Below are positions 1-64,000 of a stretch of DNA of 64,000 nucleotides, piece by piece (the stretch's first letter is position 1; every line of letters begins with the position of its first letter). Position numbers and translations under genes: made by a program. Source of the stretch: Stegostoma tigrinum. Its lineage: Eukaryota. The stretch is from positions 27,964,116 to 28,028,115 of the forward strand of contig NC_081363.1 in the NCBI RefSeq assembly GCF_030684315.1, given 5' to 3'. The notes under the pieces are model-generated. The model had not been told where the DNA came from and did not search any database. It saw only the letters and a program-made list of their open reading frames with translations.

Positions 1-923
1 CTTCAACCAATAACTAAAATTTGAAACAATTTATTCTTAATTAAATTGAGTCCGGCCCAAAGATCTTTGAGATTCAGTGATAAATAGTTTAACAGTTTGG
101 TGTGATGCACAAAGGCTTGCCACTCTTAAAGAGTATTGAAGAAGTGTAGCTCGTAAATTTCGTCTGTCTTCATTTCTTCTATCTTCTTGAAAGATTCAAA
201 AACAATCAAATTTTCTGGAGGAGCTGTGTGAAATTAAGCCCGAACAGACATATCAGGTGCAAAAGTCAGTAAAAGAGGAGTACAGGGAACTGTGGTTACT
301 GCTGTGTCAAGTTGCTAGAACTGTTCCATTCCAAGGAAACTTACATGGGCCATTATCCATTCCTTTATATCTACCCTACAATGACTTGCCCATCTTACAT
401 TCCAGATGTCATTTGGGTTCAACAATATTCCATGCTTTTGTATTCCACACCTCTAGTTTTAAAAAAATTGTTTTGCTTTCTTTCAGAAAGGATTTACTTG
501 TGTTGTAACCTTTAGTGAACCAGCTACTCCACAGCGAAGCTCCAACACTCATCTGTTCAAATCTTACTATTTGAATCATGTCCCTACTTGCAAAATTTAT
601 CACTTCACATTTTTCTACACTGCACTGTTTCTGCCAGCTATTGGTGTCTATTCATCTCACTATTCAATGGCCATCTACAGACCTTCACAATTCCCTCTTT
701 ATTTGCCTGTGTCCCCTGCATTTTTGCCTTTTTCTTCGCTTTTGTGGTGCAGCGGTAGTATTGTTACCTCTGGACCAAATTCAAGTCCCACCTGCTCCTG
801 GGGCATAACTGAACAGGTTGATTAAAAATGTCTATTTAGATATTCTTCCACAATTCATGTCAAGATCTTTAATATATACGGTAGATTTATGAAACTCCAA
901 TACAAACCAGATCTCTGATTTCA

Positions 924-1040
924 GGTCTAGACCCGAAATGTCAGTTTTCCTGCTCCTAATGCTACTTGGCCTGCTGTGTTCATCCAGCTCTACACCTTGT
1001 TATCTCAGATTCTCCAGCATCTGCAGTTCCTACTATCTCT
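924..1040 (+). mobile_element. Solo 3' terminus of Penelope-like element family 1 (diverged)
   Basis: ggtctagacccgaaatgtcag...ctgctgtgttcatccagc...tctccagcatctgcagttcctactatctct matches the terminus at 4602-4720. Confidence 0.8.
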
Positions 1041-2164
1041 ATTAAACTCAATTATGATTTCTGTAAACATTACATAAAATAAATCACTTTATTGAATGTT
1101 AAACATTTCTCACTCTCTCAAAATTCCACCTTACCATATAATTTCTTAATTATTAATGTTAATACAAATTTGCTACTAGTAAGTGTAAGTGTGCCACATG
1201 GTCAGCAGAACTGACAATCCTAAATTTGTTGTTAGAATAATTATTTGCATATTCAAGAGTATTTGGCAAATGTTGTCAAATTTCAGCATCATATATAATG
1301 CCGGATAATGTGCTTTGAGTCTTGTAAACCTGTGTGAAACGCAGCCGATACAACTCAAATAATGGTAGATCATATCAAAAAGCATATCCTTTTACCTGCA
1401 GGTATTAAAACTATCCAATCAGCCCTCACCTTCAAAACACAATATTCCAGCTGTAGTCAGTGTCAAGGTTGACATTTATTACAACTTAACTTTTGTACCT
1501 AGATCACTTTACTCAAAATCAAAACTCAGTTGGATGTTTACAGTATCACCTATCAGAAGTGCTCCCTTTAACTAAAACTCACCCAAATTCCTCTAATCTT
1601 TCAAAGTAAATTAATTTTTGCCCAAATAAAATGAACCACCTACAATTCCTATCTGCCATTTTATCCATTTCCCTTAATAACTTTCGTTTGTCCTCTGATT
1701 TACTATGATTCTACTTTTGTACTCTGTTGAGTCAAATGCTAATCCTCTAAAATATCCTGCATGGGCCTTATTCTTATATAACATATCCATCGTGTGTGTT
1801 GTAGGCACCCTACACCTCCTGAAAGTATATCAAGCACAAGTCCTTATTTCTGAAATCTGTACTGTGTCCTCCTAAATTAGTTTTAGTCGAACGTACTTCC
1901 GAGATATAGCAGTTGCTCTCTGTTGTGTTTTTATGTCACCCTTGTCTTTTTCCTTTTCATATTTGTCACAATGAATCCCAAAAAGTTTCTGGATGGGGAA
2001 CAAATCTGAACAAGAGCATGGAAATGGGTTCGATCCCAGGGGGGCCGGGGATGGGGGAGGAGACAGAGGGACGGTGGACTAAAAATCCACCTCCGCCTAC
2101 TTCTGATAATTCCAGCGTTTAATCTCGAAAATGCGAGAGTTTCACAACTTAAAGAATAACATAC

Positions 2165-2310
2165 CTGGTTAAAGTTAAGCGCTGAGGCCGATGCCCCGCG
2201 CCCTTTACGGGCCGGCCTGGATTTCTCCTTTCCTTCTCCTCAATACACGAGCCGGACTCCGGCTCCCGCTGCCCGGGCCGCCATCTTGTCTCCGCTACGT
2301 CAGCGGGTCA
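2165..2310 (-). other. Probable first, non-coding exon of a divergently transcribed gene (likely CPSF2, by synteny only)
   Basis: CpG-rich; minus-strand donor CAG|GTATGT at 2165/2164; in human CPSF2 lies head-to-head with NDUFB1. No CPSF2 coding sequence was found in the window and the 5' end is approximate. Confidence 0.5.
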
Positions 2311-2580
2311 GAGGTGAATAGACTCTACCACCTCTCTCATTCCTCCCCATATTCCGGGTGTGACTGTATCCACCGCTTGCCCTGGTTGTAGAGAGGTGGC
2401 CGCTTAGGTGAAGGTGAGTGAGTGTAGACCCACCGGTTACAGGTTCAGCTCCTCTCAGGCGGAACGCCGACTACTCGAGACCCTGGCCCTCCGTCCCTCC
2501 TTCCTCCGGCCTAACCAGACTCGGTGTCCCACCACTTTCCTTACCGTTGTAAAGGTCAGAGTCGGGCCCGCTGTCTCTTA
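2180..2580. promoter_or_regulatory. CpG-island bidirectional promoter with a YY1 motif
   Basis: High CpG density against the AT-rich flanks; GCCGCCATCTTG (YY1 consensus) at 2277-2288; ETS-like TTCCGG near 2353; outward-facing splice donors at 2164 (-) and 2414 (+). Confidence 0.7.
2345..2413 (+). other. NDUFB1: NDUFB1 exon 1 (5' UTR, start approximate)
   Basis: Strong donor AAG|GTGAGT at 2413/2414 in the CpG island. Exon 2 has an acceptor only 4 nt before its ATG, so an upstream non-coding exon is required. Confidence 0.6.
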
Positions 2581-3131
2581 AACCCATCTGCATGCGGGCA
2601 ATAAGTGAACGTTATATATTTCAAAACTTGTAGCAAGCACACACACAAAAGGTGCGGATAGGGAGGCACTTGAGTGGCTTCAAATCTTTGGATTGGGCAA
2701 ATAGTCAATGCTGTATTCTTGCAGAAATTCTGGGAAAGACCAGGAGAAGAATTATGCAAATAATTAATGTTTGCATGTAGAAACCCGAGAAAAGAGTTGG
2801 GGCGGGGGAGTCACTTGCGTTTGTTTTTTAAAAAAAAGTTACTTATCGGAGTTTAGAAGAATGACAAGTAACCCGATTGAAACGTCGAAGATCCTTAGGG
2901 GGCTTGACAGGGTACAAAGAGTACAAGCAGGTTGTTTCCCCTGATGGGAGAGTCCAGGACCAGAGGGCATCATCCCCTGAGTAAGGAGACACCCATTTAA
3001 AGTGAGGCAATAGCCTAGTGGTATTATTGTTGGACCATCAATCTACAGACCCAAGTAACGTTCTGGGGATAATAAAATGTGAGGCTGGATGAACACAGCA
3101 GGCCAAGCAGCATCTCAGGAGCACAAAAGCT

Positions 3132-3159
3132 GACGTTTCGGGCCTAGACCCTTCATCAG
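3132..3159 (-). ncRNA. Minimal hammerhead-ribozyme-like motif (PLE family 1)
   Basis: Reverse complement reads CUGAUGA-A-GGGU-CUAG-GCCC-GAAA-C-GUC; stem I is only about 2 bp. Confidence 0.6.
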
Positions 3160-4592
3160 AGAGGGGGATGGGGGGAGGGAACTGGAATAAATAGGGAGAG
3201 AGGGGGAGGCGGACCGAAGATGGAGAGTAAAGAAGATAGGTGGAGAGGGTGTAGGTGGGGAGGTAGGGAGGGGATAGGTCAGTCCAGGGAAGACGGACAG
3301 GTCAAGGAGGTGGGATGAGGTTAGTAGGTAGCTGGGGGTGCGGCTTGGGGTGGGAGGAAGGGATGGGTGAGAGGAAGAACCGGTTCGGGAGGCAGAGACA
3401 GGTTGGACTGGTTTTGGGATGCAGTGGGTGGGGGGGAAGAGCTGGGCTGGTTGTGTGGTGCAGTGGGGGGAGGGGATGAACTGGGCTGGTTGAGGGATGC
3501 AGTGGGGGAAGGGGAGATTTTGAAACTGGTGAAGTCCACATTGATACCATATGGCTGCAGGGTTCCCAGGCGGAATATGAGTTGCTGTTCCTGCAACCTT
3601 CGGGTGGCATCATTGTGGCAGTGCAGGAGGCCCATGATGGACATGTCATCAAGAGAATGGGAGGGGGAGTGGAAATGGTTTGCGACTGGGAGGTGCAGTT
3701 GTTTGTTGCGAACTGAGCGGAGGTGTTCTGCAAAGCGGTCCCCAAGCCTCCGCTTGGTTTCCCCAATGTAGAGAAAGCCGCACCGGGTACAGTGGATGCA
3801 GTATACCACATTGGCAGATGTGCAGGTGAACCTCTGCTTAATGTGGAATGTCATCTTGGGGCCTGGGATGGGGGTGAGGGAGGAGGTGTGGGGACAAGTG
3901 TAGCATTTCCTGCGGTTGCAGGGGAAGGTGCCGGGTGTGGTGGGGTTGGAGGGCAGTGTGGAGCGAACAAGGGAGTCACGGAGAGAGTGGTCTCTCCGGA
4001 AAGCAGACAGGGGTGGGGATGGAAAAATGTCTTGGGTGGTGGGGTCGAAACAACTGCACCTCCCAGTCGCAAACCATTTCCACTCCCCCTCCCATTCTCT
4101 TGATGACATGTCCATCATGGGCCTCCTGCACTGCCACAATGATGCCACCCGAAGGTTGCAGGAACAGCAACTCATATTCCGCCTGGGAACCCTGCAGCCA
4201 TATGGTATCAATGTGGACTTCACCAGTTTCAAAATCTCCCCTTCCCCCACTGCATCCCTCAACCAGCCCAGTTCATCCCCTCCCCCCACTGCACCACACA
4301 ACCAGCCCAGCTCTTCCCCCCCACCCACTGCATCCCAAAACCAGTCCAACCTGTCTCTGCCTCCCGAACCGGTTCTTCCTCTCACCCATCCCTTCCTCCC
4401 ACCCCAAGCCGCACCCCCAGCTACCTACTAACCTCATCCCACCTCCTTGACCTGTCCGTCTTCCCTGGACTGACCTATCCCCTCCCTACCTCCCCACCTA
4501 CACCCTCTCCACCTATCTTCTTTACTCTCCATCTTCGGTCCGCCTCCCCCTCTCTCCCTATTTATTCCAGTTCCCTCCCCCCATCCCCCTCT

Positions 4593-4620
4593 CTGATGAA
4601 GGGTCTAGGCCCGAAACGTC
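4593..4620 (+). ncRNA. Minimal hammerhead-ribozyme-like motif (PLE family 1)
   Basis: CUGAUGA-A-GGGUCUAGGCCC-GAAA-CGUC; predicted cut after C4620; stem III is reduced to palindromic ACGU. Confidence 0.6.
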
Positions 4621-5078
4621 AGCTTTTGTGCTCCTGAGATGCTGCGTGGCCTGCTGTGTTCATCCAGCCTCACATTTTATTATCTTGGAATCTCCAGCAT
4701 CTGCAGTTCCCATTATCTCTAACGTTCTGGGGACCTGGGTTTGAATCCTACCATGACAGCTGTTGGAATTGGAATTCAATAAATACCTGGAATTAAGAGG
4801 CTAATAATGACTATGAACCCGTTGTTGGAAAAATCCATCTGGTTTACTCATTCCTTTTAGGGGAAGTAACTGCCATCCTTACCTAGTCTGGCCTACATGT
4901 GACTCCAGACCAACAGCAATGTGGTTGACTCAGGGCAATTATGGAATAAATGCTGGCCTAGCTAGCCACACCCTCATCCTGTAAATGAATTTTAAAAATT
5001 TAAAAAGTGATGGGGATTTTTTTTTCCTCTGGGGATGATGAACCTGGAATTCTCTAACACAGAGCTGTCAAAGCTATG

Positions 5079-6656
5079 ATAATGGGAACTGCAGATGCTG
5101 GAGAATCCAAGATAATAAAATGTGAGGCTGGATGAACACAGCAGGCCCAGCAGCATCTCAGGAGCACAAAAGCTGACATTTCGGGCCTAGACCCTTCATC
5201 AGAGAGGGGGATGGGGTGAGGATTCTGGAATAAATAGGGAGAGAGGGGGAGGCAGACCGAAGATGGAGAGAAAAGAAGATAAGTGGGGAGATAGGGAGGG
5301 GATAGGTCAGTCCAGGGAAGACGGACAGGTCAAGGAGGTGGGATGAGGTTAGTAGGTAGGAGATGGAGGTGCGGCTTGGGGTGGGAGGAAGGGATGGGTG
5401 AGAAGAACAACAGGTTAGGGAGGCAGAGACAGGTTGGACTGGTTTTGGGATGCAGTGGGTGGAGGGGAAGAGCTGGTTGTGTGGTGCAGTGGGGGGAGGG
5501 GACAAACCGGGCTGGTTTTGGGATGCAGTGGGGGAAGGGGAGATTTTGAAGCTGGTGAAGTCCACATTAATACCATTGGACTGCAGGGTTCCCAAGCGGA
5601 ATATGAGTTGCTGTTCCTGCAACCTTCGGGTGGCATCATTGTGGCACTGCAGGAGGCCCATGATGGACGTGTCATATAAAGAATGGAAGGGGGAGTGAAA
5701 ATGGTTTGCGACTGGGAGGTGCAGTTGTTTATTGCGAACCGAGCGGAGGTGTCCTACAAAGTGGTCCCCAAGCCTCCGCTTGGTTTCCCCAATGTAGAGG
5801 AAGCCACACCGGGTACAGTGGATGCAGTATACCACATTGGCAGATGTGCAGGTGAACCTCTGTTTAATGTGGAAAGTCATCTTGGGGCCTGGGATGGGGT
5901 GAGGGAGGAGGTGTGGGGGCAAGTGTAGCATTTCCTGTGGTTGCAGGGGAATGTGCCGGGTGTGGTGGGGTTGGAGGGCAGTGTGGAGCGAACAAGGGAG
6001 TCACGGAGAGAGTGGTCTCTCCAGAAAGCAGACAGGGGTGGGATGGAAAAATGTCTTGGGTGGTGGGGTCGGATTGTAGATGGCGGAAGTGTTGGAAAAT
6101 GATGCATTGTATCCGGAGGTTGGTGGGGTGGTGTGTGAGAACGAGGGGGATCCTCTTTGGGCGGTTGTGGCGGGGGCAGGGTGTGAGGGATGTGTTACGG
6201 AAATGCGGGAGACGCGGTCAAGGGCATTCTTGACCACTGTGGGGGGAAAGTTGTGGTCCTTGAAGAACTTGGACATCTGGGATGTGCGGGAGTGGAATGC
6301 CTCATCGTGGGAGCAGATGCGGCGGAGGCGGAGGATTTGGGAATAGGGGATGAAATTTTTGCAGGAGGGTGGGTGGGAGGAGGTGTATTCTAGGTAGCTG
6401 TGGGAGTCGGTGGGCTTGAAATGGACATCAGTTACAAGCTGGTTGCCTGAAATGGAGACTGAGAGGTCCAGGAAGGTGAGGGATGTGCTGGAGATGGCCC
6501 AGGTGAACTGAAGGTTGGGGTGGAAAGTGTTGGTGAAGTGGATGAACTGTTCGACCTCCTCTGGGTAGCAAGAGGCGGCGCCGATACAGTCATCAATGTA
6601 ACGGAGGAAGAGGTGGGGTTTGGGGCCTGTGTAGGTGCGGAAGAGGGACTGTTCCA
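5079..6656 (-). mobile_element. 5'-truncated Penelope-like element B (RT C-terminal half + GIY-YIG, frameshifted)
   Basis: RT motif FLRYIDDCIG and thumb FLDLSV...TDVHFKPTD in ORF 6001-6702; GIY-YIG in ORF 5158-5931; TSD CTGTCAAAGCT(A/G)TG at 5065-5078 and 6657-6670. Confidence 0.92.
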
Positions 6657-8217
6657 CTGTCAAAGCTGTGTTATTAAATAAATTCAGGCCTGAGATAGAC
6701 ATACAGGTTTTTAATCATTAAGGGAATCGAAAGTTGTGAGGATAAAGCAGGAAAGTGAAACTGCGGATTAATGGATCAGCCGTTAACTCATCAAATGGTA
6801 GTGTCGACTTCTCCTCCTACATCTTATGGCCACATAGGAATTGAAACTCTCTGCCCTTCCTTGGAAACACTTTCACCTAGCTGGTGTTTATCACCTTGTG
6901 TCTAGTATCCCTTTTTCCTTGATTCACCTAACTAATCTGATCTTGACTATTAGCAAAGTTTTGCCTCAACCACCACTCTCAGAAATTTCTCAGTTGTGGA
7001 AGTGTTTGTACAGAAGTTTTCCTTGGCTTCTTTTTGCCCTGAGCAATATTGATTCCTTAGCCAAAATCACTAAAAATGAGCACATATATCTTATCTCACT
7101 GCTGTTGGCACAGCATTGCTGTATGCACATTGGTTACATTGCCTAGAATTTGACAGTGACTATACTTCAGGATTTGTTTGGCTGTAAAATGCTTTCTGAC
7201 ATTCAAAGACAGTGAAGAGGTCGATATAAATAGTTCTTTCTTCAAATCTCTTGCAATTTATGCCGCCTTTTCTTGATATTAATTGAAGTAGTCAGCACTT
7301 ATCGCGTAATGAGATCTGGTCTTATGGACGAAGTTGGTCTTTTTTTTCCTCTGTGTGCTTACTTTCTGAATGACAGACTGAGAGAGACTCAGTGCCTCTA
7401 CCCGAGAAAGCAGGATGAGACGAAAACTAAAGCAGGAGAAACAAATAATTTAATGGGAAGATTGTAACGTTTTCAGAAAGATGGTTTTAATTTCAAACTT
7501 TTTGATTATTTAAGCCACTGATGAGATTTTCTATATTCCAATTTTCTCTTTTGATCCCAAGTAGTGAATTTGTGCCATGATATTTTGAATAGGTTTTTAA
7601 CTATGTTGCAGTTTTACAAGTCAACTTTAATGTTGGAAAATATTTATTGAAGCTAGTCAACTGTTTAGTGCTAAGGCTATTGTGCACAATGCTAACATTC
7701 TACTGTTGAAGATACTAATCAGCAGAATATTAGCTGACAGTTATTATGTAATGAATTGACTGTCTAATATGCGATCAGTTGATAATATTATAAACAGAGT
7801 ATGTAATTAGAATTTTGACAGCAGCGTCAGTCCACTCAGTTGAAATACTTGGCTGCCAAGCCAAAGTTGCTAAAAAAAATTAATAAATGAATCCACAATG
7901 TAACAAAAAGCATGTGGTAGTCATTAAAAAAAGTCTTCAGATCAGAGAACCAGCAGTCTTCCTGGAACTCATTTTCCATTGGAACTCATTGCAAGACTGA
8001 GTAACTGTTCCTTCAGGTGTTAGTATATTGCCGTCTTGGTGCAGCCTTTTGCACTATTTGTAATTTATAACCACCTTTAGGTGATGGTGTGCAATTCACA
8101 AATGTATGCACAGATAGGGCTCATGTCACTTGTATACATGGATTAAAAAATCATAGATATAATTTTTCTCTTAAATTGTCAGAGACAATAAATGGTCAAA
8201 ATAAATGTGTATTCTTG

Positions 8218-10500
8218 AGAGAGATAATAGGAACTGCAGATTTTGGAGAATCCAAGTTAACAAAGTGCAGAGCTGGATGAACACAGCAGGCCAAGCGGCA
8301 TCTTAGGAGCAGAAAAGCTGACGTTTCGGGCCTAGACCGAAATGGGGGAGGGGGAGAGAGTTCTGAAATAAATAGGGAGAGGAGAAGATGGGTGGAGAGC
8401 AGATGGACAAGTTAAAGAGGCTGCATGGAGCCAGTAGAGGTGAGTGTAGGTAGGGAGGGGATAGGTCAGTCCGGCGAGAACGGACAAATCGAGGGTGCGG
8501 GATGAGGTTAGTAGGTCGGAAATGGAGGTGCGGCTTGAGATGGGAGGAGGGGATAGGTGAGAGGAAGAACAGGTTAGGGAGGCGGGGACGAGCTGGGCTG
8601 GTTTTGGGATACACTTAAAGGAGGGGAGATTTTGAAGCTTGTGAAATCCACATTGATACCAGTGGGCTGCAGGGTTCCCAAGCGGAATATGAGTTTCTGT
8701 TCCAGCAGCCTTTGGGTGGCATCGTTGTGGCACTGCAGGAGGCCCAGGACGGACATGTCGTCTAAGGAGTGGGAGGGGGTGTTAAAGTGGTTCGTGACTG
8801 GGAGGTGCAGTAGCTTAATGCGAACCGAGCAGAGGTATTCTGCGAAGCGGTTGCGAAGCCTCCGCTTGGTTTCCCCAATGAGGAGGCCACACCGGGTACA
8901 GTGGATGTAGTATACCACATTGGCAGATGTGCAGGCAAACATCTGCTTGATATGGAAAATTTTGGGGCCTGGGATGAGGTGAGGGAGGAGGTGTGGGGAC
9001 AGGTGTATACTGCATGGGCCCAAACTATGCCTGCCTCTTTGTAGGGTACGTGGAACAATCCCTCGTCCGTACCTACACTGGCCCTAAACACCACCTCTTC
9101 CTTCATTACATTGATGACTGTATCGGCACTGCCTCGTGCTCCCACAAGGAGCTCGAACTGTTCATCCACTTTACCGACACCTTCCACCCCAACTTCGAGT
9201 TCACCTGGACTATCTCTAACACCTCCCTCGCTTTCCTGGATCTCTCAGGCAAGCGCCTAGAAACCAATATCCATTTCAAGGCCACCGGCTCCCACAGCTA
9301 CTTAGAATACACCTCCTCCCACCCACCTTCCTGCAAAACTGCCATCCCCTGTTCCCAATTCCTTCGACTCTGCTGCATCTGCTCCTAGAATGAGGCATTC
9401 CACCCCAGTACATCTCAGATGTCATTGTTTTTCAAGGACCTCAACTCACCACCCCATCCCCTACCCCCATGGTCGAGAATGCCCTCGACCGTGTCTCCCG
9501 CATTTCCCGCAACACATCCCTCACATCTGGTCCCCCTCGTCCTTGCGTACCACCCCACCGACCTCTGGATCCAATGCTTCATCCTCCAACCCCACCACCA
9601 AAGACATTTTTCCATACCCACCCTTGTTTGCTTTCCGGAGGGACCACTCTCTCCATGACTCCCTTGTCTGCTCCACACTCCCCTCCAACCCCACCACACC
9701 CAGCACTTTTCCCTGAAGCCACAGGAAGTGCTACACTTGCCCCCACACCTCCTCCCTCACCCCCATCCCAGGCCCCAAGAAGACTTTCCACATCAAGCAG
9801 ATGTTCACCTGCACCTCCGCCAATGTGGTATACTGCGTCCACTGTACCTGGTGTGGCTGCCTCTACATTGGGTAAACCAAGCAGAGGCTTGGCAGCCGCT
9901 TTGCAGAACACCTACGCTCGGTCCGCAATAAACAACTGCACCTCTCAGTCACGAACAATTTCAACTTCCCCTCCCATTACTTAGACGACATGTCCATCCT
10001 GGGTCTCCTGCAGTGCCGCAATGATGCAGGAACAGCAACTCATATTCCACTTGGGAACCCTGCAGTCCAACGGTAACAATGTAGATTTCGCAAGCTTCAA
10101 AATCTCCCCTCCCCCAAGTATATCCCAAAACCAGCCCAGCTCGTCCCAGCCTCCCTAACCTGTTCTTCCTCTCACCTATCCCCTCCTCCCACCTCAAGCC
10201 GCACCCCCCATTTTCCACCTACTATCGTTATCCCGCCCCCACGACGTGTCCATCCTCCCCAGACTGACCTATCCCCTCCCTACCTACACTCTCCTCAACT
10301 GGTTTCATCCCCATCTCTTTAAATTGTCTGTCTCCTCTCACCTATCTTCTCCTCTATCCTCCCCCCCGCCCCATTTATTTCAGACCCCTTTCCCCCTCCC
10401 CCATTTCTGATGAAGGGTCGAGGCCCGAAACGTCAGCTTTTCTGCTCCTAAGATACTGCTTGGCAAGCTGTGTTCATCCAGCTCTACACTTTGTTATCTC
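8218..10500. mobile_element. Penelope-like element fold-back insertion C (older, decayed)
   Basis: Left arm (-) about 8218-9008 with GIY-YIG; right arm (+) about 9009-10500 with RT MGPNYACLFVGYVE...HYIDD and GIY-YIG carrying stops; TSD GTGTATTCTTG at 8207-8217 and 10501-10511. Confidence 0.9.
10407..10434 (+). ncRNA. Minimal hammerhead-ribozyme-like motif (PLE family 1)
   Basis: CUGAUGA-A-GGGUCGAGGCCC-GAAA-CGUC. Confidence 0.55.
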
Positions 10501-10632
10501 GTGTATTCTTGGTATGTACAGAGCTTATGTAGATATAAGATCCGCATGATATGCAGATAGGAATGCAGCACTGTTTAATCAGGAATTTGGCTTCTGTATT
10601 TGAGTTTCCTTTGTTTTTCTTTCCTCAGCATA

Positions 10633-10769
10633 ATGAGTCTCATTAACATTGTACGTGAACATTGGACAAATATCCTTGTTCCTCTGGGATTTGTGTTGGG
10701 ATGTTATCTTGACAGAAGAAACGACAGCAAGCTTACTGCTTTTAGAAACAAAAGTTTGTTGTATAAACG
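10633..10769 (+). CDS. NDUFB1: NADH:ubiquinone oxidoreductase subunit B1, coding exon 1 (exon 2)
   Basis: Translates [45 protein letters not shown](R), matching vertebrate NDUFB1; acceptor ttcctcag at 10628, donor CG|GTGAGT. Confidence 0.96.
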
Positions 10770-10859
10770 GTGAGTGAGAGATTTACAGTTTGATTCCATA
10801 TTTTCTTATTTACAGATTAATTTGTACAGCTGCAAAGCCCTTATTTATTTTAATCCATG

Positions 10860-11092
10860 ACGGGGAGGTGCCAGTGTTGAATCGGGTGGACAAAGTCGGA
10901 AGTCAGAAGACGCCAGGTTACAGTCCAATAGGTTTATTTGAAATCGCAAGCTTTTGGAGTACTGCTCCTTCGTCAGGTGAAGTGACGGGAAGCACACATG
11001 CGCAGAATTTATAGACAGTGATTTCTCTTGTGCTTCTGTTTTCAAATAAACCTGTTGGGCTGTAACCTGGGTGTCATGTGACTTCTGACTTT
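10860..11092. mobile_element. Short palindromic element, family 3, with a decayed hammerhead-like core on the minus strand
   Basis: Arm 10892-10943 is the imperfect reverse complement of 11040-11092; minus strand 10980-10944 reads UCAC-CUGACGA-A-GGAG-CAGUA-CUCC-AAAA-GCUU-GCGA. Confidence 0.65.
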
Positions 11093-11944
11093 ATATATTT
11101 TAAGACAAATCTCTGTCAATTTTGATGAATATCATTAAATTGGTGATTTAAAATTTTAACAATTTTAAAAATGCACACTTATTTCAAGGCTGAACATTTT
11201 CTGGTGTCCATGATTTGCCAACAATGTTTACATTTATATTTAACTTATAAGATAATTCTTCTAATGTCCCTTGAGGGGAAAAGAGATGGGAAAGAGATTG
11301 TTTAGACATCAGTCGGATTATCATGTTTAATTCTCTGCCCTATACTTTTAGGGATCCGAAATTTTAGAGCAGGTTCAGAGAAATTATGGTACTCTCCATC
11401 ATTTAAAGCTATCATACCTGATCAGACATTTCAGTGACTTTTGTCCATGCCATCCCATAAACCTTTATACCATTGATAATTGAAGCTTGTCAAACATTAC
11501 CTTAAGTATACTCAAAGACTGAACTTTTGCAGTGCTTTGGGGAAGAGAATTCTAACGATTCACCATCCGAGTTTTAAACAAAAATCCCCCTCCTCGTCCT
11601 AAATTGCATCTCTCCCCTCCCATTTGCTTTGTTTTTTCTGTTGCCTCTGCTTTCTTAAATAGTGGGGTGACATTTGCAAGCTTCCAGGAATCATTCAAGA
11701 ATTTGGAATTTTGGAAGATTACCAATGAATTTACTATTTCTTTGGCCCCTTAAGGTGATTCAGATATGAGGGCTGAATGGGTTTTGTTTCTATGAATCTA
11801 AGCTGAAACTCTTATCCGTGACATTGTTGCCTTTAGACTTTTATTATTCCAGCATACGCTTGGCCAGCCTCCCATGTTCCACCCTCGAAACTTCAGCTCA
11901 TTCAAAACTTCAGTGCCAATGTCTTAATTTGCATCAATCCCATT

Positions 11945-12975
11945 CATCATAAGACTGTAAGAGCTAAAAAACAGCCATTCAGTCCAGAGTCTACTCAGCC
12001 ATTCAATTAGCTGACAGCCAATCTGATAATCCTCAATTCGACTCTTCTGCCTTTTCCTGATTACTCTTGATTCCCTTACTCATTTAAAAAAAAATCCGTC
12101 TAACTCAGCCTTGAATATACTAAATAACCCAGCCTCTACCAGCCCTCTGTGGTAAAGAAAACCACAGATTCACTGAAATAAAAACAAAATACTGCAGATG
12201 CTGGAAGTCTAAAATAAGCGCAGAAAGTACTGGAGAAATTCAGCAGGTCTGATTGCGTCTGTGGAGAGAGTTCTGAAGAAGCGTCAAATCGAACACAAAA
12301 TGTTAACTTTGTTTCTGTCTCTTCAGATGCAGCGTTTCTCCTGCTTTTCTGTGTTTGTTCCATAAATTCACCCATTACCATCTGAGAGGAGAAATTCCTC
12401 CTCATCAGTCTTAAATGGGCAACCCCTTGTTTTGAGATTTATGCCCTCTTGTCCAAGACACTCCCACAGGGGGAAACAATCTTTCTGCATCTATCAATTC
12501 CTCTAAGAATCTTGTATGTTTTTGATGACATCGCCTCTTGTTCTTCTAAATTGCAATGGGTACGGGCCCAACCTACTCAACCTCTCATAAGACAGTCCCT
12601 TCTGGGAAATGCCAAGTAAATTCTGTTTCCAGTGCCAGTACTTGTTCCCTAGATAATGGGCCCAGAACTGTTCAATGCAGATGTGGTCTGACTCGTACCT
12701 TGTACAGGTACTGTACTAGTGCAAGACCTCCCAGTTCTACTCCTCATTCCCTTTGAAATGAAGACAGACATTCCATTTGTCTTCCATGTTACTTGCTGAA
12801 CGTTGTTGCTAAGTGTTTGTGATTGCCACACAAGGATGCCCAAATCCTTCTCTGCTGTAACTTTCTACAGTCTTTCACACCAAAATTATGTTCAGCTTCT
12901 CTATTCTTCCTGTTAAAGTTTAAAGTTTTGACAAAGAAGTCTTGTTAAAGTGCATAACCTCATATTTTGCTACAC
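11945..12975 (-). mobile_element. CR1-type LINE 3' fragment, interrupted by a family 2 palindrome
   Basis: Reverse strand gives CR1 ORF2-end motifs (MRRNFSSQ.., gagaaattcctcctcatc, ttgaaatgaagacagacattccatttg). Confidence 0.7.
12174..12359. mobile_element. Short palindromic element, family 2, with a decayed hammerhead-like centre
   Basis: actgcagatgctggaa...ctggagaaattcagcaggtctg arm; centre AGUU-CUGAAGA-A...-UGUU-AACU; imperfect TSD ccacagattcac/ccataaattcac. Confidence 0.65.
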
Positions 12976-15051
12976 TAGGCTACTTAATACAATGAGAATA
13001 TAATATATGGTTCCTTATCAAACACTTCTTGGAAATTCAAAAGCGTTCTGATATAATTCTGTTTTCTGACCAAGGTTAATTCCCCAGTAAGCAACTTCTC
13101 AATATTAAAATTCTCATTTCTTATATCCCAAATATGTGTTCTTCTAAGTATGGTTCCTTTAGCATTCCTGATTTTAATTTCTCCATCATTTGTGACTGTG
13201 CCTACAACAGTCACAGCTTTAAACTCTGGAATTCCCTCTAGAAACGTCTCTGCCTCCCACGTCTCTCTTATCTATTAATATTCTTGAAAGCTACCTGTTT
13301 GAGCAAGCTTTTGGTTATGTACCCCAAGTATCATTGTCATATTTTGTTTGATGATACTGTGTAAGGTGCTTCTGAGTTGTTTTATTACATTAAAGGTGCT
13401 GTGTAATTGCAACTTCTTGCTTAGTTCTTGTGCTCCAACTTCAGTCGTGAACTCGACCAGAACTACCTGAATAGTTTGTTAAACTTTATAATATTTTGTT
13501 CACCCCACATTTTTGAAACTTTACGTGGCTATTTTGGTGTTTTGATGCTCGGTTAGAAAGAGTCTTGTGATATCTTCTACTTTGACTTCTGGAAGATGAA
13601 TGTCCACACTTGTGTATTTCTGACAATAAAAATTTTTGATTCATAAGTTGCAATGTCTAAGGTGACAACGCCAAATGTGAACTGTGATTAGCTGTGTATT
13701 TCCAAGTAACATCATTGCTTCTATATCCCATATTATACTTCTCATGCTAAGTTTTCAAACCAATTCTTTTTTGTTTTATTAAGATATAATTTCCCTTTAT
13801 TTTGATTCATCAAAGTTATTGCTTGCTTTTATCTGTTTTCTGTTCATAGTCCTCTCTATTTCTTCTGCAGCTATCCATTTTGCTAAAAGCTTTTCTTTTT
13901 GTCTATTCATTAACTTTAATTGCCCACCTTCCTAGCTTAAGTGATTCTAGCAACACAAAGCACATGTGTAACAACTACTAATTGTAAACAGTTTTTTGTG
14001 GTAACTTTGAGCATCTGACCTTTTACATAAGCAGTGGCAAATGATGAAGAGCAATGCATACAAATTTAAAAAGATCTTGATCAGTTCAATGACTGACACT
14101 GTGGCAAATGTAGTTCAATACAAGGAAATGTAAAATTTTAATTTTGACAGTTTACGTATGAATATTAAATGGAAGTGTAGTTGAGGCCTTGAAACAGGAG
14201 AGAAATCTTGGGGTTTTAGTGAAAATGTCAAAACAAAGGAAATATAATGTTGGATGGCAAAGATAGGATTATGATGTACAAATCCAGAGAGGCTATTTTC
14301 AAACAGTATTCAATTGTCTATATTACTGTATTCTAGCTCAATCATTTCAGGTTTTTCATGTAGTTCTTTGCAGTGAGTGATACTTCTATGATTTTCTCAT
14401 TTCATTGGAGTTTGGAGGGACTACCATGAGTCATGGATTTGACTTCAAGGGTGTACACGTGCTTATTTGGAAATGGGGACCTTTAGTCTCTTTACCATTT
14501 TAAATAACGACTAAAATTAATCAGATATTGGAGGGGGTATGGAGAAAGGATTTTCCTACAATATAAGAGAATGAGGAATTCTGGTGAAAAGTATTTTGCA
14601 GCTAATCTAAATGTTTGTAAAATGTATGATAATGCACATGGAAATGATGGAATGAATTGCTAGTAGGCAGCTGCAGCATTTTCTGGAATCAGAATATTCG
14701 AGTCAAAAGCTATAAACGAATTTCTGCTTTAATTTAGTAGTGAAGAAACAGATTGTGATAAAGTTGAATATCTATTTAGTAACTTCTGTAGTTATAGATC
14801 TTTTTAATCAATCTGGGCAGATATGTTACAACAACATAGTGGAGCATGAGACTTGAACCCAGATATCCTGGCTCAATGGTAAGGACACCACCAGAGTGCC
14901 ATATGCGCTCCCAAAAAGTTTGATGAGTAGATATTTCAATCAACTTGTTCCGACATGTTATGACACACCTCTAGAGCAGGTTATGACACACCACAAGAAT
15001 CCTAATTGAAGTTTTGTATATTTTAATTAATCACATTCTCATTCTTTTCAG

Positions 15052-15088
15052 GGAACTGAAACCAGGAGAAGAAACAACATGGAAGTGA
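15052..15088 (+). CDS. NDUFB1: NDUFB1 last coding exon
   Basis: Acceptor tcttttcag; (R)ELKPGEETTWK-TGA in the correct phase; 57 aa in total. Confidence 0.95.
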
Positions 15089-15396
15089 AGACCTCAAAGC
15101 AGGACTGTGAAACAAGCAACCATACTGCATAAAAATCAGCCCAAATGCGGTTTTTGTCTTGAATCTTCAATTAGGGATCCGGTGAAAGTTAATTCAAGTA
15201 ATGCTGTTTTGTTTTAGTACATTTTCACCTATCTCAATCTGCATATCTCTGTGTAACAGAAAACTAATTTAAAGTCCTAAAATTTGCCCAAGATTGTCCC
15301 CTTTGTATCACTGGAGTGTAAAGTTTAAAAATGAACAGCAGATAGTTCATTATTTGTTTCATTAACCTGGATATATACAAATGGTATGGCAGACTT

Positions 15397-15402
15397 AATA
15401 AA
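15397..15402 (+). terminator. NDUFB1: Likely NDUFB1 polyadenylation signal
   Basis: AATAAA about 310 nt after the stop, followed by a U-rich tract. Confidence 0.55.
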
Positions 15403-17609
15403 ACTTATTGTATTTATTTTTATTTGAACCTTTTTTCGACATTACAATTTTGAAGTTGTAAAATGTTAAGTGAGGAATGGTAGGACATGGATTTGTGTCG
15501 AATGATCATCTTTCCATTCTGTTGCCCTGAGAATTGACAAAGCAAAAATACAAGTGTCATCAATTCCAAGTGATCAACATATTTGAATGAATGATTTAAA
15601 GTCACATATGTCTAGGGAGATACAGTGAAAAGTGTTCTGTCACCACAATCTGGTGCCATTTGGAGGTACAGAAGAATAAAAAGTACGAAATAGAATTCAT
15701 CTTTATCAACCATAGTCCCAAACACAGCTGCAGGACTTCTGCAAGGTCCCTGCTTTGGGCCTACCACAGCCAGTAGCCACCACTCGGTGGGGCTGACACT
15801 GCCACAGTCAATGACCTGCTGTTGCCAATAGAGTCTGTGCTCTGGGCCTGCAGCAGCTGACAGCCCACTACTATTTCAGCAGTCCGTACATCAGGTCTAT
15901 GAGCCAGGAATCAGCATCAACATCAATGTGTAGTGGAGAATGATACTTCATTAGATTATTTCAAATTATGAGCTCTTAATAATCCTACTGAACTTGACTG
16001 AGGACTTTGTAAATCTTGGAGTGGAACTGCAGTATTTCAGTGGCTTAATAAGATTGTTGGCAAGTATTCAAACAATTTAATTTGAAATGACAGCAGAAGG
16101 TGATTATAATAGCACACAATCAATTTATACATCTGAATTGAGTGCACCCTGGTATGACATCCATGAACTGCTTGTTTCCCACCTTCCTTTTCATCCCCTT
16201 CGCAGTGATGTGCCCATCATTGTGAAGAAGGCCATGTTACTCAACAGCAGGCATCTGCTATTTGTGTGGATTGAACATTGACTACCTATAATTTATACAA
16301 AACTGGTGGCTTGCCTTTTTATTCCTTTTCTTTTCCACCTTGTGTTTTTGTTGCTTGTTCATTTGAAAGATTATTTCACAGATTACCTGTTAAGTTTCCA
16401 CAAACCCCAGACTGAAAATCATTGTCCTGAATTAGAAAGTCCAACAAACAGCTGTGTGATAATTACATATTTTGGTTTTATTGATGTTGGTTATGGGATA
16501 AATATAGCCAGGATAGTGGGAAAATGTCCCTGCTTTTCATACAAATAAGGAACAATTGTAGACCACTCAACCCTTTGAGCCTGCTATTCTAACCAAAGTT
16601 TACACTCTATCCATGTAGCAGTGGAGTGTCAGTCTAGATTTATGTTCATATAACTAGATTTAAATTAAATTGTCTGACTCAGAGGCAAAGTACTACCACT
16701 GAATCATGACTTACACCTAAAATCCTGTGTTGTTAATTTCTTAAAAATCATTGTTTTTGGTTCATGTCCGGATGCCAGTAACTAGGCTAACAAGTGGCAA
16801 GGAACGTTCATGCCACACAAGTACCATACAATGACCATCCACAGCAAGAGAGAACCTAACCATCGTCCCTTGACATTCAAAGTCCTTCTTATTCAGAGGC
16901 TAGGAATCCTGCAGTGAGTAACTCACCTGACTCACATGGCAGAAGTCAGAAATGCAACGGAAAATACTTCCCACTTGTCTGGATAGGTGCAGCTGCAACA
17001 ATATTGAAGAAGTTTGACGTAATTTGGGGCAAAGCAGCTACTTTACTGGTACCACACCTAAAACATTCACTCCCACTAGTAGCTACAAGGTACACTGCAT
17101 AAATTCATAAGGCTCTTTAGATAGCACCTTCCAAGCACCCACCTAGCAGATAACATCACCAACTGCAAGTGCCCCTAATTTGGAAATATATTGCTATTCC
17201 AATGTCACAGAGTCAAAATTCTGCAACTCCCTTCCTAATGGCATTGTGGATCTACCCAAACAAAATGTACTGGAACCATTCAAAGTGCCTCACTTCCACA
17301 TTCTCAAGGGCATCTAAGGATAGGCAATAGATGCTGGCCCAACCATCAATGCCCACATCCACTGCAACATAATCTCATGTGCTACTGGCATCCAAAGGGA
17401 CTGGAAAATGATGCCATGTACAAACAACAAAATTACATACGTGCAAATCCAACCACTGTCCTTCAAATCTGCCCTTGTAATTGTGATCCCAGTCTAATGT
17501 GCATTATTCTGGTGACAGCCAAACATCCTAGAAGCCCCAGATCACTGCATCTATAAGATGCTGAAAACCATGATTGGAGATCTTCCAATCTATCTCTCAA
17601 TGCCACTTG

Positions 17610-18780
17610 AGAACTATGAACATGTCCCCATCTATAATAAAGGGAGCAGAGATTGAAAGCATCAAGTTCCTAGGAATGACAATAACCAACAACCCGTCCT
17701 GAACTTTCCACATAGATGGTCAAGAAGGCGCAACAAAGATTCTTGCTCAGACAGCTTAGGAAATTTAGCATGTCCACAAGGTCCCTCACCAACTTTCACA
17801 GATGCGCCACACAAAGCATAATAACAGGTACATTACGGCCTGGTATGGCAAATGCTCTGCCAGGACCACAAGAAACTACAGAAGGTTGTGTGCACAGCCA
17901 GACCATCATGGATGCCAACCTTCTATTAATGGACTCCATTTACACTTCTTGCTGCTGTGGAAAGGCTGCCAAGATCAACAAAATGTCTCCCACCCCGGTA
18001 ATGCTCTCATACAACCTCTTCTGAGCAGAAGATACAGAAGCTTGTGCCCCCCTCCTGAGATGCTGCTTGGCTTGCTGTGTTCATCCAGCTCCACACTTTG
18101 TTGCCTTCAAGGCAACAGGGAAGCTACTCCTGAAACTGATCAGCAGATGCAAGGTATTCCGCACGGAAACAGACCCTTCGGTCCAACTTGTCCATGTCGA
18201 CGATAAGAATTACATTTCTATACTCTCATGCTTCCCCAACTTCTAATCTGTGCTGCCGTAACTGCTGAGAAATTCCAGCAGTTTTTGTGGGTTTTGTTTT
18301 TCAGATTTCCAGCATCTGCAATTTATTTGGGATAATGGGAACTGCAGATGTTGTAGAATCCAAGATAATAAAATGTGAGGCTGGATGAACACAGCAGGCC
18401 CAGCAGCATCTCAGGGGCACAAAAGCTGACGTTTCGGGCCGAGACCCGATGAAGGGTCTAGGCCCGAAACGTCAGCTTTTGTGCCCCTGAGATGCTGCTG
18501 GGCCTGCTGTGTTCATCCAGCCTCACATTTTATTATCTTGGAATCTCCACACACGTACGAACAGGTTCAAGAACGGTTTCTTCCCTGCTATTATTAGACT
18601 GATGAATGGACTTTCTAACTTCAAAAAGGTGATCCTCCTGCGCAGTGTAACCTGTATGCCTCATTCTATTTAAGCACCCTAAGTTCTGTATATCCCTGCT
18701 TACTATAATCTGCTAGTGCTGCTCACAAACAAAGCTTTTCACTGTACTCAGGTACACGTGACTACAATAAATCAAATAAA
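17610..18780 (+). mobile_element. Rex1/Babar-like LINE 3' fragment interrupted by a templated insertion at about 18048-18549
   Basis: VKKAQQR..LRQLRKF..LTNFHRC..AWYG..; RRYRSLC|TRTNRFKNGFFPAIIRLMN is continuous across the insertion; ends aataaatcaaataaa. Confidence 0.65.
18331..18549. mobile_element. Mini palindromic PLE family 1 element (duplicated copy)
   Basis: Two PLE 3' termini, head to head around the 6-nt loop GATGAA (18448-18453). Confidence 0.85.
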
Positions 18781-18859
18781 ATTTCAGACAGAAGACACTA
18801 ACTGCTTTGTTTCCAATTGTATAGGCACAGGCAGGCAAGCCGATTCCTGAAGCTTAAAA

Positions 18860-19470
18860 AAATGAAAGAACTGCGGATGCTGTAAATCAGAAACACAAAG
18901 TTGCTGGAAAAGTTGAAGGGTCTAGGCCTGAAACGTCAGCTTTTGTCCTCCTGAGATGCTGCTTGGCTTGCTGTGTTCATCCAGCTCCACACTTTGTTGC
19001 CTTCAAGGCAGAGATCGACAAATTCTTGATCTCAGAAGGAATCAAGGGCTACGGGGAGAGTGCAGGGAAGTGGTGTTGAAATGCCCATGAGCCATGATTT
19101 AAATGGCAGAGTGGATTTGATAGGCCGAATGGCCTTACTTCCACTCCTATGTCTTATGGTCTTATGGTTATGCTGGAAAAGTTCAGCAGGTCTGGCAGCA
19201 GCCGTGAAGGAAAAAAAGAGCTAATGTTTCAGGTCTGATGACCCTTCCCCAGAACTGTCCTGAAGCTACTCCTGAAACTGATCAGCAGATGCAAGGTATT
19301 CCGCACGGAAACAGACCCTTCGGTCCAACTTGTCCATGTCGACGATAAGAATTACATTTCTATACTCTCATGCTTCCCCAACTTCTAATCTGTGCTGCCG
19401 TAACTGCTGAGAAATTCCAGCAGTTTTTGTGGGTTTCGTTTTTCAGATTTCCAGCATCTGCAATTTATTT
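18860..19470. mobile_element. Family 2 fold-back element containing nested insertions
   Basis: Left arm 18860-18914 + 19184-19256; right arm about 19390-19470 (ttccagca...tcagatttccagcatctgca). Confidence 0.6.
18915..19170 (+). mobile_element. Chimeric PLE-terminus/CR1-3'-end insertion
   Basis: PLE family 1 terminus 18915-18999 fused to a CR1 3' end with a (cttatggt)n tail; 13-bp TSD TGCTGGAAAAGTT at 18902-18914 and 19171-19183. Confidence 0.75.
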
Positions 19471-19472
19471 GG

Positions 19473-19714
19473 GATAATGGGAACTGCAGATGTTGTAGAA
19501 TCCAAGATAATAAAATGTGAAGCTGGATGAACACAGCAGGCCCAGCAGCATCTCAGGGGCACAAAAGCTGACGTTTCGGGCCGAGACCCGATGAAGGGGC
19601 TAGGCCCGAAACGTCAGCTTTTGTGCCCCTGAAATGCTGCTGGGCCTGCTGTGTTCATCCAGCCTCACATTTTATTATCTTGGAATCTCCAGCATCTGCA
19701 GTTCCCATTATCTC
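19473..19714. mobile_element. Mini palindromic PLE family 1 element, about 240 bp
   Basis: gataatgggaactgcagatg...gagaccc-gatgaa-ggggctaggcccgaaacgtc...catctgcagttcccattatc; both ends are complete 3' termini. Confidence 0.88.
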
Positions 19715-19759
19715 CGACAACATTCCTGTCTGGTCCTGCACAATAGGAGGGACAATAGT

Positions 19760-20081
19760 ACATTTCCGCCAGCAACAGGCCGGCGTCAACTGTGATACAG
19801 GAAACTCCGGATCGGCATTGATTTCCTAAAATTCCGGACATTTTAGTCGGTTTCTGAAGAGAAGTGACTGCACTCGGTGTAGATCTAAAACCCAGGCCGG
19901 CTGTGTCCAAGCCGGGCCTCAGCCTCAGGGACACCCCCGCGTCTCTCGCTGTGTTACGTTGCTAGGGCGACTGTGCGTTTCTATACGCATGCGTATGAGC
20001 AGGCCGATGATTGGTTCTCGCTTTGACCCCGCCCCCAGTGGGTGTAGTCACGCCGCACAGGATGATGGTTCATCGTCCATC
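19760..20081 (+). promoter_or_regulatory. ATXN3: ATXN3 CpG-island promoter
   Basis: RFX X-box-like GTTGCTAGGGCGAC 19958-19971; NRF1-like palindrome ATACGCATGCGTAT 19983-19996; ATTGG (CCAAT box) 20010-20014; GC box CCCCGCCCCC 20027-20036. Confidence 0.7.
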
Positions 20082-20105
20082 ATGGAGGCGATATTTCACG
20101 AGAAA
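20082..20105 (+). CDS. ATXN3: Ataxin-3 exon 1
   Basis: MEAIFHEK|GTGAGT (human MESIFHEK, 24 nt). Confidence 0.95.
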
Positions 20106-20369
20106 GTGAGTTGATGCGGAAATTACTGTTTAAAATGGTCGAGGTGGGAGCTCCTCGGGCCCTGAGAGGAACGGCCGCAGTGGCGTTCGACGTCGTGTTG
20201 CAAAGGGGGAAAAAAAACACGCACACACACACACGTTCACACACCCCTCCCTAAGGTTGGGGATGGAGTCGGGTAGGACAAGGGGAGCTGTGAGCTTCCC
20301 AAACGGTGTAGACGGGGGAGGAAGTATTCTTCTCCCCGAGTGGGGGGGTACTTTCAACCCTTTTCCCCT

Positions 20370-20556
20370 GCCGATTGAGGGGCCTTCACTCCCTGACCCC
20401 CCCTTCCTCCGACTGAGGAGTCTTCGCCCCCTGCCCTACCCACTCCGACTGAGGGGCCTTCATCTTCTGCCCCACCTACTCCGACTGAGGGGCTTTCACC
20501 CTCTGTCCCACCCACTCCGACTGAGAGGCCTTAACCCTTCTCCACCCTAACTGAGC
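20370..20556. repeat. About 36-bp GC-rich minisatellite, 4-5 diverged copies
   Basis: Recurring ctccgactgaggggccttca core about every 36 nt. Confidence 0.8.
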
Positions 20557-23500
20557 TGCCTCCCCCTCTCCTCCCCCACCCCTAGTTTATTGAAGTTTTA
20601 AATATGTTGTTTGTAACAGTCTTTGATGTCCTGTTTCTGATCCAAAATATTTCTGATCATTCCCATAAAGCATTTAAGAGAGAGTTTTTCGTAATACACC
20701 TTTAATTACCTTTGTGTGAGGCTCAAAAATGACAGCAGCACTTGAGTATTGAGCAACACTTGTTACTGCATGATACAAGAGCACAATTTGTCAACCAGCT
20801 GACTCACAATAGTTGGTAAAGTTATGTTTTTACAGTTTTACTTCAATATAGGTGATCATTGTTCGGTGACTAATGTGTGGAAGTTCATCTGTTTCTGATA
20901 GGGAATTGGCTAGGGAGAATTGATGCCCAATATAGTGAAATGTTGGTTGTGATTACAATGTGACAAACTTGCATACATTTCCCATATAGATATGGGTGTT
21001 GGAATTGTCAAAATATGAAAATAAAGATGATGTAAAATGTTCAAATGGGGACTAAATTTCAACTGATTCCTGATCTGATTATCTCTCACCATATAACTTT
21101 ATATCTTTTAAGGCAGCACAGGCCTTGATTCTACATAAAATGTCATAAGATATTACTAACTCATAATAATTGTGGTAAATTTCATTGATTATGCAGCTAT
21201 TTATTTGTATTCTTTTAGTTCATACATACTGTAAATAACTCATTAAAACTTTACAATTTATGCCTAGTTATGCAAGACCTATATAATTCTGACTCTTGTA
21301 CCTAACAATATAGCAGATAAGCTGGCTACATATGTGTGTGTATTGTAAAATGCCATGTATATTTATTTACTAATACTTGTACTTATTTGGCGAACCCTAT
21401 TTTCTCTTATTCTGTATAAGAGCATCAGAACGAGAAGTAGATCGTTTGCCACCCCCCTCCCCAAAAGCCACTAAACTCATTCTTGATCACAAATCTGTCC
21501 AACTTAGTCTGAAATATGTTCAATGACCTAGTCTCAACTGTACTACGTGACACAGAACTGCAAAAATTAATGACACTCCTAGAGAAGAAATTCCTCACCT
21601 CTGTTTTAACTGGGAAGCCCATTGTTTCTCTTCTGCCCTTCCTCCCCAAGAGGAAACACTCTCTCCTACTTTTTCAGACCCCCCAGAATTGAATGTACAA
21701 ACTTTTCCTTTCAAAGCTAACTGAGGTGACAAAAGGATCAAAACCAAAACATATACAAGATAATTGGAAAAAGAACTAGATGATTGTTGAAGAGAATGTT
21801 AGGCAGCAGTTTGTTCAAAGTTGGAATGCACTTAATAAAGGGGGGTCGAAGCAAACTTAATGTTTAAAAGCAAATTTGTGTACTTCACAGAATCTTGTAT
21901 TCTTCCGCTTCTGCCACACACTCATCTTCTCCGTAAGCTATATGTTCCTCCTTTTCAGACAATAACCCATTTCCTTCTTGAATATATCAAGTGAACTTGC
22001 CTCCACTGTACTCTTAGCAGTGCATTTCAGATCCCAACCTACAGGAAAAAGCTTCTCATGTTTTTTGCCTGTTACCTTAAATCTGTGCCTTCTCATTTTG
22101 AAAGACTCAATAGATGAGAAATTTTTCGTTAATTACTCTGTCTAGACTGTCCTTTTCTCCTATATTGTTTCATGGGATCAGCATCTGTTGCTCATCCCTA
22201 ATTGCCCTTGTACTCTATGGTTTGTTAGGTCATTCCAGGCAGCAATTAAAAGTTCACAACATTGCTTTGATCCAGAGCAACATATACGCAGACTGGGTAA
22301 GTAGGATAGATTTCCTGTCATAAAACATGTGAGTGAACCAGATGGATTTTTAATGATTTTTCATGCTAGCTTTATTTTGTGTAATGAACCCAGCTGATAT
22401 TATTACTGGATAACTTGAATGCCAGACAGGAACCTGACTTGATAGATCATAATTTTATTTGTTTTGGTTTTAGAAACATGGTCTCTGACATAGACTTGAG
22501 CACATAATGCTCCAGATTTTGTTTCACTGACCAAACTAGTTTATTAAAAAGAAACAATGATAGAATAATCCAAACTACTTATGGTACAAATTGCAAGGTT
22601 TTAAACACATTAGAATCCCATTAATCCCAAAAACACCTTTATAAATTAAAATGAAGCCAAGCTGCTTTTAATATCTTGCTCAGAACACTCCTGGCACTGT
22701 TCTCAAACCATCACTCCTGGTACAGTATACAAGCATCATTCATGTAATATTCACGCCAGTTAAACTCGAACTCTGATACCTTACTCCTGGGGCTGTCATA
22801 CACTTGAACTTTACTGCAAATAGCTTAAACAACCACTCCATCTTTGGCTTGACATGCTAAAGTACTCAGCAGCCTCCTTAGATTCAATACGTACTTATGT
22901 CTTTGTTAAATACATCTTAGCAGCAGTAGGCCATTTAACTCTTTAAGATGGCTCCTTTGTTCAATAGATTCTGGTTGAAATCCACATTGCCATTTGCCCT
23001 GAAAATCTATCTGTTCCCTTACCTAACAAGAGTCTATCAATCTCTACCTTAAAGATACTTATTGATTATGCCTTCTGAAGCCGAGTTCCAAAGTCACATA
23101 ACCTCCTCATCTCTATTCTAAAAAGGCCACTAATAATTTTAAGTGTCTTCTAGTTTTGCTCTCTCACGAGAGTAAGTGTCTTTTTCACCTTCACCCTGTC
23201 AAGACAACTCCGAAAAGATAAACTTCAGTCAAATCACTCGCTCTTCTAAAGTGCAGAAATAGAAGTCCTTGGTGGATTCGCCCCCGTGAATAACTACACA
23301 GTGTGGTACCAAGTAATTATAGCATAATGTGGGCTTGTATAACATAAGCACAGATTACACGTGTAATATAACTTTTGACTTGGGCAGGCTACAATTGCAC
23401 TTTGTCTCAAAGAAAAATCCAGGCAGTGTAGGATCATGCATAGCTTTGGAGTAACGTTGACCATACTGATTAGTGACCAGTGATTGCATTTTAGATTCGA

Positions 23501-24704
23501 ACAGGATGAATAGCCAGTTGGCAACTTAACAGAAGCCTGTCTGGACTTGTGCAACTGTACCTTGGTACATGTGATTAAGCTCTGGAAAGGCACCATGAAA
23601 ATTGTAAGGGAACTAAATCCTGTTTAGATTCTCTCTTGATGGAGATTCTAATTGTCTGGCACCTGCCTTTTGTCAATATTACTTAACACTTAGCCCATGG
23701 TTGAATATCATCTATGCCTTTTTGTATACAGCCTGCACTGGTTCGGTATTTAAGTCATAAGGACACTGCAGTCATCAGTGTATGTTCTCACTTTTGTCCC
23801 TATGATGGAGGGAAAGGTCAGTGAAGCACTAAAGAAGGTTAAGTCTAGGATACTACTCTGAGGACTTCTTGCAGCAATGTGCTAGGGCTAAAATGATTAA
23901 TCTCCTTCAAACGCCACCATCTTGCTTTCTATTTATTGGGTATCTAATCAGTGGAGAGTTTAATCTTCTGATTTCCATTGGCTTCAGTTTCGCTTCTACC
24001 TTTTGATGCCGCATTCTGTCAGATGCTGGTTTTGACATTAAGTAAATTGCCCCCACCCCGTTTCTTGACTTCAGTATCACTGCTAAGATACTGCCAGCAC
24101 CCATATCCTGACTGTACTCAGTGTCTTCAGCCAATTCTTGACATTATGTGGAGCGAATCAAATTATCTGCAGATTGACATTTGTGATTCTGTTGATGTCA
24201 GGAGTTGACCAAGATAGATCATGCATTCAATATTTCTGGTTGAAGAGGATTGCACATACTCCAGTTTTGCCTTTGTACCAATTGATGGGCCTTCCCATCA
24301 TTGAGGGTGGGAATGTGTGGAGTCTCCACCTCCTGTTAGTTGTTTTATTATCTTTCATCACTCTGAATTGGATGTGGCAGGCTTGCTGAGCTTTAATCTG
24401 ACCTTTTGATTTTGGGATTGCTTAACTCTATAGATAATATGCTGCTTTTCCAATTTTTTATGCATGCAGTCTTGTCCTACAGCTTTAATAAACTTGACAC
24501 CTTATTTTTAGTATACCCAGTGCTGTTTCTGGAATGCTTGCCTGAATGCCTCATTGAACCAAGGTCATGTATGTGATATCCTGGGCCATAGATAACTGAT
24601 TGTAATTGAGTGCAATTCTGCTGTTGTCATTGGTCCACAGCAGTTCATGGATGCAGAATTTTGAGCTGCTAGACCTGTTCAGAACTTTTCCTCTTTAAGA
24701 CGCT

Positions 24705-24776
24705 ATTAACTTTGGTGAGGCCGCACCTAGAATATTGTGTGCAGTTTTGGCCTCCTTTTCTGGAAAGGATGCTCTT

Positions 24777-24815
<39 letters not shown>

Positions 24816-25312
24816 GAGAGAGAGAGAGAGAGAGAGAGCAGCAAAGGTTTACTAGGCTGATCTAGGGATGGTGGGATGGACGTATGGGGAGACATTGATG
24901 AGGTTACAATTGTTTTTGCTGGACTTCAGATGAATGAGGGGGGGATTCTCACAGAGACTTATAAAATTCTAACATGACTGAACATGGTAAATGCAGGGAG
25001 GATGTTCCAGATGGTGGCTGTGTCCAGAACCAGGGGTCACAGTTGAGGATTGGGGTAGACCGTTTACGATGGAGATGAGGAGACAATCCTTCACCCAAAG
25101 AGTGGTGAGCCTTTGGAATTCATTACCACAGGAAGTAGTTGTTGTGAAAACATTGAATGTATTCAAGAGGCAGCTAGATATAGCATTGGGGGTGAATGGA
25201 ATCAAAGGTTATGTGGAGAAAGCAGGACTAGGCCATTGAGCTGGATGAATGTGATGAATGGTGGAGCAGGCTCAAAGCACCAAATGTCGTCCGCCTGCTC
25301 CTATCTTCTATG
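24705..25312 (+). mobile_element. CR1-type LINE 3' fragment
   Basis: LVRPHLEYCVQFW.. and EMRRQSFTQRVVSLWNSLPQEVV..FKRQLD motifs. Confidence 0.85.
24776..24840. repeat. (CT)n-(GA)n self-complementary microsatellite
   Basis: tgc(tc)n-tgagt-(ga)n-gca seen directly. Confidence 0.9.
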
Positions 25313-26099
25313 TTACTGTGTCACAATATGATGAAAGATGTCCAACATGTGAAAATGAGACGTCTCCACAGGGTCTGTGTGGTAACCATTTGTACTAATG
25401 CTATCATAAATGGATACATCTGTGACAGTGGATTATTGAGAGGGAAGTGAAGTAAGTTTTCTCTTAAGATTTAAGATTCAGGCCTAGTCTGGCCGATATT
25501 TGACGCATGATATTGAGCTACTGTTGGCAATGGACATTGGAGTTTCCCATTCAGACTATGCTCTGTTACCTTGTTACCCTCAACGTTTCTTCCAAGTGCT
25601 GTTCAACACGGATGTACAATTCATAAGTTAATGGAGGGCTTTAAGAGGCAGTGTTAGTGGTAATCAGCTGGAGGTGTAACCTGATATCAAGAAACATCAT
25701 GTGCTCTGATCTCAATGTTGGGGACTACAAGGTCCACTTCTTCTCTCCTGCATATAGCTGAACCGCCTTTTTTCATTATTCATGGAACATAGGCATCACT
25801 GGCTGCACCAAAATTACTGCCCATCCCTAGTTGCCCTGACCAGGTACCCTGGCAATAAATCACAACCATAGAGGTGATCTTCGTGTTTCTACACTTGAAA
25901 GCACCCAGAAGTGTTCTCGATGTTCCAGATGCCGACCTGCAGCATAACCAGCAGTAGAATGAGGACGCGAACTACAGGGTGAAGCAATAATCATGAATGA
26001 ATAACTTCTATGGAACCTGAAGGACCATGAATACTTTTGTCACTGCAGTTCGACGAATCCATCGACATTATCAACACAGCCCAGATTCTTTTCTTAAAA

Positions 26100-27850
26100 T
26101 TTGCAACTTGCATGTGAAATGGGAAAATGAATTTGTTAACAACGGTAAAAGGTGAGAGCATTTGCTTTGTACATTACTAGAGTATATTGTCAAATAATAA
26201 GGAAAATTTGGATCAACATTATCCAGTAATACACAGTAAATTCTATGATAGGTCTGCCTTGAATGGAATGCTTTTGACAAAGGTGACAGTTGAAGCCCAC
26301 TTTAAAAGTTTGACTGTAATATTTTTCAAAACCAGCAAAAGGTAAGACCCGTGCAGAACACTGTTCTATTTCACCTTTGCCATCTTCTGGCAAAACATAA
26401 GAAATCATTCACGGATGGCTAGTTACTAAAGAAGCAATGACCATGACCATTGACTGTTTGTTCAAAGACTATTAAAATTAAGTAATGATGGCAGTCTGGA
26501 GCATGTCTTTTGGTGCTTTCACAGTAGCAAGACAAGTGGAATCTTTGTCCGAAGATGTCTTTCATCAAGTAGAGTAAGAACTGATGGAATATGAACTCAT
26601 CTTGTTGCAGTTTGATGAATCCGTCATCCCAACACAGCCCCGCTGATTGGTTTTGTGGGTGTGGTTTTTAAGGACATTGTAATTAAAGAGAATCCGCTCA
26701 CCTTTTGCACATTAAAGATAATAAAGGATGAGGATATCTGCAATCAATTGAAAGGCTACGTGCTTGAGAAAAACATTGCAATCAAGAAATTGACTTCCAT
26801 TGCAGCTAATGGTGCACCAGCCATGCTTGATACAAATGCAGGTTTTGTTGCATTTTTCAGATATGATCCTCATTTTGTCATTGTCAATTACTGCCGTATA
26901 ATCCACCAGCAAGCAAAGGCTAGCCAAGTTATGGACATTTCTCATGTAATGGCAGTTGTTAAGTTTGTAAACTTGATTCAAGCAAGAATCCTTCAGCACT
27001 ACTTGCTTAAATCCTTATTCAGCAAATTTGATGCTGCCTACAGTGAACTAAGCCTCCATGCTGAATTGAGGTGTTTAAGTCAAGGGAAGTTCTACAGAGG
27101 TTTTTTTTTTAAATCTGATGTCTAAAGTTATTATTTAAATGAAGAACAGAAGTATACAGTAAGCTATCAGATAATGCATAGTTGATTGTCTTCGGCATTG
27201 ATATAATGTGAAAAATGAATGAGCTGAACTGTAAACTGTAAGAAAAGGGCTGAGACATACTCATATGATCAGTGCTGTGAATGGCTCAAAGTGAAACTGG
27301 GTCTGTTGTCTTCCCAATTAAAAAACAAAACACTGCAACACTTCCGGAATCTAGAGAAAATACTAAGGAAAAAATAAAAGACAAAGAAAAATGGTTCCAT
27401 CCAAACAACTTCAATGCACACCTGAGGAAGTTAGCAGGGAATTTCAGGAATTTAGTGTGATGGAGCAGGTCATTGTGTTTGCTGTGAGTCTTTCCCTTCA
27501 AATAGACATTAGTGGATTGGCTACCAGATTCCACCAGGAATTTGATTTACAAGGCAGTGGAGTTGATATGGAGATCATTACTATGCAAAATGATCTTGAG
27601 TTGAAAGTCAGAAAAGGGATTTCTGGCAACTCAAAATCATGGAAAAATACCGACGTTTGTCATCTTGTCCTTTTAAAGCAAAAGCTTACTTTGATTCCAT
27701 ATACCTCTGTGAGACAGCATTCTCCAAAATTAAGATAAGCATCACAACTGCCAAACATTTGATGCGTTGCATATGATTTGCAGTCTCAAACTACAACCCA
27801 GACTTCAATGGAAGGTAATGTGCAGTCACGGTTGGTATATTGAGACTTGG
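26100..27850 (+). mobile_element. Decayed hAT transposase (SPIN/Charlie/GTF2IRD2-like)
   Basis: ORF 26655-27125 has LTSIAANGAPAM (TDGAPAM-like), CRIIHQQ (HCIIHQ-like) and ELRCLSQGK (RWLSRG-like); many stops and frameshifts; TIRs not identified. Confidence 0.8.
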
Positions 27851-27989
27851 TCAGCACAGGACAAAATGAATAATTGAATATTCTTAATTTTAGATTTTTA
27901 CAGCAATAAAAGCAACTGTCTTTTATATTTTCTTGGGTGTTCTCTTCGATTGCACTTAAATGTAACAAGTGATTATTTGCTTAAAAAGT

Positions 27990-29400
27990 TGGAGACCATT
28001 CATCTCGATGGTAGTGGTTTTGAAAGGTGCTGTCTGTGAAAGCTTAGTGAATTTCTATAGTGCATTTTGTAGGTCGAACACACCGCTGCTACTGCATCGA
28101 CAGAATGTGGATGTGGTGCCAATCATGCAGGCAATTTTGTCCTGGATGGTGTCAAGCTTCTTGAGTATTGTTGGAGTTGCACTCATCTAGGCAAGTGGAG
28201 AGTATTCCATCACATTCCTGACTTCCATCTTGTTGATGGCAAACAAGCTTCAGGAAATCAGGAAAAGAGTTACTTGCTAAAACCTAGCCTTTGACCTCAG
28301 AAGCCACTGTATTTATTTTGTTAGTCCTGTACAGTTTCTGGTAAGTGATAAGCCCTATGATGTTGATTATCAGGGATTCGCTGATGGTAATACTGTTTCA
28401 TGTCAAGGGTGATGGTTAGATACTCTTTTGTTGGAGATGATCATTGCCTAGCACTTGTATGGCATAAATGTTCTTTGACACTAGAGTCATAGAGCTGTGC
28501 AGCTTGGACTGTATAGCACACTAATCAGCCTAAACCTGGCCATTGTCTAGATTGCTGCATTAAGATCATAAGCTGTTTCAGTATCTGAGGGGTTGCAAAT
28601 GGTTCTGAACATTTTACAATCATTAGCAAACATCCCTATTTCTAACCTTATAGTGGAAGAAAGGTCTTTGATGAAGTAGCTGAAGATGTTCAGGCCTCTG
28701 ACACACTTGCAGAGTTGAGGGGAGGTGGAGCTGAGGTGAGTGCAGAGATTCCACTGACTACAGTTTTGCTTGGGCTCCTTTACACCACACTCAGATAAAT
28801 TTGACCTTGATGTCAAGGACACTCATCTCCTCATTGCTGCAATTTGGCTGCTCTGATCATGTTTGAACTGAAGCTGCAATGAGGTCATGTGCTGACTAGA
28901 TTCGGTAGATTCAAACTGAGTGTTAATGAGCCGGTTATTACTAAGCAAATCCTGTTTGATAACCCTGCTGATGACACCTTCCATCACTTTACTAATGATT
29001 GAAATTAGACTGAGGGATTGGTAATTGACTGGGTTAGATATGTCTTACTTTTTGTATACCGGACGGACATGCCAGGATTTTTTTCACAGATGGCAGTAGC
29101 TGTACTGGAATAGCTTGGCTGGAGGCATGGCAAGTATTCAATACTATTGCCAGAATGTTGTCAGGACCCACAGCCTTTTTAGCATCCAGTGCCCCCATTT
29201 GTTTCTTAATATCATGTGATATCATGAATTGACTGGAAACTGGCAACTGTTATGTTGGGGACCTCCAGAGTAGGCAAAGATGGATTACCCACTCTGCACT
29301 TCTGGCTGACGATTGTTCCAAATGTTTCAGCTTTAACTTTTGCACTAATGTACTGGGCTCCTCCAATATTAAGGATGGGGTTATTTGTAGGGCTTCTCCT
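27990..29400 (-). mobile_element. Decayed LINE (CR1/L2 group) RT fragment
   Basis: ALDAKKAVGPDNILAIVLNTC and FIKDLSS..IGMFANDC (FADD-like) on the minus strand. Confidence 0.65.
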
Positions 29401-30342
29401 CCAGTGCTGCTCCTGACATGCCCTCCTGCTTTCTTAAGTGAACTAGGTTTAATCCCCTGACTTTATAGTAATGGTACAGTGGTACACCTAGTTTGCCGAG
29501 GGATAGGCCAACCTTGGGACAATGGTGTCTAGGAGATTAACTGCACAACATGTTTAAATGCATTTGACTACAGTGGGCTTTCACTTGTCCGGTGGTTTGG
29601 ATGGCTTTCCCAATTTTTGGAACAATCCCTAGATATTAGTGACAATTGATTTGCAGGAACAATTAACTATGATTGAAATTAGACTGAGGGAGTGGTAATT
29701 GACTGGGTTAGATATGTCTTACTTTTTGTATACCGGACGGACATGCCAGGATTTTTTTCACAGATGGCAGTAGCTGTACTGGAATAGCTTGGCTGGAGGC
29801 ATGGCAAGTATTCAATACTATTGCCAGAATGTTGTCAGGACCCACAGCCTTTTTAGCATCCAGTGCCCCCATTTGTTTCTTAATATCATGTGATATCATG
29901 AATTGACTGGAAACTGGCAACTGTTATGTTGGGGACCTCCAGAGTAGGCAAAGATGGATTACCCACTCTGCACTTCTGGCTGACGATTGTTCCAAATGTT
30001 TCAGCTTTAACTTTTGCACTAATGTACTGGGCTCCTCCAATATTAAGGATGGGGTTATTTGTAGGGCTTCTCCTCCAGTGCTGCTCCTGACATGCCCTCC
30101 TGCTTTCTTAAGTGAACTAGGTTTAATCCCCTGACTTTATAGTAATGGTACAGTGGTACACCTAGTTTGCCGAGGGATAGGCCAACCTTGGGACAATGGT
30201 GTCTAGGAGATTAACTGCACAACATGTTTAAATGCATTTGACTACAGTGGGCTTTCACTTGTCCGGTGGTTTGGATGGCTTTCCCAATTTTTGGAACAAT
30301 CCCTAGATATTAGTGACAATTGATTTGCAGGAACAATTAACT
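28995..30342. repeat. 674-bp direct tandem duplication (28995-29668 and 29669-30342)
   Basis: Identical ORFs offset by 674 nt; one substitution seen (gggattgg vs gggagtgg). Confidence 0.95.
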
Positions 30343-31031
30343 AAGATGTGTGTTTGTCATTTCCAATGCTAGGCAGTTAATCCAGTATTTTTCTCTTCTG
30401 TCACACTACTGCATGGCTTGCTTGGCCAGTTCAAGAGGCAAGTAAGAATCAGCCGCAGTGTTGTGAGTTTGGGATCACATTTACACCAGCCTGGTTAAAG
30501 ATGCTAACTTATATAAATTCAGTAGCTTCATGATCATTATCATTAAGACTACCTTGTATTCCAGATTTGTTTATTCATTAAAAAAATTTAATTACACCAA
30601 CTGATTTGATGGAATTCAAACTTGTTTCACTTGAGTATTGGCCTGGGCCTCTAGAATATTAGTATAGCAGCATTACCAATATCCTGATTGAACTCATGAT
30701 GATAAAATCCCTCTGCTGATTGAGTTTATGATGTTAGGATCCTATAGCATTTCTGGCGCACAATAGTATCTCTAATAAGTCATTGTTTACCCCGAAGTTT
30801 GCTATTCAAGATACTTTGTGCATGAGCCCCTATAGATAAGAAACATAAATCACAGCGTGCATTTTTAGTTTTCATTTCAAAATGTGATTTTTTAAAAAAA
30901 GATTAGTTTCTTAATCATGAAAGAATTGAGTAGTTTGGTGCAAGCTTGGCAGAAGTACACAATAGTGAAGGAGATCTGACTCTGTGGTTCATATGAGGGA
31001 TTGATGAATTTTACTCTGCTTGATTCCACAG

Positions 31032-31196
31032 CAAGAAGGATCCCTCTGCGCTCAGCATTGCCTCAACAATTTGTTGCAGGGAGAGTACTTCAGCCCTATA
31101 GACCTCTCTACAATTGCACAACAGTTGGATGAAGAAGAGCGAGAAAGAATGGCAGAGGGAGGAACTGCCACAGAAGAATACAGAATATTTTTACAG
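31032..31196 (+). CDS. ATXN3: Ataxin-3 exon 2 (Josephin domain, catalytic Cys14)
   Basis: QEGSLCAQHCLNNLLQGEYFSPIDLSTIAQQLDEEERERMAEGGTATEEYRIFLQ; cag/gt boundaries. Confidence 0.98.
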
Positions 31197-31270
31197 GTGA
31201 AAGTGCAAGCTAACTTAACATCAGTTTTCAGTGATGCTACTTTACATAAGCCAGTTGTCATTACTCAGTA

Positions 31271-31460
31271 ATAAAAGCAGAAAGTGCTGGAGAAACTCAG
31301 CAGGTCTGGGAGTCATCCATGAAGAGAAAACAATGTGAATGTTTCAAAACCATTATGACGCCTCTTCAGACTTTTTTGGGTACAAGCTTTCAAATTTGTT
31401 TCTCTTCACAGTTGCTGCCGGACCTGCTGAGTTGTTCCAATACTTTCAGTTTTCATTTCA
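31271..31460. mobile_element. Short palindromic element, family 2
   Basis: gaaagtgctggagaaactcagcaggtctgg pairs with ccggacctgctgagttgttccaatactttc. Confidence 0.7.
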
Positions 31461-31464
31461 TAAG

Positions 31465-32050
31465 AGAATAGCAAAGAAGGGGTTTGGTATGCTTGCCTTT
31501 ATTGGTCAGTGCATTGAATATAGGAGTCGGGAGGGCATGTTGCAGTGTACAGGACATTGGTTAGGTCTCCCTGCTATTGGAAGGATGTTGTGAAACTTGA
31601 AAGGGTTTATAAAGGAATTACAAGGATGTTGCCTGGGTTGGAGAGTTTGAGTTATATGGAGAGGGGTCAGGGGCCAATTTCCCTGGAGCGTCAGAGGTTT
31701 ATAAAATCACAAGGGGCATGGATGGGGTAAATAGACAAAGTTTCTTTTCCCAAAGTCTCTCTTCCCTGCGGTGGGGGAGTCCAAGCCTAGAGGTCATAGC
31801 TTTAAGGTGGGAAGGGAAAGATTATGCAAAGGGTGGTATGTTTATGGAATGAACTGCCACAGGAAGTAGTTGACGCAGATACAATTACAACATATAAAAA
31901 GTATCTGAATGAATGTATGAATAGGAAGGGTTTAGAAGCATATGGGCTACATGCTGGCAAGTGGGAGTAGATTAATTTGCGATATCTGGTCAGCATGGAT
32001 GAGTTGGTCGGAAGGGTCTGTTTCTGTTCCATACATCTCTATGGCTGTAT
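31465..32050 (+). mobile_element. CR1-type LINE 3' fragment
   Basis: GMLAFIGQCIEYRSR, KDVVKLERV..TRMLPGLESLSY, WNELPQEVV motifs. Confidence 0.8.
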
Positions 32051-32715
32051 AATACAGTAGTAGTACTCTCAGCTCTGAGTCAAACTGTTGTGAATTCAAG
32101 CCCTGCTCAGGAGGCCTGAGCACATAATGAAGCCTGATACTTGAGTACAATACTGAGGAAGTGCGATCATAGAACCGTAGAAAAGTTACAGCACACAAAG
32201 AGACGATTCAGACCATCATGTCTGTACCGACTGAGTAAACTAGCTGCGCCTTCTAATCCCATTTTCCAGCATCTCGTCCATAACCTTGAAGGTTACTGTG
32301 CTTCAGGTTCCTTTTAAGTTCGTTAAGTGTTTCTGTCTCAATTTTCAAACTGGGCAGCATGTTCCAGAGACATGTCATCGTCTGGATGAAAATGTTTTTC
32401 TAATGTCTCCTCTAATTATTCTACCAATCGCCATTAATCTCTTTGAGTGATAGGATTTAATGTAAGTTGCTAAACCAGGCCTCATCTGCCATTTAAAATC
32501 ATGAGGGTAATTTTTGCTGATGTCAGGAGCAACGTTATAACTGTAATAATATTCTTGTTATAGGGAAATATTAATCCAGCTGAGGCACTGCTTGCTGAAA
32601 TTATGCAGATATTTGCACGCTTTGTCTGCCAATCAACAACAAGCAGTTTTGGCGTTAGTCTGTGAACCATGAGCATTTGCATTATCCCATCTTGACTTTT
32701 TTTTCCTCAACACAG

Positions 32716-32760
32716 CAACCTTCAGGGAACATGGATGATAGTGGATTCTTTTCTATTCAA
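32716..32760 (+). CDS. ATXN3: Ataxin-3 exon 3
   Basis: QPSGNMDDSGFFSIQ, 45 nt, cag/gtaagt. Confidence 0.97.
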
Positions 32761-34620
32761 GTAAGTGTTTGATTTTTAAACCTATAAATCATGCTAAATT
32801 TTTAAATAGAAACTTTTTTCCTGTTGCAATTAAAAAGTAAGATTTTTTTAAAGATCATTGTGCACAGGATCAACAAGTTGAACTTAATTTGGATAGTTTG
32901 AATTGCTCTTTTTCCTTTGATACTTTGCTTTTTACTTCTCATTTTAACTTCCAATTTGGTTTTCTGAAGCAGTTTCTTCAAGTAGTTTCTCAGTCTGTTC
33001 TGCAGCTACCATTTCATCTCTACAGCAGCAGCATGCCCCATCTTAATGCAGAAAAAATGTGCAGTAATGGGATTACTGGCCCTAGTTATTTCTTCCGTAC
33101 TATTTAAATGTTAAAAAGCATGTAGCGATTCTAAAGCTGGTATGGTCATCAAGGCACTTAAAGGGGTAGGAATAGGATTATACAAGCAAAATTTGGAGTA
33201 TGGGCAATGGCACTGTTTCAGTTTATAATAAGCATGAAGTAACTGCCGTGGTTTTTCATGGCTGACTTGATAAGTTAATAGTTTTAACTGGTAAAGGAGT
33301 CAAGAAAATGTACATGTTCCGAGAGGTGGCAAGAATTAAAGACTTTGATGAAATAACAGCATTTTTGTAGCTCCAGCTATGTCCTTCATTACCCACAATA
33401 CTAATTCATCACTGAAAATGCGTTGCTCTCAAATGTACTGTTACATCCTTCTTTTGGTTGGATGGAATTACCCAAGCCTTGGCTATATCCACACATGATC
33501 GTAAGAATACTTTGTAGCCAGTGCTTAATTTGTTAGTTATTGTGTGTTTGTATTTTATTTTTTCCTACAAAGGAAACAAAACTTGTTCCACGAGGCAAAA
33601 TTATGCAGGCTGAATAAATTTCATTTGTTCATTTTTATGCTTATCCTGCTCAACAATCTAACCTGTATTTCATCTGGCAATGAAGTACTTTTAATATTCA
33701 CACAACACGATGTATTAACATTTGTAGTACCCTCACATTAGAGCTAGTATATATTTGATTGTAAGAATGGTAGATGTCTAAGGGAAACAAATGAACAAAG
33801 ATATTTTTTATCATCTTTTCCGAGCTTTATTGATAAAGGTACAGGTCAAACCATAGAGAAGCAATAGCGTCAGTGGCCGTCAATAGTTTGCTATCCTCCT
33901 GGTCACCCTCTTGTGCAACTTCTCCAAGTCCTCTTTTAATTGGACACACTAAGATTTCAACATGCAATATTCTTCTGATCAATAAGGATGAAAAGATTTA
34001 ATTGACAAAGGGAAGAGGGTATATTTTACTTGTTTTAAAGTTCACCCTAAAATGGTCAAATAAATCAACAGGTTCATACAGACATGGAATGTAGAGAAAA
34101 AAGCTGCAGCATTCTGTGAAATCAAAAAGTAGTTTTTCTCATGGGAGAAAGGAACCCAATAGTTTTCTCATTCTCATGCACTCTCCCTTTCTTTCACCAC
34201 ATCCCCAACCCCACCACTACCACCAAACACTTGCCAATCAATGTCTGTGTATGTTGTGTCAATTGAAAACTATCAAGACTGAGATTTATAAAAAGGATAT
34301 CAGGGGATATATGATTTAAGAAACAATCAATTTCATTATATTTCTTTATACTGTGAAAAAAAAACTGCAAATACTGCAGATGGATAATCATAGTCCCGAG
34401 AGTAGATGGAGGAGGGAGGGATCAATCCTGTGGGCTCCAGGAAAATGAAAGCAATAGCCGCTTGTTGAAGCGTATCTTACAGTTTAGTGCACAGATATTT
34501 ACATGTGTCAAAATAAGTCACTTTTCAAGTTAATTTTTAAATGATTCCTATTGTATTGTAAATCTCCAAGATTGTATTGCATGTATCCAAAGAGCTTTCA
34601 AAGCAATTTTATTTCTGCAG

Positions 34621-34706
34621 GTGATTAGTACTGCCTTGAGTGTATGGGGTTTAGAGATTACCCTCTTCAACAGTCCAGAATATCAACGATTAAGGATTGA
34701 TCCAGT
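34621..34706 (+). CDS. ATXN3: Ataxin-3 exon 4
   Basis: VISTALSVWGLEITLFNSPEYQRLRIDP(V), 86 nt, cag/gtaagc. Confidence 0.97.
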
Positions 34707-34954
34707 GTAAGCCACATTAAAGTATACGTAAATACAGCGTGTTTTCAGTAATTTAAGTTCGTTTTAATTGCAGATCTCAGTTTTTGTTTTCAGATTTTGG
34801 ATTCAGTTTCTCAATCTATGCTCTTTAAACAGTTACAATTATATAATAGACATTTTATTTGGAAGATAGGCATTTTTTAAAGAAAAGTTGATTCTTTTAA
34901 CAAATTCCTTGTGGAACAGTGTAAGGTCTATCTACGTGTTTGTTGTTTCCACAG

Positions 34955-35021
34955 AATTGAAAGAGCATTTATTTGCAACTACAAAGAACATTGGTTTACA
35001 GTACGAAAAATAGGAAAGCAG
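34955..35021 (+). CDS. ATXN3: Ataxin-3 exon 5 (catalytic His)
   Basis: IERAFICNYKEHWFTVRKIGKQ, 67 nt. Confidence 0.97.
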
Positions 35022-36887
35022 GTAGTTAACTCTTTAACATTAAAGAGCTGCTATGGAATTTTGAATTTCATCTCCTAATATCAGAAGAATTACAGTATTC
35101 AATTTGAAAAACCTTTCCAATATTTTCCCTGATTGTTTTACCTCTTTGTTTAACTTTTTTTTAAGATTTGTTGGATTTGCTGTACAGACCTACAGTTACA
35201 TTTTCTTTCTGTTGCAGGAACTCATTACTTTTCTTCCTACTTCTTTAAAACATAGCTTCACTTGGAAAGAAAAAGAAGTACCAACAGACTTGGATGCCTT
35301 TTCAAGATATTTTTAAAAATATTGTTACACATTTGCATTAGTTTTATGGTTCAGTAGGTCATGCCTTTCCCTCCCTTAATCAAGTTTCCTTCCAGCATGG
35401 AAGCATCAGAATGGCCCTAACCAAAGCCACAATCATATTCTCTGTCACCGTGCCTTATCCCTGCTTAGTTTCTCTGAAGCCTTTTACACAGTTGACCACT
35501 TTATCATCTTCAAATTCTCTTGGTAGTCCAATTTAGTGGCGCTGCTATTATTTGCTTCCCTTCATAATACCTATGTGATTGTAGCCAGATAATCGCCAGC
35601 AATTACTTTTCTTCCAGACATTAGGATCTGTGTACTCTAGAACCATCAATCTTCAGCTGTGTCCTCTTCCTGTTCTGTCTGCTGTCTCGTTGCAGCGCCA
35701 TCTTCTGGTGTGAGTTGATTCCATGTTGATGACATGCAGCTGTGATTTTCCAATACTTGTTTCAGCTCCTCCACTGTCTCAATGAAATCAAATCTGTCAG
35801 ACTTTGATCTCATTTGAGCTGCAGTTTCCTCCAGCTAAGCAACCAAAGGTACTACTTTGGGTCCTCAGCACAAACTTTCCAGCACTGACAATGACTTTCC
35901 CTCCCAGGCCGTTGTTGTAGTTTGAAACAAACTATTTGAAGTTTTGGAGCTTGTCTGATTAGGCTGAATCTCCAGCTCCACAGCCTCTCCAACAAATTGA
36001 TTTCAGCTACCACACCACTATCTTTGGCTGTCCGTATTTACCACCACCAATCAGCCACTTATCCTGAATGACCACCTATCCTATCTTACAACCATTGTGA
36101 GCTGTGGCTGATCCAAAGATTTGCAGTCTGCATCCTATCCCATTCCAAGTTTTGCTCACCAATTACCTATGGCTCTATTGACCTCCCAGTTATGCCATGC
36201 TTCAATTCATTCTCTCAGCCTCATTTAACTGTTTGCACATGCTTACATTCTCCCTCTCATGCACACTCAATTCCCTCAGGTCCAGCAACCATACATTCAT
36301 CCGCTTTCTTCATGCTTAATGTCTATTACCTCTCTTCATGATTATGGAGATAACGAACTCGACCCACAACTACCTAAACCTTGTGACCTCTCCCTAAATC
36401 TATTTTAAAACTCTTTTTCAACTTTGATTTTTGACCGTTTTGGTCAGGCTCTGCATTTCTTCTTTTAGAGTATTATTTATACTTTTCAATGACGTTTCTG
36501 TGATGCAGCAAAATATGTCTTTCTCTGTTCACAGTACTTTATCAGTACAAGTTATTAAATGCAAGAAAGTCAAACTTTACACCATGATTATAATGACAAT
36601 ATATTTGTCTGAATTGCCTACTCTCATTCCTAATACCTATGAAGGGCTGCATGTATATGTTGATGAAATTGCCATTTAAAAGAATCTGTGTGATTATTTT
36701 GGACAAAATCAAATTTGCAGCATCTACAATTTCGGTTGATAAACTTACTGCATTTTGGAATATTAAGCTATTCAAATCAGGAACATTTCAGGCTCAGTTT
36801 CCCATTGTTGAGTTAACCAATCTCAGCTTTGATAGCTATGAATGTTCTTTGTTGCCCTTAGCTTACAAACCACAAAGATATTGGCTA

Positions 36888-37060
36888 AACAAAAAAACCA
36901 GTGTATGACAGATGCTAGAAATCAGAAACAAGAACAGAAATTGCTGGAAAAACTTAGTAGGTCTGGCAGCTTCTGTGGAGAGAAGAGTCACTGGAAGCGT
37001 TAACTCTGCTTTCTCTGCACAGATGCTGCCAGACCTGCTGAGTTTTTCCAGCAATTTCTG
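36888..37060. mobile_element. Short palindromic element, family 2
   Basis: Arm 36935-36984 is the near reverse complement of 37011-37060; the centre retains gtcactgga..cgttaactctg. Confidence 0.75.
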
Positions 37061-37283
37061 ACATTGTTATGGAAATCATAGCATCAAGCTGTTTAACCAG
37101 ACCTTGACCACTAGGTGACACTATTGCTCATTTTCTGGTATGGGATAAAGAATGCAAAACGAAATGAATTTATGTGAAAGTAAGTTGATTTAAAAGTTAA
37201 CACAATGTTACAGCACAGAATGAGAATTTGCTTTGAAAATTTCATAGATGTAATGAATAACTTGTGCTTTCTTTTCTGGGCAG

Positions 37284-37371
37284 TGGTTTAACCTAAATTC
37301 TTTATTGACGGGACCAGAGTTGATCTCCGACACTTACCTTGCCCTCTTCTTGGCACAGTTACAACAAGAAG
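37284..37371 (+). CDS. ATXN3: Ataxin-3 exon 6 (catalytic Asn)
   Basis: WFNLNSLLTGPELISDTYLALFLAQLQQE(G), 88 nt; donor GTATCCTTT. Confidence 0.97.
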
Positions 37372-38134
37372 GTATCCTTTGTTCAATATCCCAACAACTT
37401 AGCTCATTATTAATATAAGTATGTTAAACCTAAAATAAAGTAAACAAGGAAACAATATTTCTATTATTTTGAGGTGCAACTTGAGAGACAATATCTCAAT
37501 AAAGTCTCTGGGTGTTGATCCAAAGTTCTTGTACATTTTTGGTCACTCATAGATCACCTTCATAGTAAAAACAGAAGTTTTTATTTTAGGACATGTATGT
37601 ACCGAATAAATGCTTTTGTACTCAGAAATAGGATATCTTAAATTGTAGGAAAGGAGCTGTTCAAGTTTAATTAATAATTTTATCTCTACTAAATGTAACA
37701 ATCTTTGTGGTCAAATGGCTTGCTCATACTTGCCATTTACACTTGTGTATGGAGACTGGTCAGTCAAGCAAGAAACTGAAGTGACTTGAAGCTATGGAGC
37801 CATAACTCAGCAAGGAGTTAGCTCCTTCAGAAATGAACTGGGGAGGAACTTGGACATAAAAATAAACATGTAGAAACATGCTTCAGTAACAAAACATTTT
37901 GAATAAGAGCTTTTGAAGGTGAAGATCTGAATGAGTTGTTCAGTTGTTTTGAAGGAAATCATGACTAATTTGAGATTAATCAGAACTTTTTAAAGTCAAG
38001 CCATGGATGTGATTTTTCAAATTTTTATCTGTGTTCAATCATGATGCTAATTTATTTTGATCAAACTTGGCCATTTAGCTGTCATTCCAAAATATTGGAG
38101 CTGCTTGCTGTGAACCGGTTAGTTAATTTGTGAG

Positions 38135-39185
38135 TAAAAACAGAAAGTGCTGGAGAAACTCAGCATGTCTGGATTACTGTTTCAAGTCTGGTATAATGCC
38201 TTTTTCACTGAAGCTGAATGGACAGTTAAGGTTTTTATGCTGTTGACAAAGGGGGAGATGGAGCAGTTGGAACAGATGGTGAGGGACACGATAGCAGAAT
38301 AATAGTCCCAAAATATGCTAACAATTCTGTCCTGGGCCTGCTGCATGCTCCAGTGAAGCTCAATGCAAGCTTAAGAAACAGCAAAGTGTGGAGCTGGATG
38401 AACACAGAAGGCCAAGCGGCATCTTAGGAGCACAAAAGCTGACGTTTCAGGCCGAGACCCTTCATCAGAAAAGATTTTTCTGATGAAGGATCTAGGCCCG
38501 AAATGTCAGCTTTTGTGCTCCTAAGATGCTGCTTGGCCTTCTGTGTTCATCCAGCTCCACACTTTGTTATCTTGGATTCTCCAGCATCTGTGGTTCCCAT
38601 TATCTCTTAAGAAACAACACCTTATTTTCTGCTTACAATCGTCAGGACTCAACATTGAATTCAACAGCTTCAGTGCATGAATTCCGTTCTCCTTTTTGAT
38701 AACATCTTCTCTCAACAACCCCTCACCAGTGGTTTGTTTGCTCTCAGTAAAGCTGATCTATTTTCTACTAATAAATTTTACTCAAGAAACTACTTAGTGC
38801 TACCTACAGTGGCACCATAAGTGGTGACTTATAAACTTTTCACTATACTTGTGAGTAAGTGACAATAAAGCTAATTCAATTCAATTTACTATGAATGCCT
38901 ATTTTGTATTGATAGTCTTCCTCTATTACCATTAGCACTCTCTTTGTCCCTTGCTGTGGCAACCTTCATAGTTTGTGCCACTCGCTCCTCTCATTCTTTG
39001 TCAACAGCACAAAAACATGACTTGCAGCCCATTTCAATTCTGAAGAATAGTAATTTCAGATCAACATATGCTTCTGCCTTAACTCTATTTCTCTCTCTTC
39101 AGATGCTGCTGGACCTGGGCTTTCTCCGCACATTATGTTTTTATTTTAGATTGATCACCAGTGTTGTTGTACTTAACTTTCATTT
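38135..39185. mobile_element. Old family 2 PLE fold-back with a GIY-YIG C-terminal remnant
   Basis: Family 2 termini at both ends in inverted orientation; internal VLGLLH..AQCKLKKQHLIFCL..GLNIEFNSF resembles IMGLLH..TRRLQEQQLIFRL..GINVDFTSF of element A. Confidence 0.6.
38381..38605. mobile_element. Mini palindromic PLE family 1 element nested in the older PLE
   Basis: Inverted termini around aaaag-a-ttttt; hammerhead-like cores on both strands (38440-38468 -, 38480-38507 +); TSD CTTAAGAAACA at 38370-38380 and 38606-38616. Confidence 0.88.
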
Positions 39186-39946
39186 CAGTATGTTAGGAGG
39201 TTTAGTGCCGCAGCAAGTATACAAAATTAAAATTAAACCTGGGGAAAGGCTTGTGTTCATGACAGTTGAGATGATGATCTAATTTGTTGTAAATGTTGTT
39301 TAATATCAACAAATAATAGAATAGCACAGGACAAGAGGAGACTGTGTGATCAGTCAAGTCTATGGTCTTAACCATTTGAAGAGTAAGCTAGTTAGTCCCA
39401 CACTGCTGTTCTTTCCCCATATTCGTGCAATTTCTTTTCACCTTCACTATTGCTACCTTCTACTATTGACTCTATTTCCAGCAACTTATCAAACAGTTTT
39501 GCTTTGCAAATCCTAACTACTTGTGTAAAAAGAAGTCTCTTTTCATGCCACCACCGTCTTAAATTTGTTTCCAGTCATTCTCAACCCTTCAACTATTGGA
39601 AATAGGTTTTTCATCAATTATTCTTTCTAATTCTTCATGATTTTGAACACCTGTAACAAATCTAAAATCAACTTGCTGCGTTTCAAGGAGAATTGCCCAG
39701 CTTCTCCAACTTATCCATGTAACTCTAATTCCTTATACCTAAATAATTATAATAAATCTCTCTATGACCTTTCTCTAAATCTTTTATGCCCTTCCTAAAA
39801 TTGGCCATTAATAGTTAGGTAAAGCGCACTAATTGACACCAAGCTCTCATTTTATCTTGATCGAGCAATACTTCCTGGGTTTTGTACTCTCTTTATTTAT
39901 GACGCCTCGGGTGCCTTATGCTTGATTAACTGCATAATTTCTACAG

Positions 39947-40085
39947 GTTACTCGATATTTGTAGTAAGAGGAGAACTGCCAGAATGTGACGCTGATGAGA
40001 TACTCAAAAGCTTGAGAGTGGTGCAACGAGACAGACCAAAGCTAATTGGAGAGGATGCAAATCAGCGAACAGAAATTGGTCAGAG
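39947..40085 (+). CDS. ATXN3: Ataxin-3 exon 7
   Basis: (G)YSIFVVRGELPECDADEILKSLRVVQRDRPKLIGEDANQRTEIGQ(R), 139 nt. Confidence 0.96.
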
Positions 40086-40328
40086 GTATTGAGGAATAAA
40101 ATTGCTCAAATTCTTCATTTCTTCCTTCTCTAAAATAATCTACAACTGTTGTTCCTCATTTTGGGTTGTGTTGCCATGTAAGTTTCTGACTTGTGAGTAC
40201 AGCCTATACTGCAGGAGCCATCTCCCAGACTGACAAATGAGGAAGTTATGCCTTATGCATTGGAAAAGTTTCATTATGTTTTGTATAGATTAACAGTATA
40301 TGGAATGTCATACCTAGTAAGGATAAAA

Positions 40329-40647
40329 CACGGTGGCTCAGTGGTTAGCATTGCTGCCTCACAGCGCCAGGGACCCGGGTTCAATTCGACGCTCAGGCGA
40401 CTGCATGGAGTTTGTACATTCTCCCCATGTCTCTATGGGTTTCCTCTGGGCGCTCCGGTTTCCTCCCACAGTCCAAAGATGAGCAGGCCAGGTGGATTGA
40501 CCATGCTAAATTGCCTGTAGTGTTCAGGGATGTGTAGATTAGATAGCTTATAGGCAGATGTGTCTGGGTGGGATGCCCCGAGAGTCACTGTGGACTTGTT
40601 GGGCCAAAGGCCCTATTTCCACACTAGAGATTCTATGAATCTATGAT
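40329..40647 (+). mobile_element. tRNA-derived SINE (HE1/V-SINE-like)
   Basis: A box tggctcagtgg, B box gggttcaattc, V-domain-like ggagtttgtacattctcccc..ctccggtttcctcccacagtccaaagat, CR1-like tail ctatgaatctatga. Confidence 0.85.
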
Positions 40648-40704
40648 TTAACTGAACAAGCTTTTTGTATTCTCATTTTGATCTTTTTAAAAATTGTTTT
40701 ATAG

Positions 40705-40874
40705 GGTACAGAGCAATGACTGGGAACGAGCAATTGATATGTCTAAATCGATTACAAATGTTCTGGATGAAGATGATGAAAATCTGCAGCGGGCATTGAC
40801 ATTAAGCCGCCAACACATGGAGACAGAAGATGAAGAAGCAGATCTACGGAGAGCAATTCATCTCAGCATGCAAG
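40705..40874 (+). CDS. ATXN3: Ataxin-3 exon 8 (UIM1, UIM2)
   Basis: VQSNDWERAIDMSKSITNVLDEDDENLQRALTLSRQHMETEDEEADLRRAIHLSMQ(G), 170 nt. Confidence 0.97.
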
Positions 40875-42724
40875 GTGAGGGTTGATGCTCCACTGTGATA
40901 GTACAGCCACGTTAACAGAACTGTTCTTAAAATGTCAAATCATTATTTTCAGAGAAAGATCCTACTGGTTATTTCCACAGGCTTTAGCCTCTAGTTATGG
41001 CTTTGCCAGTACTTATTGAAATTGTAATAAGTAAACTTTTACCATTTATTGAATACTGTATGAATATTTAAAATAACCTAGTCATTTTGTGTTAAGAAAA
41101 ATGTCGCATCCAATCTAATTTAATAAACAATTATGGTAGCTTTTTATGATGCTTTTAGAAAGTATGTTTCCCAAAATGAATCTTGGTCTGACCAACATGA
41201 TGTGCTGATTGCTGAAATCCCATTCCCTATTTATTTGAATGCCAGATTTCTAGCCTATTTTATACCCTGTTTATTATTCCATCTACATTCTCAATGGGAG
41301 AAGGACGGAAATAGAGAATTTGTGAGAAGAAAAACAGCTTACACACCAGAAAGTGTAATCCAAAAGCAAGGTGGTTGGGGAGGGGATTGCAGAGAGATTA
41401 ATTCTAAGCAGGAAACTAACAGGAGAGAGCAAACTAGAATAGAGCAGATCCAACAGAAAAAGTGTATGAGAATGAGAAATGGAGAGAATTAAAGCAAATA
41501 AGAGAGAGTAAATGGTAACAAGAAAAGCAATTCAGATAGGCAGGAGAATGATTTGAACGAGGAGCAATAAAAGAAGAAAATAAATAAGCAGTAATGATGA
41601 AGATTGGCAAGAGAATGCGTGAGAAGAACAGGAAGGGAAGAAGGAGACTTCCATTTATCCACCTTACCAAGCTATGGATATACATGCTTTCGATTTTCAC
41701 TATTGCAGGAAAAGAGAAACCATTTCTTTTCAGGCATCCCCTTATTTATATCCTTAGAGAAGTAAAAATGAATTTGAACTTGCACACAGAGTTGGCCATC
41801 TGTAAAGGCTTAAAGATATAATTGTGTTTGAATATAATTTGTTCCATTAAAATTATGGTGTGTCTGCTTTTGAAAACATCAATTAAGCCAAAGTTCAGTC
41901 TCGACTGTGATGTTCTACATGATGAACTAGTTATTGGTGTTTACTGTTCAGGCTTATGCAATTTGGACAGTGGTCCAGATGAATTTTCCATGTGGTGCCT
42001 TCTGGAAGAAAGATATATGTATTATTCACTTTAGTGGTCTTAAATTACAAAATATTAAAATGAAAACCTTTGGAAGAACGTATAAAACTTTGAATGGAAT
42101 TCGATCATTGCTGATTTAATTTGGACAAGTGAACTTTGGCAATGTTCTTTTTTAGTCATTTGTTAGCGATTATCTTACATCTGTGCACACTTGTTCTTGA
42201 TCTTTCCACTGACAGGAACTACTCTCCGTGCATACCCTGGCTAGATCCCTCATCATTTGAATATGTCAGTCAAATCTCCCAACCTTCCCCTGGGACAATT
42301 TTCCCAAAATCTGCATTCCGTTTACATAACTGAAGTTCTTCATGACAGCACAACACATAGAATATTGAAGCCTGAAACCATTCTTGTGAATCTTTTGTAC
42401 ATACCTGTGTCTTCACATGCTTAATGACCATGCTCCAGTTGAGGCTAAATCACACTATTATGCAAATTTAACATAACCTCTTTGCCTCTGTCTCCACTAA
42501 TGAAGTCTGGGTTGCTTTCTTAATTATTTTATGAATCTGTCTTGTCACCTTCAATGATTTTAAACAGGTCCCTTTGCTTTGGCATCCTCTTTAGAATTGT
42601 ACCCTACATTTTATATTCTCTCTGAGGTCTTCCTTCCAAAATCGATCACCCATTCCATCAGTTTGCCTCTGTCTTTTTGAACTTCTACACTGTCCTCTCA
42701 GTTAACAAAGTTTCTAAGGTTTGT

Positions 42725-42867
42725 ATTTAAACAGTCGTTGGATAAGCATATGGAAGATGATGGGATAGTGTAGGGGGATGGGCTTAGATTAGTTCACAGG
42801 TCGGCGCAACATCAAGGGCCGAAGGGCCTGTTCTGCGCTGTATTGTTCTATGTTCTATGTTCTATGT
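42725..42867 (+). mobile_element. CR1 extreme 3' end with (ttctatg)n tail
   Basis: ggtcggcgcaacatcaagggccgaagggcctgttctgcgctgtattgttctatgttctatgttctatg. Confidence 0.75.
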
Positions 42868-45280
42868 ACTGCATGTTGCAGTTGTTCTGGCTGTTCAAGC
42901 TGGAAAGTTGCAATGCCGTTGCCCTCCTGACAGACAGATTTCCAGTTGGGGGGGTGATGATGCATAATTGATGTAGTAGCCAGGGAAACTATACAGAAGG
43001 ATACAATAAAGTTGTTTTTGAAGTGACATGGAAGTGCATTTAGCAAAATGAGATGAAAATATTTTGCTGCAGGTTTTAAAAAGTTCTCTGCCACAGTGTA
43101 ACTTTCTAAGCTTTGTACCTGCACCACCACCCCCCCCCCCCCCCCCGCCCCCCCGATATACCTCACCACAGCACATCTTGGATGAGATCCATCTGGTAAA
43201 TTATCTACCATCATCATCTTTCCTGTTAGGAATTTACAGGGCTTGCTTGGTCTGGCATAGGGTGAGGAAAACTATTTGGTAGTCAAATGAGAAGGGACTC
43301 ATAGTAACTATAGGTGCTGACTATATTGCTGTTAGAAACTGTTACTGAGACCTTGAGGGTAACTTCTATGTTAGCTCTTACACCTTCAAGATTTAAAGCC
43401 GATCCCCCCACTTAAGTCCATGTGATGTCATTAGATTGAGTGTCGCTTAATGCAGTCTTCAGCACTATCTCTTTCAGCCCATTATGCAACAAAGCCATAG
43501 CCTTATCTGGCAATTCAGGTGGATGCAAAGGATTCCATAGCATTTCTTGAAGAAAAGCTGAGGAGTTCACTCAGTGTTTTGGTCAGCATTTATCTCCCAA
43601 CTATCACCTCGAACAGAAAATGCGATTATTAATTTTATTGTTGTTTGTGAGATCATGTCTGCAAAATTGGCTTTAGATTTCCTGTGTTGCAATTATGACT
43701 ACACTTCAAAGGTACCTCAACATCTTTGGCACTGCCTGAGATTGTGACAGGTACATTAAACACAAGTGTCTTTTTTTTTATTTTAGCAGTGATCCGCTCA
43801 GCCAAAGAATATGGAAGGAAAACTGACATCAAAACTCCTCTGTTTCAATACCTCTTCAACAATTTGGAATTTGGGATTATGCCAAGTTCAGCTTGTCTTC
43901 TCATATTAGTCAAAGTGATTTTGATACCCTTTCTATGAAAAGCAACTTAATTAGTAAACAACTATAGGTCATGCCATTCTGATTTATTTCATTTTTAATA
44001 AGAATAAATTTTATACACCATATATCTACATGTGTTATTTGGACTGCCTGTAGATTAAAAAAAGTTTTTATCCTTTGAAACAGAAATGTACAAAAGAAGG
44101 TGATTGACTTCAGATCCTTGCATGGCTGGAAAGAGAGCAAAGCTGTACTGTATACGTATGTACATACAGTCTCAAAAGGGAGAAAGGTTTCATTACGCTT
44201 CTGTTCTATAAACTGTTTCAGAAATAAAACATGAAAACTATGTTTTTATGTTTATGTTTGTTTGTAGTTTTAAAGCCAATTTCTACAGAGATTTAAAGTT
44301 TTTTTTGCAAGGTAGAATAAAGTAGTTTTCATCTAACCATACTGTTGAAGTGTAATTATATCTGTATGGAAATAGCGAAGCAGATTATTGCAATGAAATC
44401 AGCCCATTAAGGGATATCAAGTATATATCAAAATAGTTCCCTTAGAAATAATCTATAATCGAGAAACTAAATTAGTAATTTAATTGAATGCTGATAAGTG
44501 ACATCGTGTGTGAAATTTCTGTGTGACGTGCTTCTGTCTCCTTAATTGATAATCCACTAACATAATTGCACTGTCAGCTGTTTCATGTTTCTAGTAAATT
44601 TCCAGTAAATTTCAGTAAGTTTGTTATTCAAAACATAGAATGTTGCAGCACAGAAGGAGGCCATTCACCAATCATTTGAGTGAGCTCTCCAACAGTGTCA
44701 AAACTTTGTCGCCTTTCCCCCATAAATTTTTAAAATATTCCATTTTTACACTTATCCATATCCTTTTAAAATTTTTGTGAATTCTGTTTTTATTTGGGTA
44801 TTTGATATTAGGCAACTTTATGCACGTGAACAAAAAGCTCCTAACTTCTCCCTTCATACTTTGTAGTGATTCTAATTTCTCCTTGTCCATTTATTATTCC
44901 CCTACCAAAGCCTCTCAAAAATGTGAATGCATACGTCACATTAGAACTTTGCCTTGTCTGAATTGTGAGGTCATCTTTAATTCTGCAATATCTAAAGATT
45001 TCACTTCATAAACTTTACAAGATATATTGTCTTATGAGTCATTAAATTAAAAGCTAATTTTAAATCAAATATGCAACTAATTCACTTAAATATTTCAAAT
45101 ATGGCATATTGGAGCTGTAGCGTATGATCTTACAAAATGTTAGGATATCCATAACAACCAGTATCAGCTATGTAGAACTAGGCAAACTTCAGTTAGAAAC
45201 CAGATGCTTTCTTACAACCAAGCCAATTCTTAACATCAGTCACTCCAGCCTACCCCTGAACACTTTGGTGCAACCATCAC

Positions 45281-46063
45281 CAGTTTAATTTGGATAAATG
45301 TGAGGTATTGCATTTTGGTAAAACAAACAAGGGCAGGATGATATAATAGTGGGGCCCTGGATAGTGTTGTAGAACAGAGACCTGGGGGTTCAGGTACGTA
45401 ATTATTTGAAATTCACATCACGGGTAGATAGGATGGTCAAGAAAATGTTTAGTGCATTTGTATTCTTTGCTCAGACCTTTGAGTATAGGAGTTGAGATGT
45501 CATGTTTAGGTTGTACAGGCCATTGGTGAATTCTCTTCTGGAGTGCTATGTGCAGTTCTGGTCACCCTGTTATGAAAGGATATTATTAAACTGGAGAGGG
45601 TTCATAAAAGATGTACGTGAATGTTGCTGGGAATGGAGGGCTTGAGTTGTAAAGATGGGCTGGATAGTCTGAGACTTTTTTCTCTGGAGCATAGGTTGAG
45701 GGGTGATCTTATAGAAGTTTATAAAATCATGAGCGGCATCACTAAGGTGAGTAGCAAAGGTCTTTTCCCGAAGTTGTGGGAGTTTGAAACCACAGGACAT
45801 ATGTTTAGGGTGAGAGGAAAAAGATCTAAGGAGGATATATTTATGGAGGGCATCTTTTCTACACAGAGATATGAAATGAACTGCCAGAGGAAGTGATGGA
45901 TGTAGACACAGTTACAACCTTTAAAAGACATTTTGGTCAGTCCTTGAATAGGAAAGATTTGGAGGAATATGAGCCAAATGCAGGCAGGACTAGTTTAGTT
46001 TGGGAACATGGTTGGCACGGATTGTTTGGACCAAAGGGCCTGTTTCCATGCTCTATCACTCTA
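45281..46063 (+). mobile_element. CR1-type LINE 3' fragment
   Basis: FNLDKCEVLHFG, LRLFSLEHRLRGDLIEVYKIM motifs. Confidence 0.85.
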
Positions 46064-46120
46064 CTAGAGAAGGCCATAATATGGCACAACTGAAAAGAAG
46101 ACACATTCAAAGCATGAGGT

Positions 46121-47170
46121 CATAAGACTTAGGGACATAAGTTAGATAATTTGGTCCATCGCGTCTGATTTGCCATTCTGAAAGATCTGATTGACCTCAA
46201 CCCCCTTTTTTTTGCTTTATCTCCTTAACCTTATCTCCATAATCTTACTGATTAAAAATCTGATTGGCTTTGCCTTAAATACATGTAACAACCCAACCTT
46301 TACAGCTGTCTGCAGTAAGGAATTCTGCAGATTTGCTATCCTCAGAAATTCCTCCTTATCTCTGTCTTAACTATCTTAATTCCTAGCATTGAGATGATGT
46401 CCTCTGGCCTTAGACTCTTCCACAAGGGAAAACTTCCTTCCTGCATCTACCCTGTAAATCTTCCTAAGAATCCTGTATATTTCAATAAGGTCACTTATAT
46501 TTCTCACCGCCAATGAGTACATGCCCGACCTACTTAACCCCTCCTCATAACAAAATAGTTCCATACCTGGAATCAACCTTGTGAAGCTTTTCTGGACCAC
46601 CTGTAATGCCAGTACATCTCTGCTAGATAAAGGGACCTAAACAGTCCACAGTATTCCAGTGTGGTCTGACTAGTGCCTTGTGTAGTTCAAGCAAGACTAC
46701 CTTTTTCTCATACTCTATTCCTTTTTGAAATAAAAGCCAACATTCTGTTAGCCCTCACTATTGCCTGATGAACTAGGATGATAACTTTTTTATGATTAAT
46801 GCGCAAGGATCCCAAATCCCTAAGTGCTGTAGCTTTCTGCAGTCTCTCCATTTAAAGGATATTCAGCTTCTGAATTCTTCCTGCCTAAGTGAACAATGTG
46901 ACATTTTCCCACATTATATTCCATCTATCAAGATTTTGCTGTCTCACTTAACCTGTCTATATCCCTCTGCAGACTTTTTTGTATCATTCTCACCACTTGC
47001 CTTCTCAGTTATTTTTTGTATCATCTGCAAACTTGGCTGTAGTGTGTTCACTTCTCTCATCCAGGTCATTAATATACATGCTAAGTAACTGTGGCCCCAG
47101 CACTGATCCCTGTGGCACTCCATTAATTACAAATTGATATCCTAAAAACAGTCCCCTTGTCACAACTCTG
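46121..47170 (-). mobile_element. CR1-type LINE 3' fragment
   Basis: VQKSFTRLIPGM..YEEGLSRSGMYSL..DLIEIYRIL; minus-strand PQGSVLGP-like motif near 47110. Confidence 0.8.
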
Positions 47171-48499
47171 CAATGCATTATTTGCTGAAAATTTCGAAGT
47201 GCTCACTGTACCTTCCACCCTGTACATAGCAATGTAATAGACCTTTCCAGTGTTAACATTGTATGACATACAATAGATGTTAATAATTAGTTGGAGCATA
47301 TCACATTGTGATTGTACAATCTAGCTGATGGATTTTCACAGATTACTCATTTTTTATCACTTTTTGATCAGTAATGAAAATTCTAAAATCTAAAATAGGG
47401 TTTCACTGCAGCATAAAATTGTATTTTACAGTAACATGATTAAATTTATCTATTGAATTTTCCTTATATGCGTTCCATAAAGTTTTTATTTCAAGACAAC
47501 AGAATTTCTCAGACAGCAGGGAGAAGCCAAGTAACTATAGATCCTTCAATTTAATATCAGTTGTGGAGAAGTTATTGGAATCTATCATCAGAGGCAGAAT
47601 GACTGACCATTTTGGACAAGTATAAACTAATCAGTCGGCATGGACTTATGAAGGGTAGGTTGTGTTTCGTTAATCCAGTTACATTATTTCAGGAAGCCCT
47701 TAGTTTACTACTTTATAGATAGGGGATGTGACTATAAATGGATGTGCAGATGGCCTAAGATAAGAATACAAGAATAGAATGCTGCGAATACTGGTAATCT
47801 GAAATTTGCTATTTAGAAATGCACACTTCAAATTTACAAATGCTCTAAAAGCTCAGAAAAAGTTTTGAACAAGGGGTGTTCATACTCACTCGCACCAGAC
47901 CCCATAATTTGCCTTAGTTTAGGAAGCATCACAGCTCAGCCAAGTGTCTTGTAGTAATTTTAACAATTTTTTTCTAAGTGTCAAGTGTATAATGTGAAAT
48001 TCCTTACATAATTAATATAATGGCCTCAAAAGTGCTCAATGTGAAAACAGTTTTCTTTTTATAAATTTATATTTTTCACTCTAGCTATGCACTGAAGAAC
48101 AATTTGAAATCAATGTGTTTTCCAAAACATTCACTATAGTTTCACCTGAGCTTTGCAATTGTCCAATATAGCATACCTAACATTTGTCTCAGTCAAAGTA
48201 AATTTAAGATCCTGAATGTTTGGAACACAGTTTAGGCCATAAGCTACTAATCATTAATGTAACAATGTAATGTGCGCTTTAATCATTAGTAATGAGATAA
48301 CCAACTAAATAACAAGAAAACTAGACGGTTTCAATGAATCTTCAAATTTTCCAATACCTCATGGACTAATACCTCATCACTGACCACTATATTCTCTACC
48401 ACCTCAGGTGAATCCTTGGTGATTTGTTACTCAATTGGGAATATTAGCAACATCTTGCCACGAAAACCACTGTGAAAAATAATTTTAGAACTCAGAATG

Positions 48500-51100
48500 A
48501 AGGTTGAAAAAATACTTGAACATTGGAAAAGAGAAACAGGAATCATCATAATAAATGAGCCTGGAGACAATACTGATCGTAACATGGTAGAAATGCACAT
48601 TCAGTTTGAGAGTGAAAAGTACAGGCCTAAGACTAATTTCGTAAGCTTTAATAAAGGCAATTATAAGCATAGGAAGGTAGATTTGACTAAACTGGAGTGG
48701 GAAAATAGGTTAAAAGGTAGAATAGTAGAGAAGCAGTAACAGTCGTCAAAGGAGAAATGTCATAACTCTCAATAAAGATAGGTTCCATTAAAAAAAGTAA
48801 TTATTTGAGAGATGCAGTAGCTAAGGCTAATGAACAAAATTAAGGATGGTGTCAAATGGAAATACATTTACAATACCGTAAAGATTTATGGTAGGTCAGA
48901 AGATTGGACAATTTTTAGCAGCGACCAAAGAATGCTATTTCTAAAAAAGGGTAATATTAAAATATATATAGCTAGAATACAAAAATAGACCTGTTAATAC
49001 AGGTATTTAAAAAAGAAAAGTAGATAAAGTGCAAGTTCATCTTTGAGAAGGTGACAGTGTGACACTATTAATGGGAAACAAGGAAATGGCAGACGTTAGG
49101 CAAGTATTTTGTACTTGAAAGGCAAGTGATAAGCTTAAATCACTTAAGTCACTAGAGAAAAAGCAATAGCACAAGTAATGGTTGGCAGGTCTCCTGAACT
49201 TGATGGCATGCATCCTCAGAGATAAAAGTGGTAGCTGCAGAGGCAGTGGATGTAATGTTCTAAATTCCTTAGATTATGGAGTGGTCCCAGCTGATTAGAA
49301 AAATGGAATTATAACAGCTATATTGAAGAAAAAAGGAAAACAGAAAGCAAGGAACCATAGATTTATTAGCTTAACTTCAGCAGCAGGGAGAATACTTGAA
49401 TCCATTATTAAGGAGGGACTAGGATATTTAGAAAATCATAATGCAATCAGCCAGGTTCAACATAGTTTTGTGAAAAGAATTATGTTTGACCAATTTTTTT
49501 AATGGAGTTTTTTGCGGAAATGGCAGTCTGGGTGAATAATGGAGTTGATGTGATATGTTCAGATTTCCAAATCTTACGGGGAGATGGTGGAGTAATGTCA
49601 TTATGCTATTAAATGAGGTGCTCAGGTTAATGTTTTGATACTGGTGGAATTTAAACTCACTTAACAAGTATGAAATGTAAAGCTAGTAACCATTGTGGTG
49701 ACCTTAAAATCCTTGTCAATCTGTCATTAAAAGCCTGTCAGGTTTATCAGTGTCGTTTAGGGAAGGGATTCTGTTGTTTTTACCTAGTCAGGCCTCTGTG
49801 ATTCCAAACGCACAGCAATCTGATTGCTTCTTGATTAACTTCTGCAATGGCCTATCAAACCAGCTCAAGGGCAATTAGGGATGAATATCAAATGATGGCC
49901 TTGCCATGTGGTATCCTGTGAGGGAAACAAAGAAAATTGATAAAAGCTAAATAAAACGAACTCTCCCTCTAAATGCATTGTGGGTATACATGTACCAAAT
50001 GTGCTGCAGTGATGCGAGGAAGCAACCCACTACTATCTTCTCGAGCAGTTGGAGATGGGCAGTTGGCCCAGCCAGCAAAATCCTTGACTCCCCCGAATGA
50101 ATTTAGTAAAAGTTCATTTTGTTGAGTGTAACATATTAGACTGAATGTAGGTTTGATTAGCTAAAAGAAAGTATTGAGTGGAGCTAAATTCTTAATTTTC
50201 AGGTTGACAACCTAACTGATGGTGTACCACAGGGATCTCAGATGGGGCATCAACTTTTTCAATCTGTATTAATTAGTTGAATAAAATGTATATGATAGCT
50301 AAATTAGTTACTGTTATAAAAATAGGTAGGATATCTAGTTGAGGGGAGGGCATTGTCTGCAGAGGAATTCACACAAGTGAGTGAGCGTAAGTTATGCAGA
50401 TTGAATATAATGTGCAAAATGTGATTTTTGTCCAGTTTGGCAGGATACATGAATCACAAAAAAGTCAGCATGTAGGTACAGCCAGTATTTAGGAAGCAAA
50501 TGGGAAGTTAGCCTTTATTGAAGGGAATTTGGAGTATATATGTAGGACAGCTTTGTTACTGCTGCAGTTATGTGGGATTGTGCCTGGAATACTGTGTGGG
50601 GTTTTGGTCTCTTTGCTTAAGAAGTGATATAATTATATTGGAAGCAGTTCAGAGGAGTTTTATTTGATTAATTCTTAGGAGGAAGAGATTGTTTCAGGAG
50701 GAATGGTTGAGTAGATTGGAACTATGCTCAATGCAGTTGAGAAGAAAGAAGAGGTGATCATATTGAAGTTTATAATTTTAAAGCAACTTGGTAGTGTGGA
50801 TGCTTTCATTTATGGGCAGTCTAAAACTGGGGGAGACAGTTTAAAGATAAGATTTTCCCATTAAGATGGAAATTATGAAATTTTACTGTCAGAGGATTGT
50901 TAGATTTTGAACTCTCTGGAGAACATTGACAGTTGGGTTATTCAATATATTCAAGACTGAGTTAGGATCGACAGTAGAGTCCAGGGATATGTTGAAAAGG
51001 CATGAAAGTAGAGTTGAGACCACAAATGGATCACGTTATCGAATGGTGGAGAATGTTTGATGACCTAAATAGCCACCACCTGTTCTCATATTTTATGACA
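48500..51100 (+). mobile_element. Long decayed CR1 ORF2 remnant, interrupted by a SINE at about 49580-49925
   Basis: NFVSFNKGNY..W; SPELDGMHP-like, GVPQGSQMG-like and LEYCVGFWS-like patches. Confidence 0.6.
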
Positions 51101-52407
51101 TTAGGAGAAATTGGGAGGCAAAAAATTATATCAAAAATTGACCTGCAGAATACAATTTGAATTATTGGTAAAACCTTCCACAAATTATACTGTACTTGGT
51201 TATTATACTACAGAAACAATAGCAATGCAAAAGGATAAAATTAATAGAAAGGTAACATTTTTCTCCCTCTGGCTTTACATTGAATTTTGGTGGGTTGCTG
51301 TGTGGATTCAATTTAATCTGAACAAAACTGACGAAATCGCTGCTGTGTAGCATTTTGTGGTTGTAAATTGAGCAACGAAAAGCAGAAGGCATGATTTCAA
51401 AATGACAGAAACTGAAATCCATGTATTTGTTCCTTTTGCAGTGCTACATTTGTATTATTCTCTTCTGAAAGAATTGATTCTTTTCGGAGAAGCTGTATTT
51501 TCTTGCATGGCCATCTTTCGTGCTATCTTTTACAGTAATATTCTTCCACAAGCTGTTTATAAGCTGTTGTCCCACATTTGTTCTTCAGCCAATCTCAATC
51601 CTGTCCTCTTCTGATGTAATATCATGCTAACCTGCCGCAGGGTTTGATCCCTGGCTTTTTTTTTCCCTGTTTTGGGTGAGCAGCTTTCAAACTATTCGTT
51701 GAATTGTAGAGCCTTTTAGATCCTCCTTTCTCAGATTGAAGTGAGCCAATCCAATACAAGCTAAGAGTCTAACTTGGATCTTTCTTGATTAGATTTACAT
51801 TGGAACCCTAGTGTTTGCAGTCTCAGCCAAGTAAATTGATCTTATTGATCATTTACTAGTTACCCATTCTTAGCTTCGACATTAAATAGGATACAAATTG
51901 TAGCATAAATTCACTATTTGCATTATCTGTTATTGTCTTGTACCTTTTTATATGAATACTGGAACCTCTCTCCAGTTGCTCCCAGAAGCATCTCCATTCC
52001 TTTCCAATAGAGTACATCCTCCCATGGTCTCAGCCTCATTTATCAGCTCAGCTGGCCAACATAGCCTTCATATTTCCTGTAATTTACCCAACAACAAAGC
52101 AGACAGGCTCGATGGGTCATTAGGCCTTTTGGGGTTCCTGTATATCTCTTCTCATCAGTTCCACACTTTTTTTTTCTCTGTCTAATTTTCAACTTTGGTC
52201 ATTTTTTAAATGTATATTTCCTGCCTTTTGCCAATTTGAATTTCTGTGGTATGCACAATCTGTGATCAGAAAGATCGATACTGGAACCTGTTTCGAGAAG
52301 ATGCACAATTTTAGTTTAGTTTCCTCACGGGTGAGGTTGTAGTTTTATTTTGCTACAGTTCTCTAATTACTAAATTGAATTGGTATTATGATGAAGTTTT
52401 TGCAGAC

Positions 52408-52504
52408 CTCTGATGAAGGGTCTAGGCCCAAAACGTCAGCTTTTGTGCTCCTGAGATGCTGCTTGGCCTGCTGTGTTCATCCAGCTTCATACTTTGTTAT
52501 CTTA
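52408..52504 (+). mobile_element. Solo PLE family 1 terminus starting at the hammerhead core
   Basis: ctctgatgaagggtctaggcccaaaacgtcagc...actttgttatctt. Confidence 0.85.
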
Positions 52505-53650
52505 AAATAGTTAAGTGGCTGTTTTTTATTGGCATGGATGCAACAGACCAAAGGACCTTCTGTTTTGCAGATCTCTATGAATCTCTGAATCAGATGGCCT
52601 AATTGGTGTAATTCTGCATTTCAGTAGTTACTTAAGTACATTGTCATGAGTTGTGGTCTGGTAATTTGTTAAATTTTAGAGAATTAATTGATTGCTTATT
52701 GTAGAAATGTCATATAGTATGCTACTTAACTGCATAAAACAAGACAATTCCAGACAATCAAGACAAAACCCCAAGACAGTCACACACCTCATTAACTGAT
52801 CTGAGCCAAGGAAGTAATTATTTGTTGAAATAGCTTCTAAGCTCAAAAGGAGGGTTGCAATCTGGTCACCTATGCTGCCATGCACATTTTGTGAATATTG
52901 GTTGCAGTTGGATTTGGATTTGACTGTGATACTGCACTCACATTTGATACTTGCTGTCAGGCTTGCCCACCAATGCTGAGTTCATTCAGTGCCCACAGGA
53001 ATAAAAGGCAAAACGTCAGGGTAGGATATATCATTTTATACTTGGACTAGCAAGAATAATCTTTTTAATAAACGTAAATTAAGACCCCCCCCCCACCCTC
53101 CAAGCAGTAACTGGATATCACATGTATCATGATTATGAAATCATGCTTTTACACCATTACAGTCACTAAAGTTATTATTTTCAGTATCAATGATTAGACC
53201 CAGGGGTATCAGGAGGCCAGTAAAGCCACCAAGGTTCCTAATCTAGATTGCTGTAGATTTTTCAACAAAGCACTGGTACCAGAGTACATGGGTTTACTAG
53301 TACGTTGTGCCATACAGTTCTTTGTACCATGATCTTCCACGTGAAAAATTCCCATACCTGATGTTGGATGGAAGGCACAATGCACATTTTCCAAAAGGAA
53401 AGAGTGTTTAGAGATGCACACTGTACCACGTCTCTCAATAATAGTATAAGTGTGGGCACGTTCATCCTTTCCCCTGTTGTGTAGTGACAGAGGGATAGAG
53501 AACAGCTCAAATGATATGAAACAGTACCCTATAAAAAGGAACACTCCTCTGGATTTGATTGATCCTCATGCATCCCAATTGAAAAGTCATATTTTTACCA
53601 TTTGAAATTATGATGTTTTAATAATGTAATCTTGTTAATTAATTTCCTAG

Positions 53651-53783
53651 GTTTTAAACAAGGAACAGAAAATTCTGAAATGACCTCATCTTGGAATGAT
53701 GTTGCGCAGTCTTCAAGAACAAATCAAACTGAAACTCCAACAGCAGAGGAGCTGCGAAGACATAGACAAGCATACTTTGAGAG
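53651..53783 (+). CDS. ATXN3: Ataxin-3 exon 9 (basic VCP-binding/NLS region)
   Basis: (G)FKQGTENSEMTSSWNDVAQSSRTNQTETPTAEELRRHRQAYFE(R); donor AG|GCAAGC (GC type). Confidence 0.9.
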
Positions 53784-54109
53784 GCAAGCAGACTGCAGCT
53801 TTATATGGCTGCAAAATTTCAATTAATTTCTGTGATGTGTGACTTTGACTCTTTTAAGGACTATGTTTCTTTGCACTTGCGCAGTATTGATACATATTCA
53901 GGTTTCTTCATTTTTTTTTAAAATTTGACATTGCAAACATTCTGTTTGTGTTCATTGAAGCAAGGAATATTGAAGTGAGAACTGTGATTTCTAGACATCA
54001 GTTTTGAGCCCTCCTAATCAGATAAATTCTGTTAGCTACAGCTTCAAGACTTCTGCTTGCTCCCTATCGCTCTGCATTAAGCTCAGTGACATTTGAGCAC
54101 CAAAGCTGT

Positions 54110-55135
54110 GGAGAATGATTCTCTGGAGCATATTAGGAATGGTTTTCTAGAAGAACATGTTGAAGTGGAGAAAGGGCTATTTTGGATCTAGTATTGTGTA
54201 ATGAAAAAAGGGTTACCTAATATGTTGTTGCAAAAGAACCTTCAGGGCTGAGTGACCACAACATGATAGAATTTTGCATTGTTTGAAAGTGAGTTTGTTC
54301 AATCTGAAACACGTGTTAAATTTGAATATGAGAAATTATGAACGCATGAGGCACAAATTGGCTGATCTGGATTGGAAAAATACATGAAAAGGCAGGATCA
54401 TACGTTAGCTTTGGATTATATCTGAAGAATTATGACATCATACAACAACTATATTCCTTCAAGGTGCAAAATCTCAGAAAAGGTCAATCAACCATGGCTG
54501 ACAACAGAAATGAATGATTGCTTGAGATTAAAAGAACAGCTTATAAAGCAGTCAGAAGTTATGATAAATTTGAGGATTGGGAAGTTTTCAGTATACAGCA
54601 AAGGAAGTCTAGAAACTGATGGGGAAAGGAAGAATAAAATATGCATACGACCTAGCAAAAATCATTAAAATGGACTGTAAAAACCTTTACAGGTACATAA
54701 TAAGGAAATGTTTGTCTAAAATGAATTTGAGTCAATTAAAAGCAGAGTCAGGAGAATTTTTAATGGGAAGTAGAGAAGTGGCAGACAACGTAAATGATAC
54801 GTTGTGTCTCTGTTCTCACTGAAGAACAAGAAACCTCCCAGAAGTAGAGATCCAAGTGACTAGGAAGAATGAGAAATTAATGGAAATTAAAATTAGTAAG
54901 AAGGTTGTACTAACGGTATTACTAAGGTAGAAAGTTGATAAGTCCCCAAGGTCTGATAGTGTACAACTCAGAGTATTGAGGGAGATGTCTGTATAAAGAT
55001 AATCAATACATTGGTAATTATCTTCCCAAATTCTAGAGATTCTGGAATGATTCCTGCAGATTTAAAGCTTGCAAATATCACCCAACCCTCCTTGAGAACG
55101 GAGCAAAGGGAAAATCAGTAAACTATAGACCTGTA
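54110..55135 (+). mobile_element. Decayed CR1 ORF2 internal fragment
   Basis: QPWLTTE, KMDCKNLYRYI, KSPRSDSVQLRVL and NYRPV patches. Confidence 0.65.
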
Positions 55136-56205
55136 GATTCATGCCATTTCATGTCCAATTTCCAGCCCTCCATATTCCTCATACATCATCTTCTAATATA
55201 ATTATCCACCTCCATTTTCACTTAGTAATTTACTTAAACTTTTTTTGGCTTCACCCTTCACACAGTTCCTCTGTGTTAAGAAATGTTTGCAGATCTTACT
55301 TCCAGTCAACTTCATCTGATTTCAAATATGTAATTATAAATTCCCTTTAGTATTTTAAATTTTTCAATTTCATAAGCTCTTAACTTCTTCATTGTTCAAA
55401 AGTAATATCCATTGCCTTGTCTCTCATTGTTAAGTCCCTCACTCCAGTATCATCCTGTGAATTGTTATTGGTTTTGTTCTAGGTTAGTTTATCTTAAGGT
55501 GTTGTGCCAAATACTGGCCACATTCTTCCATATGAAACCTAACCAATGCAATAATACTTAATAACTTCGACATTTTACACCTTTTGTCATGAAGTTTGGC
55601 ATTCCCTTGGGCCTTTTAATCATTTTTGCACTTGCCAGTTTGATTTAATGAATTCTGTACCTGCATTCCTAAATCTCTTTATCTGTCTCTTTGTGCCATG
55701 ATTACATTCCTAGCTGCAACATAGCCAAACTGTTGCACTACACCTATAGCAATGGCATTTCAATCAAGACCTGGAAATCATTTAGGTTCAGGCTAAGAAG
55801 TGGCAAGTAACATTCACCAGGCAATGGCCAGGCACCGTCTCCAAAAAGGAAGAATATAACCAACTGTTCTTTTTGATGTTCAGTGGTACCATTAACAAAG
55901 AATATCCCATCATCAATATCCTGCGGGTTTATTATTGACCAGAACATTAACTGGACCAGAAATATACTATTGTAACTTCAAGAGCACCACCTGCAAATTC
56001 CCTTCCAAATCGCACATCATCCCAACTTTAAACCGTATCGGTATCCCTTCACTGTTCCTGTGTGAAAAATCCTAGAACACTCTCCCTATGGACTGAAGCA
56101 GTTCGAGAAATCAGCTCAGCACTATATTACTATCAATATGTGCATACCATGAAGGACCATAACAAAAATAAGTAACAAATGTGAAAGTTCTAATTAATGT
56201 CCACA

Positions 56206-56241
56206 TAGAATAGAATAGAATAGAATAAAATAGAATAGAAT
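56206..56241. repeat. (TAGAA)n microsatellite
   Basis: About 7 copies seen directly. Confidence 0.85.
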
Positions 56242-57061
56242 ATCCTTTATTGTCATGTGTACTCCATTGTAGAAGTACAGAGAAAAGCTTTTACAATGTT
56301 TGCCTCTTATGGTGCCATCTTAGGTACATTACATAGTTGCATTACTTTATAGAGCTTAAAATATAAGTTAGAAGCAAGACATTATTAAAGGATTGACATT
56401 ACAGTCAGGTAAAAAGCTTCAAATAAACATTACATTATAGCAACTCAGCACAGAGCCTCCAAACGTGGTCTGACACCCAGCGCTCGATTCCACTCCAACA
56501 AAACAGTCGATTCCAGCTCTGCTCCAAATCTCTAGTCCACTTTGTACTGGCACTCAGCTGCTCCAAGGTAAGTTCTAGGACTGAGGGTGTTTTTGTACTG
56601 TGAACCCATATTGCTTTGGAACTAATCCTGACCACTAATAGAGGACAGGAGATGGTCATTTGATCAGTATGACTTCAACAGAGTCCAGTTACCTTCAGTA
56701 AGTTGATAGTAGTAACTGAGTGCATGCAATATATAAAAAACCCTGTGCCAAAAGAAGCAATATTCTCCAGTATCCTGATCAAAAGACAAAACTCTTCTCA
56801 TAGCCTAGACCTGCAATGTTCTGATGTAAAATAGAAACTAATCTTCAAATAAGTCATGACATTCCTTCAGACTGTCCTTAAGTTCTTAAACCCTTTTTTT
56901 GGAGTTCACTGGTTAACTTGCAAGACATGGTACGTTTAAAATTTTGGTTAGTGTTGTTCACAATTAGCTTAACTTTATAAGAATGCCAGACTGTATACAA
57001 AAGAAGCAGTGAGAGTAGTCCCTATGTAATTATATGACGCTTACATTTTTGTTCCCACCAG

Positions 57062-57135
57062 AAAGCAGCAAGTACAATCACAAGTTTCAGATCATCCAGA
57101 AGAAAAAAGCTGTTCAACGCTGAAGACAAATTCAG
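57062..57135 (+). CDS. ATXN3: Ataxin-3 exon 10 (equivalent to the human polyQ exon)
   Basis: Acceptor ttttgttcccaccag; (R)KQQVQSQVSDHPEEKSCSTLKTNS; donor CAG|GTAAAA; phases fit both neighbouring exons. Confidence 0.8.
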
Positions 57136-58941
57136 GTAAAATTCCTGATCTGTTAATCCTGTTGAATTGACAACACAGTGTAAAATGCTTCATTTTATCC
57201 CATTTAACTATTAAGCTTTGCTTTTTGTAAAGTTTGTAATCCCTCAATAAAATCCTGAATATAAGAATTATATCATAAGCAATTCCTGTGTTTCCGAGAT
57301 GTGGGTTTCCTGTAGACAATAGCAAGCATTTTTTAAAAATTTGTCAATGGGATGAAGCCATCTCGGGCTGCGCTGACATTTATAGGTCATCCCTAATGCC
57401 ATAGGAAAAGTGGTGGAGTTCTACCTTCTTAAACCACTGCAGACCTTGGGGTACAGGAACACCCAGAGTTCTGTAGGAAGGGAGTTTACCGACAGGGAGG
57501 AATGGGGATCTACTTCCAGGTCACAATTGTGTGTGGCTTGGAGGGGAACTTACAATGGTAGCATTCCAATGCATGGACTGTCCGTGTCCTTCTTGGTGAT
57601 AGAGTAACAAGTGGCAAAGGTGTTGTCTAAGGAACCTTGCTGAGTTGCTGCAGTGCATCATCAAGATGTTCAGTACTTGTTGCCATTGCATGCCATGGCA
57701 AAAGGAGTGAATATTGAAGGTGATGGATGGGTTGCTGATCAATCAGGCTGCTTCATCCAAGATGATGTCAAGCTTCATGACTGTTGTTAGAGCTGCACTC
57801 ATCCGAGTAAACAGGTGGTGAAAAGGCACTGGGGAAACAGGAGACACAGGAATCCCAACCTCTGACTTGCACCGCAGTGTTTATATGGCTGATCTAGTTA
57901 AATTTCTGGATAATGGAAACTGCTAGGATATTGTAGGATTCAGCAATGGTAATGCATTGAACATTAAAGGGAGATGATTAGATCCTGTTGGAGGTAGCTA
58001 TTGTGTAACACTTGCGTTGCACAAATGTTGCTTGCCACATATCAGCTCAAGCTTGGATGTTGCTGAACACGAATACAGACTATTTCAGTATGCAACAGAA
58101 CTAAATAATTTTAAGGATACTAATGTCATTTTTCACATTAAGGATTCCCATTATTATATTGTGTGGCATGATCACTGTGCTAAAGTTTCAAACATACGCA
58201 GCAGATCAAAGCTGTACCACCCATGAGGCACTGTGGACCATCAGTAGCAGTAAAATTTATTCAACTACCTTATAGCCAACCATATACTCAACTCTACCAT
58301 TATTATCAATGCAGCAGATTAATCTTGGTATAATGAAGAGTGCAGTAGGGCATGCCAGGAGCAGTGTGAGACATACATAAATATGAGGTAAAGCTACAAC
58401 ACAGAACTCCTTACGTGCCAAAGAACAGAAGCAACATGCAATAGAAGGCGTAAGCATTCTCACAATCAAATAGTAGTTGCATAATGTACAGCACAATTGA
58501 CAACACTTCAGATAATGAGGCAATCTATGGCCATATGGAGCAAGAGCTGGACAACATCCAAACTTGGCTGATAAGTGGCAAGTAACGTTTGTAAAACCCA
58601 AGAACCAGTCAATGTCCATATCCAAAAAGATAGAATGTAACCATTGGCCCCTGGCATTCAATGGCATTACCATCACTGAATTCTTCCAGTACTAATATCC
58701 TACACTTACCATTGACCAGAAACTGAATTAGACTAGCCACATTAATACCGTATCTGCAAGAGTAAGGCTAGGAACTTTGGAGTGATTAACTTGTCACCTG
58801 ATTTCCCAACACTTATTCACCATCTACAAGGAACAAGTCAGGTAAGTGATGGAATACTGTCCGCTTGCCTGGATTGGTGCAGGTGTGTTCATTGGTCCTA
58901 AATATCTATTAGTCTATGATCTTTTTTACCCCAACATGCAG

Positions 58942-59033
58942 CTGACATGACTGAACAAGAGCCGCCTCAAGCAGATGTGCTGAAGTTGTTAGAAGCTGAT
59001 GCCACTGATGATTCAAAAGGGGAAGGAAGTTAA
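58942..59033 (+). CDS. ATXN3: Ataxin-3 exon 11 (terminal)
   Basis: (A)DMTEQEPPQADVLKLLEADATDDSKGEGS-TAA aligns with human DAMSEEDMLQAAVTMSLETVRNDLKTEGKK; total CDS 1083 nt, 360 aa. Confidence 0.78.
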
Positions 59034-60224
59034 TATGAAAATGAATGTACCAGCAATAACTGTGTTCCCATTGCTGTTCTGCATGTACTGCATTCCACCT
59101 GTATTTCAGCCACAAAGATATATATGTTAAGAGAGAGAGAAAAAGACTATGTGCACTCTTTATGCAAAGAATGTTTGTGGTTGTCTTATGGGATAATCTG
59201 TAGTTAAAAGAAAATACAAGATTTCTTGTTTCTGAACTTCAGTTGTAGCACCTTATCTTCTGAAAAGCCCTCTTCATGCACAGTCTAATTAAGCAAATTA
59301 CAGAGAAGAAAGTCAAGATTTCATACCCATTTTAAAAAAAAATGTTTTTGGTATTTTCTGATTTACCAATGATGGGACCTAAAAAGGCAAGTACTGAAGT
59401 GCTTACTTTTTGTAAACATACTTTAATCTTCTTAACTACAGCCTATATTCAAATCAGGTTCACTTTAAACTTTGAATGCATCCAGAGAGATGATATGCAA
59501 CAAGTACTTGAGTTTTGTGGCATTTATGACGCTTCAAAGTTTGTAGAGCTGTTTTTATCATTGAATTTTGACCTTGTCTTGGTGTTTAATTGTTCTAACA
59601 CAAAGTTCCTGTTATGTTGAATGTATAGTGCAGAGCCATGCAGAATTTTTTTGAAGTCTTTAGTACTTGAACCTGTTCATTTCACTTTGAGAAGATCATA
59701 CCAGAGAACATAAATGTATAAAATGGAGTTCCAAGAATTAGGGAAACCTGCACTCAAGTAGTGTGCGGTGTGAGGTCAGCTTGATATTTTAAAGCAGATC
59801 GTGGGTTCATGTCATAATTTTCATTGGGAAATGTAAAAGAGCAAATGCTAGCTGTATGTACTTTACTGATAGTGTGCTGTAATCCTTATTGCATAATATA
59901 AACACAAAATTGCTGCGTGTTGAGAATTTTTTTGTTGCTTACACTACATAGTAATGTCTGTTTGAAGTTCGTGTTAGGATGGACCAAGATAAAACGAGAT
60001 AACCGGTTACAGTCTGTGTCCTTTCTTTGGCATGCTTTAAAAGTCTTAACCTTCAGATGAAAGTGGTTATTTGTCCATAGCTCTAACATAGGCCTTCTGA
60101 GTATTACTGTAATTCCTGCAGCTTAGTAACTATAGCATAGGACTGAAGAGTGAGGGTTCCAAGTCTGCACTGGCAGATTTTAAAGTTTCATTCAATAAGT
60201 CAAATAATAAGTGAGAATGAAGAA

Positions 60225-60560
60225 TGTTGGATAGGGTGAATAGCCAAAGTCTTTTTTCCGGGGTGGAGGAGTCCAAAACTAGAGGACATAGGCTTAAGGT
60301 GAGAAGGGAAAAATTTAGATAGGCTCTGAGGGGTAACTTATTCATGCAAAGGATGGTAATTGTATGGAACGAGCTGCCAAAGGAAATGATGGAGGCTGGT
60401 ACAATTACGGCATTGAAAAGGCATTTGGATGGGTATATGAATAGTAAGGGTTTAGAGGGATGTGGACTGAATGCTCGCAAACGGAACTAGGTCAGATTGG
60501 GATGCCTTTTCAGCATGGATGAGTTGGACCAAAGGGTCTTTTCCTGTGCCGTATGACTGT
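60225..60560 (+). mobile_element. CR1 3' fragment (in the putative ATXN3 3' UTR)
   Basis: tccaaaactagaggacataggcttaaggtgaga..tggaacgagctgccaaaggaa..gagttggaccaaagggtct. Confidence 0.8.
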
Positions 60561-60849
60561 ATAACTGACCATAACATTGCTGTCATTAAAAAAAAGTCGT
60601 CCATTAATGTAATTTTGGGTAATCAAGCTACCTTCCTCCAGTCCTCGGCGCTTACTACTTTCAAGGCAAGGAGGGTGAGTAATAAATGCAGGCTTATCTT
60701 TGCTGCCCATACCCAAGAACATATGTTAACTTGTTAGATACATTATTTTTAATTTAGTACAAATTTGAGGAAAAAATGACAGCACTTTTATTGTGTGCCT
60801 TTATTTCTCTCTTTGCTCAAACATTTTGACTTAAGTATGACAAAAAAAG

Positions 60850-61145
60850 ATTTTTTTTTGTCCAGTCATTGTCTTATACTCATCAGGACAATTCACAAGT
60901 GTACCCATTCAAAAGGAAAACTAACATTTATGTAGCAGGCAAGGAGAGTGCTGATGCATTGGTACTGACTGTAATTGGTAGAGGCATTGGCATAAGGCAT
61001 GCTCTTATTAATTTTGTGACAGCCATTCGCTCTACTGTCTTGACCAATGCCCTGCCCTGAGTCAACCTCCCTAGCTTAAAAATTAGTATTCTTGCAAAAT
61101 ATCCTGGTGAGTGTAAGATGAAAAGCTTTAACAAAATTTTTTGTG
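60850..61145. mobile_element. Diverged palindromic element, family 4, with a hammerhead-like core in each arm
   Basis: 60871-60905 reverse complement cttgtgaattgtcCTGATGAgtataagac vs 61091-61130 cttgcaaaatatcCTGGTGAgtgtaagatGAAAagcttt. Confidence 0.55.
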
Positions 61146-62347
61146 AATTACTCAAGTTTGGTACTACCAAACTATTTTCACTTAACCTGGATGACGATTT
61201 CGCAGCTCTTAGCAACCATTTCACAGTTCTTAACAACCATTCAGCACCATAGTTTGAATGGTATTCTTCACACACACATCCAAACAGTGCATGTTGGCAA
61301 GCTATTCTAACATGGGGGGAAGGGGTGCTGAGGCAAGGTGACAGTGTGAAATCATAGCTGACTGAAATATCTGCATTAAAAGAAACACTCCTTTGAACAG
61401 AAATCTCTGATTAGGCTCAGGAGGGACCACCTCCTTTTGCTGTCTTCAGTTATCTAATTTGGAAACACTGAGACCAATTTGATCAGTAAACTCATCTTAA
61501 TTTAGATGGCAAAAACCAGGATTGGAATGTCAAAGCTTCCTCCTTTATGCTGGAGTGCCATATCTTGCAGTACCTTTGACTGTTGGATCACCAGGAAGAT
61601 TAGTACTTTCACTTCACGCAAGAGACAAATTTGTCAGACAATTCCGTAAAATAATGTCTTGACTAGATTCAGTCCTTGGACTGAGAAGAGTAATCTGATC
61701 TCAGTTGGTTTGACAGTGGGCATAGTCATTGATCTCCGAGTACCTAAAGTATTAGAAGGAAAAAGCAAGCCAATTCCAGTTTGGTTTCTGACAAAACAGC
61801 CTGTTGATGCCAAAGTGTCTCTGCTTATGGGAACAATAGATTCTTATGTACGGAATGAGAAGGTGACTGATGCCGGTGGGTCCTTACCTCAGTTATAGTT
61901 AATGCTTTGAAGAGAGGAAAGCATTGAGTAGAAAATGAAAACCAGGCCTTGTCTCTGTTTGCAACTCCATACATTTTTAACAATGTTGCCTCCAACCTTT
62001 TGCATAATTTGAAACTACAATAGTCTTTGGTATTTTATTTTTTAGAAAAAGTTGTGGCAGTGTTTTAAATATTTCCTATAACTGTTGCAACACTCTTATG
62101 TGGTATTTACTTAAGTATGAATTTTATATTCCTGTCTTAAAACTTGTCTGCAGAAATAATATCTCAGCTTCTTTAAAATAGTAAAGAACTTTGTAAGAAA
62201 AGAGAGTCACTTACTATCTTGTTTCACTTTACCAAGGAGGCAGATGACGTAAAATATGATTAATTGTGCTTTGCAATGTTTTTGCGTGTGCACACTGGAG
62301 ATAAGATGTGTTGGTCTCTAAAATAGTATCCATGTCACTGTGTATCA

Positions 62348-62353
62348 AATAAA
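62348..62353 (+). terminator. ATXN3: Candidate distal ATXN3 polyadenylation signal
   Basis: AATAAA preceded by TGTA and followed by GU/U-rich tgtgtgttttattt; would imply a 3' UTR of about 3.3 kb. Confidence 0.4.
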
Positions 62354-62804
62354 GTTGCATTTTTGGAACCGAACATGTGTGTTTTATTTGATGTTACGTA
62401 AAGAACTGAATGATTCATTTTCTATTCAGTCAGGAAGTGAGATGACGTGACAAACTGATAAGCACTTCTAGCATATACACATGCATGTACTGGTTAAACG
62501 CTCACTTCTGTCTTTTGTAGATACTGAATCGTTTGAATCTTAGCTGTCTGAAGTAATGAAACAATTTGTACAAGCTATAAATAGAATTAGGTAATGGAAA
62601 ACCGAGAAATCCAGATTTTAAACATAAACAAGACAACGGAATATTGAATAAAAGTTGGAAGTGCTTGAAAAACGTTTTCACTAACTTTTTAAACAATCAC
62701 AATATAATTGTGCAGATCCTAAAACTTTACATGATATTTAATTTCATTAAATTATTCATATAAGTTAAACACATTAATTAAAAAAACTAACTACAATGAG
62801 GTGG

Positions 62805-63143
62805 TATAGAACATAAAACAGTACAGGCCCTTCAGCCCACGATGTTCTGCCAAACTTTTACCCTAATCCTAAGGCATATCTAACTCCACCCCTACCTTAT
62901 ACTATCATCCATGTGCCTATCTAATAGCCACTTAAATGCCCCTAATGAGGCCAACTCCACTAGCCTCTCTGACAATGCATTCCACGCCCTGACCACCCTC
63001 CAAGTCAAGAACCTACCTCTGACATCTCCCCTATATCTACCTCCACTCACTTTAAAACTATGTCGCCTCATAATAGCTACCTCCACCCTAGGAAAAAGTC
63101 TCTGGCTGTCCACTCTATCTATACCTTTGATCATTTTGTACAC
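62805..63143 (-). mobile_element. CR1-type LINE 3' fragment
   Basis: YKMIKGIDRVDSQRLFPRV..RGDVRGRFLTWRVVRAWNAL. Confidence 0.85.
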
Positions 63144-64000
63144 TTAAATTATATCTTCTGATCATTATATAATGCTGAACATTTGCAGTCATTGGTGCTT
63201 ATAAGTTCTTTTTCAAAATATCTTTTGCAGTTTCAAAAAGATGTCTGATAACTTTCTGCATGTTATTCATTCAACAGTTTACTATATATTCTTAATCCAA
63301 ACATTTTAATTTGTATAGAACCTTTTAATGTAATAAAACATGGCCAGAATGCACTGTGACAATATTATAAAAGAAAACATGACACTAAAAAAAAAGGCAT
63401 TGGGTCAGATAACTAAATGCTTGGTCAAAGTGGTATGTTTTTAGGAGAAAAATGACACAGAAAGGGAGGGTACTTCAGAACTTGATAGCATAGTCACCAA
63501 TGGTAGAAAAATTAAAATCAGGAATGATGAAGGCACCAGAATTAGGTGAGTGTAGAGATCTTAAAGAGTTGTGGAGCTAGAAGAAATAAGGACATAGGAA
63601 AAGATGAGACCATGGATAGGTTTGAAAACAAGGATGACAATCTTAAGATTAAGGTGTATGGGCTGGAGTTAATGAGCACCGAAATAATAGGGGAACAGAC
63701 TTAGAATGATCAATCAGCCCAGAACATCCCAAGACAGGTTTTCTTTTGTAAATTTATGGGATGTGGGTATCGCTAGCTAGGCTAACATTTATTGCCCATC
63801 CCTAGTTGCCCTCAAGAAGGTTGTGGTAGGCTGCTTTTTTGAATTGCTGCAGACTGTTTAGTATAGGTAGTCCCAGAGTGCTGTTAGGGCAGGCATTTCA
63901 GGATATTGACACAGCAACAGTAAAAAAAAAATCAGTGATACATTGCCAAGTCAGGATGGTGAGTATCTTGGAGGGGAACTTGCAGGTGGTGCTGTTCTGA

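Follow-up and report, generated by a model that had tools for sequence, protein, structure and literature searches.

The 64,000-nt window from Stegostoma tigrinum, that is, the whole stretch of DNA analysed here, contains ribozyme-bearing hairpin repeats assigned to four families, which raise the question of whether the shortest of them move on their own or are remains of retroelements. These repeats are genuine and represent ordinary truncated, two-ended footprints of Penelope-like elements (PLEs) in a shark genome. Their best explanation, which we consider likely, is that they are dead-on-arrival insertions of several endonuclease-positive (EN+) PLE families, each mini-palindrome being newly made from its own source element. 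A sequence-only reading had listed 12 fold-back loci; ten of these can be regarded as independent insertions, two of them weakly, whereas one is a local duplicate and one a doubtful composite. That reading is supported where it proposed an origin from PLEs, 3' ends facing outward, minimal hammerheads and a common two-ended insertion. This design is already published (PMC8557442, PMC3846280, PMC4209133). As observed here, it includes a head-to-head inverted copy, a tail of 33–37 nt usually on one arm, target duplications of 11–14 bp and a minimal hammerhead. A literature search of titles and the beginnings of abstracts, with few subscription journals and without Repbase or Dfam, found no paper on shark PLE mini-palindromes; novelty is not thereby established.

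Coding identity and loci of family 1

By its predicted translations, family 1 is a shark PLE encoding RT plus GIY-YIG, and the link to PLE coding sequence drawn earlier for this family proved strong. The coding parts are 82% identical to a zebra-shark protein and, within a single frame series, contain a YIDD motif, a Cys-rich linker and GIY-YIG. RT is followed by a C-terminal GIY-YIG, with Pfam scores mostly under the cut-off and an ORF that is truncated and frameshifted; GIY-YIG was present in all six long relatives scanned, with RVT_1 upstream in five. An NCBIfam search gave nothing useful. A Cys-rich, Zn-finger-like linker between RT and EN (CxxxxCxxC) is visible in the translations; PMC8557442 describes such a linker as a Neptune clade feature common to Nematis. 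On the basis of this linker, which Nematis also has, family 1 is putatively Neptune-like. Its features in the window, unstranded unless a strand is given, are:

3068..4720: young head-to-head PLE insertion (F1a), centre 4047/4048, 14-bp duplication at 3056 and 4720
5078..6657, minus strand: single-orientation 5'-truncated PLE of ~1.6 kb, previously unlisted, used as the contig reference
8218..10500: older head-to-head insertion of another subfamily (F1b), centre near 9007, 11-bp duplication at 8207 and 10501
18051..18549: patchwork local copy with F1c (18331–18549), sources 18947–19010 plus 19262–19691
19473..19714: mini-palindrome (F1d), both arms tailed and cut within the hammerhead, without target duplication
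38381..38605: mini-palindrome (F1e), arms stopping just 5' of the hammerhead, tail on the right only, 13/14 duplication at 38370 and 38606
908..1041, plus strand: solo short arm with tail, 5' end at the hammerhead edge, previously unlisted
18914..19003, plus strand: solo short arm without tail, 5' end within the hammerhead core, previously unlisted
52403..52503, plus strand: solo short arm without tail, 5' end at the hammerhead edge, previously unlisted

The left arm of F1a (minus strand, ~980 nt) is tail-less and carries the Cys linker and GIY-YIG, the right arm (plus strand, ~670 nt) has the tail, and the two are 99.8% identical over 637 bp. In F1b, the tail is on the left arm (~790 nt), the right arm (~1490 nt) is tail-less, and identity is 82% over 793 bp. 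Inverted 5'-truncated copies adjoining head to head, a feature of EN+ PLE insertions, are thus present in the window; a tail of 30–40 bp beside the inverted 5'-truncated copy is described in PMC8557442, PMC3846280 and PMC2377424. The single-orientation copy comprises the RT motif YIDD, thumb, linker, GIY-YIG, 3' UTR, hammerhead (C3 at 5202, cut site 5175/5174) and tail (5078–5110). Self-inverted identity is 92–93% for both F1d and F1e, and F1d adjoins the 3' end of a family-2 arm. Positions 18120–18549, of which 211 bp are flank, match 19262–19691 at 99%, and 18051–18114 match 18947–19010; this local duplication rules out F1c as an independent transposition.

Loci of families 2–4

The remaining fold-backs, all unstranded and several of them decayed, are:

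12174..12359: decayed fold-back (F2a), tail on the left, decayed hammerhead at 12273 on the right, 10/12 duplication (12162/12360)
18860..19470: composite of family-2-like arms with nested insertions (F2b), without target duplication
31270..31460: decayed mini-palindrome (F2c), neither arm with a tail, no duplication found
36888..37068: mini-palindrome (F2d), tail on the left, hammerhead core broken at the centre
38135..39185: old asymmetric fold-back (F2e), interrupted by F1e, two inverted matches of 34 and 24 bp
10854..11091: fold-back (F3), left arm with a decayed hammerhead and ~35 extra nt (tail), 12/13 duplication at 10841 and 11091
60835..61173: heavily decayed fold-back (F4), two decayed small hammerhead-like cores, right arm 22 nt longer, 11/12 duplication (60823/61174)

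Arm-versus-arm scores were compared with those of 132–133 background windows (maximum 22–24) and reached 56 at 31271, 72 at 36888, 70 at 10854 and a marginal 26 at 60850, where the RNA fold has a z of -3.96. F2a scored 18, a value reached by 17 of 133 background windows, and was accepted because of the family homology of both arms and the decayed duplication, not the arm score. It is doubtful that F2b represents a single fold-back event, given its nested make-up, its missing target duplication and an end similarity of only 25/31. The right arm of F3 begins near the cut site. Some of the hairpins lie inside an apparent intron of an NDUFB1-like gene.

A direct coding link had also been claimed for family 2, and here it is only modest. 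The right arm of F2e appears to keep the C-terminal end of a PLE endonuclease (38334–38380 and 38617–38671, plus strand), a putative remnant of 37 codons without RT, for which the best E-value was 7e-8 versus a minimum of 8e-4 in 40 shuffles, but the profile HMM gave 4.8 bits versus a null top of 6.0. The remnant was missed by tblastn with one family-1 relative and appeared only with 150 relatives.

Hammerhead cores

The sequence-only reading placed a CUGANGA...GAAA core in every family. The loose count of this motif is barely above chance (16 versus a mean of 8 and a maximum of 18), and a structured descriptor was therefore used. In its strict minimal form it returned three cores, all in long family-1 arms, and none in 60 Markov sequences:

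4593..4623, plus strand: intact minimal hammerhead core of family 1, with a mirror from 3159 (minus strand) and another at 10407 (plus strand)

Allowing for CpG decay, the descriptor found nine cores (seven in family 1, two in family 2; null mean 0.017). The claim thus holds strictly for family 1 and with CpG decay for family 2, but the cores of families 3 and 4 pass neither descriptor and were read by eye from decayed arms. Scoring with Rfam hammerhead models gave no match at E<=10, presumably because stem III and loop I are missing; Rfam miRNA matches were rejected as hairpin artefacts. None of the minis has a strictly intact hammerhead. In modelled folds, ACGU pairs between two family-1 copies in the dimer, and the F1e RNA would form one 91-bp hairpin with the hammerhead paired to its own antisense copy.

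Ends of the arms and contig breakpoints

Public contigs of runs X1, X2 and X13 were placed on the family-1 reference (5078–6657). The 2026 raw reads are bisulfite-converted and were left out, and contig depth was left out of the ranking of element parts. A 20-nt family-1 pattern matched two loci in metagenomes, probably by chance.

Seven out of 12 independent family-1 arms end at reference position 5078 and five at ~5109–5117, one of the latter being placed by its duplication (the aligner gave 5102). The 5' ends of all seven independent short arms fall -8 to +3 nt from hammerhead C3, and those of five long arms 528–1455 nt upstream. Contig breakpoints likewise cluster at three hot spots, two of them 3' ends separated by ~33 nt and the third a 5' end at the edge of the hammerhead: the largest loose-end sites among those listed for X1 are 5078 (at least 1052), 5110 (at least 661) and 5203 (at least 680), and sites listed for X2 include 5078 (at least 1065) and 5203 (at least 687). 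Since all seven independent short arms end at these hot spots too, the best reading of the minis is as one-off products of run-off. Alternatively, the 5' hot spot could reflect RT stalling at a C-rich tract or a microhomology effect, the latter considered because the start sites and the hammerhead edge have a short TCT-containing motif in common.

Head-to-tail joints in contigs of X1 and X2 (5203>5110, 5202>5077 and 5191>5078) represent pLTR partial tandems, none of which was found inside the window itself. Best supported among the joints listed are the tail-to-tail opposite-strand joints 5078/5111, 5077/5110 and 5077/5113 (at least 113 contigs in X1 and at least 112 in X2). Two contig joints begin exactly at the ribozyme cut site, N1.1, which is a weak hint.

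The tail is one-sided in F1a, F1b, F1e, F2a, F2d and F3, two-sided in F1d, absent from F2c and 22 nt long in F4. Target duplications of 11–14 bp flank six of the 11 loci tested (14/14, 11/11 and 13/14 in family 1; 10/12, 12/13 and 11/12 in the others) and are absent at 19473, 18860, 31270, 36890 and 38135. The ends of families 3 and 4 were shifted to fit their duplications, for which a wide unbiased scan gave null P<1/400 (F3) and ~0.02 (F4).

Origin of the mini-palindromes

In the proposed pathway, an RT-GIY-YIG protein would cut the target with a stagger of presumably 11–14 nt, the length of the observed duplications, and each free 3' end would prime cDNA synthesis on element RNA at one of two start sites ~33 nt apart, so that the tail would usually be on one arm. 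Internal priming and two RT start sites have been shown in vitro for the anole element (PMC11167929). Two 3' ends are seen here, and both target strands would probably be used. Each cDNA would stop variably in a long template or run off at the hammerhead's 5' edge, a fixed point where the observed hot spot probably corresponds to the 5' end of the RNA or pLTR. The two cDNA ends would then be joined head to head, two run-off arms giving a ~200-bp MITE-looking palindrome and one run-off arm a solo arm. Each mini-palindrome would be made afresh from its own source element, and further movement would not be needed. Counted against the two-ended model are F1d, with two tails and no duplication, and the five of 11 loci without duplication. 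The same elements could have used another mechanism, proposed for rotifer PLEs in PMC3846280: a single cDNA would be made, and its second arm would come from self-priming fold-back on an antisense template instead of from priming at the two target strands. The near-identical arms with private variants and the short palindromic centre of F1e fit such a fold-back, and the tail-to-tail joints form a hairpin with the tail as loop, as the same paper predicts for sense-strand self-priming. However, fold-back is expected to leave a symmetric centre, whereas the arm lengths of F1a and F1b differ by ~340 and ~700 nt, respectively, and the centres are abrupt; moreover, the arms start at different 3' sites, and the anole protein acts on both strands in vitro, cutting as well as extending them (PMC11167929). 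We regard this mechanism as rather unlikely.

The proposal that the 190–290 bp forms move by themselves found no support: the only common centre stems from the local duplication, and the minis do not form a single lineage. The four independent family-1 palindromes, whose centres were read in the window only, have four different centres; a single clade of minis is rejected (p-AU 0.000124, in a tree of 80 columns with two independent minis only), and F1d groups with long coding copies (96/93). Arms within a locus are 93–99% alike, equal to or above arms across loci. The identical-centre test suggested for unit replication would not decide, since the endpoint of short arms is fixed in any case. 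Perfect palindromes may interrupt contigs, given how such assemblies work, and the missing dominant centre among the 15 of 677 joints listed is weak evidence. In X13, one contig of depth 291 contains the opposite-strand joint 5567/6548, which could be an amplified centre; the long pieces listed for this run have a depth of 15–28 in seven of eight cases and 280 in the eighth. Some minis might still be non-autonomous elements copied whole, possibly via a circular or concatemeric intermediate closed tail end to tail-less end. The well-supported tail-to-tail junction corresponds to the usual palindrome circularly permuted, the X13 joint is deep, PMC3846280 states that pLTRs can mobilise passengers in trans, and PMC8557442 and bioRxiv 2026.07.22.740005 state that non-autonomous PLEs exist. 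Against whole copying speak the different centres and non-monophyly of the minis, their lack of a strictly intact hammerhead, the single hairpin predicted for their RNA and, among the 15 of 677 joints listed, the absence of opposite-strand ones close to the edge of the hammerhead. PLEs tend to insert into or next to existing copies (PMC6765202), and this accounts more simply for the tail-to-tail joints; F1d itself adjoins a family-2 3' end. Whole copying appears quite improbable. No direct tandem array of the non-LTR retrozyme type, with a hammerhead per unit, occurs in the window, and the arms are tail-offset with variable duplications of 11–14 bp, not flush with the short fixed duplications of MITEs or TIRs. 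We also think it unlikely that the abundant tail-to-tail junction closes a self-primed hairpin or circular form of the palindrome, which is then opened into one-tailed head-to-head units, with some minis recopied whole and a minority templated by hammerhead-cut RNA that places 5' junctions at the cut site. Families 3 and 4, still PLEs by analogy only, now gain support from their tail asymmetry and 12–13 bp duplications. Were they MITEs or terminal inverted repeats of DNA transposons, their hammerhead-like motifs would be due to chance. Neither 150 relatives nor an HMM gave a coding match for these single short copies in the window, their cores fail both descriptors, and the F4 arm score barely exceeds the background. 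Unlike TIRs, however, their inverted arms fall short of the end on one side, by ~35 and 22 nt, but not on the other, and 12–13 bp duplications exceed those of most DDE superfamilies. Their motifs follow the order of the published PLE minimal hammerhead (stem I, CUGANGA, G-C closing pair, GAAA, AGCU palindrome, U), some departures being CpG-type decay. A MITE or TIR identity is very improbable.

Implications

Reading the mini-palindromes as one-off PLE insertions carries an annotation lesson: shark PLE ends resemble MITEs and could be misfiled. These ends also give rise to long hairpins of double-stranded RNA. With 375,883 contigs placed in one run, the shark family is very large and well suited to studying the PLE integration pathway, end positions, tail-to-tail joints and cut-site joints being countable at scale. 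Unit mobility or ribozyme-cut templates, if true, would bear on the role of PLE hammerheads.

Comparison with known systems

The shark insertions resemble complex insertions of EN+ PLEs, for which the available text of Craig et al. 2021 (PMC8557442), Arkhipova et al. 2013 (PMC3846280) and Schostak et al. 2008 (PMC2377424) describes RT with C-terminal GIY-YIG, a head-to-head inverted copy, an optional tail at one end, target duplication, partial tandems and strong 5' truncation. A sharp 5' hot spot such as the one seen here at the edge of the hammerhead goes unmentioned in that text. Duplications are 11–14 bp here versus 8–10 bp in the rotifer, and the published EN+ accounts stress ORF-bearing units, whereas many insertions here are just two pLTR-sized arms.

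The minimal type-I hammerheads described for PLEs of metazoans (Cervera and de la Pena 2014, PMC4209133) have the same CUGANGA/GAAA core, G10.1-C11.1, unpaired nucleotide between 9 and 10.1 and palindromic 15.2-16.2. By comparison, stem I has only 2 bp in the predicted cores of family 1, and in family 4 the extra nucleotide is apparently missing and stem II measures 1–2 bp. Minimal hammerheads occur in fish Neptune, Poseidon and Xena elements, and opposite-strand hammerhead pairs 100–700 bp apart were already noted in Schistosoma (PMC4209133). Two RT start sites separated by the tail are also found in Poseidon PAc of the green anole (Frangieh et al. 2024, PMC11167929), in which both target strands are cut and extended and the main template is uncleaved RNA. 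Family 1 differs from Poseidon PAc in carrying the Neptune/Nematis Cys linker. In the anole study, none of the RNA-seq reads started or ended at the cut site, whereas here two genomic joints start there, a weak difference.

With MITEs, the minis have in common a size of ~200–300 bp, inverted arms and target duplication, but their arms are tail-offset retroelement 3' ends with varying centres, long duplications and no transposase partner. Non-LTR retrozymes (bioRxiv 10.64898/2026.07.22.740005; see also PMC7229834) are likewise short, non-coding, PLE-related and hammerhead-bearing, and are reported in one chondrichthyan. Retrozymes are direct tandem repeats with a hammerhead per unit, whereas the shark repeats are pairs of inverted copies, with the ribozyme pairing to its antisense counterpart.

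Fold-back insertions and target duplications

The candidate fold-backs, each built of two arms inverted head to head, are as follows:
3068–4720, family-1 palindrome F1a
8218–10500, family-1 palindrome F1b
18331–18549, family-1 palindrome F1c
19473–19714, family-1 palindrome F1d
38381–38605, family-1 palindrome F1e, nested in F2e
12174–12359, family 2
18860–19470, family 2, doubtful
31270–31460, family 2
36888–37068, family 2
38135–39185, family 2, F2e
10854–11091, family 3
60835–61173, family 4

Self-comparison of the window bore out the family-1 palindromes F1a, F1b, F1d and F1e of the sequence-only reading. F1a has 637 bp of arm at 99.8% identity and a 14-bp target duplication; duplications of 11 bp and 13/14 bp accompany F1b and F1e. 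F1c was ruled out as an independent insertion: it is a nearby duplicate of F1d plus flank, fused to a copy of 18947–19010, and is therefore not counted as a second event. The fold-back at 18860–19470, also listed in that reading, is a doubtful composite. Arm scores of the family-2 loci at 31271 and 36888 and of family 3 are far over background, that of family 4 is marginal, and that of 12174 lies within background, with a 10/12 duplication present. Target duplications were found at six of 11 loci tested; for families 3 and 4 the element ends were shifted after the duplications had been seen.

Around these loci, 18051–18549 is a patchwork copy of DNA ~900 bp downstream, with ~250 bp missing, inside a LINE-like remnant, and looks like templated break repair. 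F1d is inserted against a family-2 arm, at the 3' tail of the latter (19462–19473), a cross-family tail-to-tail contact. In family 4 the additional 3' sequence closes with a small 8-bp hairpin (61153–61173).

Relationship to Penelope-like elements

Family 1 belongs to the EN+ Penelope-like elements (PLEs). Its long arms code for the end of the reverse transcriptase (RT; YIDD), a Cys-rich linker and GIY-YIG; a family-1 translation is 82% identical to a predicted protein of the zebra shark, and six long relatives scanned contain GIY-YIG (6/6) and RVT_1 (5/6). Family 2 is probably another member. F2e without the nested F1e retains, on the strand expected, 37 codons from the C-terminal end of the endonuclease, matched by 9 of 150 relatives (best E 7e-8; over 40 shuffles, 8e-4). 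Of 20 background stretches, one scored higher, which is attributed to a LINE-type RT remnant at 47017–47169 (minus strand), and in the profile HMM the F2e remnant reached 4.8 bits against a null top of 6.0. Families 3 and 4, single copies in the window, gave no coding match in the same comparison; by analogy they would work like EN+ PLEs and are candidate members.

The claim of a hammerhead core in every family holds strictly for three long family-1 arms, the only matches to the strict descriptor (null 0/60). Tolerating CpG decay gave nine matches. No mini-palindrome (~200 bp) is strictly intact, both F1e arms being one change short, and the cores of families 3 and 4 were read by eye in decayed arms. 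Rfam hammerhead models had no match in the window. Matched hammerheads carry an extra nucleotide after A9, G10.1–C11.1 and a palindromic stem III, the marks of the PLE minimal hammerhead in PMC4209133. F1e RNA is predicted to fold into a single hairpin (−172.8 kcal/mol) with the ribozyme buried inside.

Arm boundaries and a probable insertion mechanism

On the family-1 reference copy 5078–6657, where hammerhead position C3 is 5202 and the first base past the cut site 5174, the 3' ends of 12 independent arms fall at 5078 (7/12) or near 5110 (5/12). The 5' ends of all seven short arms lie within −8 to +3 nt of C3; those of long arms lie 528–1455 nt upstream. Public contigs of four runs (X1, with 375,883 contigs, X2, X9 and X13) were aligned to 5000–6700; among the 24 of 6337 loose-end rows listed, the largest in X1 are 5078, 5110 and 5203, while 5078 and 5203 are listed for X2, 5078 for X9 and none of the three for X13. 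The X1 and X2 counts are lower bounds. The 15 of 677 joints listed include head-to-tail joints from 5191–5203 back to 5077–5110, which are partial tandems of the terminal repeat (pLTR). The head-to-tail joint 5155>5077, with summed depths of at least 917 (X1) and at least 485 (X2), far over single long pieces, is apparently a direct partial tandem inherited by many copies.

Two of the seven letter-bearing joints listed for X1 (12 of 457 listed over all runs) begin at 5174, namely 5174>5106 and 5174>5078 (depths 129 and 125), so that the downstream copy opens at the first base of the cleavage product; none begins there among those listed for other runs. They may hint at ribozyme-cut templates. 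They differ from the anole PLE study, which reports an absence of reads at the cleavage site and dispensable cleavage in vitro (PMC11167929).

We infer that the pLTR boundary lies at the hammerhead edge, which is probably also the 5' end of the RNA. In the mechanism that we consider likely, a staggered target cut would yield the duplication, both target strands would prime cDNA at two internal RT start sites, the cDNA would be truncated or run off, and two cDNAs would be joined head to head. The observations themselves are the target duplications, two alternative 3' ends, a hot spot of 5' ends and the identity of the arms; priming at internal sites and the extension of both target strands come from the anole work (PMC11167929). 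That all steps combine in a single event is our inference, as is what causes the hot spot, for which RT stalling or microhomology at the hammerhead edge are alternatives. Whatever its cause, the hot spot will make centres close to it recur without the palindrome moving as a unit.

That the 190–290 bp forms may move on their own is not supported: independent family-1 centres are all different (n=4) and the minis are not one clade (p-AU 0.000124; 80 columns, two independent minis). Long F1a-type copies cluster with F1d but not with F1e, and private variants are common to arms of the same locus. Copying of some minis as whole units is unlikely, although tail-to-tail joints, a direction interpreted from coordinates, are the best-supported class among joints listed (at least 113 contigs in X1, at least 112 in X2). 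PLEs are known to re-insert beside existing copies (PMC6765202), and sense-strand self-priming is predicted to give tail-to-tail pairs (PMC3846280). X13, from another species, has one listed internal opposite-strand joint, 5567/6548 (one contig, depth 291), possibly an amplified palindrome centre or an inversion. None of the 15 joints listed (of 677) is an opposite-strand joint close to the hammerhead edge, but perfect palindromes may escape such contigs.

Neighbouring sequence

An NDUFB1-like coding exon lies at 10630–10769 (plus strand; Pfam MNLL subunit, E 1.6e-24) and was noted together with a GC-rich stretch at ~2200–2560. F1a, the 5078 copy and F1b lie upstream of this exon, apparently inside an intron, and family 3 lies ~85 nt downstream of it, so that long hairpins could arise in the pre-mRNA. 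At 18902–19183 a short family-1 arm is fused to the 3' end of a LINE-like sequence that carries a short tandem tail, and a 13-bp duplication (18902, 19171) brackets the two; this one example could reflect template switching or be a chimera of SINE type headed by a PLE. Other features include a recent 689-bp tandem duplication (28985–30347, 99.3% identity), a CT/GA inverted microsatellite hairpin (24776–24840), which accounts for spurious miRNA matches, and broken reading frames (26619–27738) that by eye we take to resemble hAT-type transposase, with no Pfam match at E 0.01.

Comparison with known systems

The fold-back architecture is real and mostly known already, here in shark PLE families. 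An inverted 5'-truncated copy with a 30–40 bp tail at one end is described as typical of PLEs in PMC8557442, PMC8969392 and PMC2377424, and opposite-strand minimal hammerhead pairs 100–700 bp apart were recorded in 2014 (PMC4209133). By contrast, retrozymes, as described in bioRxiv 2026.07.22.740005, are direct tandem repeats, which the inverted minis do not fit.
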